Shown here: one piece after another, positions 1 to 32,531 of the stretch
Position numbering within the stretch: the stretch's first letter is position 1
Layout of the letters: each line of letters opens with the position of its first letter
Assembly: GCA_947502965.1 (NCBI GenBank)
Contig: CANNCG010000003.1
Span: 1-32,531, forward strand
Direction of reading: 5' to 3'
Source: a bacterium
Lineage (GTDB): Bacteria; Margulisbacteria; Marinamargulisbacteria; SXXA01
Length of the DNA: 32,531 nt
Program-made: the position numbers and the translations under genes
The notes under the pieces: generated by a model
Database searches by the model: none
What the model was told of the DNA's origin: nothing
The model's input: only the letters and a program-made list of their open reading frames with translations

Positions 1-147
1 TTGCAAAGGAGCTGATCATTAGATAGAACAGGCTATGGAAATATGGAAAACTTCAGAGCAAGTTTCCCACAGTTCCACAGCCACGACGACGACGAATTTT
101 ATATCTCTTTTTTTTAGAACTTTGGTCCACCGTTAGGGGGCAAGCTC
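1..147. repeat. Left copy of a perfect 147-bp terminal inverted repeat; its reverse complement is at 32385..32531
   Basis: Direct comparison: the reverse complement of bases 1..147 is identical to 32385..32531. The match stops at 148/32384 (aaa vs cct). It contains short internal direct repeats (ccacag x2, cgacgacgacg) and an imperfect hairpin (ggaaaactt...aagtttcc). Confidence 0.9.
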
Positions 148-246
148 AAATTTCACAGTTCCTACTCAAAAGAAAAAATGATGAAAAAATAAAAACCAGC
201 AAATTTGATCAAAAATTTGATGACAACGAAGATAGCGAGAACGCCT

Positions 247-840
247 CTAGTAGCTCACCCCATAATAAACCGTCTTTCCCAACTCAATGAGTACCGTCTC
301 CGCCATTTCGGCATGCCGCCACCATGTCTCAGGATCTACCCCATCGTCACTGCCTTGGACAAACAGGTGCATGTCTGTCGGCAATACATCCCGAAAGGTC
401 CTGTATGACCGTGCAGTATGAAAGCGAGAGGTCACCAGCAAGACGCGACGTGCATGCATGGCCTGCAATATAGGCAAGCTCCCCGTCGCATTGGTTTGGG
501 TACTCAGGGCCGCGTCTTCGATGAGAATATTCTCTGAAGGCACCCCCAAAGATACCGCATAGTCGGCCATCATAGCGGCCATCGAGGTGTCAAAAAAAGG
601 CCCCCCGGTCATCAGTATACGGGGGGCTACCCCCGCATGATAGAGACGAACCCCCTCCCGAACACGGTCGCCAGTCGAACCCGCCAATACCACAATGACA
701 TCGGCACGGTCCGTCGGACGCGCTGTCACCAACACCGAAAAAACAGCCCGCATCCCAATCGGAAAAAAAATGAGACCCCCGATACTAATAAACAGGACAG
801 ACAACGCGGCATAAAAAAGGCGTTTAGGCTTGGGCATCAT
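247..840 (-). CDS. DUF218 / YdcF-ElyC-SanA family protein
   Basis: 197-aa ORF. N-terminal hydrophobic segment, then VIVVLAGSTGDRVREGVRLY...ILMTGG, typical of the DUF218 fold. ATGATG start lies 6 nt after the giant gene stop, so it is probably co-transcribed. Confidence 0.65.
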   Translation of the reverse strand: MMPKPKRLFYAALSVLFISIGGLIFFPIGMRAVFSVLVTARPTDRADVIVVLAGSTGDRVREGVRLYHAGVAPRILMTGGPFFDTSMAAMMADYAVSLGVPSENILIEDAALSTQTNATGSLPILQAMHARRVLLVTSRFHTARSYRTFRDVLPTDMHLFVQGSDDGVDPETWWRHAEMAETVLIELGKTVYYGVSY

Positions 841-846
841 CCAAAT

Positions 847-3800
847 TTACCGTTTCCGCAACACCGCTATTTTGGCCTGGCGTTCTTCATATTTGGTTTG
901 CAAATAGGTTTCCAAGACGCTTAGCTCCGTTTTGATCCCGGCCACTTCCGCCCGTAGGGAAACCACCTCGCCCAAACGCGCCCCTATATGTTTGTTTGCA
1001 AACGACATACCGACAATCGCATTGACCGTAGATTCCCCCGCGGCATCCGTCGCCGTCCATGCCTGCCCAATAATTTGAGCCGGATTGACAACCAACGACG
1101 CCGTAATCGCAACCGCTGTCCCATCCTGAAACCCTGACGCGATGAGATAATCTCCCGCACGTACCACGCCACGAACACGTACCGGCACCTGCCCCATAAA
1201 GGCCACCAAGCCAAAGGCATTTAGCTGTTCAAGGCCAGGAAAATTACCCGCCACAATAGGCCGCGAGCTGATCACACGCACACTGCGGGCCCCTGCCGTC
1301 GCACGTGACACCTGGCCATTGAAAACACCGACCACATCGCCAGGTCTCAAATTTTCAGCAGAAATTTTGGGTAAATACTCCGCATAATCCGCCTCAGGCG
1401 ACGCAAACTGTACGCCCCCAAACCCATCCATTTCAATGGAGCCCAATACCGTAGGCTTATATCCTAAAGTACGCACCTTTGTCGTATCCTTATGAATAAA
1501 CGTCATGAAATTAGCATCCGTTGCGGTACCATAATTCACCAAGGCCATATTTTGCGAACTCCCCTTTGACACGATGAGCACGGTATGCGAAAAAGGCGTC
1601 CTGGGATCGATACCCGTCATAGAGGGCCCCCCCTCTGCCTCACTACGCCGGACCACGTGCAATCCAGCCGCAGGCGACGTGGTCCCGATCCCCACACCTG
1701 CGCGGATAGGCAACTCCGTCAGCACCGTGGTGTCATTGGGATTGACGTATCCAAAAACAGACACCGTAAACCCTGTTTTCAAAGACGTCCCCTCTCCCCA
1801 ATTGACCAAGTTTGCAGCCACAAAACTTGATTTTTTGGGATATGTATCTACGATCAACTTGGAACTGGGGTTGGGCGAGGTTGTGCTCGTTTCGCCGATA
1901 TTTATCCGTAGCTCTGAAATCGCATTACTGCGGTTATAGCGTCCCATAAAATACTCATGCGTATTGTCACTATTCCCATCGGGGCTGTAAATACGGCCCC
2001 CAGAAAAATACGCTTTGGCACCCCAACCCGCCGGGGAGGTGAAGAAGCTCGTCGTCTTCACGCCCAGCTGCACATCCCCACTCACCACAAAGGGTCGGTC
2101 AATGGCCGCCAAATGGGCATTCCCCATAGGAAATCCGATCCCCACATGCCCAACCCCTACCGCAGATACCATCGACGTCGTCACCGTGGACGCATTGTGA
2201 CCCGACATGAGGTACAAGAATGAGTCCTGATTGCCACCACGCGCCACGTGAAACACCACACTGGCCTTGGTCTTGGCCTGCTCTAAGATGGCTTTTACGT
2301 TGACATTGGCTGTCGCAATATTGCCAGAGCTACGGGCATAGGCCCCCTTAGTCGTTTTCACCATATCGCCCGCCTCGATAAGTGCATCCGCCATCACCGC
2401 AGAGGCCGTGTCATCAGTCCCCTGTATAGCCGTGAACGCCAATGGCGTCACTTCATGATGGACAGCCTCATTCCCCAGATAGTTCAATACCATCTCCCGA
2501 CCAGAGCCCGCGGGGCTTGTGGTCTTAATTTTCAAAATATTCCCCGTGGCAATCCGTCGTCCGTCACGGTCCATCCCATAGGCCTGAAAAGCAATGTTCG
2601 CAGTAGAAATGACGGCAACATCGTCAACCGTGGCATGCCCAATGACCATGGGCCCGCCCATAAAGACCGCCGCTGCTTTGTAGCCAAATTTGTTGGTCGC
2701 GTATTCCTCAATCGCCAAACCGGTCACATCCACCACAAGCCCGTTGACTTTGACGGCTTGCGAATTTGGATTTGCCAAAGCCGCCATTGTATAGGCATTC
2801 TCTGAAGTCAAACGATATCCCAATCCTGTGACATGGGTGTCCTTCGAATAGGCTGCCAGCGTCATCACCACATTATGAATAGGCAAGGTCTCCTTGAATT
2901 CTGGTGGCGTCGCATATAAAACACCCAAAGACAGGCTTTTAAGTGCCATATAATTGGAGTTCACGAAGCCCGCAGTAAGGGGATTTCCAGTACTAATATT
3001 AAAGTCCCCGATCACATGCAGATCCTGAGACGGCACCAAGGTGCCAAGTCCCACCTTGCCCGCCGTATCCATCGTCATGGCGTTTGGCGATACCAGCGTG
3101 CTCACCCGAAACGGATATTGGGAAATATCCGTCGCCCCAATAGACAACGTCGCTTGGGGATCTGAGGACACCACACCCACGCGGGTCTTCCCAAAACGTA
3201 GCAGTTCCGTTTGATTCACATCTTTGACCAGCAACACATCCCCAGCATCTTTCCCCCACATGACAACCCCATCAGCAGAAACCGCTGCCGATTCACGATA
3301 GTGTCCCACAAAGGAAAAGTCTCCCGATTGGCGTACGGCATAGCCATGCAGCTGCGGATAGATTACCGGATACGGCGGATTGTCTAGCCATTTCGGTACG
3401 TTGGTCCATGTCGTATCATCACCAGCCGTCATAGATCCGCTCACCGCCATCGCCATATAGCTCTCCGTGGGCGATCTGCGCCAAATCCCCAGCTTGCCTT
3501 CTTGGCCCACCACCAGAGACACCCCATTGGCGGCAGCCACACGCAAAGGCCCAGCCCCACCTGTAGTCTGGGTAGTGTTCGTTGAGATGAAATCAACTAT
3601 TTCAGTAGAACCATTCCAAACAGACCCCACCGGCTTAAGCGCTGAAGTAACATCCGTATTGTTAGTACGAGGAATGACACCGTAGGTATAAGACACGCCC
3701 CCAATTTGGTAAGTTCCCAATAAAGAATATCTCCATCTACCACCCCCCTCATCAATCTGTGAACTAACTGTCCAAACAACATCCACTGGAAAAGTAAATT

Positions 3801-6800
3801 TGGCCTTATCAAAGGTCATATCGAACATCGCCGTCGGAGCGGTATTCCCGAGACCTGTCCGACCTGCCCCGGTGACCACAAAGGGATTCGAGGTGGTCGG
3901 ATTGTCAATCCAGAGGGCATGCCCCGTACTGGCCGAATGCACCACATTGAGAGACGCAATGGCCTCCGTAGAGCCAATCCCAACCGACCCCGTTTGCAGC
4001 GCCGTCAGTATGGGGGATTGTGCGGCATTTCGCACCAGAAGTCCCATATCCCCCGTCGCATGTACCAAGAGACGCGTGATTTCCAGCTGTGCCTCTCCGC
4101 TTGCCGTCCAAAGCCCCACATTGGATGTGACAGTGACTATCAACGCATTGGGCGTAGCTAACACACCCACCAGAAATGGACCAACGTTTGCGTTTGCGGT
4201 GACAGTACTTCCCACATGCAGCGTCGCATCCGGTGTCGGCGACGTTCCCAAATCCATCAATGTAAACACACCCATTGTCCCTTGGGTGTCGCCATTGTTT
4301 TCCGCCAAAAATACCGCCGATGCCTTAAACCCATCTACCGCAAAGTCTTCATTGAGCGGCAACAATGTGGAGCTTTCTGACTCCAATTGACTCAAATCTA
4401 CCCGAACCCCTATCGCCGTCTCGTTACTAGTCACCACGCCATCCAAGACAACATGGGTCCCGATAAACAGACTGGATCGATTACCGGTTCTAGGCCCAAA
4501 GCCCATGGTCACTTTGTTCGCACTATAGCCCGAGGCAAATGCGGTGGTATTCAGAGATGCGCTAATGCCTAGCGAATACTTTGATTGATCGAACATGGTT
4601 GAGACCACGTGCACGTGATTCCCGGTCGTCGTGTCTTGCTCCCACCACATCCCATCATTTTTGGCAATAATGCCATCTGTGCCATACATCACCATATTCA
4701 TGGTAGGTGGCCTATCACTTCCATAATTATGGAACATGCGAAGCAGGGGCACATTACGCCTATCCTCTCCGTTTGTGTATTTATAATGCGGCACGATATG
4801 GTCGGCAACCATTACGTCATTGAGCAATACCAATCCACTGAGGCTCTGATTCGACAAAACACTGCTACTGCTAATGGGAGTCATATACACGCTTTGACCA
4901 ACTTTCAGATTTCCCGTCGTGATAGTGAGGACGTTTGCTAGACCATTTGTTAGACCAATATTTAATGTTGGCAAAAACATATCGTCCGTAGACATCAGCG
5001 CATTCACGCTCAGATACTTGTTATTCATACTCGCTATATGAAGATCATGTCTAAAAAGGGCATTCTGAGACACCCACAAAGCAAATGAGGTAGCCAGTCC
5101 TACAGGCTTTTGGGGAATAAACAGCGTGTTAAACGTCGCAACATCCGCGATCAAGCCCTCGCTAGTCCATTCTTTTTGTGTAGACACATGATCCTGAAAA
5201 TTCAACGTTACGCCAGACGTATTGTCAAACCGCAAGGTGTCCAACACTTCCAAATCAACACCTGAGGCTATGATGGTCATTGTGTTCAAAGTGGCAGATT
5301 GTCCCAACGGCAATACCAAGCGGTTAAACGTCGCAGACGTTGCGTTCACCGACACCGTGTTGATAACTGCATCCTTCCCCGTGATAACCCCAGAAACCGC
5401 CAGTGCCGTAGCCGGTGCCGTCGTCCCTATCCCAACATTGCCCCCCAGCAACACCAATGGGTTACGGGATGTGCTGATAGCGTCATGGCCCATAGTCACC
5501 GCGATGCCATAGGCAACGCCGTTGCTACCAAGTTGCAAATCACCCAAATCAACCCAAAGCCCAACCGCCTCTACAGGCGTCACCCCAGTACCAAACTGAC
5601 CCAAAATCCCATCCGCAGCAAAAGACATTTCATAGCCAATAAAAGGAACAAAAACCGACGAAATCGAGCCATTTTTTCCCAAATTCATCGACACCACACG
5701 TTGCGTATAGTTTTGCGTTAATTGCTCAGGAAGCGCGATGTTTTTCGCTATCGTCAGCGCATGGTCTGGCAACAAGGATCCAATCCCCAGATGACCCGCA
5801 CTGGTGATCGCCACAGACGTACCCAGCTGCAAGGCACCGGAAACAAGCTCCCCCAACCCCGCCTGGTTCGCAGAAGCCGTCCCGGCAACAGACCACGCCG
5901 CCGCATTGGGCAACTGCCCTATCGCAACGCCGAGATCACCCCCCGTCATGACCTGCGTTGTCCCTGCCATCAGGGCAAAGGCATCCGCATCGCTATAGCC
6001 TTTGACGGACAGTTTCGCAGAGGGAATCGGTTCCCCAACAGACAGATACCCAAGGCCATCAGACCCCATGGCGGTCCTGGAAGCCGTCTGTATCCATAGT
6101 GGGTTCGTTAAGGCGGAGACAACATGTAAATTGGCACCGGGCAAGAAAGAGGTTCCTAAATCCTCACCGGTATGAATCCCGACGTTTCCACTGGTCTGGA
6201 GCCCAGACCTAAAGATGGCCGCAATCTTCGTACCCACGACAGCGTCCCCATTGGGCAACGTCATAGTGGCCCTCAAAGACTGCATGTCGACATACACGCC
6301 CCCGGCAACCTCGCCAGGCGCCATACCCAAAGGGGTCCCATTCCCTACCAGCCCTACCCCTACCCCCGTAAATACCGCGCTACTTGGCGTGATACGCGGT
6401 CCCATTCCTGTCGAAATACGGGCTGCACGCACATCGCCCAACCCCGTTGTCACCCCATACCCCGTATAGAGCCCCAGCACCCCATTTCCAGAGGCAATCG
6501 TGGCATTGGCAGTCCCTACACGCAGCACTGAGTAGGTCACCCCTAACGACGACTCCCTGACGGTATATGTCATAAACGGTTGGTCTGACACACGCCTGTT
6601 TTCGTTATATCCCGCCACGCGATTGGCAACACCGAGAATCGCACTGCTCACATTGGCCATCACCCCTGTATTGGGATTTCGGAAGATCAGTGCCTGATCC
6701 GCAAAGGCATTCTGAGACGACACAAACAAGGTGGTATACGGCGTATAGGCCGACGGGTTTTGGGTCGCAACCGGAGCCATTTGCAAATAGGTCATCCCTA

Positions 6801-9800
6801 TAGCGCCCGTATGCGTCACCCTATTCGCACTGATAACGAGTGGCGAATTAACCGTCAAGGTTTCACCGGTAATCGCGGAAGAAATAGTCACCGTAGGCAC
6901 AGTCAAAGACCCCAAAAGCCCCGACCCAGACACCCCCAAAACTGTATTATCGGCAAACCCACTATGAGCACCCACAAAAACAACATTTGCCGTCCCGAGA
7001 ACCGAATGCAAGACCTTCGCGTCAAATTGATTTGCGTCTTGTACACTTTGAATATTAACCGTCGTATTGCCATCGATTTCCAGCGTGCTCAGTACTTCCA
7101 ATGACATAGGATTCCGATTGTTGATATTAAACGTGGTAATACGCGCGTCTCCCCCAAAAAAAGCATTGGTCGTAATCGCAGACAATGTCCATTCACCCCC
7201 GGAAGCGATGAGACTGTTTGCACGAATAGATCCATTAATATCCAAAGCCACGTTGGGCTGACTCACCCCCATCCCAACATTGCCCCCCAAGAAAGTGGCC
7301 GCATATCGGCCTGCACCCGCAGTCTTAGAAATACCCATATCGACATAAACCCCCATCACAGGATTGCCTGTGATGGCTACGATGTCTTTCAAATCCAAGA
7401 CCATTCCTCTGGCCAATTTCGAACCGGCACTCCCCTCAAATATAGCAGAAGCATCTGTACTCACTACCACCTCTATACCCGTCAGGTTATGGGTCCTCGT
7501 GCTATTCAAGGTCTGACGAATATCTTGCATAGGAAAATGAAGGGGCATGGCTGCCGACGTTGTGAATTGGCGCACCATCGTAAACTGTCCCAAAGGCGTT
7601 GTCGTCCCCAACATCACCTCACCCAAAGACGATACCAGCAACCCTGAATTGTCCGTATTGACAGACAAGGAAGACGATTGCAGTCCCCCAAAGGACGTCA
7701 TTGGCGCAGACAGCGTCCCCACTACCGACAACGCCTGACCAGGTTGCGACGTCCCGATGCCCACACCCGTATTGTTCACACTCAGAACAGAGGCCCCAGC
7801 CGCAGAAAAGAGCGTCATGGCCGCCCTATCTGTAGTCGCTGCAACCGACAATTGGGAATTCGGCGAAGCAGTTCCCATCCCCACAAATGCATTGGACGAC
7901 ACAAATAGCGCATCCAGCCAAACAGAATCGACTTTTTTTTGCACCCATAACGGCGTGTGGGTCCTCCCAGCAACAATATGAAGCGAGGCACTAGGCACCA
8001 TATCACTATCTGAACCTGAAATAACCCCAACGTTCCCACTGCTTTCAGTTCCCACCAAAAAGGCAGCCGCAAAGGCAGACCCCGTCACCACCGTGCCATT
8101 GCTCAATGTGGTTTTCGTACGCAAATTATCCGATACCGTGACAGACAGACCCACGAACCGGTCATGCACATAACTAATCCCCGCCAAGGCAAGGTCCATC
8201 CCAAAAAAGCGTGCAGATCCTGGTGTTGATCTGTCTTTAAACCCCAATCGTATGGATTGCAGCGCCTTGCCTTCTGTGATGTTGAGGGACACAAGGCCTA
8301 TCACAGCAAAACGGCTGCCCTCTGAATAGGTAACCTCATTGCTGGTGGTGATACGCAACACGCCTACTGTGTTTTCTGTTGCCCATTTGATAAAGCTCAC
8401 ACCCGCCATTGACCCGTTGCCCTTAAAATAAGGCACTGTTTCGGGAAGAACCGACGATGTCACACTCAGGTTCCCTTGAACAGAGAACCCATTTTTTTTC
8501 ACCTCGTAAAAAAGTTCCTTGGTGATGGAATCAACAAACAAGTTGCCATTGTCAGACGAAATCGAAGTCACCCCAGACGGGAAGATCCGCAAATAAGGGG
8601 TCCGCAAACGGTCAAGCACCAGAAGAGAGGTCACATTGGTCGTAATAGAAAACGTCACGTTTGTACCCGCCATGGCATTCACAAACATAGAGGCCGTTGG
8701 CAAAGTCATCGCCGTGGAAAAAACGGACCCCTTGACATGCAGCGACGCGGTTGGGAGCGTCGTACCAATCCCTACCCACCCGGCATCGGTAATCCGCAAG
8801 CGTTCTTGGGGATAGGCCTCGCCTCCTTCAGGATCTGTCACAAAAGCCAATGCCGAGGCCGCATCTGTACCGGAAGCGAACGTTTTTACCCCCAAAACAC
8901 CAGCGCCAGACGGACCGGACTCATCAAAGTTAGAGAGAAGTACCAGCCCTACCGCATGGCCAGGAGTCGCAACCGACGCCTGTAAAATCAAGGGATTCCA
9001 GGTCCTATAGTCAGAGGCCACCGCCACTGCATCTGTATTAGTGAGTCGATAGGACTCCGTTTTCATATGTACACTTGAGGCGGGAGACGCGGTCCCAAAC
9101 CCTGCACGCGAAGCCTCCGTGATCACGAAGGTCTGATCATTCACACCCAAACGAGCAACCTTAATTTCACCCGCAGTACTATTCAAAGAAGAGGCGGTGA
9201 AGGTCCCATAAACCCGCAAGGCTTCCGAAGACAATACCCCGCCCACAGCCATCTTGTTCACCGATACCGATTGCAGGCCCGCCGTCGACACGACAGTCAC
9301 CGCATTGAGCGTCGCCATCGCGTTGACAGAGACAAAGGACTGCGCAAAAAGTCTGTCCCCCACCACCAAACTCTGCTCAGGAATAGACAGGGTTCCCTGC
9401 AAACGCAAGTTGTCCTGGCGCAAGGTTGTCACATACAAATCCTGAAAATGTCCCCCTTGCGTCACCTTCACATTATTGGCCACATTGAGCATGCTAAATG
9501 ACGCGACTTCTTGCTCTGTTAAAAAACTGGCAGCAGGCGCATTTGTGGCATAAATTGTGCCCGCTACTTCCAACGGATACGCTGGCGTTGTGGTCCCAAT
9601 TCCCACATTACCCCCCATAAACACAGCCACCCTACGCGATGTATCTCTATTGGAAGACGCCGTAGCGGACAGCCCCACCACAACCCCGCCTGTGGGAACA
9701 TTCAAGCCTGACAAATCCACCTTGTACCCCGTACCCACCACACGCTTGATACCGTCCTTATCGCCCAATTGGTTGGTATAATTGTTCCCAGAGTTCGAAG

Positions 9801-12800
9801 ACAGCGCCACATACGTACCGATCAACGGCTTGGCCACATTGTTGTCTCCTACCTCCACATCAATAATCTGAAAGGAAAAATCTGACGAAGGCAGCGACTG
9901 AAATTGTTTCTGCAACATCCATTGCGCCGTAGGATTTGAAATACCCATTCCCACATAGCCATTGGTACCGATGGTGAGGGTACCGCCAGCGGACAACGTC
10001 TCTGCGCGCATCGGCGCAACCATCCCGATAGACTGTATATCCCCCTTAATATCCAAGGCCGTTTTAGGCGTTTCAGTTCCAATCCCAACGCGCCCTGGCG
10101 CATTGATATAGATCGCGTTTAAAACGTTAATCGTGCTAATCTTCAGTCCCTCTGAAATATTAAACGCCTGCGCCCGCAAGGTCCCATAAACTTCCAATAA
10201 GTTCCCAGAAACACCCAATTGCGCATTCGGAGTCCCCCCTATTCCAATATCTCCCCCCATAAAAATAGCCGGGTAACGATACCCAGGGTCCGTAAATTGC
10301 TGTAACGTCACATCGCTCACATCTACATGAAGACCCACCGCCCTGGCTTTACTGGAAAAATAGGTAGGACTATTCTTATAGGGCAGATTTTTCATGTGGA
10401 TATTTAACCCTGCGATTTCCATAGGCGGCGTAACGCCCTGCCAATCAGAGGGATTTGCAGGCCACGTTTGTATTAAAACATTGAGACTTGCCGCATCATG
10501 GCTACGCGAATTGGCCAACACCCCATCATGCGAGACCACACTCTGAACACGCACCATAGTACTGAGCTCACCAGCCCCAAAAGAAATATTATTGCTCGCT
10601 GAAAAGGAATCCGAATAACGACTATATTTCTCGACTTCTGTATTGGCGGTAACCCGCAAGATACCCGCCGCTGTCGGTGTCGCAGAGACCCAATACATAT
10701 TGGTCGGTGCAAAAATTGAGAAAGAAGGCACCCCGGCATCTACACGCCACATCCCCACGTAGCCCCCAGGACCCTCCCCAAGGGTAAACACCTTGGAGAT
10801 ATTGATCACACTGTCAGTGGTATCCAAAACCAATTCTTTATTGAAAACCATCAATTCCCCTATGCTGCCAGCCTGAATATCACTCAAATTTAGCTGCTGC
10901 GCATAATAATCCCCCTCAACAATAAAATTATCCATCACAATCGCTGGGGCATTGGCACTCGCAACAATATTGAGCGTCCCTATAATATCCAAGGAATATT
11001 GGGGTTGTGTTGTCCCTATACCCACATAGCTATACAAGGGGGGTATGGCTTGGGGATCAAAAATCGTGTCATAAAAAACATCGGTGGTGCGATTGTCTCG
11101 GTTGATGGGAATCCAATCAACGAGTTGATTGTCCACCAAAAATTTATTGGCATTAACCGAAGTAACCGCCACATGGGTCGTTGCTCCCAAATTTGCCGTG
11201 CCTATTTGCAATCGCCCCATGAGGGCATTCCCTCCCACACTCAATGCCGCTGTCAGGGGTCGGGTAATGGCAATACCAACACGGTTATTCAACACCGCAA
11301 AAGGAGACCCCTCCCCTATGGAAGCACTCCCACCCGGACCTATGCGAAAAACATCGGTCTGCGTACGCGAAACGCCAAAGGTGTAGCGATCGGTTCCATC
11401 CAGATCAAAGGTAATCACGGGACTGACGGAAGTCCCTACCAAGCTCTGCAAACTACTGCGATTGGAGATTTCTAGCAAACTGTTGGGAGAGCTGGTTCCA
11501 ATCCCGACATTGCCCACCGCAGCAATACGTCCATAAGCATTCACATTGGCCGAAGGGAAATAAATATTGGGCGTCGTATTGATATAAGACCATACCAAAA
11601 CAGAGGTACTGGCCGACAATTGTTGGCCATCGGGAAAGATAAAGGCCTCTGCAGAAATGGACCCTACAGAGTCCAAATAGCCATACGCAGGATCTGCAGA
11701 AGACACCACTGCCTGGCCATTGACAAGCAAATCAGGAAACTTACCAACGCCCACATTGCCAGAGGCCGAAACGACAAATGACGGCGACGACACAGGGTTT
11801 TCTGTTCCTACCGTGAGAAACAACGGAGCACCCAGAGAAGCACCATGAACAACAAACTGAGCATTGCCAGGCGCATTAAGCTGAAGGGTGTCCATCACCA
11901 CCAAGGCATTGCCCGTTGGCGTCGTGGTCTTGATCCCCAGCCCACCATGTTGCGTATACACCAACGCCTGAGCGGTCCCGCCCACCATATTCAGCACCAA
12001 GTTTTGGTTATGCAATGCCAATATCGCCCGAATCTGAGGCTCAAGATGGGCATAGGCAAACCCAGGAGGCAGCGACAAAACGGCATCATGGTTGAACGCC
12101 CCTGCCATTTCACCTGAAGGAAGAAGGTGACCCTGCGCTTTCAGTCCATCCACAATGGCCGCCGCCGAGGCCCAATCGCTGGGATCTGTTAAGATCTCCA
12201 AAAAGTGAACGGCACCCACAGGTTTTGGATATACGGTTAGCGCCACATTTTTGGTGGCAAGCTGGATAGACAACCCTGTTACACGCGTATTGATACCAAC
12301 ACCCCCGGAAGCCCGAATCAAAAATTGGTTTTGGGTAGCCGCCGCAAAGGCCCCACTGGCCGCATCTGCCCAAACAAAAGACCCATGATTATTGGCCGCA
12401 GCACCACGCCCCATCGCCACAGAAAAATCGCCGTAAGCCGCGTTTCCCTGCCCCCCCAAAACCGTGGCATAGGCCCCACCGAGGCTATGACTCGCCCCAC
12501 CAATGGCATGCGAAAAGTTGCCACTCACCAGATGATCATACCCAAAGGCCGTGGTCACAATCCCCAAATTGGCATCATCCCACTGGGTACCCTGATAGGT
12601 ATCCGTGCCACTCAAATACCCCACACGGAAAATGCCTTTGGCCGGATGATAGACCATACGGGTCCCAGCCCCTGTCGCCGATACGGTTGCCGTGATCGGG
12701 CTAATGCCTGGGTTAACCGCCTCAAATCTCCCCGTTAAAAGCAACCCCAAGTTACCACTGACATGCAAATTGGCCTGAGGATTGGCCAAGCCCACGCCAA

Positions 12801-14514
12801 ACCTGTCCTCTAAGGCAACAAAAAGGGGTGTATCACCTCCCAAAGAGGTCCCTTTTTCAACACGAAATACGCCATCTTGTTGCGCATTAACCCCCATGGT
12901 GTAGCGCTGTTGCGAAGTCGTATTATGCCCCGCTGTAAAGGTGATCGCTGGATTTTTTGTCGGCTCCGCGTCAAAACGGTTGGGGGCGGCAATCTCCAGA
13001 AGCGAGGTGGGGTCAGGACGACCTATCCCCACGTTGCCTTGCATGTAATACAAGCTGTTCTTACTATTACGCAGCCAGTACGTACTCTTCGAAAGGGTTA
13101 ACCGCAAAGGCACCCCGTTGATCAATAAATCTTGGGCATTCAGGGTTCCCATGACTTCCACTCTGTGGCCAGAAAGGGTGGTCCCAATCCCCAAGCTCCC
13201 GGTTGCAGAGATCTGCAACAGCGGAATATTTGCCGACGACGATGCCAAAAAAACAGGGCCGGTATCCCCCGATTTTCCAGCGACCTGCAAACGCGCAACA
13301 GGCGTCACACCCACCCCCAAACCAATCCCAGAATTGTGAATCAAGTCTGCCACAGAACCCATACTTGGCGGAGAAACAGGGCCAGCCCATCGGGCCACCC
13401 GATCCGCACGACCAGTGCCCAAAATCCCGGTCAAAGAACGCCATTCCTCCGTCCCAAACCCCGTGCTTAAATATCCCTGAAAATCTGAAAATGTGCCGAC
13501 AGAAGCCCAGCGAATCGTGCCGGTATTTCCCGAAGAGTTGGTATCCAGGCGAAGCCCCCCATTCACGTCCAGCTTTTCCTGCGGTGTGGCACGACCAATG
13601 CCCACCTGATGAGACAGAATATAGAGATTATAGGTAGGCTCTGTGGTCTTGACCCAAAAGTTTGATGCTGTAAGTGGATTGCCATTGCGGGTCAAATGGG
13701 TTGCATTCACAGTCGCTGCCACGTGAAGTGAAAAGCCCGTACTCGGAAACGCCGTCCGGATCCCCACCGGAAATTTGGTGGTATAAATATTGGCGGTAGT
13801 GACCGTACTCCTCAGCCAAGACATGCTATGGGAAAGTGGACGCCCATTCAAATACATATCTGTAAAATTTGCTATCCCCGCCACATCGACGGTATACCCA
13901 GGCGAAAACGTGCCTAACCCCAAACGCGCGCCACGCACCACCAACTTATTTTGCGTCACAACCAGCCCTGTTTGCACAGAAAATGTAGAGACGAAATTCC
14001 CAGACACGTCGGATGCCAAACCTGCTAAGCCCCGTTCCGCGATCCGCGCGTGCACCGCATAAGGCAGCGCTGTCATCGCAAAGGTCGCCGTTTGAGAAGG
14101 CAAAACCAACTGTAAAATGAGATTGGGAGACCGCAAGTTCGTGGGCATCAAAAGCCCGTTTTTCCCCAAAACAAAGGAAAACCCATTCTGTTTAAAAGAC
14201 AGATTACCCAAGCCCTCGGTATACACCACCGTTCCATTCGAAACCAAATTTACAGTGGCAGCAAAGACTTCTGTCCCATTTTGTCCCAAATAACGTCCCA
14301 ATGAAGACGAAAAAAACACATCTCGGACCGTAAACTGTACAGGGTTAGGGCGCCAAGCCTGCACCACCACAGAGGGACTCGTCGCGGTATCGATCACAAA
14401 AATAGAGGTATCAAATGATTGGGCAGGAACCACACCCGCCCCAAAGACACAGAAAACGGCACTGAAAAACAGCTTGGCGCAAAAGGCTGAGTTTAAATAC
14501 CGCTTGTTATCCAT
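847..14514 (-). CDS. Giant secreted repetitive fiber/adhesin-like protein (4555 aa): signal peptide, tail-fibre-like beta-helix repeats, distinct C-terminal domain ending in a predicted coiled coil
   Basis: Single uninterrupted 13.7-kb ORF; ATG at 14514 preceded by AAAGGA 7 nt upstream. N-terminus MDNKRYLNSAFCAKLFFSAVFCVFGAGVVPAQS looks like a signal peptide. More than 20 degenerate copies of (F/L)(M/L)GG-N-V-G-I-G-T-x-x-P-x-x-x-L-x-V (e.g. GNVGIGTTSPAAGLHV, GNVGIGTTAPATALAV, RVGIGTETPKTALDI). One segment, SHAIGGASHSLGG...GSFVWADAASGAFAAATQNQFLIRASGGVGINT, resembles phage tail-fibre / phi29 gp12-type repeats (from memory, not searched). Composition is T/S/G/V/A/N-rich with few charged residues. 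The C-terminal ~150 aa (ADYAEYLPKISAENLRPGDVV ... ELSVLETYLQTKYEERQAKIAVLRKR) ends in heptad-like sequence. Confidence 0.85.
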   Translation of the reverse strand: MDNKRYLNSAFCAKLFFSAVFCVFGAGVVPAQSFDTSIFVIDTATSPSVVVQAWRPNPVQFTVRDVFFSSSLGRYLGQNGTEVFAATVNLVSNGTVVYTEGLGNLSFKQNGFSFVLGKNGLLMPTNLRSPNLILQLVLPSQTATFAMTALPYAVHARIAERGLAGLASDVSGNFVSTFSVQTGLVVTQNKLVVRGARLGLGTFSPGYTVDVAGIANFTDMYLNGRPLSHSMSWLRSTVTTANIYTTKFPVGIRTAFPSTGFSLHVAATVNATHLTRNGNPLTASNFWVKTTEPTYNLYILSHQVGIGRATPQEKLDVNGGLRLDTNSSGNTGTIRWASVGTFSDFQGYLSTGFGTEEWRSLTGILGTGRADRVARWAGPVSPPSMGSVADLIHNSGIGLGVGVTPVARLQVAGKSGDTGPVFLASSSANIPLLQISATGSLGIGTTLSGHRVEVMGTLNAQDLLINGVPLRLTLSKSTYWLRNSKNSLYYMQGNVGIGRPDPTSLLEIAAPNRFDAEPTKNPAITFTAGHNTTSQQRYTMGVNAQQDGVFRVEKGTSLGGDTPLFVALEDRFGVGLANPQANLHVSGNLGLLLTGRFEAVNPGISPITATVSATGAGTRMVYHPAKGIFRVGYLSGTDTYQGTQWDDANLGIVTTAFGYDHLVSGNFSHAIGGASHSLGGAYATVLGGQGNAAYGDFSVAMGRGAAANNHGSFVWADAASGAFAAATQNQFLIRASGGVGINTRVTGLSIQLATKNVALTVYPKPVGAVHFLEILTDPSDWASAAAIVDGLKAQGHLLPSGEMAGAFNHDAVLSLPPGFAYAHLEPQIRAILALHNQNLVLNMVGGTAQALVYTQHGGLGIKTTTPTGNALVVMDTLQLNAPGNAQFVVHGASLGAPLFLTVGTENPVSSPSFVVSASGNVGVGKFPDLLVNGQAVVSSADPAYGYLDSVGSISAEAFIFPDGQQLSASTSVLVWSYINTTPNIYFPSANVNAYGRIAAVGNVGIGTSSPNSLLEISNRSSLQSLVGTSVSPVITFDLDGTDRYTFGVSRTQTDVFRIGPGGSASIGEGSPFAVLNNRVGIAITRPLTAALSVGGNALMGRLQIGTANLGATTHVAVTSVNANKFLVDNQLVDWIPINRDNRTTDVFYDTIFDPQAIPPLYSYVGIGTTQPQYSLDIIGTLNIVASANAPAIVMDNFIVEGDYYAQQLNLSDIQAGSIGELMVFNKELVLDTTDSVINISKVFTLGEGPGGYVGMWRVDAGVPSFSIFAPTNMYWVSATPTAAGILRVTANTEVEKYSRYSDSFSASNNISFGAGELSTMVRVQSVVSHDGVLANSRSHDAASLNVLIQTWPANPSDWQGVTPPMEIAGLNIHMKNLPYKNSPTYFSSKARAVGLHVDVSDVTLQQFTDPGYRYPAIFMGGDIGIGGTPNAQLGVSGNLLEVYGTLRAQAFNISEGLKISTINVLNAIYINAPGRVGIGTETPKTALDIKGDIQSIGMVAPMRAETLSAGGTLTIGTNGYVGMGISNPTAQWMLQKQFQSLPSSDFSFQIIDVEVGDNNVAKPLIGTYVALSSNSGNNYTNQLGDKDGIKRVVGTGYKVDLSGLNVPTGGVVVGLSATASSNRDTSRRVAVFMGGNVGIGTTTPAYPLEVAGTIYATNAPAASFLTEQEVASFSMLNVANNVKVTQGGHFQDLYVTTLRQDNLRLQGTLSIPEQSLVVGDRLFAQSFVSVNAMATLNAVTVVSTAGLQSVSVNKMAVGGVLSSEALRVYGTFTASSLNSTAGEIKVARLGVNDQTFVITEASRAGFGTASPASSVHMKTESYRLTNTDAVAVASDYRTWNPLILQASVATPGHAVGLVLLSNFDESGPSGAGVLGVKTFASGTDAASALAFVTDPEGGEAYPQERLRITDAGWVGIGTTLPTASLHVKGSVFSTAMTLPTASMFVNAMAGTNVTFSITTNVTSLLVLDRLRTPYLRIFPSGVTSISSDNGNLFVDSITKELFYEVKKNGFSVQGNLSVTSSVLPETVPYFKGNGSMAGVSFIKWATENTVGVLRITTSNEVTYSEGSRFAVIGLVSLNITEGKALQSIRLGFKDRSTPGSARFFGMDLALAGISYVHDRFVGLSVTVSDNLRTKTTLSNGTVVTGSAFAAAFLVGTESSGNVGVISGSDSDMVPSASLHIVAGRTHTPLWVQKKVDSVWLDALFVSSNAFVGMGTASPNSQLSVAATTDRAAMTLFSAAGASVLSVNNTGVGIGTSQPGQALSVVGTLSAPMTSFGGLQSSSLSVNTDNSGLLVSSLGEVMLGTTTPLGQFTMVRQFTTSAAMPLHFPMQDIRQTLNSTRTHNLTGIEVVVSTDASAIFEGSAGSKLARGMVLDLKDIVAITGNPVMGVYVDMGISKTAGAGRYAATFLGGNVGMGVSQPNVALDINGSIRANSLIASGGEWTLSAITTNAFFGGDARITTFNINNRNPMSLEVLSTLEIDGNTTVNIQSVQDANQFDAKVLHSVLGTANVVFVGAHSGFADNTVLGVSGSGLLGSLTVPTVTISSAITGETLTVNSPLVISANRVTHTGAIGMTYLQMAPVATQNPSAYTPYTTLFVSSQNAFADQALIFRNPNTGVMANVSSAILGVANRVAGYNENRRVSDQPFMTYTVRESSLGVTYSVLRVGTANATIASGNGVLGLYTGYGVTTGLGDVRAARISTGMGPRITPSSAVFTGVGVGLVGNGTPLGMAPGEVAGGVYVDMQSLRATMTLPNGDAVVGTKIAAIFRSGLQTSGNVGIHTGEDLGTSFLPGANLHVVSALTNPLWIQTASRTAMGSDGLGYLSVGEPIPSAKLSVKGYSDADAFALMAGTTQVMTGGDLGVAIGQLPNAAAWSVAGTASANQAGLGELVSGALQLGTSVAITSAGHLGIGSLLPDHALTIAKNIALPEQLTQNYTQRVVSMNLGKNGSISSVFVPFIGYEMSFAADGILGQFGTGVTPVEAVGLWVDLGDLQLGSNGVAYGIAVTMGHDAISTSRNPLVLLGGNVGIGTTAPATALAVSGVITGKDAVINTVSVNATSATFNRLVLPLGQSATLNTMTIIASGVDLEVLDTLRFDNTSGVTLNFQDHVSTQKEWTSEGLIADVATFNTLFIPQKPVGLATSFALWVSQNALFRHDLHIASMNNKYLSVNALMSTDDMFLPTLNIGLTNGLANVLTITTGNLKVGQSVYMTPISSSSVLSNQSLSGLVLLNDVMVADHIVPHYKYTNGEDRRNVPLLRMFHNYGSDRPPTMNMVMYGTDGIIAKNDGMWWEQDTTTGNHVHVVSTMFDQSKYSLGISASLNTTAFASGYSANKVTMGFGPRTGNRSSLFIGTHVVLDGVVTSNETAIGVRVDLSQLESESSTLLPLNEDFAVDGFKASAVFLAENNGDTQGTMGVFTLMDLGTSPTPDATLHVGSTVTANANVGPFLVGVLATPNALIVTVTSNVGLWTASGEAQLEITRLLVHATGDMGLLVRNAAQSPILTALQTGSVGIGSTEAIASLNVVHSASTGHALWIDNPTTSNPFVVTGAGRTGLGNTAPTAMFDMTFDKAKFTFPVDVVWTVSSQIDEGGGRWRYSLLGTYQIGGVSYTYGVIPRTNNTDVTSALKPVGSVWNGSTEIVDFISTNTTQTTGGAGPLRVAAANGVSLVVGQEGKLGIWRRSPTESYMAMAVSGSMTAGDDTTWTNVPKWLDNPPYPVIYPQLHGYAVRQSGDFSFVGHYRESAAVSADGVVMWGKDAGDVLLVKDVNQTELLRFGKTRVGVVSSDPQATLSIGATDISQYPFRVSTLVSPNAMTMDTAGKVGLGTLVPSQDLHVIGDFNISTGNPLTAGFVNSNYMALKSLSLGVLYATPPEFKETLPIHNVVMTLAAYSKDTHVTGLGYRLTSENAYTMAALANPNSQAVKVNGLVVDVTGLAIEEYATNKFGYKAAAVFMGGPMVIGHATVDDVAVISTANIAFQAYGMDRDGRRIATGNILKIKTTSPAGSGREMVLNYLGNEAVHHEVTPLAFTAIQGTDDTASAVMADALIEAGDMVKTTKGAYARSSGNIATANVNVKAILEQAKTKASVVFHVARGGNQDSFLYLMSGHNASTVTTSMVSAVGVGHVGIGFPMGNAHLAAIDRPFVVSGDVQLGVKTTSFFTSPAGWGAKAYFSGGRIYSPDGNSDNTHEYFMGRYNRSNAISELRINIGETSTTSPNPSSKLIVDTYPKKSSFVAANLVNWGEGTSLKTGFTVSVFGYVNPNDTTVLTELPIRAGVGIGTTSPAAGLHVVRRSEAEGGPSMTGIDPRTPFSHTVLIVSKGSSQNMALVNYGTATDANFMTFIHKDTTKVRTLGYKPTVLGSIEMDGFGGVQFASPEADYAEYLPKISAENLRPGDVVGVFNGQVSRATAGARSVRVISSRPIVAGNFPGLEQLNAFGLVAFMGQVPVRVRGVVRAGDYLIASGFQDGTAVAITASLVVNPAQIIGQAWTATDAAGESTVNAIVGMSFANKHIGARLGEVVSLRAEVAGIKTELSVLETYLQTKYEERQAKIAVLRKR

Positions 14515-14523
14515 GCTAATCCT

Positions 14524-15459
14524 TTAAAAGGCGAACCCCATGGACAGGTAATGTTTACCATTAAATTCTGGATGTTCACTTTTTTCCATCGCATAGTCCG
14601 CCGAGATCGAACCCAGTGTCAAGCCGATACCCAAGCTCACACCCCCCTTGACATTTTTCAAAACCAGAAACTCTTTATACCCACCAGACACCGTGATGTA
14701 AGGGAGAAAAGTAGGCGTATAAACAGCAGCAACGCTGTTGATCATTCTTTTGCTTTCCCCTACGATTTTGAACTGCCCCAACAGCTGGACATCCGGCATA
14801 AACAGGTAGCGAATCCCATACACCGTCTGGAGAGATAGGGTTTCGCTTCCCCCATTGGAGTATTTCACCTTGAGACCAGAAGCCACATTGCGCAAGACAA
14901 TAGAAGTCGCAAAGGTAGGGGTATCGTACAGCATCCCCGCGTCAAAATTGACACCGGAGCCTGTGTAGTCGTGAATTTTTGTAAAGTAATAACTCCCACT
15001 AAGACCAAGGTGAAGGTTCTCCGTTTGGGAAAAGCCATAGCTCAACTTCACCACACCATTCATATAGTCAAAATACGCCCCTGTCTCCAGAAAGATCGCG
15101 GTATCCCTATCTGAGGTAATGTCTTGCGTGGTCACCGCGATCCCACGCACCTCCGTCAGCATAATCCCTGCACCAAACACCCCATAGGGTGTCTTAATAG
15201 TTCCCGCCACATTTTTAAATTCAACCTCTTGCATCAGCTGGGAGTAGAAGAAGTTCAGGTGCCGCTCAGACGGAATCCCCACAATCCCTGCGGGATTGTC
15301 GAAGATACTGCTGGACAGCTTGCTAAACCCCTCGATATTGGCCATCCGAATCATCCGCGCCGAAGACCCTACGTTGGTGCCTTGGAAAAATTCCGCCTGC
15401 GCCAAAAGAGGCACGCCCCAAAGACCTATTAAACACAAAAACAGAGCGACGCTTTTCAT
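14524..15459 (-). CDS. Outer-membrane beta-barrel protein, possibly PorP/SprF-family T9SS membrane protein
   Basis: 311 aa with signal peptide (MKSVALFLCLIGLWGVPLLAQA) and C-terminal ...SMGFAF (terminal aromatic residue typical of OM beta-barrels). N-terminal AQAEFF...SSIFDNPAGIVGI resembles the PorP/SprF N-terminal signature (QQDPQFSQY...INPAYAG, from memory). The stop overlaps the SD of the giant gene; the ATG overlaps the upstream stop (ATGA). Confidence 0.5.
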   Translation of the reverse strand: MKSVALFLCLIGLWGVPLLAQAEFFQGTNVGSSARMIRMANIEGFSKLSSSIFDNPAGIVGIPSERHLNFFYSQLMQEVEFKNVAGTIKTPYGVFGAGIMLTEVRGIAVTTQDITSDRDTAIFLETGAYFDYMNGVVKLSYGFSQTENLHLGLSGSYYFTKIHDYTGSGVNFDAGMLYDTPTFATSIVLRNVASGLKVKYSNGGSETLSLQTVYGIRYLFMPDVQLLGQFKIVGESKRMINSVAAVYTPTFLPYITVSGGYKEFLVLKNVKGGVSLGIGLTLGSISADYAMEKSEHPEFNGKHYLSMGFAF

Positions 15460-16118
15460 GGGATCACCGCAACCTTTCCTTTAGCCAACACCTTCCCATC
15501 GTGCATGAGGAGATAGAAATAAACCCCTGCAGACAAAAAATATCCAGAGAACGAGTCCAAATCAAGCTTGAGCTTGTTAAAGCCGACTTTACCGCCGTTT
15601 GTACCCGCTATAAACGTATTTTTAAAAATTCTATTGGCCATCATGTCATACATTTGCAATTCAATATCCATATTCTTTGACAATTGGTACCCAAGCATGG
15701 CCTCGTCCTGCTGACGTGCTGGATTGGGATAAAACAAAGCCTTCCCGATGACCTCGGCTGCAATACTGGCATCTCTTACCGCTTCTTGATCCACCATCAC
15801 CGCCACTTGCGCTGAAGACAGCGGTCCCGTATCCGTTGATTTGTACCCAAAACTTAAGACTTGCAAACTCCCTTTGGTATTCGAAGTATCCCCATTCATA
15901 TTTGTACCGCTATTTGTCGCCTTAAACGCATCGGGAACGTTGGTCCCGAAATGCAAGATCTGGTTCAAAAACATAGACTCCACCTCAAGAATGCTAGTGG
16001 CATAGACAGGCCCCGTCCACACACAGAGTCCCACGCAGCCCACCCACAGCAGGAAGAGCGACTTGGCTGTTGTCACAACACTGCGCCCAAGACGCCTGAT
16101 TCCACGCATTCTAGCCAT
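15456..16118 (-). CDS. Small secreted protein with a type-IX-secretion C-terminal sorting domain (Por_Secre_tail-like)
   Basis: N-terminal signal/TM segment SLFLLWVGCVGLCVWTGPVYA. C-terminal ~85 aa ALFYPNPARQQDEAM...QMYDMMANRIF...LSAGVYFYLLMHDGKVLAKGKVAVIP matches the T9SS type-A CTD pattern (YPNPA ... iydl.G ... aGvYfv ... Kl.k). Two adjacent ATGs at 16121/16118; the second has better spacing from a GAAGGGG SD-like stretch. Confidence 0.6.
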   Translation of the reverse strand: MARMRGIRRLGRSVVTTAKSLFLLWVGCVGLCVWTGPVYATSILEVESMFLNQILHFGTNVPDAFKATNSGTNMNGDTSNTKGSLQVLSFGYKSTDTGPLSSAQVAVMVDQEAVRDASIAAEVIGKALFYPNPARQQDEAMLGYQLSKNMDIELQMYDMMANRIFKNTFIAGTNGGKVGFNKLKLDLDSFSGYFLSAGVYFYLLMHDGKVLAKGKVAVIP

Positions 16119-16197
16119 CATGCCCCTTCATATCGGACGAAAAGAGGCAAAACTTGCATGCGACTATACCCGTTCCAAAATAGAATCGGGATTCTGC

Positions 16198-16233
16198 GAC
16201 TAAGCTACGCAGGGTACCCTGCGTAGCTTAGTC
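16198..16233. promoter_or_regulatory. Perfect 36-bp palindrome (gactaagctacgcagggtaccctgcgtagcttagtc) in the divergent intergenic region; candidate operator or bidirectional regulatory hairpin
   Basis: Exact self-complementarity over 36 bp (17-bp arms around a GTAC centre). Preceded by a small hairpin agaat-cggg-attct (16182..16195). Followed by TTGACA (16248..16253), 18-bp spacer, TACGGT, which would put a transcription start next to the ATG at 16286. Confidence 0.5.
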
Positions 16234-16285
16234 CCCACATCCATTTCTTGACACCTTTGTCCAGCCCAGGGTACGGTAATAAACC

Positions 16286-16744
16286 ATGACAAAAGCAGGC
16301 GCCAACTTCATCCAGCCACTCAAAAACATTGAGGTCAAAGTCAGTTTTCAAAAAACACGATTCAAGGCTATTTGCCCCACATTTCCAGAATGCAAGGGCT
16401 TTGGAAAGAGTAAAGATGAGGCCATAAAAAAACTCTGCAAATCCATTTCAAAATTCATCAGCCAGGTCGCAGGGAGTTTGATAGAAAACGTCATTCGCGA
16501 GGCCACGAAGCCCACACCCATCCCCGAACCCGCCCAACTAAAACGGTCGTCACGCAACACAAAAAACACCTCAACATCCACGCCGCTTCTGAGCTACCCC
16601 GAAGACCAAATGATGTTTCGGGTCACCCCAGAGCAAGATATTCACACCCTGATGCACAGACTTCAGGGTGGTATGGATGAGGCAATCCCCATCCATTCTG
16701 AGATAGAAGGCTTCTACATGGGGTTTCCGTTGAGCCTCAACTAA
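16286..16744 (+). CDS. HicB-like (UPF0150) domain protein with C-terminal extension
   Basis: 152 aa. N-terminal region FKAICPTFPECKGFGKSKDEAIKKLCKSI matches the HicB/UPF0150 motif (a.vPdlPGc.a.G.T.eEA...ai). No cognate HicA seen. Ends 5 nt before thrS. Confidence 0.45.
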   Translation: MTKAGANFIQPLKNIEVKVSFQKTRFKAICPTFPECKGFGKSKDEAIKKLCKSISKFISQVAGSLIENVIREATKPTPIPEPAQLKRSSRNTKNTSTSTPLLSYPEDQMMFRVTPEQDIHTLMHRLQGGMDEAIPIHSEIEGFYMGFPLSLN

Positions 16745-16748
16745 GGCA

Positions 16749-18473
16749 ATGCCGCAGCCAACGCTAGAAGAAATACGACACAGCGCTTCCCATATTTTGG
16801 CGCAAGCTGTTTTGCAGGTTTTTCCGGACGCTAAGTTGGGGATAGGGCCTGTCATTGATGAAGGGTTCTACTACGACTTTGGGCTCTCACGCCCCCTGAG
16901 CCCCGACGACTTGGCCAATATCGAATCCAGAATGCAGCAGATCCTGAAAGAGGCCCAAGACTTCCGTGCCTATACCCTCCCGAGAGCCGCCGCAACCCTC
17001 TTTTTCCAGGAACGGGAACAGCCCTACAAACTGGAACTCATCGAAGACCTCAACGTACCCGAATACAGCTTCTATGAAAACGGCCCCTTCATCGATCTTT
17101 GCAGAGGACCCCACGTCCAAAACACCACAGAGATCCCGGCCATCAAGCTCATGCGCGTGTCCGGCGCCTACTGGCGAGGAGACGAAAAACGACCGATGCT
17201 CCAACGCATCTACGGAACAGCCTTTCATTCCCAATCCGAACTCGATGACTATCTCCTCCGTCTCGAAGAAGCCCAAAAACGGGACCATCGCATTCTTGGA
17301 AAAGCACTGGATTTGTTTAGTTTCCAAGATGACATCGGGCCAGGACTGGTACTCTGGCATCCCAAAGGGGCGATGATTCGTTCCATCATCGAAGACCACT
17401 GGCGCAAAGAGCACTACAAAGCGGGCTATGACCTCCTCTACTCGCCCCATGTGGGACGCGCCACCCTCTGGGAAACCAGCGGACATTTGTCTTTTTATCG
17501 CGAAAACATGTTTGCCGAGATGCTGGTCGACGATCAAAGCTACTTCGTCAAACCCATGAATTGTCCTTTTCATATCAAAGTCTATGAATCCCAACACCAT
17601 TCCTATCGGGACCTGCCCCTCCGCTACGCTGAACTGGGTACCGTGTACAGATATGAGCGTTCGGGGGTGCTCCATGGCCTCATGCGTGTACGTGGATTTA
17701 CCCAAGATGATGCCCACATCATCTGCACGCCAGACCAAGTGAGCGCTGAAATTTTGGAGGTGCTCTCTCTTTGCAGCAACATCCTAGACGCGTTTGGGTT
17801 TCACAAGAAACATGTCTATCTCTCCACACGTCCCAAAGAAAAATACGTTGGCAACCTAGATCTCTGGCGCTCCGCCGAATCCGCTCTCGAAGATGCCATC
17901 AAAACCATGGGCTGGGACTATTCCCTTGATGATGGCGGCGGCGCTTTCTACGGACCCAAAATTGACATCAAAATTGAAGACGCCATTGGCCGCCTCTGGC
18001 AATGTTCGACGATACAGTTTGACTTCAACCTCCCAGAACGCTTTGACATGACCTACGTCGGATCCGATGGCCAAAAGCACCGCCCCATCGTGATTCATCG
18101 CGCGCTATTTGGGTCCTTAGAGCGCTTTTTTGGGATTCTCATTGAGCATTACGAAGGCAAGTTCCCGGTTTGGCTGGCACCCGTGCAAATCAAGCTTCTC
18201 AATCTGTCGACAGAAACAATGGACTACACCAAGGCCTTGGCCAACGTCTTGCGTCAGGCAGGAATACGCGTTGCCACAGACCTCTCGGATGAGAAGCTTG
18301 GCTATAAAATTCGAATGGCCACCACTGAAAAAGTGCCTTTTATCGGCGTCATTGGCAAAAAAGAATCGGCAGACAATATGGTCAGCGTGCGTACACGTGG
18401 CAGCAGCGACAGCCAGATCATCGCAGCAGACCTCTTGATAAAGCATATTTTGGACGCGGCCCAACAGGGGTAA
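16749..18473 (+). CDS. thrS: Threonyl-tRNA synthetase lacking the N-terminal TGS domain
   Basis: 574 aa. Aligns to E. coli ThrRS from about residue 68 (IRHSASHILAQA vs IRHSCAHLLGHA). Class-II motifs present: CRGPHV, RVSGAYWRGD, MLQRIYGTAF, KPMNCPFH, GLMRVRGFTQDDAHI, QFDFNLPERF. Anticodon-binding domain at the C-terminus. Confidence 0.95.
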   Translation: MPQPTLEEIRHSASHILAQAVLQVFPDAKLGIGPVIDEGFYYDFGLSRPLSPDDLANIESRMQQILKEAQDFRAYTLPRAAATLFFQEREQPYKLELIEDLNVPEYSFYENGPFIDLCRGPHVQNTTEIPAIKLMRVSGAYWRGDEKRPMLQRIYGTAFHSQSELDDYLLRLEEAQKRDHRILGKALDLFSFQDDIGPGLVLWHPKGAMIRSIIEDHWRKEHYKAGYDLLYSPHVGRATLWETSGHLSFYRENMFAEMLVDDQSYFVKPMNCPFHIKVYESQHHSYRDLPLRYAELGTVYRYERSGVLHGLMRVRGFTQDDAHIICTPDQVSAEILEVLSLCSNILDAFGFHKKHVYLSTRPKEKYVGNLDLWRSAESALEDAIKTMGWDYSLDDGGGAFYGPKIDIKIEDAIGRLWQCSTIQFDFNLPERFDMTYVGSDGQKHRPIVIHRALFGSLERFFGILIEHYEGKFPVWLAPVQIKLLNLSTETMDYTKALANVLRQAGIRVATDLSDEKLGYKIRMATTEKVPFIGVIGKKESADNMVSVRTRGSSDSQIIAADLLIKHILDAAQQG

Positions 18474-18479
18474 TGGCCT

Positions 18480-19106
18480 ATGGACACACACGGGCCCACG
18501 GCCCCTTGGAGCCCGAACCTCCAAAACGACGTTAACGGGGCACCCCGCATCCAGATCGTCAGCGACATCGACTTTACGATTTGTCGGCCACAGAATATCC
18601 AATCGCCATTTTTGGCCAAATGTCTTGCCACCCAGCCCACGCAATGCCCCATCTTTCACGCATCGGGCACTTTCCCATGCCGCAACAACCGCTGCGATCC
18701 CCCCACAGAAAATGATTTTCACATGTCCATGAGCTGTCCCAAACGTGATGCTTTTTCAGAAGAGTTTTACACATGGCTTGCCACCTTGGATTTTGAGCAC
18801 GACCACCCCATAGCCCCCAGCTTGCAATTTATTCAGCAACACCCCAGCATCCCGATTTTCCTCACCAACAGGGACGAGCAATGTAGAACAGGTACACTGT
18901 CTTTTTTCAAAAAACACCGCATCGACCATCACGAACTCCACATGCGCGCCCACCGGGATTATCGCCCCTTATGGGACTTCAAACTGGAAAAAATCGCCGA
19001 ACTCAAGGAGCATCATCCCCATATCCTGTGGATCGATGACCAGAACCCCCCGGTGATGTTTGAAAATGTGGTGTGGGTGCATCCCGCGACGTTACAGGAG
19101 ATTTAG
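18480..19106 (+). CDS. HAD-superfamily hydrolase/phosphatase-like protein
   Basis: 208 aa. Motif I: IVSDIDFTI (DxDxT). Motif IV-like: ILWIDDQ. Size and motifs recall 5'(3')-nucleotidase or polynucleotide-phosphatase-type HAD enzymes. Confidence 0.55.
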   Translation: MDTHGPTAPWSPNLQNDVNGAPRIQIVSDIDFTICRPQNIQSPFLAKCLATQPTQCPIFHASGTFPCRNNRCDPPTENDFHMSMSCPKRDAFSEEFYTWLATLDFEHDHPIAPSLQFIQQHPSIPIFLTNRDEQCRTGTLSFFKKHRIDHHELHMRAHRDYRPLWDFKLEKIAELKEHHPHILWIDDQNPPVMFENVVWVHPATLQEI

Positions 19107-20185
19107 CGCCCCGAATCTCCCAGTCTATAGCCCTTCACCCACTGTTTGATATTTTGGGTATTCTTAAAGGCCAGCAGGTCCCTCTGAAGACTTTCTACAT
19201 GCGTTTCGAGTTCGTCGATTTCGGTTTGAAAACGGCGCCGAACATACTCAGGCGATAGCCGCTGATAGGGCGACATGTGAAATTTTTCTCTGAAAAAAAA
19301 TTCTCTATTTGCGATTTCGTTTTGGAGTTCCAAACATTGGTCTTTCAAAATTTGATTGAAATGCTTCAGGCGGGCATCGGACATAGTTTCGAGGGTGTCA
19401 CGATCCAATTGGGCAATCTCCAACTGTAGCTCCAAAAGGGTGAGTAACTCTCGCTTCTTGTAGGCCTCATTGACCTGTTGCATGAGCAGGGTTTTGCGGT
19501 CTCGTTCTACAGGATCTTGCTCGGTATCGGGGTGGAGCTCTTTGGCCAATTGGCGATACACGTCCCGTATCGATTGACTGATTTGCTTTTCAGCCGCTTT
19601 GTCTTTGGCTTCTTTGGCTAGCGCTTTGGCGGACTTTTCTGCTGGGGCCTCCCTTTCTTCTCCAGCCTCGGGGTCCGCCGCCATACTGGCATGTATCTGA
19701 CGTAGCCAGTCCTCGGTGTCATCGTTTATATCGGGATTTAACTCTGCCCCAAAAAGATCGGAGATCATGCCCTTGAAATTTGCTTTTTCTTCGAGACATT
19801 CGGCATCATAGTCGGCGTTGTTGTATTTGTTATACAACGCTTTGACGGTCTCTGTTTCCTCAGTCGCCAGTATGTCGGCCGCCATAGAGCCAATAATTTC
19901 CTCGAACTTTCGCTTGTCCGTTTTGGAAAAAATACTGTCCAAATAGACACTGTCAAAACGCAAAATAATCGCAGTTTTCAAGACATTGTAGGTACGGCCC
20001 AAAGGGATAAGGACCTGGGTTAGCGTATCATGGTAGGTTGCCAACCATTTTTCCCAAGCGGCCAAGGCCTGTCGCTTTTGATCCACTTCTCGGATCCTTT
20101 TTTGAAATATTTGTTGTGCTTTGGTAAGGGTGTTTGTGTCCATACTCGCCAAGACATGGACCATTTCAGAAGAGATATTTGTCAT
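19103..20185 (-). CDS. J-domain-containing protein (DnaJ-like co-chaperone domain, otherwise uncharacterized)
   Basis: 360 aa. AGGAG SD 8 nt upstream of ATG 20185. Central VYRQLAKELHPDTEQDPVERDRKTLLMQQVNEAYKK carries the J-domain HPD motif and flanking helices. The rest is charged, coiled-coil-like. Confidence 0.6.
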   Translation of the reverse strand: MTNISSEMVHVLASMDTNTLTKAQQIFQKRIREVDQKRQALAAWEKWLATYHDTLTQVLIPLGRTYNVLKTAIILRFDSVYLDSIFSKTDKRKFEEIIGSMAADILATEETETVKALYNKYNNADYDAECLEEKANFKGMISDLFGAELNPDINDDTEDWLRQIHASMAADPEAGEEREAPAEKSAKALAKEAKDKAAEKQISQSIRDVYRQLAKELHPDTEQDPVERDRKTLLMQQVNEAYKKRELLTLLELQLEIAQLDRDTLETMSDARLKHFNQILKDQCLELQNEIANREFFFREKFHMSPYQRLSPEYVRRRFQTEIDELETHVESLQRDLLAFKNTQNIKQWVKGYRLGDSGR

Positions 20186-20209
20186 GCGTTTGCTCCTATA
20201 GCCGGTTTT

Positions 20210-20995
20210 TTATACCGACCATACCCGAACCCTAGACCCGTTTGCAACCATCCGTACATTATCCGCCATGACATCTGCGTCATGCGCCAAATTTTTCTGC
20301 GACAATACGATTCCCAGTAGCGAAATACCCCGTTGCCGCAAGGCCATGACGCTGAGCATCACCTGGTTGATGACGCCCACCCGGTTTTCAGACACCAGCA
20401 ATACCGAAAATCCCGCATCTGCCACCATGTCCAGCAGCATCACCGTCTCGGTATAGGGCACCATGAGCCCACCAGACCCTTCTATGAGCACACGATACCC
20501 AGCGACCTGCAACCGCGCTGTTGCCGCCAAACATGCCCCTATATCGACACACTGGCCTTGACGAGACGCGGCGAGATGGGGGGAGACAGGATCAGGAAAA
20601 TAATACGGCAGCCTATCTGTCAGCAGAGCCTCGGGAAAGACCACCCCAGACAAGCGATCATGCGTGTCTATGTCCGTGGGCGCCGGCCCTGTTTGGACCC
20701 ATTTCTGGGTAATCACGGGCACACCCGTCTCATACAACGCATGGGCCAGGTGCCCGGTGACCCATGTTTTCCCCACGTCGGTATCGGTGCCAACGATGAC
20801 AATAGGGGATTGAATTGGCAGCTTCGCCGCCAATTCAATCCAGATTTTAGGTAAGGGAGAACGACTACGTCGCTCCCCCTTACAACCCCTACTCTTTTTC
20901 GGATCGAAAGGGTGAGCGACATCGTCGTGAGCCCTTTCGACAAAAAAAAGTTCCCCCTCTTTGGAGGGGGTAAGGGGATGGGATAAATCCAGCAT
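20210..20995 (-). CDS. bioD: Dethiobiotin synthetase, with an unusual ~50-aa N-terminal extension containing palindromic element C
   Basis: P-loop IVIVGTDTDVGKTWVTGHLAHAL matches BioD GTDTxVGKT. ATG at 20995 is 1 nt after the bioC stop. The ORF track extends to a GTG at 21271 overlapping bioC, which is probably spurious. The true start could be further downstream (TTG/CTG near 20850), in which case element C would be intergenic. Confidence 0.75.
   Translation of the reverse strand: MLDLSHPLTPSKEGELFFVERAHDDVAHPFDPKKSRGCKGERRSRSPLPKIWIELAAKLPIQSPIVIVGTDTDVGKTWVTGHLAHALYETGVPVITQKWVQTGPAPTDIDTHDRLSGVVFPEALLTDRLPYYFPDPVSPHLAASRQGQCVDIGACLAATARLQVAGYRVLIEGSGGLMVPYTETVMLLDMVADAGFSVLLVSENRVGVINQVMLSVMALRQRGISLLGIVLSQKNLAHDADVMADNVRMVANGSRVRVWSV
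20880..20975. repeat. Palindromic element C (hairpins tcgaaaggg...ccctttcga at 20904..20940 and ccccctc...gaggggg at 20953..20970), at the bioC-bioD junction / bioD 5' end
   Basis: Shares the GATCGAAAGGG-(loop)-CCCTTTCGATC core with elements A and B. Translated in the bioD frame it reads ...FFVERAHDDVAHPFDPKKSRG..., with PFDP in the same frame as PLDP (A) and AFDP (B). Confidence 0.45.
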
Positions 20996-20996
20996 C

Positions 20997-21755
20997 TTAC
21001 CCGCACCTAGCGGTGCAATAGAACACCTGATACGTCGCCACAATCCGACGATAATGCGCCAAATACGCACGCTCCACTTCCCGAAACAATCCTGGGGTCC
21101 AGTACTTGGGGCCCTCCGGGATCCCCCGCGTTCCGGTGTGTTTGATGCTGCGAAGTAGATCCGCCAAACTCTTAAAATCGCGTTGGTAACGACACTGAAG
21201 AACATGAACCGTTTCAAAACAGTCAGACAGACAGGCATGTAGCGCCGCCCCATCCAAAAACTGCGCCGCACTGGTGATCACCGGATGCCCCCAGACCTGG
21301 CGAATCACCGTTGCCAATTCACGATAGGTCTCGGGTCCAAAGCTGGACAGAACCAACGGACCCCCATGTGACAGTTGCGACAACGCATGCGTCAGTGCCG
21401 CTTTGGGAGGGGAAACCCATTGAAAGGTGGCGTTTGAAAATAGCAGATCCGCTGGGGTTTCCAGCTGAAACTGCGCCATCTCACTACACACAAAATGCAT
21501 GCGTGGGCTACCGTACCGCTGTTGTGCAAACATCACCATTTTGGGCGCCACATCCACGCCCACAACCGTTGCCTCTGGATAGCGTTTTCCCAACAAGGCC
21601 GTCATTGCGCCTGTGCCAGAACCCATGTCTACAATGTGCTGGTAGCTTCCCTCTGGAATTTTTTCTACCAGTTGTGCAAAAACACGCTGCTGAATATCAC
21701 TGTATTGGTCATAGTGCGCCGCCGCAGTAGAAAACTGACTGGCCACATCCCTCAT
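20997..21755 (-). CDS. bioC: Malonyl-ACP O-methyltransferase-like class I SAM methyltransferase
   Basis: 252 aa. FSTAAAHYDQYSDIQQ ... IVDMGSGTG ... matches the BioC N-terminus and SAM-binding motif. Adjacent to bioD. Confidence 0.75.
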   Translation of the reverse strand: MRDVASQFSTAAAHYDQYSDIQQRVFAQLVEKIPEGSYQHIVDMGSGTGAMTALLGKRYPEATVVGVDVAPKMVMFAQQRYGSPRMHFVCSEMAQFQLETPADLLFSNATFQWVSPPKAALTHALSQLSHGGPLVLSSFGPETYRELATVIRQVWGHPVITSAAQFLDGAALHACLSDCFETVHVLQCRYQRDFKSLADLLRSIKHTGTRGIPEGPKYWTPGLFREVERAYLAHYRRIVATYQVFYCTARCG

Positions 21756-22810
21756 ACAGGAAACAGTCCCCGACGCTGCACCGCAATGGTCTCAAAATAC
21801 CGCGTTAAGGCCGCCGCATCTCCCGATGTGATCAAGGCCGACAGCGTCCCCATATCGGCGCTCACCGATTGCAAAAATGCCAACACAGCATCGGCGTTGT
21901 CTAGACAGACAGCCGCACCCCATTGCGCAGGCGAGCATGCCACCCGTGTGGTATCCCGAAAGCCACTGCTGATCAGCTGTTTACCCGCATCCACATAGGG
22001 AGACTTGAGCAAGGTGCCTGCCGTCAGGCATGCCATCACATAGGGCCCATGAGAGGCCAAAGCGACGGCCTCATCGTGGTCCTCTGGCGACATGGTGACC
22101 ACCCGGAATTTTAAATTTTTGAGATAGGTTTCAAAGGACTGACGGCGGGGATCGAGGCTGGGCATGAGGACGTAGGTAGCACCGATGAGCATCTGTACTT
22201 CGGAAGCCGCGTAACCGGTGGTTTCTTTGCCGGCCATGGGGTGCCCTCCAATGAAGAGCGCTTTGTGATTTGGCTCCGCCAAATCACAAAGCGTAGAAGC
22301 CCCAAGGGGCTGCGCCCCTTGACCCCCACCGGCTCCGCCAGGAAAGCTTACGGCGCTGCCGGAAATGCCACCGGCTCCGCCGGGGATTCCATTGGCGCCA
22401 CCTGGAATGCTTCCGGCTTTGCCGGAAACGGGATCCAAAGGGCGAAGCCCTTTGGATCTTTTTTCTTTCTGCCTCGGCGAAGCCGAGGCAGAAAGAGCCT
22501 CTACGATGTCACGTTTGACACTTGCCACATCGGTCACGATCGCAGTAGGCGCTAAAATCTCCTGAAGACATTTAACCGTATCAACGATCATCCCTATCGG
22601 CGTCGCCACGAAGACCAACGACATCTTTGCCAAGATACGAATATCCGTACCTGCGGATGACAGCACCCCATCCGCGATAGCCTGCGTGCAGGCACTTTGA
22701 CTGCGAGATACCCCCACGATATGGGTATCGGGAAACACCTCACGAATCAGCTTTGCCAAGGAGCCGCCGATCAGCCCCAACCCCACAATGCCAACCCTTG
22801 GAAAACTCAC
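21752..22810 (-). CDS. tyrA: Prephenate/arogenate dehydrogenase carrying an ~80-aa in-frame low-complexity insertion (palindromic element A)
   Basis: N-terminal Rossmann [17 protein letters not shown], then [10 protein letters not shown] ... [13 protein letters not shown] (HPMAG motif). Between VKRDIVEAL and [11 protein letters not shown], where about 10-15 aa are normally found, lies [77 protein letters not shown]. Confidence 0.8.
22261..22500. repeat. Palindromic element A inside tyrA: four hairpins (22261..22291, 22303..22321, 22432..22458, 22465..22495) plus a degenerate ~45-bp tandem repeat
   Basis: ggatccaaagggc-gaa-gccctttggatc and ctttctgcctcggc-gaa-gccgaggcagaaag are near-perfect hairpins with GAA loops. 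ctttgtgatttgg-ctccg-ccaaatcacaaag has a 13-bp stem. Length is a multiple of 3 and it is in frame with tyrA. Confidence 0.55.
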
Positions 22811-23169
22811 AGCTTTCTTTTGTCCGGCCTCAGCGCCGTCGCCCCTTTGAGATAGACATGCTGGATATCGGATCCCGATTTATCCGTATTCCAATGGATC
22901 AAAATCCTAATACAGTGGGCCAACGCACCAGGCACCGAGATCTCCGCCGCACACATCAAGGGCACATCAGAGAAGCCCATGTCGCGGGCCGCAAACGCCG
23001 GAAATTCTGCATCCAAATCGGGGGTGAGGGTGAAGATAATCGAGGCGATATCTTCGAGCAGAATCCTATTTTCAGTGATCATGGTTGAGAGCAGAAACTT
23101 GGTTTCTTGGACAATGTCCGCTTTGCTATTTTGAGCAACCGTACTGGCGCCCCTCACTCCCCGAACCAT
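22807..23169 (-). CDS. aroH: AroH-class chorismate mutase
   Basis: [11 protein letters not shown] ... [41 protein letters not shown] ... [13 protein letters not shown] is collinear with B. subtilis AroH (MMIRGIRGATTV...FPAKAVRE...CIRVMMTVQTD...HVYLEKVVVLRPD). Start taken at the fourth codon (ATG 23169) by homology. Confidence 0.85.
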
Positions 23170-23843
23170 AGTGCACACTCCTCTATTAATCCTTCTGTTA
23201 CAACGGTTTTGTCATAGGTTTCGCCAGACAGCATGGCGATCGATGTCGCCTCCGTCAACGTCTCAGGAAAGAGATGTTGATTGAGATTCAATCCAATGCC
23301 AATGACCCCAAAGTACGCATCCCCTCGACTGATCTTTTCCACTAAAATACCACAGAGTTTCTTCCCGTTCACCAAGAGATCGTTGGGAAGCTTGATCTCG
23401 GTGTTGATTTGGAATTTTTTGGCTAGCCAGGCTTGGAGTTTGAGGGCTATCCAATAGGGGAGCGCGTCTGGTTTCGCAGCGCCGCTGCGCAACCAGACGT
23501 GGGGATTTTCAACGTTCTGTCGCCCCATGGATCCCATGGGGTCGAAAGCCCGAAGACCTTTCGCTTCTTTTTCTTCCCGGCAAAGCCGGGAAGAAATCGG
23601 CGAGAACGACAAAAACGAAAAATACACTCCCCCTGGAGGAGACACCCATTTTCGATCAAACTGTCCTCGTCCAGCCGTTTGGACATCCGCCGTGATACAC
23701 ATCCCATCGGGAAACACATGCGCTCCCGTGAGGCGACCTAGGTGTTTAGCGAGGTCGCTGGTGGAGGGCAGCGTGTGGTAGTGGAGATGGGGGGGGTTAG
23801 GCACCGCATACGCCCTCAGCTGTCGGTGATGATTGGTCACCAA
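23154..23843 (-). CDS. birA: Biotin-protein ligase (class I BirA, no N-terminal HTH) carrying a ~35-aa in-frame insertion (palindromic element B)
   Basis: [27 protein letters not shown] ... [19 protein letters not shown] matches BirA catalytic motifs (GRGRxGRxWxSPxG ... KWPNDv...KlaGILvE). The start codon at 23843 is TTG (GTG next), so the start is uncertain. Segment [36 protein letters not shown] interrupts the otherwise collinear alignment with E. coli BirA. Confidence 0.75.
23496..23603. repeat. Palindromic element B inside birA: hairpins ccccatgg-atc-ccatgggg, cgaaag...ctttcg, and ttcttcccggc-aaa-gccgggaagaa
   Basis: Aligns codon-by-codon with element A: tct tcc cgg ctt tgc cgg gaa gaa aaa gaa gcg aaa ggt ctt cgg gct ttc gac ccc versus tct gcc tcg gct tcg ccg agg cag aaa gaa aaa aga tcc aaa ggg ctt cgc cct ttg gat ccc. 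Both encode R-x-x-E-K-x-x-K-G-L-R-x-x-D-P. Confidence 0.55.
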
Positions 23844-23986
23844 CGGCTATTGTTTCAGGAAAATAGGGTTTTAAAGCATTCATTATGCACCTTATATACC
23901 TTTTTTTCTGGGATCAAAAACCCCATGTGTTGCACTTCGAAGTTAAACGCGGGAAAATAAAAAAATCAGAAAAAGGAGAAAAAAAC

Positions 23987-24391
23987 ATGAAAACCACAAT
24001 CATTGCGTATCTTGCTTCATTTTTGACAATGGCCTTGGTAGATGGTATTTGGCTTTCGTTAACAGCAAAATCGTTTTATGCAAAAAACATGGGACCCCTG
24101 ATGAACGCAACACCCTATTGGGTGCCAGCTGTTCTCTTTTATCTACTATTTCCGATTGGGCTGACGTTCTTAGTGATACTTCCTGTGATGAAGGGGGGCG
24201 GTTCTCTTGTGCAAGCGGGATTACTGGGTGCATTGTTGGGCTTGGTGAGCTATGGCACCTACGATCTTACCAACCAGGCGACAATCAGGGAATGGCCTTT
24301 TGTTGTTACGGTTGTGGATTTGATTTGGGGCACGTCTGTTTCAGCGGTGGTTTCTATGGTGGCCCTTAAGATTGTGATGAAGTTTGGGTAA
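23987..24391 (+). CDS. Small integral membrane protein (DUF2177-like)
   Basis: 134 aa, four hydrophobic segments. ATG at 23987 preceded by AAGGAG with 8-nt spacing. The ORF-track N-terminal extension (from 23885) is probably not translated. Confidence 0.55.
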   Translation: MKTTIIAYLASFLTMALVDGIWLSLTAKSFYAKNMGPLMNATPYWVPAVLFYLLFPIGLTFLVILPVMKGGGSLVQAGLLGALLGLVSYGTYDLTNQATIREWPFVVTVVDLIWGTSVSAVVSMVALKIVMKFG

Positions 24392-25567
24392 TCACCCCCA
24401 CGCCCTCTGCCACCACCGCTGTGTCGTGGGATGCTGCGCGACCTGAATGGCTCCGGTTTTCATCCCATAAAGCACCACGCCTACGGCCACATGGTCTTCT
24501 GGGTTGCGGATAGTGTGGTGGAACTGGGGATGTATGCCCAATCGGACGGGTGCTTCAAAAATCTCCGAGGCCAAAATGCCCAATCCAGGAATGGCGCTAC
24601 CGCCACCTGCGATGATCACGGGAAATCCTGACATATCCACATGCCTGAGCTTTTTGCGCACGAGGGCAAGGGTTTCCCGGACTCGCGCACGAATCACCTC
24701 CGCGAGTATCCGACGTCGGATATCACGGGGTCTGCCGTCACTGGGGATTCCCGGGATGATGTCCCCATCGGGAATGACAAAGGGCAAAACATGGCCATAT
24801 TTTATTTTGACGCGCTCAGCATCTGAGATGGGAATACGCAAACACTGGGCGATGTCTTGGGTAATACGATGTCCCCCCACCGGCATCACGGAGCCCAACA
24901 CCAAGGTTCCTTTTTGAAACAGGCTGGCCCTTGTCCATTTCCCACCAATATCGATCAGCAAGGCGCCATATTGACGCTCTGCATCGCTCAGACAGGCTGC
25001 GCCAGCACCGAACTGATCACAGGACAATCCGGCCACATAAAATCCCAAATTTTTGACAATACGGGTGATACTGTCCACCATGTTTTGATCTGAAAAAATA
25101 ACGCGTGCGGTTATTTCCAATTGACGACCCGCTTTGCCAATGGGGGTATCCACGGGATGTCCGTCTAGCAGCGTCTCGATACTGCTGCCATGGACCATGA
25201 TCTCATGGGGATGTCTGACCACCTGCATGGCCCGTTTGAGACACTGTGTGACATCTTCGGCCTGTACCAAACCTGAGACATGTTGGAGTGACAGCACCCC
25301 TGAATTGATGACAAATCGGGTACCAAATGTGGGAAGTCCCACCACCACACGGCCGGGTTTCACACTGGCGGCACGCGTGGCCCGTTGCACAGACCGAAGG
25401 ATGCTTTGGGAGAGCCCATCTTCGTCGGTGATGCCCGTTTCATCCAGCCCTGTTGTCGCGGAACGTCCCAGACCACGAATAATGACCTCCTGCGGCTGGG
25501 GGAGTTCGCAGACCACCGAAGAGATTTTGCTTGATCCAATGTCCAGGCCCAATACACTTTCAGCCAT
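24392..25567 (-). CDS. ftsA: Cell division protein FtsA (actin-like ATPase)
   Basis: LGLDIGSSKISSVV ... ALLIDIGGKWTRASL ... VIIAGGGSAIPGL are actin-fold phosphate 1, phosphate 2 and adenosine motifs in FtsA order. Immediately downstream of ftsQ. Alternative start 25576. Confidence 0.85.
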   Translation of the reverse strand: MAESVLGLDIGSSKISSVVCELPQPQEVIIRGLGRSATTGLDETGITDEDGLSQSILRSVQRATRAASVKPGRVVVGLPTFGTRFVINSGVLSLQHVSGLVQAEDVTQCLKRAMQVVRHPHEIMVHGSSIETLLDGHPVDTPIGKAGRQLEITARVIFSDQNMVDSITRIVKNLGFYVAGLSCDQFGAGAACLSDAERQYGALLIDIGGKWTRASLFQKGTLVLGSVMPVGGHRITQDIAQCLRIPISDAERVKIKYGHVLPFVIPDGDIIPGIPSDGRPRDIRRRILAEVIRARVRETLALVRKKLRHVDMSGFPVIIAGGGSAIPGLGILASEIFEAPVRLGIHPQFHHTIRNPEDHVAVGVVLYGMKTGAIQVAQHPTTQRWWQRAWG

Positions 25568-26348
25568 TTTCGGCATACTTTACAATGACTTTGCCTTTGG
25601 CGCGCATGTCAATATACTCCAACGGCTTGGGGTCTATTTCTTTGCCATAATACCAAAAGAATTTTTTGAGGAGCACCAGTTTTTTTTCCAGATCCACCAA
25701 AGAGCCCAGCCGGACGGGCAAGGTGTCATCACGGAGCAAGACAACATCGTCGAGGCCTTCAAATTCAGACGAAAAATCGAGCCCGGTGCAATCCAGCTGT
25801 AAGGCCGCATCGGGGAAGTGATAACGCACTTTGTCTACAATCGTGCGCAGTTTGGCCAAAACGACATCGCTGAGCTGATCATGGTCGAATAGCGCGGGGG
25901 GTAATCCCCGAATAATGAGCAAGTTGTCTTTTTCGGTTAAGCCGCCGTCGGTGGCGCCATCGGACAAGAGGGTGCCATCTTTGGCAATGACCACACTGCC
26001 CGTTTCTCCTAAAAAAGCCAGCCAAGGTTCTTTTTCAGTGATATGGAGGGTGAGGGTAGCGGGGAACGTAATATCCATGTCTGCTTTTTCAATTTTGGGG
26101 AATTTTTTCAGAATAAAGTCACTGCCCGTGACCCAGCGTAGCCACATCACATTTTGGCCTTTATGACGGGAAACTTCCGCAATGAGAGGAGAGTCCTCTT
26201 GGAAGTTATTGTCGCGAATCACGACTTTTTTGAGGGGAAACATGCTGTATTTAAATGCACGATATCCCCCATAGCCTAAGGCCATGATCAAAAACAAAAC
26301 GCCCATATAAAAGCGTCGACGGCGGATATGTGGCGGTGTTTTAGCCAT
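25560..26348 (-). CDS. ftsQ: Cell division protein FtsQ/DivIB (single TM plus POTRA-like periplasmic domain)
   Basis: MAKTPPHIRRRRFYMGVLFLIMALGYGGY gives a short cytoplasmic region plus TM helix, followed by a periplasmic domain. Sits directly upstream of ftsA. ATGGCTAA overlap with the upstream gene's stop. The ORF track extends spuriously to 26510. Confidence 0.7.
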   Translation of the reverse strand: MAKTPPHIRRRRFYMGVLFLIMALGYGGYRAFKYSMFPLKKVVIRDNNFQEDSPLIAEVSRHKGQNVMWLRWVTGSDFILKKFPKIEKADMDITFPATLTLHITEKEPWLAFLGETGSVVIAKDGTLLSDGATDGGLTEKDNLLIIRGLPPALFDHDQLSDVVLAKLRTIVDKVRYHFPDAALQLDCTGLDFSSEFEGLDDVVLLRDDTLPVRLGSLVDLEKKLVLLKKFFWYYGKEIDPKPLEYIDMRAKGKVIVKYAENG

Positions 26349-27537
26349 TAGAAATTTGGACTGGGGCAAATCCCCCTCCAAGCGTTTGAAAGTTGGTGAC
26401 CTGACCTTGAAACAATCTGGCACCCACCATGAGCACCACCTCACCATAGACAAAAAACCGCAGATCATATTTAAACATGGCCGGTTGCGCAGTGAGACTG
26501 TCAGTCTCACTTGGCAGGGTCACAGGGACCATGTCTGCCTGAAAATAAGGCTGTACCACATAGGCTTGATCGAGAAGGGTATCGAATTTTTTTCTGGAAA
26601 TAGAACTCCCTTTGTATACGGCCTTGCTTCCGTAGGTATTTTGGGGTTTAAAAAAACAGTGTTTGCGTTGCTGCCACCATGTTTCGGGAGATTCGTCTTG
26701 GATATGGCGAACAGGGGGAATCACCGATTGAATAAGAGCGATAAGGGCGGTATCGCAGCCGTAGCGCTCCAAAAAACTGGTTTGGGACATGGTCACCATC
26801 CGCCCCTTGTCTGCCATCAGGGCGTAGCTACTAGGATGGGGAGAGACGTGTACCTTTGGATCTGAAATCGCACGTGCGAGGACAGTGTTACTGGGCATGC
26901 TGAGGTAAAAATCACAGCAACGGTTGTAAATATTATCAACAGGTTTCCCCAACGCCATCAACTGTTCCCCATCGTAATAGAGGTCTTTCATATCCACGAT
27001 GTCACAGAGATAGCCCCAGGATTGAAAGATAGCTTGATAGCTTTTGAATTCAAACATCGTGCGCTGTTCAAAAACATCTTCATCCACAATGACCACCCGT
27101 TGACCGGGAATCACAGGGCCCCATTCGGCGACAAACATCTGGCGCAAGGGGTCCCAGACGTCGGATGAGGGCACGGGTGTCAGTCCATGGGCGGCGTAGA
27201 GCAACGCAATGGTGGGATAGCCTGCCCCATTGGTATTAATTTCGATGAGGCGTGGACCTTCTGGCGTCATATAAAAATCAAAACAGAGCAAGGCCGAATC
27301 CGCGTTATCCAAGCGCACACCTTCTTGAATGGCGGCTTGGGTGTCTTGCCTGTAGAGGGGATGGTCTGTGACCCGACGAAAGGTACGTATAAATTTCTGG
27401 CACTGCGCGAATGTGGCGGATGAAAGGGGAACCACAGTGTCAGACACAAACAACGGCATCATGGTGGGTTCCTCTGCGAGAAAAGAAAGTGTCGGAAAAT
27501 GGGTTTTGGGGGTGTCTAAAAAGCGACGAAATGTCAT
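26341..27537 (-). CDS. ATP-grasp superfamily protein, apparently circularly permuted, in the ddl position of the fts cluster
   Basis: 398 aa. C-terminal half has ATP-grasp central/C motifs: CFFKPQNTYGSKAVYKG, AYVVQPYFQ, YDLRFFVYGEVVLMVGARLFQGQVTNFQTLGGG. The motif that normally ends the fold (FDFYMTPEGPRLIEINTNGAGY, cf. Ddl/RimK DF...EvN..PG) lies near the N-terminus (residues ~85-110). Confidence 0.5.
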   Translation of the reverse strand: MTFRRFLDTPKTHFPTLSFLAEEPTMMPLFVSDTVVPLSSATFAQCQKFIRTFRRVTDHPLYRQDTQAAIQEGVRLDNADSALLCFDFYMTPEGPRLIEINTNGAGYPTIALLYAAHGLTPVPSSDVWDPLRQMFVAEWGPVIPGQRVVIVDEDVFEQRTMFEFKSYQAIFQSWGYLCDIVDMKDLYYDGEQLMALGKPVDNIYNRCCDFYLSMPSNTVLARAISDPKVHVSPHPSSYALMADKGRMVTMSQTSFLERYGCDTALIALIQSVIPPVRHIQDESPETWWQQRKHCFFKPQNTYGSKAVYKGSSISRKKFDTLLDQAYVVQPYFQADMVPVTLPSETDSLTAQPAMFKYDLRFFVYGEVVLMVGARLFQGQVTNFQTLGGGFAPVQISNG

Positions 27538-27547
27538 GGCGAGGTTC

Positions 27548-28339
27548 CTATACTAAAGTCAGAGGGGCAGGATAGCAAAAGTGGTAGTTTAACGCTATTT
27601 TCAGTTTGCGGTTCGAGACCATTTTTCCACCTGCCACAGTGTCGCTATTCATGTCATATAGGGCGGCTCTTGTGGGATGACCGTCACTCACCGCATTCCA
27701 GACATGTCCCCAGTGATTGCCACGCATCATAGTCATGACGATGCCGATGACATCGTCTCTGTGGATCAGATTCACACGACTATGGGGCGTATGTTTGGCG
27801 AGCCCTCGCGTCGCAAAACTGTGGACAGGCCTGTCGGGGCCATAGAGTCCCCCCAGGCGCAATACCGTCGTGGGTCCGGCGTGAGACATGATGACCGCCT
27901 CTGCTTCGGCCAATGCGCGGAGCCGTGGCGCAATGGGAGAGAAAGAGAGGTCTTCATCGACCTCATGATCACAGTCGGGGTAATACGATGTCGAACTGGT
28001 GAACAAAAGCTGTTGATGCGGCAACAAGGATCGCAAAATTTCACGCATTTGGGCCACATAGACAAAGGGATCCACAAAGTTGCGGCGAAAAGGAAGTGTG
28101 ACGATGATGGTGTCGCTGTCCCAGCAGGCGTCTTTGGCACGGCGAGGATTTCCCTCCCCAACCTCTCCCATGGGAGGGGTTCCCACTTCGAGGAGGTGAG
28201 GGGTAAAGCCCTCTTTCGCCAACAGGTCACATTTTCCTGGCTGGGTGGTGGTGGCGTGAACGCGCCAGCCGTCGGCATGCAGGGCCTTCCCCAGAGATAG
28301 GCCCAGCCAGCCGGTGCCCAATAGGCTAACCGTTTTCAC
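27548..28339 (-). CDS. NAD(P)-binding Rossmann-fold protein (epimerase/dehydratase-like or atypical SDR); start uncertain
   Basis: KTVSLLGTGWLGLSLGKALHADGWRVHATT glycine-rich dinucleotide-binding motif. The preceding ~58 aa of the ORF-track model overlap cbiX and look non-coding. GTG at 28339 chosen as a provisional start. Confidence 0.5.
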   Translation of the reverse strand: MKTVSLLGTGWLGLSLGKALHADGWRVHATTTQPGKCDLLAKEGFTPHLLEVGTPPMGEVGEGNPRRAKDACWDSDTIIVTLPFRRNFVDPFVYVAQMREILRSLLPHQQLLFTSSTSYYPDCDHEVDEDLSFSPIAPRLRALAEAEAVIMSHAGPTTVLRLGGLYGPDRPVHSFATRGLAKHTPHSRVNLIHRDDVIGIVMTMMRGNHWGHVWNAVSDGHPTRAALYDMNSDTVAGGKMVSNRKLKIALNYHFCYPAPLTLV

Positions 28340-28706
28340 AGAGCGTGGTGACAATATCCCCGATGGCGGTGATGACCATGGGGTTTTCCCCGATAGGGCG
28401 TTCCATGGCGATGTCCAGTGCTGGAAAGGCCTCTGCAACCGCAGCGATCTGTGTGGGAATATCGTGATCCACATGTCCCCCACTGGCCATAAACAGGGGC
28501 AAAACCCGTACACGAAACGGCATATCGATGTGGTCGGTCCATGCGCTCACCACGTCCATTAACGTGGGTGAGGCAATTTCCATGTAGCAGAGATGCATGT
28601 CTTGGTCCGGATTTTGGGCTTGCAGTGTGGCAGTCAAGTGTTTAAATACGTCACACCACTTGGGATCACGACTGCCATGACAGATCAACGCAACTACGGT
28701 TCTCAT
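28326..28706 (-). CDS. cbiX: Small CbiX-type sirohydrochlorin chelatase-like protein
   Basis: MRTVVALICHGSRDP ... VRVLPLFMASGGHVDHDIP matches the short CbiX pattern (HGSRdp ... PlfL..G.H...DIP). ATGA overlap with the upstream SPFH gene stop. Confidence 0.65.
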   Translation of the reverse strand: MRTVVALICHGSRDPKWCDVFKHLTATLQAQNPDQDMHLCYMEIASPTLMDVVSAWTDHIDMPFRVRVLPLFMASGGHVDHDIPTQIAAVAEAFPALDIAMERPIGENPMVITAIGDIVTTLCENG

Positions 28707-29503
28707 CTGTTGAGCGACTGTAAAAAAGGCAATGCCTTGGCATCGGATACGACCTGAGGCATCTTCCCATCCCATTTTTCGATGGCCATTTTTTGGAGCA
28801 CGGCGGGTGTCAATGTTTGAATCAGAAGGCGTTGGGCTTCGGCTTGTCCACGTGCGCGGGCCACTTCGGCATCGGCTTCATTTTTGGCGCGTTCAGAGAG
28901 AAATCTGGCCTGTTGGGCTTGTTGTTGTGCGATTTGTTTTTGCTCAATGGCTTTGTCAAATTCGTCACTGAAGTCCAAGTTTGCAATAGAAACATCGGTC
29001 ACAATAATGCCACGAATTTTAAGTCTTTCTGTCAATGTGCCCAAAATATCTTCTCGGAGATCTGTTCTCAAAATGAGCAACTCTTCGGCTGTTTTTTCAG
29101 CACAAGCAGCCTTGACCATTTCTTGGCTGGCGGGACTCAAAATACGGGCAATAATAGCCGCCTCATCCCCAACTTCCCGGTAGATTCTGACGATAGCCGT
29201 GGGGTCTATATAATAATTGACCACGACATCCACGGCGACCTGTTGCAAATCTTTGGTCCCTGCAGTGCCACGGATATCTGCTTTTTGAATACGGATACTC
29301 ATTTCATGAACTTGGCTCACAAAAGGCGTGACCATATGAATACCTTCTCCGAGTACCGTTTCGTTGATGCTCCCCAAGCGAACCAATACCCCACGATTCC
29401 CCCCCTCGATGATGACCACGGACAAGTAACAGAGGATCAATACAAGACCTACAGAAGCGCCAAGTGCGAGCTTGCGAATATCTGGAACTTGTTGTTGGGA
29501 CAT
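28703..29503 (-). CDS. SPFH/band-7 (prohibitin/HflC-like) membrane protein
   Basis: 266 aa. N-terminal TM helix (LALGASVGLVLILCYLSVVII), then GNRGVLVRLGSINETVLGEGIHMVTPFVSQVHEMSIRIQK... typical of band-7 domains, and a coiled-coil A/Q/E-rich tail. AAGGAG SD 7 nt upstream of ATG 29503. Confidence 0.8.
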   Translation of the reverse strand: MSQQQVPDIRKLALGASVGLVLILCYLSVVIIEGGNRGVLVRLGSINETVLGEGIHMVTPFVSQVHEMSIRIQKADIRGTAGTKDLQQVAVDVVVNYYIDPTAIVRIYREVGDEAAIIARILSPASQEMVKAACAEKTAEELLILRTDLREDILGTLTERLKIRGIIVTDVSIANLDFSDEFDKAIEQKQIAQQQAQQARFLSERAKNEADAEVARARGQAEAQRLLIQTLTPAVLQKMAIEKWDGKMPQVVSDAKALPFLQSLNR

Positions 29504-29704
29504 AGCGAACTCCTTTAAAATATAGACATATCCCCAAATTGAATTTGCGGATACGCTCCGAAATACATACTGGAGAGAGTCTATCCAAAAAGACAGGGGT
29601 TGGCGAGACTCTCTCTGTCATTTACGCTACGCGGTGTGCTTGGGGGCCAGGCGCTCCCAAGCAACCACCTCCCCGCGTACAAAATTGCTCCGAAAGGCAA
29701 ATAA

Positions 29705-29980
29705 ATGACCCCACGAGAATCCCGTATATTGGCCCTTTTGACTACGACATTCCAGCCCTTACACCTCACGGTGCGCAACAGCTCTGCGGGCCATCGCGGC
29801 CATCAAGGCGCCTCTACGGAAAGCCATTTTGACGTGCATATTGTGTCTGACACCTTTACAGGGATGTCGCGGATCGCCCGACACCGCGAGGTCAATGCGG
29901 CCCTCAAATCACTTTTTGATGAGGGACTTCATGCCCTGACAATCGTGGCAATGTCGCCGGAAGAATCCCCGCTGTCTTAG
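29705..29980 (+). CDS. bolA: BolA-family protein
   Basis: 91 aa. RNSSAGHRGHQG...SHFDVHIVSDTFTGMSRIARHREVNAALKSLFDEGLHALTIVAMSPEE matches BolA (S.HxGH ... HF.v.ivS..F.g.s.v.rHr.v...L...iHALsi). Confidence 0.7.
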   Translation: MTPRESRILALLTTTFQPLHLTVRNSSAGHRGHQGASTESHFDVHIVSDTFTGMSRIARHREVNAALKSLFDEGLHALTIVAMSPEESPLS

Positions 29981-30005
29981 TGGGGATTTGTATCGATCGA
30001 CAAGG

Positions 30006-30025
30006 GCGTACGTCATAACGTGCGC
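30006..30025. promoter_or_regulatory. Imperfect 20-bp palindrome gcgtacgtcataacgtgcgc upstream of yefM; candidate antitoxin operator
   Basis: 16 of 20 positions are self-complementary. Lies 10 nt upstream of the AAGGAG SD of yefM. Confidence 0.35.
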
Positions 30026-30046
30026 TTTCATATCAAGGAGATGCTT

Positions 30047-30376
30047 ATGACAACAGTAAATGCAACCGAAGCGCGTGCACAATTGTATACCCTTATCGAT
30101 GAAACAACGGCCTCCCATCAGCCGATCGTGATCAAGGGAAAAAGATCCAATACCATTTTGCTGTCAGAGGAAGATTGGAATACCATTAATGAGACACTCT
30201 ATTTGGTATCTATACCAGGAATGCGTGAATCGATTATGAAGGGCAAACTTTGGTTGAGGAGTGCAGCCCGGAGCTTGACTGGTAATGTGGCAATTGGCCT
30301 ATACCAAACAGGCGCAAAAAGATGCCCAAAAGCTGGAGAATTCTGGCCTCAAAGACAAGGCTCGAAAACGGTTTAA
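30047..30376 (+). CDS. yefM: YefM/Phd-family antitoxin; in-frame stop only at 30376, but a +1-shifted frame gives a canonical C-terminus ending TAATG at 30283..30287 (possible frameshift)
   Basis: AAGGAG 6 nt upstream of ATG 30047. MTTVNATEARAQLYTLIDETTASHQPIVIKGKRSNTILLSEEDWNTINETLYLVSIPGMRESI is collinear with E. coli YefM. After RESIM the in-frame continuation (KGKLWLRSAARSLTGNVAIGLYQ...) looks like out-of-frame translation of yoeB. The frame starting at 30229 reads IDYEGQTLVEECSPELDW-stop, with TAA overlapping the yoeB ATG. Confidence 0.6.
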   Translation: MTTVNATEARAQLYTLIDETTASHQPIVIKGKRSNTILLSEEDWNTINETLYLVSIPGMRESIMKGKLWLRSAARSLTGNVAIGLYQTGAKRCPKAGEFWPQRQGSKTV

Positions 30377-30545
30377 AATACTGCGTCAAAATCCGTTTCA
30401 GAATCCGCCACCCTATAAAAAGTTGGTGTGTGATTTGCAAGGGGCCTATTCCAGACGTATCAACATTCAGCATCGGTTGGTTTATCAGATTCTTGAACGT
30501 GATAAAATCGTAAAAATACTGAGACTTTGGACCCAGTATTCATGA
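30285..30545 (+). CDS. yoeB: YoeB/Txe-family toxin (mRNA interferase)
   Basis: 86 aa. ...NPFQNPPPYKKLVCDLQGAYSRRINIQHRLVYQILERDKIVKILRLWTQY matches the YoeB core (nPF...KPE.Lk..lsG.WSRRI..eHRLVY.v.dd.l.I...ryHY). Confidence 0.75.
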   Translation: MWQLAYTKQAQKDAQKLENSGLKDKARKRFKILRQNPFQNPPPYKKLVCDLQGAYSRRINIQHRLVYQILERDKIVKILRLWTQYS

Positions 30546-30562
30546 GCGGAAGGGCGCAGCCC

Positions 30563-30591
30563 TTGGCTATCCCCCTTGTCACTTGTATGAT
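30563..30591 (+). promoter_or_regulatory. Candidate sigma70-type promoter for queF-smpB-queC (TTGGCT, 17 bp, TATGAT)
   Basis: -35 TTGGCT at 30563..30568, 17-bp spacer, -10 TATGAT at 30586..30591, about 38 nt upstream of the queF ATG (AAAGGA SD). Direct repeat cttgtcac x2 flanks the -10. Preceded by a GC hairpin (aagggc-gca-gccctt, 30550..30564) just after the yoeB stop. Confidence 0.35.
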
Positions 30592-30629
30592 GAGCCATAC
30601 GTACTTGTCACCTCAGAAAAGGAACCCCC

Positions 30630-31019
30630 ATGGCAATTGCAGAAGGTCTCTCACTTCCTTTTGAATCTGAATCTGCCATCCGCGTAGATTTTCTCGAAAC
30701 CTTTCCCTATGAGGGGGCCCGCCAACGGGTCCGCTATGAGACCTCCGAGTGGTCTTGTGTTTGTCCATTTTCAGGCTTGCCAGACTATGGGCGTCTGGTC
30801 ATCGACTATATCCCCGATGGCCATATCGTGGAGCTCAAATCCCTCAAATATTACATCGTGTCCTATCGCAATATCGGGATTTACCAAGAGCCCGTGACCA
30901 ACCGTCTTTTTCAGGACTTAAAAACACTGCTAGCGCCCCAATATTTGCGTATTGAGACAATTTACAACACCCGTGGGGGCATTGATACCACATGCGTGAT
31001 CGAAGAAGGTCAGGCATAG
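30630..31019 (+). CDS. queF: NADPH-dependent 7-cyano-7-deazaguanine reductase (YkvM-type, unimodular)
   Basis: 129 aa. ETSEWSCVCPFSGLPDYGRLVIDYIPDGHIVELKSLKYYIVSYRNIGIYQE ... RGGID matches QueF (E.SE..CP.tGqPDfa...i.Y.p....vEsKSLKlYl.SfRn...fhE ... rGGI). Confidence 0.85.
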   Translation: MAIAEGLSLPFESESAIRVDFLETFPYEGARQRVRYETSEWSCVCPFSGLPDYGRLVIDYIPDGHIVELKSLKYYIVSYRNIGIYQEPVTNRLFQDLKTLLAPQYLRIETIYNTRGGIDTTCVIEEGQA

Positions 31020-31023
31020 ACCC

Positions 31024-31488
31024 ATGATCTCTGACGTTCGCTTGCTGGTTGCCAACAATAAAAAAGCCCGTTTTGACTATGAAATCGTCGATACATTGGA
31101 AGTCGGTATCTCGCTGGAAGGCTGTGAGGTCAAATCGGTGCGGGCAGGCAAGGTGAGCCTCAAAGAAAGCTATGCCAAACCCGTGGGGTCTGAGCTGTGG
31201 TTGGTGAATTGTCATATTGCAGAATACACGATGGCCACCTTTGACAAAGTAGATCCCTTACGGCAACGCAAATTGTTATTGCATCGCCGTGAGCTGAGCC
31301 GTTGGATGGGGAAATGTCAGATCAAAGGATTTACGATTGTCCCGTTGCGTATGTACATCACCAACGGACAGCGTGTGAAGCTGGAGATCGGGCTGGCCAA
31401 GTCCAAAAAAACACATGACAAACGGGCGACTGTCAAAGAACGGGATGCAGACCGCGAAATCTCGAGAGGCTTGGGAGGTCGTTATTAG
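31024..31488 (+). CDS. smpB: SsrA-binding protein
   Basis: 154 aa. VANNKKARFDYEI...GISLEGCEVKSVRAGKVSLKESYA...WLVNCHIAEY...DPLRQRKLLLHRRELSRWMG...KGFTIVPLRMYITNGQRVKLEIGLAKSKKTHDKR is collinear with SmpB. Confidence 0.9.
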   Translation: MISDVRLLVANNKKARFDYEIVDTLEVGISLEGCEVKSVRAGKVSLKESYAKPVGSELWLVNCHIAEYTMATFDKVDPLRQRKLLLHRRELSRWMGKCQIKGFTIVPLRMYITNGQRVKLEIGLAKSKKTHDKRATVKERDADREISRGLGGRY

Positions 31489-32145
31489 ATGGCAACGGCA
31501 CTGGTACTTTTGTCTGGCGGTCAGGATAGCGCCACATGTTTGGCATTGGCGATTGCAGAATTTGGGGCCGCTGAAGTGATGACCTTGTCTTTTGATTATG
31601 GCCAGCGTCACCGTATAGAGCTGCAAAAAGCCCAAATTTTAGCGGCAACGGCGGGCGTGTCCTATCAGGAAGTGGCGCTTCCTTTTATTGGGGGCCTGTC
31701 CCACAATGCCTTAACGGACAATACGATGGTCATAGACGCACTGGGGCCAGAGAGTATGCCCAATACCTTTGTGCCAGGTAGAAACTTGTTTTTTCTCAGT
31801 GTGGCGGCGGTTGTCGCCAAGCAGCATGGGATACGTATTCTCTATACGGGGGTATGTCAGACGGATTATTCGGGATATCCAGATTGCCGAGATACCTTTG
31901 TGAAATCCCTAAATGTGACCTTGAATTTGGCGATGGAAGACCATTTCGAGATTCGCACACCGCTCATGTGGATGACCAAATCGGAGACGGTGTTGCTGAT
32001 GGCCGAGATGGGGCGCCTAGAGTGGTACGGCCATACGTACACATGTTACGAAGGCGTGGTCCCGCCATGTGGGACGTGTCCCTCATGTCTGCTACGCGCA
32101 AAGGGCTTCCATGAAGCAGGGATTTTCGATCCTCAGTTTGCATGA
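31489..32145 (+). CDS. queC: 7-cyano-7-deazaguanine synthase
   Basis: 218 aa. ALVLLSGGQDSATCLALA (PP-loop SGGxDS), FDYGQRHRIEL, and C-terminal Cys cluster CYEGVVPPCGTCPSC (zinc site) match QueC. Confidence 0.9.
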   Translation: MATALVLLSGGQDSATCLALAIAEFGAAEVMTLSFDYGQRHRIELQKAQILAATAGVSYQEVALPFIGGLSHNALTDNTMVIDALGPESMPNTFVPGRNLFFLSVAAVVAKQHGIRILYTGVCQTDYSGYPDCRDTFVKSLNVTLNLAMEDHFEIRTPLMWMTKSETVLLMAEMGRLEWYGHTYTCYEGVVPPCGTCPSCLLRAKGFHEAGIFDPQFA

Positions 32146-32384
32146 TCGCGTCCTGTTGGCGCTGTCGCAAAAAAGCCATGTTTAAAACTTTCAAATCGTA
32201 AGCGCTCCAGGAACCCGATACTGCCGTCCCTCGAAAAATAGAGCTACGCTTTAGTAGCGAGTAAAAACTACGGAGACGTCAAATAGAAAAAGAGAGAGAA
32301 ACAGACTGGGAAGCGGAATATATAGGGTGGCAAAAGAGTGGGTTGAGCCAAGTGGCGTATAGTACAAAATCTGGATACAGCCTG

Positions 32385-32531
32385 AGCTTGCCCCCTAACG
32401 GTGGACCAAAGTTCTAAAAAAAAGAGATATAAAATTCGTCGTCGTCGTGGCTGTGGAACTGTGGGAAACTTGCTCTGAAGTTTTCCATATTTCCATAGCC
32501 TGTTCTATCTAATGATCAGCTCCTTTGCAAG
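32385..32531. repeat. Right copy of the 147-bp terminal inverted repeat
   Basis: Exact reverse complement of 1..147. Confidence 0.9.

Follow-up and report, generated by a model that had tools for sequence, protein, structure and literature searches.

Organization of the window

The window, by which we mean the whole 32,531-nt stretch of DNA analysed here, begins and ends with inverted arms at positions 1-148 and 32383-32530, which a repeat search of the window and direct reading showed to be 148 nt long and 100% complementary. The 26-nt terminal motif was present at only two sites in the window, these being the two arms, compared with 0 expected from 100 shuffles. The perfect terminal inverted repeat reported in a preliminary description of this DNA, which judged the coincidence of repeat and window edges unlikely to be chance, is therefore real and beyond chance, although its length is 148 nt rather than 147 nt and its register is shifted, so the exact match stated earlier between 1..147 and the reverse complement of 32385..32531 does not hold. 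The right arm stops one base before the window edge, and this last base (32531) is the 149th base of an IS3-family element.

At the left end, positions 1-148 on the forward strand constitute the right-hand end of this 1324-bp IS3-family element (copy A), cut by the contig end. Translation placed the last 8 codons and the TAG stop of its transposase gene orfB (ending LAKELIIR before the stop) at positions 1-26 on the forward strand, so the earlier view that the repeat has no coding potential was mistaken. These codons are followed on the same strand by a non-coding tail (27-122) and by the right terminal inverted repeat (IRR; 123-148), which was located by motif search and has its tip at position 148. 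The sharp inner end of the match, which had been noted before, corresponds to this physical tip (5'-TG) of the insertion sequence. A spacer of 98 nt (149-246) separates the copy A tip from the stop codon of a DUF218 gene (247-840, minus strand); this spacer represents the DNA into which copy A inserted and showed no similarity to any insertion sequence retrieved.

Pfam annotation and comparison with collinear relatives defined positions 247-32197 as a native chromosomal segment, which includes 52 nt of native intergenic DNA after queC. The Pfam matches across this segment comprised the DUF218 gene, a giant ORF of 4555 aa, thrS, bioD-like and methyltransferase genes, prephenate dehydrogenase, chorismate mutase, a lipoate/biotin ligase-family gene, ftsA, an ftsQ-like gene, a Band_7 gene, bolA, a Phd/ParE pair, queF, smpB and queC. 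Pfam detected no transposase or integrase domain in this interior (247-32197), and no record matched the 4555-aa protein exactly.

To the right of the segment lies the left end of an IS66-family insertion sequence (32198-32382, forward strand), which was recognised by repeat match, is 185 nt long and is cut off by copy B. Copy B itself (32383-32531, minus strand) is a 149-nt right-hand end of the IS3-family element, equal to the reverse complement of 1-148 plus one base; its IRR, found by motif search, occupies 32383-32408 on the minus strand with the tip at 32383, adjoined by the 3 nt GCC, and its orfB stop codon lies at 32505-32507 on the same strand. Screening the whole window with Rfam at gathering thresholds and with ARAGORN revealed no RNA family and no tRNA, indicating that the repeat is not of the rRNA or tRNA type.

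The terminal arms belong to an IS3-family insertion sequence

Contigs from other assemblies continued the DNA past both ends of the window. On the copy A side, contig k141_2663611 of ENA ERZ27280234 (L006) runs 185 nt further, and on the copy B side, contig CAXNJR010000002.1 of GCA_964202675.1 (L001) runs 292 nt further, in both cases into orfB. The ORF reached by these two contigs terminates in QRPHQALGYKTPESIYYAKNQLAKELIIR followed by a stop codon, and this fragment matched positions 278-367/369 of the profile NF033516 (E 2e-29) as well as Pfam rve_3. Full-length copies of the element were recovered on other metagenome contigs (n = 10), each exactly 1324 bp from tip to tip, and in 8 of these copies, on seven loci (L011-L013, L015 and L017-L020), the IRR end showed 100% identity to the window ends. 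The repeat unit, previously put at about 150 bp, is thus this 1324-bp insertion sequence, only 148/149 nt of which lie inside the window.

The terminal repeats of the element are 26 bp long with TG...CA tips, are 23/26 identical between the two ends and read TGAGCTTGCCCCC[A/T]AA[AA/CG]GTGGACCA, the left repeat (IRL) being TGAGCTTGCCCCCAAAAAGTGGACCA and the IRR TGAGCTTGCCCCCTAACGGTGGACCA. Two open frames were found between them, at IS positions 40-348 (orfA) and 273-1199 (orfB), with orfB in the -1 frame relative to orfA (0/-1). The overlap at IS positions 273-348 contains GAT TTT TTA AAA, within which T TTT TTA is a candidate slippery site. The 97-aa orfA product has an HTH and covers positions 3-81 of NF033516, the NCBIfam model 'IS3 family transposase', while OrfB scored 273.7 bits against the same model (cutoff 160; profile positions 94-367/369) and contains the Pfam domains HTH_21, rve and rve_3. 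Reading the OrfB sequence also revealed the DDE-type motifs WCADITY, NTDQGSQFTS and IERLWRSVK.

For assignment to the IS3 family we considered a length of about 1.2-1.55 kb, imperfect 20-40 bp repeats of the form 5'-TG...CA-3', orfA and orfB in 0/-1 frames with a slippery overlap, and an OrfB that is a DDE (rve) transposase scoring above the curated model cutoff. The element agreed with the family in length, terminal repeats, orfA/orfB frames and OrfB model score, and is an IS3-family insertion sequence. Its nearest annotated plasmid genes, labelled 'IS3 family transposase' with no subgroup given, showed 51-56% amino-acid identity; with at most 56% amino-acid identity to annotated transposases of the plasmid collection, the element is a new, undescribed member of the family.

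The element resembles the IS3 family (ISfinder classification; examples are IS3, IS911, IS2, IS150 and IS407) in its length of 1324 bp, its imperfect terminal repeats with TG...CA tips, the succession of orfA and a -1-frame orfB that overlap across a run of T and A, and the HTH_21, rve and rve_3 domains of OrfB. It differs in its candidate slippery site, which is T TTT TTA, whereas A AAA AAG is a common slippery sequence in the IS3 family, in the rather long non-coding tail of 122 nt after orfB, and in that a 3-bp target duplication was observed for a single copy. Of the 3-5 bp target-site duplication that flanks copies in this family, an example, ATC on both sides, was found in 1 of 10 complete copies (the second on L011), and the other nine had none; the flanks of all ten lie on metagenome contigs of 2-3 kb and may be chimeric. 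An OrfAB DDE transposase would be produced via -1 ribosomal frameshifting, probably on the T TTT TTA in the overlap. IS3-family elements transpose by a copy-out-paste-in route via a circular intermediate (PMC6350997), and membership of this family suggests that the present element would move in the same way.

The window ends are contig breaks in a multicopy element

The sequences adjoining the IRR tip comprised at least 12 different flanks, and copies of the element lay mostly on contigs shorter than 2 kb, indicating that the element is a collapsed repeat. Of the 103 collection blocks that list one orfA variant (P0137), 92 had no contig longer than 2 kb, and the transposase cluster comprised 75 sequence variants, the many copies coming from related metagenomes and not demonstrably from the same cell line as the window. 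The junction between copy A and its target was recovered not only in the window but also in L006, L007 and L008, which come from three samples, giving four assemblies and at least three samples in all; the right junction was recovered in three assemblies. Since different assemblers and samples reproduced them, the junctions are real.

We compared the positions at which contigs stop within the element. A MEGAHIT contig assembled at k=141 (L002) ends exactly 140 nt (k-1) into it, and k=31 Logan contigs end 28 and 13 nt into it; the break points of the window itself, at 148/149 nt, do not correspond to k-1 for any assembler that could be identified. Position 149 from the tip was G in every longer copy, and polymorphism among the IS copies at depth 148-150, which was sought as an explanation for the break point, was not found. 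The arrangement is like other repeat-induced breaks in de Bruijn graph assemblies, which also stop about one k-mer into a multicopy element, and has no difference of substance from them; full copies of the element are present here as separate contigs of about IS length.

Taken together, the window ends are almost certainly contig breaks inside two oppositely oriented copies of a multicopy 1324-bp IS3-family element. In the course of short-read metagenome assembly, the contig could be extended by only about one k-mer into the repeat on each side, leaving it with 148 + 149 nt of the element, which reads as a perfect 'terminal inverted repeat'. Both copies point their right end (the IRR, downstream of the transposase stop codon) toward the 32-kb segment, copy A having inserted downstream of the DUF218 gene at a distance of 98 nt and copy B into the 5' part of the IS66-family element, itself inserted 52 nt downstream of queC. 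We infer that the element is currently active and that the break was due to its copy number within this particular genome.

Copy B is nested in an IS66-family element

Elements of the IS66 family have the gene set tnpA-tnpB-tnpC, an 8-bp target duplication and terminal repeats that start with GTAAGCG (ISfinder, IS679/IS66 descriptions). The window contains an IS66-type terminal inverted repeat, GTAAGCGCTCCAGGAACCCGATACT, at 32198-32222, which starts GTAAGCG and matched the terminal repeat of an element on contig L018 at 23/25 positions (0 expected by chance). The L018 element encodes IS66 TnpB (NF033819, 90.8 bits, cutoff 50) together with a weak TnpA match, and the GTAAGCG repeat common to this TnpB-encoding element and to 32198-32382 placed the latter in the IS66 family. 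Past the 25-nt repeat, the DNA of the L018 element differs from that of the window. A short ORF from 32343 (LSQVAYSTKSGYS) resembles the matching part of the TnpA-like protein of L018 (LRQRGYCQGGGYS), which lies about equally far from its tip, and is probably the start of an IS66 tnpA.

Homology to relatives stops exactly at 32197/32198, and k=31 Logan contigs end after 50 nt of the IS66-family element. In contrast to other members of its family, this element is represented by only 185 nt, interrupted by the IS3-type element, with no IS66 gene inside the window and with its remainder past the contig end. The presence of copy B in this IS66-family end (32198-32382) is a nested insertion.

The interior is native chromosome

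Positions 22870-32197 were 95-96% identical to, and collinear with, relatives free of insertion sequences (L027, L028 and L031). In L027, L028, L029 and L031, queC is followed by a hypothetical gene and trpS with no IS, and in L027, L029 and L031 the order continues to gidA/gidB and gyrA, again with no IS. Because the IS-free relatives run from queC into trpS and gyrA, the interior is native chromosome. The insertion site was defined with L027, L029 and L031, the intergenic alignments of relatives with a 94%- or 88%-identical QueC being too diverged to place it. If no inversion has occurred, the DNA to the right of copy B would be expected to comprise the rest of the IS66-family element, an 8-bp duplicate of TTCAAATC, then ATGGGTATACC and onward through the hypothetical gene to trpS. 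A search of JGI metagenomes for DUF218 protein relatives with the IS-free state of the left junction found none, and contig ERZ27280276:k141_523077 (L031; 62,753 nt, of which 21 kb was read) may span the left site.

Inversion, joint mobility and telomere-like ends

Among the earlier proposals, that of inverted repeats bracketing a 32-kb chromosomal segment came closest, with the correction that the repeat is a 1324-bp IS and not a unit of about 150 bp. Two near-identical inverted copies 32.2 kb apart might allow the segment to flip, or to have flipped, by homologous recombination between them, and rearrangements and missing target duplications are known to arise where identical IS copies recombine with each other (PMC11708052). 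However, no assembly contained an alternative junction: when other assemblies were inspected for the orientation of the segment, all seven contigs reaching a junction showed the same two junctions, and an inverted IS pair is commonplace and no proof of switching. Inversion of the segment thus appears unlikely on the sequences at hand. Such an inversion would be a possible consequence of contig breaks in two opposed IS copies, not an alternative to them. It is more doubtful still that the 32-kb core-gene block (with the giant secreted protein, thrS, ftsA, ftsQ-like, smpB and queC) forms a recombination-driven invertible segment, polymorphic among natural populations, or a large IS-bounded translocatable unit like the IS2 'megacircle'.

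If the window were part of a composite transposon, the two IS copies would enter or leave a site together with the intervening 32 kb as one mobile unit, foreign to that site and enclosed by a single target duplication. The order of IS, cargo and inverted IS has the formal layout of such a transposon, two copies of one IS flanking a long DNA stretch in Tn5 and Tn10 as well; IS3-family elements can mobilise 210 kb of intervening DNA (PMC6350997), and IS2, which bounds the megacircle transposon of Burkholderia thailandensis (PMC6350997), is of the same family as the present element. Unlike these systems, the cargo here is native core chromosome with single-copy genes (thrS, ftsA, ftsQ-like, smpB, queC and queF), the two copies occupy unrelated target sites and there is no sign of unit movement. 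Copy B lies inside the IS66-family element and copy A does not, which argues for separate insertion events, and both outward-facing ends would be IRL. The interior is moreover 95-96% identical to IS-free relatives and collinear with their chromosome, which passes the right boundary without interruption to reach trpS, gidA and gyrA, indicating that the 32 kb was not brought in as a unit; this collinearity and the unrelated target sites make a composite transposon highly improbable. The preliminary description had likewise disfavoured a large transposon, but a reason it gave, the lack of a transposase in the interior, fails, since a transposase gene lies just outside both ends.

A telomere-like repeat of a linear replicon, or a hairpin or fold-back mis-assembly copying one end, is the least credible reading and has virtually no weight, for although the repeat reaches one edge and comes within one base of the other, and these edges are indeed assembly break points, L001 and L006 continue past them for 292 and 185 nt into the transposase gene, the 148 nt are internal to 1324-bp elements with many flanks, both junctions were reproduced by different assemblers and samples, and the gene content is chromosomal, relatives placing the block next to gyrA/gyrB. 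A linear-replicon telomere was accordingly rejected, as the repeat is not a physical end and assemblies continue past both edges.

Insertion sequences in the host lineage

Breaks within two opposed copies of the IS3-family element make the present finding real but ordinary. On a metagenome contig, such breaks are expected to look like a perfect terminal inverted repeat, and only long-read evidence would justify interpreting one as a telomere, a giant transposon or an invertible cassette. In an uncultured lineage that has Margulisiibacteriota as its nearest named relatives, the IS3-family element appears to have undergone expansion along with IS66- and IS4-like elements and with nested insertions, and this IS expansion would be the reason why genomes of the group assemble into short contigs. 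Scanning JGI metagenome contigs with the 29-nt IRR tip found no copy, and the same scan of genome contigs found one, in 'Bacterium isolate M30B43'.

A perfect inverted repeat with IS3-family transposase sequence at both ends

We read the first and last 600 bases of the window on both strands and searched the whole window for repeats. This search returned a single long inverted repeat, with arms at 1-148 and 32383-32530 (148 nt, 100% complementary), and no comparable further repeat. The 26-nt terminal motif has only two sites in the window, namely the arms, and was absent from 100 shuffles, while the final base, 32531, is base 149 of the same repeated element. The perfect terminal inverted repeat of the preliminary description is thus real, and reading both ends bore out its sharp inner edge, although the coordinates given there (1-147 and 32385-32531) are one base out of register.

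Other assemblies of the same locus were recovered through exact-protein look-ups of the two outermost genes. At the right end, the NCBI MAG contig CAXNJR010000002.1 (GCA_964202675.1; L001) reaches 292 nt beyond the window, and at the left end the ENA MEGAHIT contig k141_2663611 (L006) reaches 185 nt beyond it. Past both ends the repeat runs into one and the same ORF, read toward the window and terminating in YNTQRPHQALGYKTPESIYYAKNQLAKELIIR before the stop. The fragment beyond the window aligns with 90 C-terminal positions of NCBIfam NF033516 (“IS3 family transposase”; E 2e-29), and Pfam rve_3 matches it as well. Since this ORF is a transposase C-terminus, window positions 1-26 are the final eight codons and stop of the transposase gene, followed by a non-coding tail (27-122) and the terminal inverted repeat (123-148); the earlier view that the repeat has no coding potential does not hold. 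At about 11190-11200 of L001, the right-end copy carries a 1-nt orfB deletion relative to all other copies, together with two substitutions; the cause is either decay of this copy or an error in the consensus built from a collapsed repeat.

The full-length element

When the 29-nt tip (outermost bases) was searched for in genomes, one for each species, a single complete copy turned up, in “Bacterium isolate M30B43” (L009). Its OrfB, used as a protein query, led to cluster P0001 (95% identical, 75 variants), whose C-terminus agrees fully with the sequence next to the window, and look-up of the accompanying orfA variant provided ten more contigs. All ten complete copies are exactly 1324 bp long, with terminal repeats TGAGCTTGCCCCCAAAAAGTGGACCA and TGAGCTTGCCCCCTAACGGTGGACCA (23/26 identical, TG...CA tips). 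The element encodes a 97-aa orfA and an orfB whose frame is open from 273, at -1 relative to orfA, and the overlap contains GAT TTT TTA AAA. OrfB scored 273.7 bits against NF033516 (cutoff 160), and its closest annotated plasmid genes are “IS3 family transposase” (51-56% identity). Apart from the target duplication, which was seen in just one of the ten complete copies, every sequence-level defining feature of the IS3 family open to testing was found, and on these grounds this multicopy, previously unnamed element is assigned to that family.

The contig breaks inside two inverted copies

Eight full-length copies have a right end (the terminus downstream of the transposase stop) that matches both window ends at 100% identity. 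Over the final 150 nt, all copies agree except at two positions at most, and the right tip is adjoined by 12 different sequences. One orfA variant occurred in 103 blocks of the collection; because 92 of these hold no contig longer than 2 kb, the element assembles mostly on its own, in a contig roughly the size of the IS, like collapsed repeats. The depth of the break tracks the assembler: L002, a MEGAHIT contig built with k=141, enters the element by exactly 140 nt (k-1), whereas two Logan contigs built with k=31, L007 and L008, enter it by 28 and 13 nt. The 148/149 nt of the window itself fit this pattern in outline rather than in detail.

Four assemblies, drawn from at least three samples, share an identical left junction, and three assemblies share the right one; this reproduction across independent assemblies shows that both are genuine rather than artefacts. 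As both ends are the same IS end, they belong to two separate inverted copies, A (left) and B (right), rather than to one copy closing a circle. The explanation of the repeat is therefore an ordinary one, a contig break inside two inverted copies of a multicopy IS3-family element, of which copy B is itself nested within an IS66-family element.

With two almost identical copies in inverted orientation on either side of 32 kb, homologous recombination might invert the segment in between; recombination between IS copies is a general route to rearrangement (PMC11708052). Such an inversion is accordingly a possibility, but an alternative junction appeared in no assembly examined.

A native interior and a nested right end

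Pfam searches of the interior identified ThrRS, FtsA, an FtsQ-type POTRA protein, SmpB, QueC, QueF, prephenate dehydrogenase, chorismate mutase, a BioD-like ATPase, a methyltransferase, a lipoate/biotin ligase-family protein, a Band_7 protein, BolA, a Phd/ParE pair and a DUF218 protein, the stop codon of whose gene lies 98 nt from copy A. They detected no transposase or integrase between the arms, as had been noted before, but a transposase ORF lies just beyond both ends. No Rfam family or tRNA was found in the window.

QueC and then TrpRS searches led to four relatives (L027, L028, L029 and L031), 95-96% identical in DNA, none of which carries an IS. After queC, all four have some 210-270 nt, then a hypothetical gene and trpS; L027, L029 and L031 run further to gidA/gidB and gyrA/gyrB. 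This collinearity with IS-free relatives shows that the interior is native chromosome, into which the IS copies came later, and it argues against acquisition of the 32 kb as an IS-bounded composite transposon. Large stretches of DNA between IS3-family elements can in principle be mobilised (PMC6350997), but mobility of this unit is unsupported. The telomere-like or hairpin ends proposed earlier, whether of a linear replicon or from mis-assembly, are refuted by the extension of L001 and L006 past the window edges into the transposase ORF.

The nearest named QueC and TrpRS homologues are from Candidatus Margulisiibacteriota / Marinamargulisbacteria (57-64% identity), and anything closer (75-100%) comes exclusively from metagenomes, for the most part from short contigs; these two proteins hint at a Margulisiibacteriota affinity rather than giving a placement.

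Homology to the relatives ends exactly at 32197/32198, 185 nt before the IS3 tip (32382/32383), and beyond this point the relatives still align with each other. The intervening stretch between queC and copy B (32198-32382) starts with GTAAGCGCTCCAGGAACCCGATACT, and its terminal repeat (32198-32222) matches that of an element on contig L018 at 23/25 positions, where none is expected by chance. On L018, the genes after this repeat encode a TnpA-like protein and an IS66 TnpB (NF033819, 90.8 bits, cutoff 50). From 32343, a short ORF (LSQVAYSTKSGYS) is similar to the equivalent stretch of the L018 TnpA, which lies about as far from its tip; on its own this is a weak sign of a TnpA start. Because the homology break coincides with an IS66-type terminal repeat, copy B is placed within the 5' portion of an IS66-family element, whose own insertion lies 52 nt past queC. 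This second repeat also accounts for the end of two k=31 Logan contigs (L003 and L004) at 32247, where they have entered it by 50 nt.

Elsewhere, the IS3-type element adjoins or interrupts IS66-family and DDE_Tnp_1 (IS4-like) transposase genes (L010, L011, L013, L014 and L018); L011 holds two IS3-type copies 112 nt apart, and the same IS66::IS3 junction (flank ggttttacgattacg) occurred in two samples. The host genomes are IS-rich with nested insertions, and nesting of IS elements is a known pattern (PMC8369957).

Other features of the window

An uninterrupted 4555-aa ORF with a signal-peptide-like N-terminus occupies 847-14514 on the minus strand, directly upstream of the DUF218 gene. Its product is G/V/A/T/S-rich and essentially without cysteine (0.0% of residues), carries a GNVGIGTT-like motif about eight times, and had no Pfam family, no sequence match among solved structures and no record in an exact-sequence look-up. 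By contig arithmetic, L028 appears to end within a homologue of this ORF.

A 27+27 nt palindrome without spacer (85% complementary) lies at 16189-16242, in the divergent intergenic region between ORFs 15456-16121 (minus) and 16286-16744 (plus). Just upstream, coordinate arithmetic places an overlap of about one k-mer (~141 nt) between two MEGAHIT contigs of ERZ27280234 at about 16030-16171, which points to a probable branch in that assembly graph. At 22326-22430, the coding region of the prephenate dehydrogenase gene (21752-22810, minus) contains a tandem array of four to five diverged 21-nt units (CCACCGGCTCCGCCAGGAAAG...); the contig behind L027 ends within a few hundred bases of this array, again by contig arithmetic.

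Between bolA and queF, a Phd/YefM antitoxin and ParE/YoeB toxin pair (about 30020-30545) varies in gene calls and content among close relatives, with only a faint Phd-like ORF in L027 (13554-13910) and both genes in L031 (13429-13931). Near the smpB/queC boundary, window positions 31437-31469 and positions ~417-426 of L005 (GROS21-1 scaffold_174896) differ by a 33-nt versus 10-nt replacement, and the translation of the L005 queC call differs from the query.

Follow-up and report, generated by a model that had tools for sequence, protein, structure and literature searches.

The reverse strand of the window (the whole 32,531-nt stretch of DNA that was analysed) carries a stop-free reading frame for a protein of 4555 aa, and the locus raises the question of what so large a protein is, how it would be assembled and what would hold it at the cell. 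The features are collected in Table 1. The frame was found to be a real gene: the chance of so long an open frame is approximately 1e-95, and the NCBI MAG contig and the ENA contig are 99.97% identical to the window, without indels and with the same 4555-aa product, five substitutions separating the window from the NCBI contig. Additionally, two Logan assemblies showed 100% identity over the first 281 and the first 2025 codons, and an orthologue of 4544 aa (P0106, 52% identical) was colinear with the giant. The source is metagenome-assembled and the protein is repetitive, as would suit an artefact of assembly or a pseudogene in decay whose frame is still open by chance. We nevertheless give this reading practically no weight, because the four other assemblies are concordant, the gene is free of DNA-level tandem repeats able to cause mis-assembly, the internal repeats are just 25-40% identical in protein, and the frame stays open over 3-5.7 kaa in orthologues at 25-52% identity. 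The uninterrupted ORF reported in the first-pass annotation is thus borne out, and no stop or frameshift was found to split it. Its ranking among the largest bacterial ORFs did not hold, as relatives reach 5651 aa and bacterial proteins above 30,000 aa have been reported (bioRxiv 10.1101/2023.11.21.568195).

Table 1. Positions in the window, strand and description of the giant gene, its parts and its neighbours.
Feature	Position	Strand	Remarks
DUF218/ElyC-like gene	247..840	-	downstream of the giant, 6-nt gap; Pfam DUF218 E 5e-26
Giant fibre gene	847..14514	-	4555 aa, single stop-free frame
C-terminal amphipathic helix, 50 residues	853..1002	-	aa 4505-4554; in the predicted 19-kDa fragment
Peptidase_G2-type intramolecular chaperone core	1000..1422	-	aa 4365-4505
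Predicted autocleavage site A4375/D4376 (SPEA/DYAEYLPK)	1387..1392	-	invariant columns, gp12 alignment
Last capping-loop motif	1633..1719	-	aa 4266-4294, PIRAGVGIGTTSPAAGLHVV; precedes the chaperone domain
Super-repeat region	3805..10257	-	aa ~1420-3570; 3-4 diverged tandem copies of a ~610-aa multi-module unit
Super-repeat copy R3	4840..6537	-	aa 2660-3225
Super-repeat copy R2	6688..8370	-	aa 2049-2609
UspA1/YadA-head-like left-handed beta-roll repeats, then NQFLIRASGGVGINT	12280..12552	-	aa 655-745
Conserved N-terminal beta-rich domain	13915..14418	-	aa ~33-200; first capping loop at its end; from alignment
Signal-peptide-like N-terminus	14419..14514	-	aa 1-32, MDNKRYLNSAFCAKLFFSAVFCVFGAGVVPA/QS (VPA/QS); read from the sequence
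Partner 1, PorV/PorQ/FadL-fold outer-membrane beta-barrel	14524..15459	-	311 aa, ends ...GFAF
Partner 2, small protein with leader and C-terminal T9SS-CTD-like domain	15456..16121	-	~220 aa

The start of the gene agreed with what had been read from the letters. The SD sequence AAGGA lies 5 nt before the ATG and is overlapped by the stop codon of the upstream gene, and the product opens with a signal-like leader; a comparable basic-then-hydrophobic leader opens every full-length orthologue. The protein is T/S/G/V/A/N-rich, as had been noted, with these six residues making up 55% of the total. The body had also been called nearly charge-free, and this proved incorrect: D, E, K and R account for 10.7-15% of residues along the body and for 31% of the terminal helix. 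Exact-sequence look-up returned no record for the giant or for its relative P0229. Promoter and terminator scans gave chance-level results only, and no tRNA genes or Rfam families were found within the window. The sole NCBIfam match on the giant, NblS (E 0.054), and a match to Peptidase_M11 were rejected as noise.

We found that the last ~190 aa of the giant form a divergent Peptidase_G2 domain, a true relative of phi29 gp12, with the auto-chaperone fold of the gp12 C-terminus. A search with the C-terminal region found 54 homologues, and in 30 aligned sequences D4376, A4378 and E4379 are invariant (DxAE motif). In the alignment, D4376 falls on the first residue of 3gqh (DFAEYF), the fragment cleaved from gp12; this residue is D692 of gp12, and 691 is the final residue of mature gp12* (PMC6542822). 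The alignment predicts self-cleavage of the giant at the equivalent bond. The C-terminal family profile also matches the Dpo31 chaperone domain D4. An HMM search of the C-terminus for Peptidase_G2/IMC, suggested at the outset, gave a score just under threshold: PF11962 reached 14.7 bits on the whole protein and 22.7-24.2 bits on the C-terminus alone, against a cut-off of 25. The same model is matched by 28 of the 30 aligned relatives at E <= 0.01 (best 6e-9), and several homologues of the region carry a precomputed PF11962 match. The distinct C-terminal domain with a heptad-like helix that had been described earlier is therefore present and can be delimited, with the ~190 aa ending in a helix of 50 residues (residues 171-220 of the AF2 model) that has largely hydrophobic heptad a-positions (I, V, V, L, L, R, L). 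Peptidase_S74 (PF13884 type) gave no match on the whole giant at E <= 0.1 or on the C-terminal 350 aa at E <= 10, and TIGR04183, TIGR04131, PF18962 and PF13585 gave none on the giant at E <= 0.1 (Pfam, NCBIfam). These HMM searches agree with the initial failure to recognise either an S74 peptidase or a T9SS type-B CTD.

Upstream of this domain, the chain is marked by a GNVGIGTxxPxxxLxV motif, which we identified as the capping loop of S74 tail fibres and of the mosaic adhesive trimeric (MAT) fibres of Bdellovibrio bacteriovorus (Bd3182, Bd2133 and Bd2439; consensus V-G-G/N-pi-x-x-P-x-x-x-L; Caulton et al. 2024, PMC10769870). In a PDB sequence search, the motif regions of the giant matched the MAT fibres 8ojn and 8ond. 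The strict form, [VIL]G[IVLM][GNW]x..P, occurs 16 times, compared with a mean of 0.12 and a maximum of 2 in 2000 shuffles, and a profile built from these copies recovered 22 at an irregular spacing of 40-500 aa. More than 20 copies, irregularly placed roughly 100-250 aa apart, had been noted earlier; the motif and its irregular recurrence are real, but a count of about 22 requires the degenerate copies and the measured spacing is broader. The last capping loop has an identical position relative to the G2 domain in the aligned relatives.

Two further modules were recognised in the shaft. The profile of the aa 655-745 segment matches UspA1 3pr7 (E 9.8e-31) and 3ntn and, via its NQFLIRAxGGVGIxT end, Bd2133 8ond (E 1.4e-4) and 8ojn (E 3.3e-4); Pfam matches to YadA_head, UspA1_rep and LbR are weak. 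The SHAIGGASHSLGG... stretch (aa ~680-745) had been likened to phi29 gp12 and Peptidase_G2-type proteins. As the segment profile finds the UspA1 head and MAT fibres and no phi29 protein, we rejected a gp12 beta-helix for this part of the chain. In relatives of 600-700 aa, the beta-roll and capping-loop module directly precedes the G2 domain. The second module is the long super-repeat, which was found by fragment-against-fragment comparison, a whole-protein BLAST self-comparison having shown the identity match alone; local alignment of R2 with R3 extends over ~560 aa with z = 35 against shuffles.

The opposite end of the protein is also conserved. A signal peptide followed by the same N-terminal domain of ~110-170 aa was present in at least 57 of 79 relatives, and the profile of this domain has a further match in at least 13 shorter G2-type fibres from other phyla, where it immediately follows the signal peptide. 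The domain, which matched no Pfam family, is thus common to many secreted G2 fibres, and we regard it as a candidate for the cell-proximal or anchor end. An exhaustive search gave 809 matches. Cluster representatives with D[YF]AE[YW]L at a distance of 182-205 aa from the C-terminus number approximately 40 and have lengths of 2455-5651 aa. The named relatives of the giant are Margulisiibacteriota, and the family identifies some of the 'very large genes' of Margulisbacteria (bioRxiv 10.1101/2023.11.21.568195). One orthologue of 2965 aa (g88) lacks the equivalent of aa ~2355-3769. Conservation is fairly even along the length of the closest orthologue, whereas aa ~3600-4070, immediately ahead of the chaperone, fails to align in more distant ones, in which both flanks align.

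The G2 chaperone and the capping loop are classic elements of phage tail fibres and tailspikes, and a scan of species genomes with an 8-sequence alignment found 430 relatives of the G2 subfamily versus a single one in IMG/VR. That one relative, together with the two elements, would suit a phage, prophage or tailocin fibre within a degraded prophage, which we consider highly improbable for several reasons. The giant bears a signal peptide, the 32.5-kb window contains no phage genes, the neighbours are housekeeping (ThrRS, FtsA, prephenate dehydrogenase and aromatic amino-acid genes) and the sole PHROG match is short and of unknown function. Moreover, a family of 2.5-5.7 kaa is far above typical phage fibre size, and the giant is linked to outer-membrane-type proteins in a three-gene cassette that occurs in different housekeeping neighbourhoods of diverged genomes. 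The leader, the capping loops and the G2 domain instead fit a secreted fibre of the cell that is related to phage tail fibres, as the first-pass annotation had proposed.

The two genes preceding the giant complete this cassette. The barrel gene lies 9 nt upstream of the giant, and the stop codon of the small-protein gene overlaps the barrel start by 4 nt. The order small protein, barrel and fibre was found in 9 of the 10 loci examined (20-32 kb), in unrelated genomic neighbourhoods. The pair is absent from all 77 fibre loci of other phyla, and within 8 kb of the fibre gene of one family member (P0121, 3514 aa, locus L092) the pair is missing, which means that its adjacency to the fibre gene is not obligatory. 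The barrel matches the NCBIfam PorV_fam model NF033709 with an E of 2.4e-14 and 53.6 bits, below the cut-off of 90, and NF033711 with 30.9 bits, below the cut-off of 220. Its AF2 model (pLDDT 81.8) ranks the T9SS translocon chains 8gl6_F and 6h3i_F first and second in Foldseek (E 1.9e-11; TM 0.72 and 0.70), with FadL behind them. Only 22 homologues of the barrel were found in 5.8e9 proteins, and the named ones are mostly Margulisiibacteriota; at best, the barrel is a distant PorV/PorQ relative. The small protein shows a CTD-like pattern, FYPNPA...GVYFYLL...GKVAVIP, of which YPNP...GVYFY...K is conserved in the orthologue alignment. It scores 21.2 bits with TIGR04183 (cut-off 23) and 17.1 bits with PF18962 (cut-off 27); four of five orthologues match Por_Secre_tail (best E 4.3e-4) and two of five match CHU_C, all below threshold, and its profile gave no PDB sequence match. 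We regard the barrel and the small protein as conserved, co-operonic partners of the fibre and as a lead on its secretion or anchoring. The DUF218/ElyC-like gene is probably outside the fibre system, as its position downstream of the fibre gene is not conserved at other loci.

FadL/PorV-fold barrels serve in type IX secretion to keep CTD-bearing proteins on the cell surface. The PorV fold of the barrel, the CTD-like domain of the small protein and the giant size and low-charge repetitive make-up of the fibre, which recall SprB, could be read as marks of a type IX cargo, a gliding or adhesion protein for which the PorV-like neighbour acts as PorP/SprF does for type-B CTD cargo. This is very unlikely in our judgement: the giant has neither a type A nor a type B CTD, it ends in a G2 chaperone whose removal by cleavage is predicted, and the CTD-like domain is borne by another protein. 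The relatives are also named Margulisiibacteriota, outside the Bacteroidota/FCB group from which, to our knowledge, T9SS is known; we know of no type IX secretion in the Margulisbacteria lineage, and our literature search found no paper pairing the two. With no SprB or T9SS-cargo features found, the giant is not a routine SprB-type adhesin, and the first-pass reading is not overturned on this count.

Taken together, the evidence leads us to favour, with reasonable though not full confidence, a Sec-exported, chaperone-assembled homotrimeric surface fibre that has a dedicated outer-membrane anchor or export pair and a likely role in attachment. In this model, the signal peptide would export the chain, and the G2-type chaperone (aa ~4365-4555, a beta-domain with a long helix) would trimerise first and set the three chains in register, allowing the beta-structured shaft, made of capping-loop motifs, the UspA1-like beta-roll and 3-4 copies of the ~610-aa super-repeat, to fold from the C-terminus backwards. 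The chaperone would then cut itself off and depart as a 19-kDa fragment, leaving the new C-terminal end as the distal tip and the conserved N-terminal domain at the cell. The mature chain, lacking signal peptide and C-terminal fragment, would have a mass of ~453 kDa and the trimer one of ~1.36 MDa; at the ~0.4 Å per residue of Bd2133, a fibre length of roughly 0.15-0.2 micrometres would be expected. Barrel and CTD-like small protein may serve as an outer-membrane dock or export aid, a model that borrows from the type IX attachment complex and its PorQ:PorZ and PorV:PorU pairs. The fibre would probably serve to attach the cell to surfaces or to other cells. Maturation of gp12 has been reported to depend on ATP; should this hold for G2 domains at large, G2 maturation outside the cytoplasm would be awkward.

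A fibre that is secreted and chaperone-assembled in the same way may instead be structural, forming a surface layer, sheath or matrix without a specific binding function. We think this unlikely, although neither a lectin or TNF-like tip nor any other binding tip was recognised ahead of the cleavage site, the closest orthologue is fairly evenly conserved with no hypervariable tip, and the very long fibre occurs as one copy per locus. The aa ~3600-4070 region that cannot be aligned in more distant orthologues fits a diversifying distal part, and the characterised relatives (phage fibres, MAT fibres and UspA1) are all adhesins (PMC10769870). We retain the attachment fibre as the preferred reading. 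A bolder extension, which we put forward as doubtful, is that the barrel and the CTD-like protein constitute a self-contained, T9SS-independent outer-membrane device for the export and/or anchoring of megadalton trimeric fibres assembled by a chaperone in Margulisbacteria, a sister phylum of Cyanobacteria. If this were true, the CTD-PorV 'handle and socket' pair would predate type IX secretion and extend more widely than it, and the device would represent the type of surface anchor still to be found for MAT-type fibres.

The significance of the locus lies in how it extends a recent theme. Non-viral tail-fibre architecture in bacteria was recently described in the Bdellovibrio MAT fibres, whose attachment to the cell is still open (PMC10769870). 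The present locus takes this idea to an extreme, with chains of 2.5-5.7 kaa and up to a predicted ~1.4 MDa per trimer, and has a different chaperone, of the G2 type and predicted to cleave itself, that apparently works outside the cytoplasm and so bears on the need for ATP in G2 maturation. The two linked outer-membrane-type candidate partners turn anchoring or secretion into a testable three-protein problem, and they extend the occurrence of PorV-like and CTD-like parts to a lineage from which no type IX secretion is known. More broadly, fibres with a signal peptide, the N-domain and a G2 domain make up a family of 430 loci in many phyla, for which the N-domain still has no Pfam model.

Comparison with known systems revealed partial similarities to several of them. 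The phi29 gp12 pre-neck appendage (3gq7, 3gqh and 3suc) shares with the giant the D-x-x-E at its cut site (S691/D692), and in gp12, the Dpo31 tailspike (D4; 28nb) and the giant alike the domain sits at the extreme C-terminus, with helical structure after it. In contrast, gp12 has a ~45-residue insert that the subfamily of the giant lacks, as stretches separated in 3gqh are contiguous in the alignment, and the giant ends in a single 50-residue helix, unlike gp12. The gp12 body is a right-handed beta-helix and that of the giant is not; gp12 is part of a virion, while the giant is a cellular protein with a Sec-type export signal. The heads of the trimeric autotransporters UspA1 and YadA share the left-handed beta-roll of 14-15-residue repeats of the GGxxNxAxGxxS type (aa ~655-720), but the giant has only about three head-like repeats and no YadA-type C-terminal membrane anchor, with no YadA_anchor match and no match in a Pfam scan of the whole protein. 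Its trimerisation would be expected from the G2 chaperone, unlike that of UspA1 and YadA.

The partner genes and the type IX systems were compared in the same way. PorQ and PorV are the surface anchors of PorZ and PorU, respectively (Glew et al. 2017, PMC5562754); both these pairs and the partners of the giant set a FadL/PorV-fold barrel beside a CTD-like beta-sandwich protein. Compared with the T9SS pairs and the SprA-PorV translocon (6h3i and 8gl6), the partners score below the cut-offs and their binding is putative, and the giant, which is the large cargo of its locus, has no CTD. SprB resembles the giant as a multi-thousand-residue, low-charge, repetitive secreted protein with an adjacent outer-membrane partner gene. 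We found no sequence or domain relationship between the two, the giant lacks a type-B CTD, and its assembly would differ in using a C-terminal trimerisation chaperone with predicted self-cleavage.

The closest overall resemblance was to the MAT fibres, although these come from another phylum. Both are encoded by chromosomal genes and begin with a signal peptide and a conserved beta-rich N-domain, of ~130 aa in MAT fibres and ~110-170 aa here, a likeness of position and type. Both continue into a long beta-structured shaft with the capping loop, trimeric in MAT fibres and probably so in the giant, and a MAT subgroup has a C-terminal self-cleaving chaperone, as the giant is predicted to have. 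The chaperone is of the S74 type (SDxxxK) in MAT fibres and of the Peptidase_G2 type (DxxE) in the giant, and the length is ~1000 aa as opposed to 4555 aa. The ~610-aa internal super-repeat and the PorV-fold barrel and CTD-like partner genes belong to the giant and not to the MAT fibres. Thus, the MAT fibres are the nearest described kind, from which the giant differs in chaperone type, size and partners.

We found the giant gene to be one open frame of 4555 codons with zero stops, a length expected by chance with a probability of approximately 1e-95. Its start ATG follows AAGGA at a spacer of 5 nt, and the upstream gene ends with its TAA stop inside this ribosome-binding region. Judged from sequence, the N-terminal stretch (MDNKRYLNSAFCAKLFFSAVFCVFGAGVVPA/QS) looks like a Sec signal peptide. 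Using the upstream 311-aa protein, we found this region again in an NCBI MAG (GCA_964202675.1, contig CAXNJR010000002.1), one ENA assembly and two Logan assemblies, which showed 99.97-100% identity to the window and no indels; the 4555-aa product was called in two of them. No DNA tandem repeats were found within the gene except a trivial 21-mer pair. A 4544-aa orthologue (P0106) was colinear with residues 16 to 4555 at 52% identity, with each 100-residue window 38-73% identical, and orthologues of 2965, 3046, 3764 and 4411 aa were colinear at 25-36% identity. Because the frame stays open over such divergence, the giant is a functional gene, and the uninterrupted frame, signal peptide and Shine-Dalgarno sequence described in the first-pass annotation were borne out.

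The sole Pfam match on the giant was Peptidase_G2 (PF11962, the intramolecular chaperone of the phi29 gp12 type) at residues 4367-4420, which was sub-threshold, scoring 14.7 bits with the whole protein and 22.7-24.2 bits with the C-terminus alone (cut-off 25). The C-terminal 420 residues had 54 homologues, several with precomputed PF11962 matches, and an alignment of 30 sequences revealed that D4376, A4378 and E4379 of the DYAEY motif were invariant, as were GQ and GD further along. The profile of this alignment matched the C-terminal fragment cleaved from phi29 gp12 (3gqh, E 5e-7), beginning precisely at fragment residue 1 (DFAEYF...), as well as full-length gp12 (6qz9 and 3suc) and D4, the chaperone domain of the Dpo31 tailspike (28nb, E 1e-7). 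From these correspondences, we infer a self-cut at A4375/D4376, which would free a 19-kDa fragment; gp12 cleavage is reportedly ATP-dependent. The Pfam scan, C-terminus included, revealed no S74 domain, another self-cleaving chaperone type, in agreement with the initial reading.

The first-pass annotation was thus upheld for the most part in what it observed and partly right in how it read this: the relationship to phi29 that it suspected exists in the C-terminal domain (3gqh), but it had been placed in the wrong region. A profile of residues 635-760 and homologues matched the UspA1 head (3pr7, E 9.8e-31; also 3ntn) and a grass ice-binding beta-roll, and its NQFLIRAxGGVGIGTNxPxxQLHV end matched the Bdellovibrio fibres 8ond (Bd2133) and 8ojn, whereas no phi29 gp12 match was found among the PDB sequences, and a gp12 likeness of this segment was rejected. 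These matches indicate that the segment is a short left-handed beta-roll of the YadA/UspA1 type with a capping loop behind it. The same module directly precedes the G2 domain in relatives of 600-700 aa, which probably explains the earlier association.

Residues G, S, T, A, V and N made up 55% of the giant, consistent with the fibre-like composition noted previously, although the accompanying "almost no charged residues" was overstated, as these account for 10.7-15% of the body and 31% of the final 50 residues. The recurring motif that had been described was real: the pattern [VIL]G[IVLM][GNW]x..P occurred in 16 copies, whereas 2000 shuffles gave 0.12 on average and never more than 2, and a profile made from these copies found 22, irregularly spaced. 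This motif is the capping loop of the mosaic adhesive trimeric (MAT) fibres of Bdellovibrio. Fragment self-comparison aligned residues 2049-2609 with 2660-3225 over ~560 residues (z = 35 versus shuffles), and weaker copies (z about 10) span ~1423-1763 and ~3296-3566. A unit of ~610 aa is therefore present in 3-4 tandem copies that have diverged. Residues ~2355-3769 are missing in the 2965-aa orthologue, indicating that super-repeat number sets the length variation in the family.

An exhaustive HMMER search with giant residues 31-400 (window 13315-14424) revealed 809 proteins at E <= 1e-3, in sharp contrast to zero matches in a word-indexed search; negatives from indexed tools are thus unreliable on low-complexity fibre sequence. 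Among the best 150 of the 809 matches, 59 were at least 2000 aa, and approximately 40 representatives of 2455-5651 aa were colinear with the giant at the N-terminus and carried D[YF]AE[YW]L 182-205 residues before the C-terminal end. The giant is a typical family member in the upper size range. It is no routine case of a curated family, the possibility that the first-pass annotation had allowed for, and no model reached threshold on it; no Pfam family covered the N-domain. The G2 subfamily comprised 430 loci among 185,579 species genomes of many phyla (Gemmatimonadota, Eisenbacteria, Verrucomicrobiota, Planctomycetota, Acidobacteriota, Bacteroidota and Margulisbacteria) and only one locus in IMG/VR. 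Proteins of 79 fetched loci were 450-1420 aa long; in at least 57 of them, an "xYQAV" N-domain came after a signal peptide, and the giants' N-domain profile matched this position in at least 13. Three elements are new: a G2 chaperone within a secreted cellular fibre, the giant build of super-repeats, and a pair of PorV-like and CTD-like partners specific to the lineage.

The 311-aa partner showed weak PorV_fam and PorQ matches (E 2.4e-14, below cut-off) and ended in GFAF. Its predicted model (pLDDT 81.8) was a beta-barrel with an N-terminal plug region, which best matched chain F of the T9SS translocons 8gl6 and 6h3i (TM 0.72 and 0.70), ahead of FadL. Only 22 homologues were found among 5.8 billion proteins; four came with a source name, namely two Candidatus Margulisiibacteriota, one labelled only "bacterium" and one Thermoproteota archaeon. 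The ~220-aa protein begins with a leader, and its C-terminal ~90 aa form a conserved domain (YPNP...GVYFY...GKGKxAVIP), which matched Por_Secre_tail slightly under threshold, as in four of five orthologues. The order small protein, barrel, fibre was present in 9 loci including the window, with different surroundings in each, and the partner profiles had no matches in 77 fibre loci of other phyla. The DUF218 gene downstream of the giant was not conserved.

The partner pair was absent within 8 kb of one giant (P0121, locus L092), whose upstream genes encode NUDIX, a Phage_integrase-type recombinase and a short Peptidase_M50; its partners may be encoded elsewhere, or its "TPMxVxFQA" N-terminus subtype may use another anchor. 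Second, much weaker matches to the barrel profile, a few kb off the cassettes of two Margulisbacteria genomes (L020 and L031), suggest paralogous barrels. The split fibre of L031 is probably a sequencing frameshift rather than two genes. The "Thermoproteota archaeon" label of L090 looks wrong, because the contig carries bacterial-type fatty-acid synthesis genes and the cassette.

Features of the window and of related loci
Location	Strand	Feature
Window 847-14514	-	Giant fibre, 4555 aa
Window, directly upstream of giant, 9 nt away	-	311-aa barrel gene
Window, end overlaps 311-aa gene start by 4 nt	-	~220-aa CTD-like gene
Window 16286-16744	+	152 aa, no real family
Window 16749-18473	+	Short ThrRS, 574 aa, tRNA_SAD from residue 107
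Window 18480-19106	+	208 aa, no real family
Window 19103-20185	-	360 aa, only weak partial DnaJ match
L088		Cassette, fibre 2965 aa
L089		Cassette, fibre 3764 aa
L090 (GCA_042576685.1, JBHPEX010000003.1)		Complete cassette, fibre 3046 aa
L091		Cassette
Two JGI contigs		Cassettes, fibres 4411 and 5651 aa
L020		Cassette, fibre ~1600 aa
L020:16371-17324	-	Second match to PorV-like barrel profile, E 1e-14
L031 (Marinamargulisbacteria single-cell genome)		Cassette, fibre ~1270 aa
L031:61-990	-	Second match to PorV-like barrel profile, E 8e-9
L031:6741-10552		Fibre gene after barrel: 240-aa ORF with signal peptide, overlapping 1037-aa ORF in other frame
L092:8001-18545 (ENA ERZ27280245 k141_35613)		Lone giant-family member, 3514 aa

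The other window genes were housekeeping genes (ThrRS, FtsA, prephenate dehydrogenase, chorismate mutase and lipoate ligase), and the window contained neither phage nor tRNA genes and gave no match to Rfam. No TGS domain was detectable in the ThrRS, and the 360-, 152- and 208-aa proteins recur beside ThrRS in related contigs. The window differed from GCA_964202675.1 by 5 substitutions across 20.9 kb and from another ENA contig (L006) by 15 substitutions and one gap; as it is identical to neither, several near-identical strains were sampled. Named relatives were Margulisiibacteriota or Marinamargulisbacteria, which points indirectly to the source lineage. Outer-membrane tethering proteins (bioRxiv 10.1101/2021.05.31.446380) and an excess of very large genes (bioRxiv 10.1101/2023.11.21.568195) have been noted in the Margulisbacteria lineage, and our literature search found no link between the phylum and type IX secretion.

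In the best supported mechanism, the chain would leave the cytoplasm via Sec, and the C-terminal G2 chaperone would trimerise, fix the register for shaft folding and then remove itself. A trimeric fibre of ~1.36 MDa would remain, attached through its N-terminus. The Bd2133 tip spans 150 A with 370 residues, or 0.4 A per residue (PMC10769870), and at this value the fibre would measure roughly 0.15-0.2 micrometres in length. In PorQ:PorZ and PorV:PorU, a barrel of the PorV type keeps the CTD-bearing protein at the surface (PMC5562754). By analogy, the fold, the weak matches to known families and the strict linkage of the genes suggest that the partner pair may serve as an outer-membrane dock or export aid for the fibre.

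Comparison of the whole giant with PDB sequences revealed only 8ojn, deposited as "cell wall surface anchor family protein", which we take to be a MAT fibre from the study of Caulton et al. 2024. That study describes 21 MAT fibres of Bdellovibrio, about 1000 aa long and displayed on the cell surface. Their signal peptide precedes an N-domain of ~130 aa that is conserved, the trimeric beta-helix meanders and bears capping loops (V-G-G/N-pi-x-x-P-x-x-x-L), and there is either an S74 chaperone or an adhesive tip (Caulton et al. 2024, PMC10769870). The giant shares their capping-loop motif and clearly belongs to a known kind, the trimeric surface fibres of bacteria that resemble phage fibres and carry a self-cleaving chaperone at the C-terminus.

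Follow-up and report, generated by a model that had tools for sequence, protein, structure and literature searches.

A conserved three-gene cassette of Candidatus Margulisiibacteriota encodes a predicted PorV/PorQ-like barrel, a small type-A-CTD-like protein and a giant fibre-like protein

The T9SS, and with it the recognition pair formed by the T9SS C-terminal domain (CTD) and PorV, is usually taken as a hallmark of Bacteroidota and the wider FCB group. The CTDs of PorZ and PorU are the two that stay bound to outer-membrane barrels, PorQ and PorV, respectively. Binding of CTDs to the loops of PorV and the functional importance of a conserved lysine are both established (PMC10994853), CTD lengths are 105 aa in PorU, 89 aa in PorZ and 65 aa in RgpB, and T9SS genes are reported to be absent from phyla outside FCB (PMC11285876). 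In Flavobacterium pairs of the SprB-SprF type, the barrel binds the CTD and retains the protein on the cell surface (PMC11205867). A different type of surface protein is represented by the MAT fibres of Bdellovibrio bacteriovorus, which are described as chromosomally encoded, Sec-signal-bearing, phage-tail-fibre-like trimers. Their signal peptide is followed immediately by a conserved β-rich domain, and 13 of the 21 members end in an intramolecular chaperone that is autoproteolytic (PMC10769870). The locus presented here, in which a candidate barrel and CTD pair is wired to a giant fibre-like protein, belongs to Candidatus Margulisiibacteriota, a phylum near Cyanobacteria that is not known for type IX secretion. 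A preliminary description of the same DNA had assigned it to another T9SS-bearing lineage of the FCB group, to which this host does not belong.

The window (the whole 32,531-nucleotide stretch of DNA analysed) contains the following features.

16122-16285, no strand: divergent intergenic region upstream of the cassette, presumed promoter site
15456-16121, minus strand: gene of the small CTD protein, 221 aa, or 220 aa if called from the second Met
15996-16121, minus strand: signal peptide of the small protein, approximately residues 1-42, read from sequence, with likely cleavage after VYA
15459-15749, minus strand: type-A-CTD-like β-sandwich of seven strands, residues ~125-221, with YPNP, GVYFY and KGK motifs
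14524-15459, minus strand: barrel gene, 311 aa
14515-14523, minus strand: barrel/giant junction, TAA-AGGATTAGC-ATG, which holds the Shine-Dalgarno sequence of the giant gene
847-14514, minus strand: giant gene, 4555 aa, ATG at 14514
850-3207, minus strand: block of conserved sequence at the C-terminal end of the giant, covering residues ~3770-4555 and ending in a coiled-coil-like tail
1255-1416, minus strand: Peptidase_G2-type intramolecular-chaperone-like segment of the giant, residues ~4367-4420
247-840, minus strand: DUF218/ElyC-like gene, a lineage-specific neighbour outside the conserved cassette

The positions of the two smaller minus-strand reading frames, 15456-16121 and 14524-15459, agree exactly with those given previously, as does the junction between them, where the stop codon of the 221-aa gene overlaps the barrel ATG (ATGA at 15456-15459). 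This 4-nt overlap is found in nearly all orthologous cassettes. Only AGGATTAGC lies between the barrel TAA (14524-14526) and the ATG of the giant gene, which leaves a gap of 9 nt containing AGGA; coupling of barrel and giant is thus as tight as had been proposed, although the Shine-Dalgarno core abuts the barrel stop and does not overlap it. The corresponding gap in other cassettes measures 11-37 nt. Signal-peptide-like N-termini can be read from the sequences of all three cassette proteins. The intergenic region upstream comprises a palindrome with 27-nt arms at 16189-16242, and no consensus sigma-70 site was found within 16122-16285. The DUF218 gene reported downstream of the giant is indeed present, starting 6 nt past the giant’s stop (PF02698, 91.6 bits; ElyC model, 41.9 bits, sub-threshold), but it is not conserved beside other cassettes, where Rrf2 or an opposite-strand epimerase gene comes next, and was rejected as a fourth member. 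The four-gene arrangement proposed earlier is therefore reduced, in related loci, to a conserved unit of three genes.

The window shares its set of three genes, for small CTD protein, barrel and giant, with five further metagenome/MAG places (L005/6, L007/8, L009, L010 and one JGI place, the last available as a gene list) and with 13 of the 22 loci from GTDB species representatives, the genome scan having been run with a 16-sequence alignment since the 46-sequence alignment was too divergent. Orthologues of the small protein lie upstream of every cassette barrel, while the cassette is flanked by different housekeeping genes each time. The giants encoded downstream of the barrel are homologous along their length in 14 of the 17 other cassettes with DNA sequence; the remaining three lie on contigs too short, or interrupted by gaps, to be scored. 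Because it is conserved in many genomes, the three-gene arrangement is more than chance, and the cassette constitutes a conserved, chromosomal unit of Candidatus Margulisiibacteriota. This lends support to the earlier view that the two small genes and the giant form one functional unit that has not been characterised. Genomes have several PorV-like paralogues each, among them a “solo” clade whose housekeeping context is fixed, and since the LpxB gene adjoins the solo paralogue the host is considered diderm. At L024, the cassette is adjoined by a second pair consisting of a barrel and an S8 subtilase with a CTD that exceeds the cut-offs of TIGR04183, CHU_C and FlgD_ig; pairing of a PorV-like barrel with a CTD protein thus recurs at least once more in the phylum.

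The 311-aa barrel is predicted to comprise a signal peptide, an N-terminal segment with an NPA motif and 14 β-strands in a FadL-type fold, with PorV as the best structural match. The only family models matched by the window barrel were those of PorV/PorQ (NF033709; 53.6 bits, E 2.4e-14, cut-off 90), PorQ (NF033711; 30.9 bits, cut-off 220) and PorV2 (21.9 bits, cut-off 325), all under their cut-offs, and NF033709 was matched by 43 of 46 barrel family members (best E 1.4e-18). In all, 5571 relatives of the barrel were identified. The previous assignment to PorP/SprF was not upheld, as TIGR03519 gave no match to the window barrel at E ≤ 1 and matched weakly in 3 of 46 barrel relatives (best E 1.6e-5). 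An NPA motif is common to FadL-fold barrels, and PorP/SprF proteins carry a similar one. The motif of the cassette barrel (“SSIFDNPAG”) has its counterpart in FadL, for which a “delta NPA” mutant structure exists (2r4o), and is therefore not PorP-specific. Family and fold comparisons thus indicate a PorV/PorQ-like barrel, related to T9SS components and not of the PorP/SprF type. Neither the barrel profile, the small-protein profile nor the C-terminal 500 aa of the giant matched any PDB sequence, and the links of the cassette proteins to PorV, PorU and PorZ therefore derive from fold comparison.

In the small protein, the signal peptide is followed by an N-terminal half that is modelled with low confidence and carries short conserved motifs, then by a helix (residues 103-119) and by the CTD at the C-terminus. 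In the AF2 model, which was predicted from an alignment of database orthologues (mean pLDDT 75.4), residues 5-35, in the signal peptide region, form a helix, residues 40-100 fall below 50 and the C-terminal domain, with seven strands within residues 129-220, is mostly above 90. The region YPNP...GVYFY...GKVLAKGKVAVIP matches the T9SS type A sorting domain described previously, at residues 131-218 of 221 for TIGR04183 (E 2e-4), although it lies below both curated cut-offs (21.2 bits against 23 for TIGR04183; 17.1 bits against 27 for PF18962). With the CTD score just under threshold and no PorP match, both assignments made at the outset are thus formally sub-threshold in the window proteins, an outcome that the preliminary description had itself named as refuting it. 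TIGR04183 matched all five orthologues scanned (best E 2.4e-6), five orthologues carry a precomputed PF18962 match, and the NCBI name of two (P0189 and P0197) is “T9SS type A sorting domain-containing protein”. A Foldseek search with the small protein placed the CTDs of PorZ (5m11) and PorU (6za2) at ranks 2-3, after the unrelated Ig-like RoxP, with similar scores for many generic Ig folds. The complete CTD motif set is present, with PNP close to the beginning, G-x-Y in one of the late strands and Lys close to the C-terminus, and the domain is placed at the extreme C-terminus. Pro-132, Asn-133, Pro-134, Gly-199, Tyr-201 and Lys-216 are invariant in 22 orthologues and Lys-214 is nearly so. With ~97 aa, this domain is near the PorU and PorZ CTDs in length and longer than that of RgpB. 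It is also the most conserved piece of the cassette, with a mean pairwise identity of 48% compared with 39% for the barrel and 21% for the N-terminal half of the small protein, as would fit a structural partner and not a disposable signal. The small protein is thus predicted to carry a T9SS-type C-terminal domain, sub-threshold by curated scores in the window protein. Its adjacency and translational coupling to the barrel are circumstantial evidence that the latter may bind a type-A CTD on its extracellular loops. The divergence of CTD and barrel is correlated (mirror-tree r of 0.82), but this was discarded as evidence of partnership, since shared ancestry alone predicts such a correlation.

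The giant protein (4555 aa) possesses a Sec signal, is rich in Gly, Ser, Thr, Ala and Val and contains 18 xGxGT-type motifs. Its C-terminal block displays 29-30% identity over ~790 aa to the giants of L005 and L009. Pfam returned nothing for the whole giant at E 0.01; when the giant was scanned in five pieces, a weak Peptidase_G2 match was obtained (PF11962; 20.1 bits, cut-off 25), and the C-terminal piece of the L024 giant, beyond a scaffold gap, scored 34.2 bits against the same cut-off. Matches to PHROG tail-fibre families are weak, with phrog_9942 at 2e-12. These features suggest a protein resembling phage tail fibres, whose trimerisation is probably assisted by an intramolecular chaperone of the Peptidase_G2 type at the C-terminus. 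No CTD of any type was found in the giant with Pfam or with the cassette CTD profile, and it is therefore not a conventional T9SS cargo.

Taken as a whole, the three-gene unit probably anchors or displays the fibre. On balance, we lean towards an arrangement in which the barrel holds the CTD of its partner and the resulting platform anchors or exports the giant. The barrel would insert in the outer membrane and keep the CTD permanently on its loops, as modelled on PorV with PorU and PorQ with PorZ in the T9SS attachment complex, while the small protein would contact the giant fibre as an adaptor through its N-terminal half, which is poorly structured and has short conserved motifs and a single helix. 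With the CTD kept by the barrel and the fibre engaged by the N-terminal half, the pair would thus serve as an outer-membrane anchor or export adaptor for a fibre that we infer to be exposed at the surface. The CTD may be supplied in trans because the fibre’s own C-terminus would be taken by the autochaperone. The way in which any cassette protein crosses the outer membrane would likewise be a matter of inference. To our knowledge, CTDs of the T9SS get to the PorV loops only via the SprA/Sov translocon, and this counts against export of the cassette proteins, both the CTD protein and a trimer of 4555-aa chains, without such a translocon. A cassette remnant, L027, in which the barrel is kept without a giant, also counts against the proposed arrangement, as do the sub-threshold scores of the window’s two smaller proteins with all curated models and the first rank of RoxP in the Foldseek search. 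A more far-reaching proposal, which we advance tentatively and with more doubt than conviction, is that PorV and CTD form, in Margulisiibacteriota, a docking module of the outer membrane that works on its own and needs neither the translocon nor the motor of the T9SS. In this module the sorting domain would be provided in trans through a small adaptor and would tether or export a giant trimeric fibre ending in an autochaperone. The type IX attachment machinery could have arisen from such a module, or the module could have escaped from it.

Other explanations were weighed against the arrangement just outlined. Margulisiibacteriota might instead have a complete, unreported T9SS (SprA/Sov, PorK/L/M/N, PorU and others), for which the small protein would be one type-A cargo among others. 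The barrel would then be a PorV paralogue specialised in carrying this cargo away from the translocon, perhaps along with the fibre. The several PorV-like paralogues per genome with their solo clade, the presence of at least one conventional-looking cargo in the S8 protease with its above-cut-off CTD and the labels given to orthologues by the NCBI pipeline all speak for this explanation, which we nevertheless judge unlikely: no T9SS core gene was found in the 32.5-kb window, among ~20 flank genes from four related loci (10-kb flanks) or in the precomputed Pfam lists of metagenome flanks, a small and weak sample, while the reported absence of T9SS genes outside the FCB phyla, a literature search in which no paper joining T9SS with Margulisbacteria was found and the unusually high conservation of the CTD, which suggests a permanent partner over a cleaved signal, all argue in the same direction. 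An arrangement in which a PorP/SprF-type barrel partners the giant as SprF partners SprB, in a T9SS-bearing FCB-group organism, is very improbable, being already contradicted by the HMM results and by the taxonomy of the host. The functional analogy remains a fair one in that a dedicated barrel is encoded beside a giant surface protein, and the weak TIGR03519 matches of three family members and the NPA motif are in favour of the SprF-type arrangement; that arrangement fails in that the barrel, with PorV as its best structural match and NF033709 matches in nearly the entire family, is not of the SprF type, and that the giant lacks a type-A or type-B (TIGR04131/CHU_C) CTD; the domain of the neighbouring small protein matches the type-A model.

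As a further alternative, the barrel might be a generic porin or a transporter of the FadL type, and the domain resembling a CTD no more than an Ig fold, both co-transcribed with the giant and having no role in its secretion or anchoring. This is distinctly less probable than a full secretion system, as the strict three-gene synteny and the 4-nt overlap are maintained between cassettes that share 30-45% identity and have unrelated neighbours, the sequence matches are specific to PorV/PorQ and TIGR04183 and not to FadL or unrelated Ig families, and a second pair of barrel and CTD-protease exists. The tail-fibre matches of the giant, weak as they are, and its phi29-type (Peptidase_G2) autochaperone signature would also suit a prophage or phage-derived remnant, with the giant as a phage tail fibre accompanied by accessory genes. 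To this we give almost no credence: other phage genes are absent and the flanks are housekeeping genes, no barrel relative was found among 2.9 million viral contigs, the C-terminal 500 aa of the fibre had no tblastn match in 50,697 phage records, all three proteins carry Sec signals and the cassette is vertically conserved across the phylum.

These observations may be read in two ways. Either the range of T9SS-like machinery is wider than thought, or docking of CTDs on PorV is an older, separable module able to work alone. The cassette also offers a testable answer to the question of how bacterial phage-tail-fibre-like giants attach to the outer membrane. In uncultured Margulisbacteria, some of whose marine lineages are abundant, it points to a structure that is likely to be a major one of the cell surface and relevant to attachment or cell-cell interaction.

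Among described systems, the BamG-BamH pair of the Bacteroidota BAM complex (PDB code 9n2d; PMC12611786) is one comparison, in which BamG, as part of BAM, binds the N-terminal tail of a lipoprotein; in contrast with the cassette, no CTD is involved and there is no sequence-level match. The MAT fibres, as far as the part of the account used here goes, resemble the giant as chromosomal, Sec-exported, tail-fibre-like proteins. The C-terminal chaperone of MAT is of the S74 type, whereas the signature of the putative one in the cassette giant is of the Peptidase_G2 type and weak; MAT fibres are much shorter, and that part of the account mentions no PorV-like barrel or CTD partner. SprB-SprF and the type-B CTD/PorP-SprF pairs of Flavobacterium share with the cassette a giant surface protein encoded beside a dedicated barrel. 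They differ in that the cassette barrel is PorV/PorQ-like, the CTD is type-A-like and located on a separate small protein instead of on the giant, the gene order is reversed and the giant resembles tail fibres, with a putative autochaperone, and not SprB. There is also a likeness to the PorV-PorU and PorQ-PorZ pairs of Porphyromonas gingivalis, in comparison with which the cassette host lies outside FCB and displays no translocon or motor genes in the regions seen, HMM scores stay below the curated cut-offs, and the partner is tiny (~175 aa when mature), lacking an enzymatic or propeller domain. In addition, the two genes of the cassette pair show translational coupling and keep a constant place upstream of the gene for a giant fibre. 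PorV as a carrier of type-A CTDs, as in the Flavobacterium johnsoniae SprA-PorV structures (PDB codes 6h3i and 8gl6), provides a further comparison for the cassette barrel. Like the P. gingivalis pairs, the cassette combines a predicted 14-strand, FadL-fold barrel of the PorV/PorQ family with a protein that bears a type-A-like, Ig-fold CTD, similarly long (~97 aa) to those of PorU and PorZ and with a conserved C-terminal lysine.

Four consecutive head-to-tail ORFs occupy the minus strand of the window:

15456-16121, minus strand: small protein of 221 aa with a T9SS-type C-terminal domain (CTD) (ORF call)
14524-15459, minus strand: barrel of 311 aa (ORF call)
847-14514, minus strand: giant fibre-like protein of 4555 aa (ORF call)
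247-840, minus strand: DUF218/ElyC-like envelope gene, 197 aa (ORF call and family match)

The small-protein and barrel ORFs overlap by four bases (ATGA, 15456-15459), AGGATTAGC and the giant ATG come immediately after the barrel TAA, leaving a gap of 9 nt, and 6 nt separate the giant stop from the start of the DUF218 gene. Since ORF positions, overlap and gaps were found as claimed, the coordinates and coupling reported in the preliminary description are correct, except that the Shine-Dalgarno core abuts the barrel stop codon instead of overlapping it. The arrangement is genuine and very unlikely to be due to chance. Signal-peptide-like N-termini were read from the sequences of the small protein, the barrel and the giant. 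An intergenic palindrome (16189-16242; core GACTAAGCTACGCAGGGTACCCTGCGTAGCTTAGTC) separates the small CTD gene from a divergent 152-aa ORF (16286-16744; family match absent or faint at most); its 27-nt arms are 85% complementary with no spacer between them, and it might serve as an operator or form an RNA hairpin. Elsewhere in the window, a 208-aa ORF (18480-19106) displays a weak HAD_PNKP match, a 360-aa ORF (19103-20185) a sub-threshold DnaJ match, and three ORFs of 316-398 aa (25560-28513) have no NCBIfam match.

A word-indexed search recovered only 22 relatives of the barrel, and an exhaustive profile search returned 310 clusters at E <= 1e-30 and 5571 at E <= 1e-3. The cassette of small CTD protein, barrel and giant genes was identified in 13 of 22 loci of GTDB species representatives and at five further metagenome/MAG places, one of which is represented by a list of genes and not by DNA. 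Two of the cassettes (loci L005 and L024) belong to a single MAG. The small CTD proteins comprise 163-282 aa, the barrels 300-335 aa and the giants, where complete, up to 4555 aa; the giant genes usually run off the contig. The 4-nt overlap of the first two genes is nearly always kept, and all upstream small proteins match a CTD profile (E between 1e-27 and 1e-52). Of the 17 other cassettes with DNA, 14 have a homologue of the window giant downstream of the barrel, and the remaining three lie on contigs too short or gap-interrupted for scoring. Cassette flanks are housekeeping genes, different each time. The DUF218 gene, previously counted as a fourth member, follows the giant in the window's lineage only, and unrelated genes follow the other cassettes. 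A cassette remnant was observed at L027 (9314-11262), where the CTD ORF upstream is cut short, covering only profile positions 1-63, and where a 175-aa ORF and then housekeeping genes come after the barrel in the place of the giant. Two large ORFs near family members, of 1468 aa (L010, 625-5031, minus strand) and at least 1350 aa (L026, 1-4053), have no Pfam or NCBIfam match.

The T9SS type A match of the small protein is located at its extreme C-terminus, as proposed initially, but falls just short of both curated thresholds (TIGR04183, 21.2 bits against a cut-off of 23, E 2e-4; PF18962, 17.1 bits against 27). Its AlphaFold2 model displays a signal helix, ~60 low-confidence residues, a helix (residues 103-119) and a confident seven-strand sandwich (~125-221), the CTD, which is the only folded domain. 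Among solved structures, Foldseek ranks the PorZ and PorU CTDs second and third, generic Ig folds scoring similarly; at ~97 aa the CTD is long, as both of these are. Sequence-only PDB searches with the small protein and the barrel gave no match. No part of the cassette is better conserved than the CTD, which has a mean pairwise identity of 48%, compared with 39% in the barrel and 21% in the remainder of the small protein. Two short, moderately conserved motifs, N-x-LLHFG and L-x-VL-x-x-GFK (22-sequence alignment), lie in the low-confidence N-half (residues ~50-100; window 15822-15974) and may fold only upon partner binding.

The giant starts with a signal peptide, is dominated in composition by G/S/T/A/V and contains 18 xGxGT-type motifs; a Pfam search revealed no domain at E 0.01. 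Its last ~790 residues, which the orthologues at L005 and L009 share, include a Peptidase_G2 intramolecular-chaperone signature that scores below the cut-off of 25 in the window (20.1) and above it (34.2) in the C-terminal piece of the L024 giant. At its very end is a coiled-coil-like tail. The giant carries no CTD, at variance with its implied role as cargo.

The barrel was initially assigned to the PorP/SprF family, members of which are often encoded beside their partner protein, on the basis of its N-terminal NPA motif (in SSIFDNPAG). This motif is common to FadL-fold barrels generally and is present in FadL itself, whose "delta NPA" mutant (2r4o) is among the fold matches, and thus it is not a PorP signature. 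The PorP/SprF model does not match the window barrel at all, whereas the PorV/PorQ family model NF033709 does (53.6 bits, E 2.4e-14, cut-off 90), as do PorQ (30.9 bits) and PorV2. Across 46 diverse relatives, PorV_fam is matched by 43, PorQ by 38 and PorP/SprF, weakly, by three. The AlphaFold2 model (pLDDT 81.5) has 14 long strands, and its nearest structure is PorV of the SprA-PorV translocon (8gl6_F and 6h3i_F, Foldseek ranks 1 and 2). A PorP/SprF-type barrel is unlikely, as is a generic FadL transporter. A "solo" clade of barrels at eight further loci (L017, L018, L020, L023, L025, L026, L029 and L030; barrel at about 10001-10900 in most) has neither CTD gene nor giant adjoining. Most of these loci have one fixed set of neighbours, with LpxB, def, dcd and RNase T upstream of the barrel and, on the opposite side and strand, FdhD and SpoIIE; this suggests a general, not cassette-specific, role for this clade. 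At L024 (6720-9201, minus strand), head to head with the cassette, a more distant PorV/PorQ-like barrel (312 aa) precedes an S8 subtilase whose C-terminal domain scores above the cut-offs of TIGR04183, CHU_C and FlgD_ig and resembles the PorU CTD (E 8.8e-10), therefore representing a second form of pairing between a CTD protein and its own PorV-like barrel in the host phylum.

The host belongs to Candidatus Margulisiibacteriota, outside the FCB group to which it had been attributed; the window spans almost all of contig CAXNJR010000002.1 (GCA_964202675.1). The window ThrRS has its best phylum-named matches there (64-67% identity), and barrel and small-protein relatives with phylum-level names all fall in Candidatus Margulisiibacteriota or Marinamargulisbacteria, with two exceptions, a protein labelled "Thermoproteota archaeon" (P0020) and a locus labelled "Actinomycetota" (L028), which are taken as mis-binned because both contain the same cassette. 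LpxB beside a barrel paralogue indicates a lipid-A-bearing outer membrane. The main alternative, an unrecognised full T9SS in which the small protein would be cargo and the barrel a PorV paralogue, is considered rather improbable: no T9SS core genes were found in the window, in ~20 flank genes of four related loci or in precomputed metagenome-flank Pfam lists, a 2024 paper describes T9SS genes as lacking in phyla outside FCB (PMC11285876), and a literature search found no paper naming T9SS together with Margulisbacteria. A prophage remnant, to which the giant's weak PHROG tail-fibre matches might point, is also unlikely; viral contigs contained no barrel relative and phage records no match to the C-terminal 500 aa of the fibre.

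PorU and PorZ retain their CTDs and stay bound to PorV and PorQ for good. By analogy, and in view of the conservation and length of the CTD and the absence of another folded domain from the small protein, we lean slightly towards a permanent outer-membrane platform, in which the CTD would dock onto the barrel and the flexible N-half of the small protein would contact the fibre, presumably at the cell surface, and tether it or help its export across the outer membrane. The fibre would be unable to bear a C-terminal CTD of its own because its C-terminus is a putative autochaperone. The earlier idea that a giant fibre has its own T9SS-related module survives in spirit, with barrel family, host lineage, DUF218 membership and the giant's role as cargo revised. 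Type-A CTDs bind extracellular loops of PorV, a conserved C-terminal lysine being important for this (PMC10994853). PorP/SprF barrels hold type-B CTD proteins (PMC11205867). What is new here is a PorV/CTD pair outside FCB whose CTD belongs to a small protein in its own right and which is coupled to a giant fibre of putative autochaperone type. The closest described analogues of the giant are the Bdellovibrio MAT fibres, which are trimeric and combine a Sec signal with a conserved beta-rich domain at the N-terminus and a C-terminal autochaperone; the latter is of the S74 type in contrast to the Peptidase_G2 signature of the giant (PMC10769870).

Follow-up and report, generated by a model that had tools for sequence, protein, structure and literature searches.

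The question raised by the window, a 32,531-nt stretch of DNA from an uncultured, Margulisbacteria-like bacterium, is how genes of a single operon came to contain palindromic sequence while keeping their reading frames. Clusters of near-perfect hairpins, here called nests, occur at three sites of this operon, in birA, in tyrA and at the bioC/bioD junction (Table 1), and they consist of two types of hairpin: H1, which is short, conserved and dispersed, and H2, which is long, variable and located at the junctions. At the best-resolved sites, a nest is composed of a small genome-scattered repeat together with mirror-image copies of the adjoining gene sequence. The explanation that we favour, with somewhat better than even confidence, is that these are three old nests of a lineage-wide, REP/RPE-like selfish hairpin repeat, enlarged and maintained in perfect pairing through template switching, whose translation yields disordered loops.

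The hairpins exceed what chance would produce. The window contains five fully paired stems of 12 bp or more whose loops measure 3–5 nt, four of them within the birA/tyrA/bioC/bioD operon, compared to none in each of 20 Markov simulations, and the H1-type core pattern has two matches (20901-20940 and 22431-22458) versus none in 100 shuffles. The original prediction had proposed that each copy be folded, and the single-strand DNA fold z-scores are indeed between -8 and -10 in all three nests (tyrA -10.0, birA -8.1, bioC/bioD junction -9.9), with 0 of 200 shuffles folding equally well for each nest. Moreover, the nests recur in independent assemblies (NCBI, ENA, JGI, Logan), and their divergence tracks phylogeny. 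The reading as accidental similarity of low-complexity sequence or as an artefact of assembly, for which nothing speaks but the G+C-rich and repetitive appearance of the tyrA insert, was rejected on these grounds and has a negligible probability.

The prediction of a GGATC-type core hairpin at three loci holds for 20901-20940 and 22431-22458, and also for a third copy that is decayed (23541-23564), while the second hairpin said to be common to two loci corresponds to 22464-22496 (15 bp perfect) and 23570-23596 (12 bp perfect). The tyrA and birA reading frames are open as described, their copies share the peptide R-x-x-[KE]-E-x-x-K-G-L-R-x-x-D-P, and the PFDP assigned to the bioD copy is found as HPFDP. 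All hairpins described there lie at or beside the positions first given for them. Hairpins that had been overlooked were found at 20807-20841, which is outside the proposed start, and at 20852-20882, 20953-20970, 22259-22293 (16 bp), 22303-22321, 23465-23499 and 23523-23541, and a 21-nt tandem array at 22326-22428 had likewise been overlooked.

Table 1. Features of the three nests, in order along the coding strand.
Feature	Position	Strand	Sequence	Remark or encoded peptide
birA, whole insertion	23463..23606	(-)		residues 67-114 of the 216-aa BirA
birA, left long hairpin	23570..23596	(-)	TTTCTTCCCGGC-TTT-GCCGGGAAGAAA	12 bp perfect; ISSRLCREE
birA, decayed H1	23541..23564	(-)	GCGAAAGGTC-TTC-GGGCTTTCGAC	AKGLRAFD
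birA, decayed second H1	23500..23541	(-)
birA, palindrome within decayed second H1	23523-23541		CCCCATGG-GAT-CCATGGGG	8 bp
birA, right junction palindrome	23465..23499	(-)	CGTCTGGTTGCGCAGC-GGC-GCTGCGAAACCAGACG	one mismatch; 3' arm precedes LPYWIALKL
tyrA, whole insertion	22256..22489	(-)		TyrA residues 108-185
tyrA, left junction palindrome (H2)	22464..22496	(-)	TCTTTCTGCCTCGGC-TTC-GCCGAGGCAGAAAGA	15 bp perfect
tyrA, H1	22431..22458	(-)	GGATCCAAAGGGC-TTC-GCCCTTTGGATC (coding strand)	12 bp perfect; SKGLRPLDP
tyrA, 21-nt coding minisatellite (family D3)	22326..22429	(-)
tyrA, H1 variant	22303..22321	(-)	CAAGGGGC-GCA-GCCCCTTG	QGAQPLG
tyrA, right junction palindrome (H2)	22259..22293	(-)	CGCTTTGTGATTTGGC-GGA-GCCAAATCACAAAGCG	16 bp perfect; 3' arm encodes PNHKA
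bioC/bioD, H3 hairpin	20943..20970	(-)	CCCCCTC-CAAA-GAGGGGG, then T-run (coding strand)	just downstream of bioC stop
bioC/bioD, H1 with enlarged 19-nt loop	20901..20940	(-)	TCGAAAGGG ... CCCTTTCGA	ERAHDDVAHPFDP; bioD copy of the original prediction
bioC/bioD, imperfect H1-like hairpin	20852..20882	(-)	TAAGGGGGAGCGAC-GTA-GTCGTTCTCCCTTA (coding strand)	CKGERRSRSPLP
bioC/bioD, inserted stretch	20842..20995	(-)		bioC stop (20997-20999) to conserved BioD core
bioD, H2 junction palindrome	20807..20841	(-)	GGATTGAATTGGC(GGC-GAA-GCT)GCCAATTCAATCC (coding strand)	at start of conserved BioD core

In birA, the insertion replaces residues 59-68 of 2eay_A and thereby lengthens the protein by some 38 aa net, close to the 35 aa first estimated. 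Across orthologous loci (designated L003, L004 and so on), an empty site is 99-105 nt long, and filled sites have lengths of 156, 216, 264, 294 or 414 nt, always in frame. Modules that are decayed in the window are preserved in relatives: the second H1 is intact in L004 (TTCAAGGGGC-GGCA-GCCCCTTGAA), the orthologue of the H1 at 23541-23564 is perfect in L126 (GAAAGGGC-TCC-GCCCTTTC), and the right junction palindrome is a perfect 16 bp in L004 and has a perfect stem with different outer sequence in L210. L209 and L210 carry an additional insertion within the H1 loop.

The tyrA insertion replaces residues 103-107 of 2f1k_A and adds about 73 aa net, in line with the 80 aa proposed. In an AF2 model, residues 111-180 have pLDDT below 50 and lack secondary structure, while the core scores 85-97; the insert is thus modelled as a low-confidence, disordered loop, a surface loop having been suspected. 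TyrA ranges from 352 to 401 aa in relatives of 76-84% identity, and the copy number of the minisatellite, each unit of which contains one CCGGC-NNN-GCCGG mini-hairpin and which encodes a G/A/S/P-rich peptide, varies among relatives (2.8 in the window, 8.6 in L003). The H1 of tyrA, which on the forward strand reads GGATCCAAAGGGC-GAA-GCCCTTTGGATC, contains a 19-mer (CAAAGGGCTTCGCCCTTTG) that is identical in L003, L208, L126, L209 and L210 and also occurs at unrelated loci of L004, L026 and L075.

The third element had been placed at the bioD 5' end; its hairpin is present, but it lies between the bioC stop and the BioD core. The stretch comprises 50-odd codons open in frame from the ATG at 20995, with AGGTG 8 nt upstream, and it is probably translated. 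BioD is called as 261 aa in the window, 224 aa in L208 and 223 aa in L005, an empty site in which bioD overlaps bioC. The H1-type core, which can also be read as GGATCGAAAGGG...CCCTTTCGA, has lost its stems in the close relative L208, which is without three of the bioD modules, and the imperfect H1-like hairpin is found in the window, L003, L004 and L209 and is absent in L126 and L208. The H2 palindrome (13 bp perfect, 16 bp including one G-T pair) has a 3' arm encoding PIQSP immediately ahead of IVIVGTDTD. It occupies a stretch of native length, and its stem is only 6 bp in L126 but a perfect 16 bp, with differing sequences, in L004, L208 and L209; it is absent in L005.

Two outgroup operons of the same gene order, L005 and L127, contain no hairpins of the nest kind and encode shorter proteins (BirA 177/174 aa, TyrA 290/275 aa, BioD 223 aa). 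Because these operons and the solved structures lack the segments, the nests are insertions, as the original prediction had it for otherwise collinear enzymes. It had also named the presence of the same segments in unrelated orthologues as a sign of ancestry; the TyrA segment is absent from all out-of-clade TyrA proteins aligned or mapped among the best 120 matches (Margulisbacteria, cyanobacteria, PDB chains). Within the clade, each of the eight operons examined has its nests at the identical three positions, even where bioC nucleotide identity is as low as 73%, and the nests are therefore old; at the most divergent operons, bioC third codon positions are 48% identical, which is near saturation. 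Nest content and length vary across the eight operons with the frame always kept. The proposed local spread within the operon does not fit this age, nor the further copies in other genes and in the intergenic DNA of relatives.

The dispersed unit, for which a search of related genomes had been suggested, is H1 (consensus GGGATTCAAAGGGC-N3-4-GCCCTTTGAATCCC, G+C-rich, conserved unit 19-31 nt), which is found in intergenic and coding DNA of the Margulisbacteria-related clade and of named Margulisbacteria. Clade loci chosen without regard to H1 contain 22 perfect copies in 110 kb, whereas outgroup loci (19 kb) and unrelated control loci (416 kb) contain none. The genome JAGYJO01 has H1 at at least 11 loci, and copies inside genes were found in HGLS, PdxA, a WecG-family glycosyltransferase and a Methyltransf_9 protein and, in a Marinamargulisbacteria MAG, in DnaX and an HflX-like GTPase. 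The view of a fixed double-hairpin element is not supported, since only H1 is conserved and dispersed, and the second hairpin is variable and made of host codons and their inverted copy at the best-resolved junctions.

Rickettsia palindromic elements (RPEs) are likewise palindromic repeats that interrupt unrelated metabolic genes without shifting the frame, so that every insertion contributes a peptide (PMC10969869), and the comparison drawn with them in the original prediction is apt as to how the repeats work. Membership of an RPE family, whether acquired or by descent, is very improbable: the host is Margulisbacteria-like (best named ThrRS matches of 64-67% identity), the conserved unit of 19-31 nt contrasts with about 100-150 bp in RPEs (about 150 bp in PMC10969869), and the arms are actively kept perfect here, whereas RPE repeat identity decays with time (PMC6649704). 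The distinction is drawn from host lineage, unit length and the state of the arms.

The origin of H2 is indicated by the best-resolved junctions, where the outer arm is native coding sequence, of which the inner arm is an inverted copy. The empty HGLS site of L005 reads GATATCCTGTTTCGTGAT|TTTGGTGGC (DILFRD|FGG), and the filled site of L004 reads TCCTGTTTCGCAGC (VLFRS, native), GAA, GCTGCGAAACAGGA (inverted copy), AAAGAAT and then H1. Similarly, the 5' arm of the tyrA left junction encodes the native-like ALSASA, which L127 has as GCTGTTTCTGCCCATGCT (AVSAHA) at the homologous codons, and the 3' arm is the inverted copy (SPRQKE). For the outer arm of either birA junction, no native origin is evident.

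Stems of 12–16 bp are still perfect with different sequences although bioC identity falls to 73%. Pairs changed on both sides number five in the bioD H2, three in the birA left hairpin and four in the tyrA right hairpin; with 4-5 distinct sequences per hairpin, the five bioD changes were reached by 2 of 500 shuffles and the covariation scores of the three hairpins by 0, 6 and 0 of 500, respectively. Loops are inverted between orthologues, as in tyrA right (GGA in the window, TCC in L003 and L208) and HGLS (GAA versus TTC), and a two-nucleotide CCTCGG/CCGAGG change, synonymous for Pro-Arg, recurs across the clade and makes or breaks pairing. Such compensatory changes and loop flips are signatures of replication template switching, for which the literature describes arm homogenisation, spacer inversion and inverted-repeat enlargement (PMC8604942, PMC13100816, PMC8794818, PMC6649704).

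We therefore infer template switching as the probable cause. At an H1 hairpin in DNA, the nascent strand would fold back or cross to the other arm and copy neighbouring host codons in reverse complement, giving long, perfectly paired junction palindromes that have 3-nt loops and are often built around a GC-GAA-GC core. The same process would homogenise arms, with substitutions appearing as compensated multi-nucleotide changes, invert loops, and permit new insertions at hairpin tips and growth of the 21-nt mini-hairpin array. In biosynthetic genes, only frame-keeping, stop-free products would survive, within a surface loop in TyrA and BirA or at the N-terminus of BioD, presumably translated as disordered G/A/S/P/K/R-rich segments; a selfish repeat would need no host benefit. 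By analogy with REP elements, H1 is most likely spread by a trans-acting single-strand hairpin nuclease/transposase. No mobilising enzyme was found at the loci examined, and the few ORFs scanned near H1 copies have no transposase domain.

That scan also bears on a more conventional possibility, next in rank though unlikely, in which H1+H2 is a mobile double hairpin of the REP/REPIN-RAYT or MITE type, with its transposase elsewhere in the genome and stems perfect by youth or recombinational homogenisation. In JAGYJO01, the same H2 (TATTTCGCTCAGC-type) accompanies H1 at several loci, and the pair recurs in SAG AM-311-D06 (GTTTGAAGTGC-type); there it behaves as one mobile unit and not as a locally made palindrome. 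Moreover, the arms of H2 have a loose, T-rich ...GC consensus in common, and the H1 variants AAAGGGC and AAGGGGC are often paired within one nest, which recalls the doublets known from REP elements. However, in HGLS and tyrA left the outer arm of H2 is host coding sequence conserved in empty-site orthologues, the HGLS boundaries show no direct target-site duplication, the copies inspected have neither terminal inverted repeats beyond the hairpins nor a GTAG-type REP head, and the nests are old and clade-wide, yet perfect.

Covariation is also expected under selection on RNA or DNA structure. The hairpins could accordingly serve the host as mRNA stabilisers or processing sites, in translational pausing or coupling, as antisense or partial terminators or as DNA-binding sites, with purifying selection maintaining pairing in the three orthologous hairpins and the bioD palindrome placed among the earliest codons of the conserved core. 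We consider this rather unlikely, as most hairpins are mid-gene and not at cistron boundaries, modules differ freely between lineages at one site or are missing (L208, L004), outgroups do without them, Rfam has no match, stems are almost purely Watson-Crick (5 of 212 cells G-U in the three orthologous hairpins) and loop flips to the reverse complement are DNA-level events.

Some hairpins resemble terminators. H3 with its T-run stands right after bioC, where an intrinsic-terminator-like site is predicted (20970->20953), and H1 with its T-rich tail has this look on the antisense strand; a host-level role may therefore exist for these. H3-like hairpins also occur outside called genes in L004 (2697-2722 and 4936-4957).

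Three clusters of near-perfect hairpins (nests) lie in the birA-bioD operon, namely in birA, in tyrA and at the bioC/bioD junction, and they are composed of H1, a short conserved dispersed hairpin, H2, a long and variable junction palindrome, and H3, a terminator-like hairpin after bioC. The 32.5-kb window contains 12 perfect hairpins (stem of at least 8 bp, loop of 3-5 nt) compared to 0-5 in Markov simulations; in five of them the stem reaches at least 12 bp, a class that is empty in every one of 20 simulations, and four of these five fall within the operon. Folded as single-stranded DNA, the tyrA, birA and bioC/bioD junction regions are strongly structured, with z-scores of -10.0, -8.1 and -9.9, respectively. 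The three hairpin clusters noted in the original prediction are therefore real by both the excess of perfect stems and the fold z-scores. A reading as an assembly artefact was ruled out because independent assemblies agree, and an Rfam search of the whole window matched 0 families. With regard to the host, the best named relatives of its ThrRS are Candidatus Margulisbacteria and Marinamargulisbacteria (64-67% identity), and the nearest TyrA proteins outside its clade come from Margulisbacteria, Saganbacteria and cyanobacteria.

Genes of the operon, order of modules in each nest along the coding strand, and terminator-like hairpins
Feature	Positions	Strand	Description
birA	23154-23843	-	operon gene
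aroH	22807-23178	-	operon gene, type I chorismate mutase
tyrA	21752-22810	-	operon gene
bioC	20997-21755	-	operon gene
bioD	20210-20995 (as called)	-	operon gene
birA nest		coding	left long hairpin (12 bp); decayed H1a; decayed H1b with 8-bp palindrome; H2-right (16 bp, one mismatch)
tyrA nest		coding	H2-left (15 bp); H1a (12 bp); 21-nt mini-hairpin array; H1b (8 bp); H2-right (16 bp)
bioC/bioD nest		coding	H3 (7 bp and T-run); enlarged-loop H1; imperfect H1-like hairpin; 13-16 bp palindrome at the first codons of the conserved BioD core
H3 with T-run	20970->20953	coding	just after bioC
H1 with T-rich tail	22430-22460	antisense	terminator-like on this strand only

The nests are insertions. The gene order birA-aroH-tyrA is the same in two outgroup contigs, L005 (TyrA identity of 57%, bioC and bioD also present) and L127 (50%, the contig ending just after tyrA), and neither operon contains H1 or long hairpins. 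BirA measures 177 aa in L005 and 174 aa in L127, TyrA 290 and 275 aa, and the 223-aa BioD of L005 is encoded by a gene that overlaps bioC. Upon alignment to solved structures, TyrA residues 108-185 stand in place of five residues of 2f1k_A, and BirA residues 67-114 in place of ten residues of 2eay_A. In the AlphaFold2 model of TyrA the core reaches a pLDDT of 85-97, and residues 111-180 remain below 50 and lack secondary structure. The proposed in-frame insertion is thus borne out by ORFs that run uninterrupted through the nests, by orthologous sites without insert in the outgroups, and by PDB alignments that split at the inserts; the same segments were seen neither in the outgroup operons nor in the aligned structures.

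The nests are also old, common to the clade and still changing. All 12 clade TyrA proteins (65-100% identity) carry an insert at the tyrA site and are 320-401 aa long in total, and seven further clade operons were compared as DNA (L002, L003, L208, L004, L126, L209 and L210); where the comparison was detailed, the nests occupy identical sites and differ in module content. The birA site, which spans 99-105 nt when empty, measures 156 nt in L004, 216 nt in the window, 264 nt in L126, 294 nt in L210 and 414 nt in L209, always in frame, with an extra insertion within the H1 loop in L209 and L210. The copy number of the 21-nt tyrA array is 2.8 in the window and 8.6 in L003. Since the nests share their sites across a clade in which bioC nucleotide identity falls to 73% (48% at third codon positions), the recent local spread within the operon that had been suggested is ruled out. 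The bioC gene of L208 is 94% identical to that of the window, yet at the bioD junction of L208 H3, the stems of H1 and the H1-like hairpin are all missing. As the loop of this H1 copy persists in L208 without the stems, it was considered that the loop peptide RDCVAH might be the native N-terminus of BioD; by parsimony, however, stem loss in L208 is more likely.

Only the 19-31 nt H1 hairpin is conserved as a dispersed unit, while the rest of each nest varies by site and lineage. Its consensus is (GGGAT)TCAARGGGY-N3-4-RCCCYTTGA(ATCCC), and coding copies are translated as K/Q-G-x-x-P-L/F or Q-R-A-E-P-F, which are the two of the three H1 frames without a stop codon. The further copies anticipated in related genomes were found in number, both intergenic and intragenic: 22 perfect H1 copies occur in 110 kb of clade loci that were chosen without regard to H1, compared to 0 in the outgroup loci and 0 in 416 kb of unrelated control loci, these being metagenome loci that match the common GHPMAGKE TyrA pattern (TyrA identity of at most 40% among the matches listed, and no orthologous operons). 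In a scan of species-representative genomes, the H1 pattern was present at at least 11 loci of JAGYJO01 ("Bacterium isolate M30B43"), which shares with the clade member L004 both the HGLS gene and its insertion. Sites in relatives include intergenic DNA as well as HGLS, PdxA, a WecG-family glycosyltransferase and a Methyltransf_9 protein. Furthermore, a Marinamargulisbacteria MAG carries H1-encoding repeats in frame in DnaX (L098 4952-6889, minus strand), as a tandem block of hairpin-encoded peptides (GDKVPFEKNLGLKGQ..., VQGAKPLEN), and in a GTPase (L085 205-1638, minus strand) that reads LRGLAPLEN...VQGAKPLEK and is assigned as HflX-like from motifs in its translation; therefore, the phenomenon reaches named Margulisbacteria. 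Viral contigs gave only two hits to the H1 pattern and thus no sign of a phage origin. The concatenated hairpin-encoded peptides, used as a protein query, returned one candidate and 0 hits, and among 1.84 billion representative proteins the TyrA insert matched nothing beyond the TyrA representative and a single Gly-rich protein.

A near-H1 hairpin, TTCAAGGGG[CT]-N3-4-[AG]CCCCTTGAA, occurs in multiple copies in genomes of unrelated phyla. It was found in the Chloroflexia MAG CAVZNP01 (L007, L017, L022, L037, L041, L056, L057, L059 and L083), where it lies within a larger conserved repeat (ccggcggggatt-hairpin-ccctcggagag), in the Gammaproteobacteria MAG CAYOJP01 (L008, L016, L055, L062, L090 and L117), and in three further groups of loci (L015, L018 and L068; L052, L066 and L069; L048 and L064); in proteobacterial MAGs it reads TTCAAGGGGTCTGACCCCTTGAA. 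These copies could have arisen by convergence or could represent a recognition hairpin that is shared widely.

The long H2 hairpins differ in sequence at each site, and the origin of their arms is clearest in HGLS. The empty site of L005 reads ...GATATCCTGTTTCGTGAT|TTTGGTGGC (DILFRD|FGG), and the filled site of L004 runs from the native TCCTGTTTCGCAGC (VLFRS) through GAA into GCTGCGAAACAGGA, the exact reverse complement of TCCTGTTTCGCAGC, and on through AAAGAAT to H1. By this comparison of filled and empty sites, the outer arm of the HGLS H2 consists of host codons, which the inner arm duplicates in inverted orientation. Likewise, the left arm of the tyrA nest encodes ALSASA where L127 has AVSAHA, with 14 of 18 nt identical. 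The bioD palindrome lies within a stretch of native length and extends over 6 bp in L126 compared to 16 bp in L004, L208 and L209, whose three palindromes differ in sequence. At the birA junctions a native origin of an arm could not be shown. The inner arm is added sequence in the HGLS, tyrA and birA junction palindromes. Loops are 3 nt long and often stand in a GC-GAA-GC context; the d(GCGAAGC) heptamer forms an unusually stable mini-hairpin. In addition, the same H2 accompanies H1 at several loci of JAGYJO01 and of a Margulisbacteria SAG, so that some H1+H2 pairs behave as units.

Between orthologous H2 hairpins the sequence changes and the pairing stays perfect. In the bioD hairpin 5 of 16 pairs have changed on both sides, in tyrA-right 4 of 16 and in birA-left 3 of 13, and the observed covariation score is reached by 0/500, 0/500 and 6/500 shuffles, respectively. 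In all three, pairing is far poorer when the partners are slid by 1-3 columns, and G-U cells are rare (5/212). Two hairpins differ between relatives solely by a reverse-complemented loop, which is GGA in the window and TCC in L003 and L208 for tyrA-right, and GAA in L004 and TTC in L051 for HGLS; each flip alters an amino acid. A two-nucleotide change between CCTCGG and CCGAGG, synonymous for Pro-Arg, makes or breaks pairing, and its distribution in the clade requires recurrent change. Published footprints of template switching during replication comprise homogenised arms, compensatory changes of several nucleotides, inverted spacers and enlarged inverted repeats (PMC8604942, PMC13100816, PMC8794818 and PMC7202029), and template switching has also been put forward to explain the perfect palindromes in coding sequence of Nematomorpha mitochondria (PMC6649704).

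Most likely, then, the nests are seeded by a selfish H1 repeat and are grown and maintained by template switching. H1 would act as a REP/RPE-like selfish hairpin repeat, and we infer that fold-back and template-switch synthesis at hairpins would enlarge the nests and keep their stems perfect, that products would survive only if they stay in frame, lack stop codons and lie at tolerant positions, and that the surviving inserts would be translated as disordered segments. The main rival, an ordinary transposase-driven REP/MITE system, is possible. Nests often have an H1 near each end, where a MITE would carry terminal inverted repeats from a parent IS; H1 is itself palindromic and is not known to derive from such an IS. 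The classical MITE reading was rejected because the filled and empty HGLS sites reveal no direct target-site duplication; instead, the left flank is duplicated in inverted orientation. A regulatory side-effect of the H3 and H1 hairpins is likewise possible, since H3 and its T-run fit a simple terminator consensus on the coding strand, and one H1 with a T-rich tail is terminator-like solely in antisense. The region contains 11 terminator-like sites compared to 4.2 +/- 2.6 in shuffles.

The original prediction regarded such insertions as a hallmark of Rickettsia palindromic elements, and the in-frame palindromic insertion stands, while the unit (19-31 nt) and the host (Margulisbacteria-like, with a ThrRS identity of 64-67%) do not conform. 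The families RPE-1 to RPE-10 of Rickettsia palindromic elements stem from Ogata et al. 2000, which PMC10969869 summarises, and comprise ten conserved families with repeat units of ~100-150 bp (PMC10969869). Both kinds of element are palindromic, occur in frame in unrelated housekeeping genes as well as between genes, lack a transposase and add a peptide at a fold-compatible position. In contrast to RPEs with their ~100-150 bp family consensus, the conserved part here is a hairpin of 19-31 nt, and the nests are modular, are still growing at one site and are partly inverted copies of host codons; their stems are perfect over deep divergence, whereas RPE stems decay, and the host is a free-living uncultured bacterium outside Rickettsia and Rickettsiales.

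REP/BIME elements and REPINs are extragenic by definition, carry a GTAG-type head and are mobilised by RAYT (HUH Y1) transposases. Like REPs (mentioned in PMC3184786), H1 copies are short G+C-rich palindromes of 20-40 nt, perfect or imperfect, with many copies per genome and frequent clusters or doublets in both orientations. Unlike REPs, many copies here are translated parts of genes (TyrA, BirA, HGLS, PdxA, the WecG-family protein, the Methyltransf_9 protein, DnaX and the HflX-like GTPase), and by inspection no conserved GTAG/CTAC head occurs in the listed H1 copies, which are flanked by GGGAT/ATCCC or GATC.

Perfect inverted repeats that are kept perfect during sequence evolution in coding DNA are also the feature of Nematomorpha mitochondria. 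According to PMC6649704, these palindromes are gained and lost between relatives, their all-or-nothing perfection suggests active arm conversion with template switching as the proposed cause, and, as in the bioD palindrome, they occupy coding sequence of native length. They reach 284 bp, with both arms encoding conserved protein and zero added length, whereas the palindromes here are mostly 12-18 bp, flank dispersed H1 and belong to net insertions (PMC6649704). All four footprints of quasipalindrome mutagenesis in E. coli and yeast genes are seen between orthologues here. The published cases (PMC7202029, PMC8604942, PMC8794818 and PMC13100816) are separate events within ordinary genes, whereas in the present genomes the process seems to be concentrated on repeat-seeded nests, with up to about 100 new codons. 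Mitochondrial hairpin repeats, by comparison, are small, mobile, single- or double-hairpin elements that lack a transposase and invade intergenic and sometimes genic DNA, and they differ in being organellar and in their sequences. They include the double-hairpin elements of Allomyces, and we know of no report of inverted target duplication for any of them. Further examples are the repetitive hairpin-forming elements of sponges (PMC2800124) and the GC clusters of yeast (PMC4478555).

In the open-access literature, no report of such elements in Margulisbacteria was found, and nothing relevant on isolate M30B43. In-frame palindromic selfish DNA has, to our knowledge, essentially one textbook example, the Rickettsia RPEs, and the nests offer a comparable case with a different mechanism, from a lineage that is free-living, uncultured and related to cyanobacteria, with the unusual hallmark of host-codon junction palindromes kept perfect by apparent template switching. 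If this holds, they would give natural examples in which the creation and upkeep of hairpins within coding DNA can be studied, would show how new disordered protein segments originate and expand, and would bear on the persistence of repeats in genes, where the reading frame constrains simple deletion. It would also be a warning for annotation and phylogenomics, as Margulisbacteria proteins may have long lineage-specific inserts and N-terminal extensions. A further proposal, which we regard as less likely than not, is a self-propagating, transposase-free process in which a stable mini-hairpin seeds template switching, neighbouring codons are copied again and again as their reverse complement and nests grow across Margulisbacteria. 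Such a process would span a whole candidate phylum, place up to about 100 new translated codons inside essential enzymes, parallel in bacteria the coding palindromes of Nematomorpha, and open a new route by which protein segments are born.

Several other features deserve mention. A perfect 16-bp palindrome, GACTAAGCTACGCAGG-GTAC-CCTGCGTAGCTTAGTC, lies at 16198-16233 between the divergent ORFs 15456-16121(-) and 16286-16744(+); its L003 orthologue (16729-16758) has a 13-bp stem and an outer part that is different yet paired, and the element may serve as an operator or be one more palindrome that is maintained. Two small perfect hairpins that are not H1-like lie within ORFs: ACAATCCC-TGC-GGGATTGT at 15281-15299 is conserved in L003 (17661-17679), and AGTGAGACT-GTC-AGTCTCACT at 26491-26511 differs by one loop base from its L003 counterpart (6375-6395). 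A 4555-aa ORF at 847-14514 (-) contains DNA repeats in a periodic arrangement (families D1, D2 and D4); its L003 orthologue is called as 2851 aa, and the precomputed Pfam field of its L001 counterpart is empty. Positions 1-148 and 32383-32530 are perfectly complementary over 148 nt, AT-rich and non-coding in appearance, and probably represent a dispersed repeat at an assembly break or an assembly artefact. Finally, the toxin-antitoxin locus adjoining BolA varies among the near-identical contigs L001, L002 and L003, with only a PhdYeFM antitoxin gene in L001 (2435-2764), only a ParE/YoeB toxin gene in L002 (1978-2238) and both in L003 (2337-2839).
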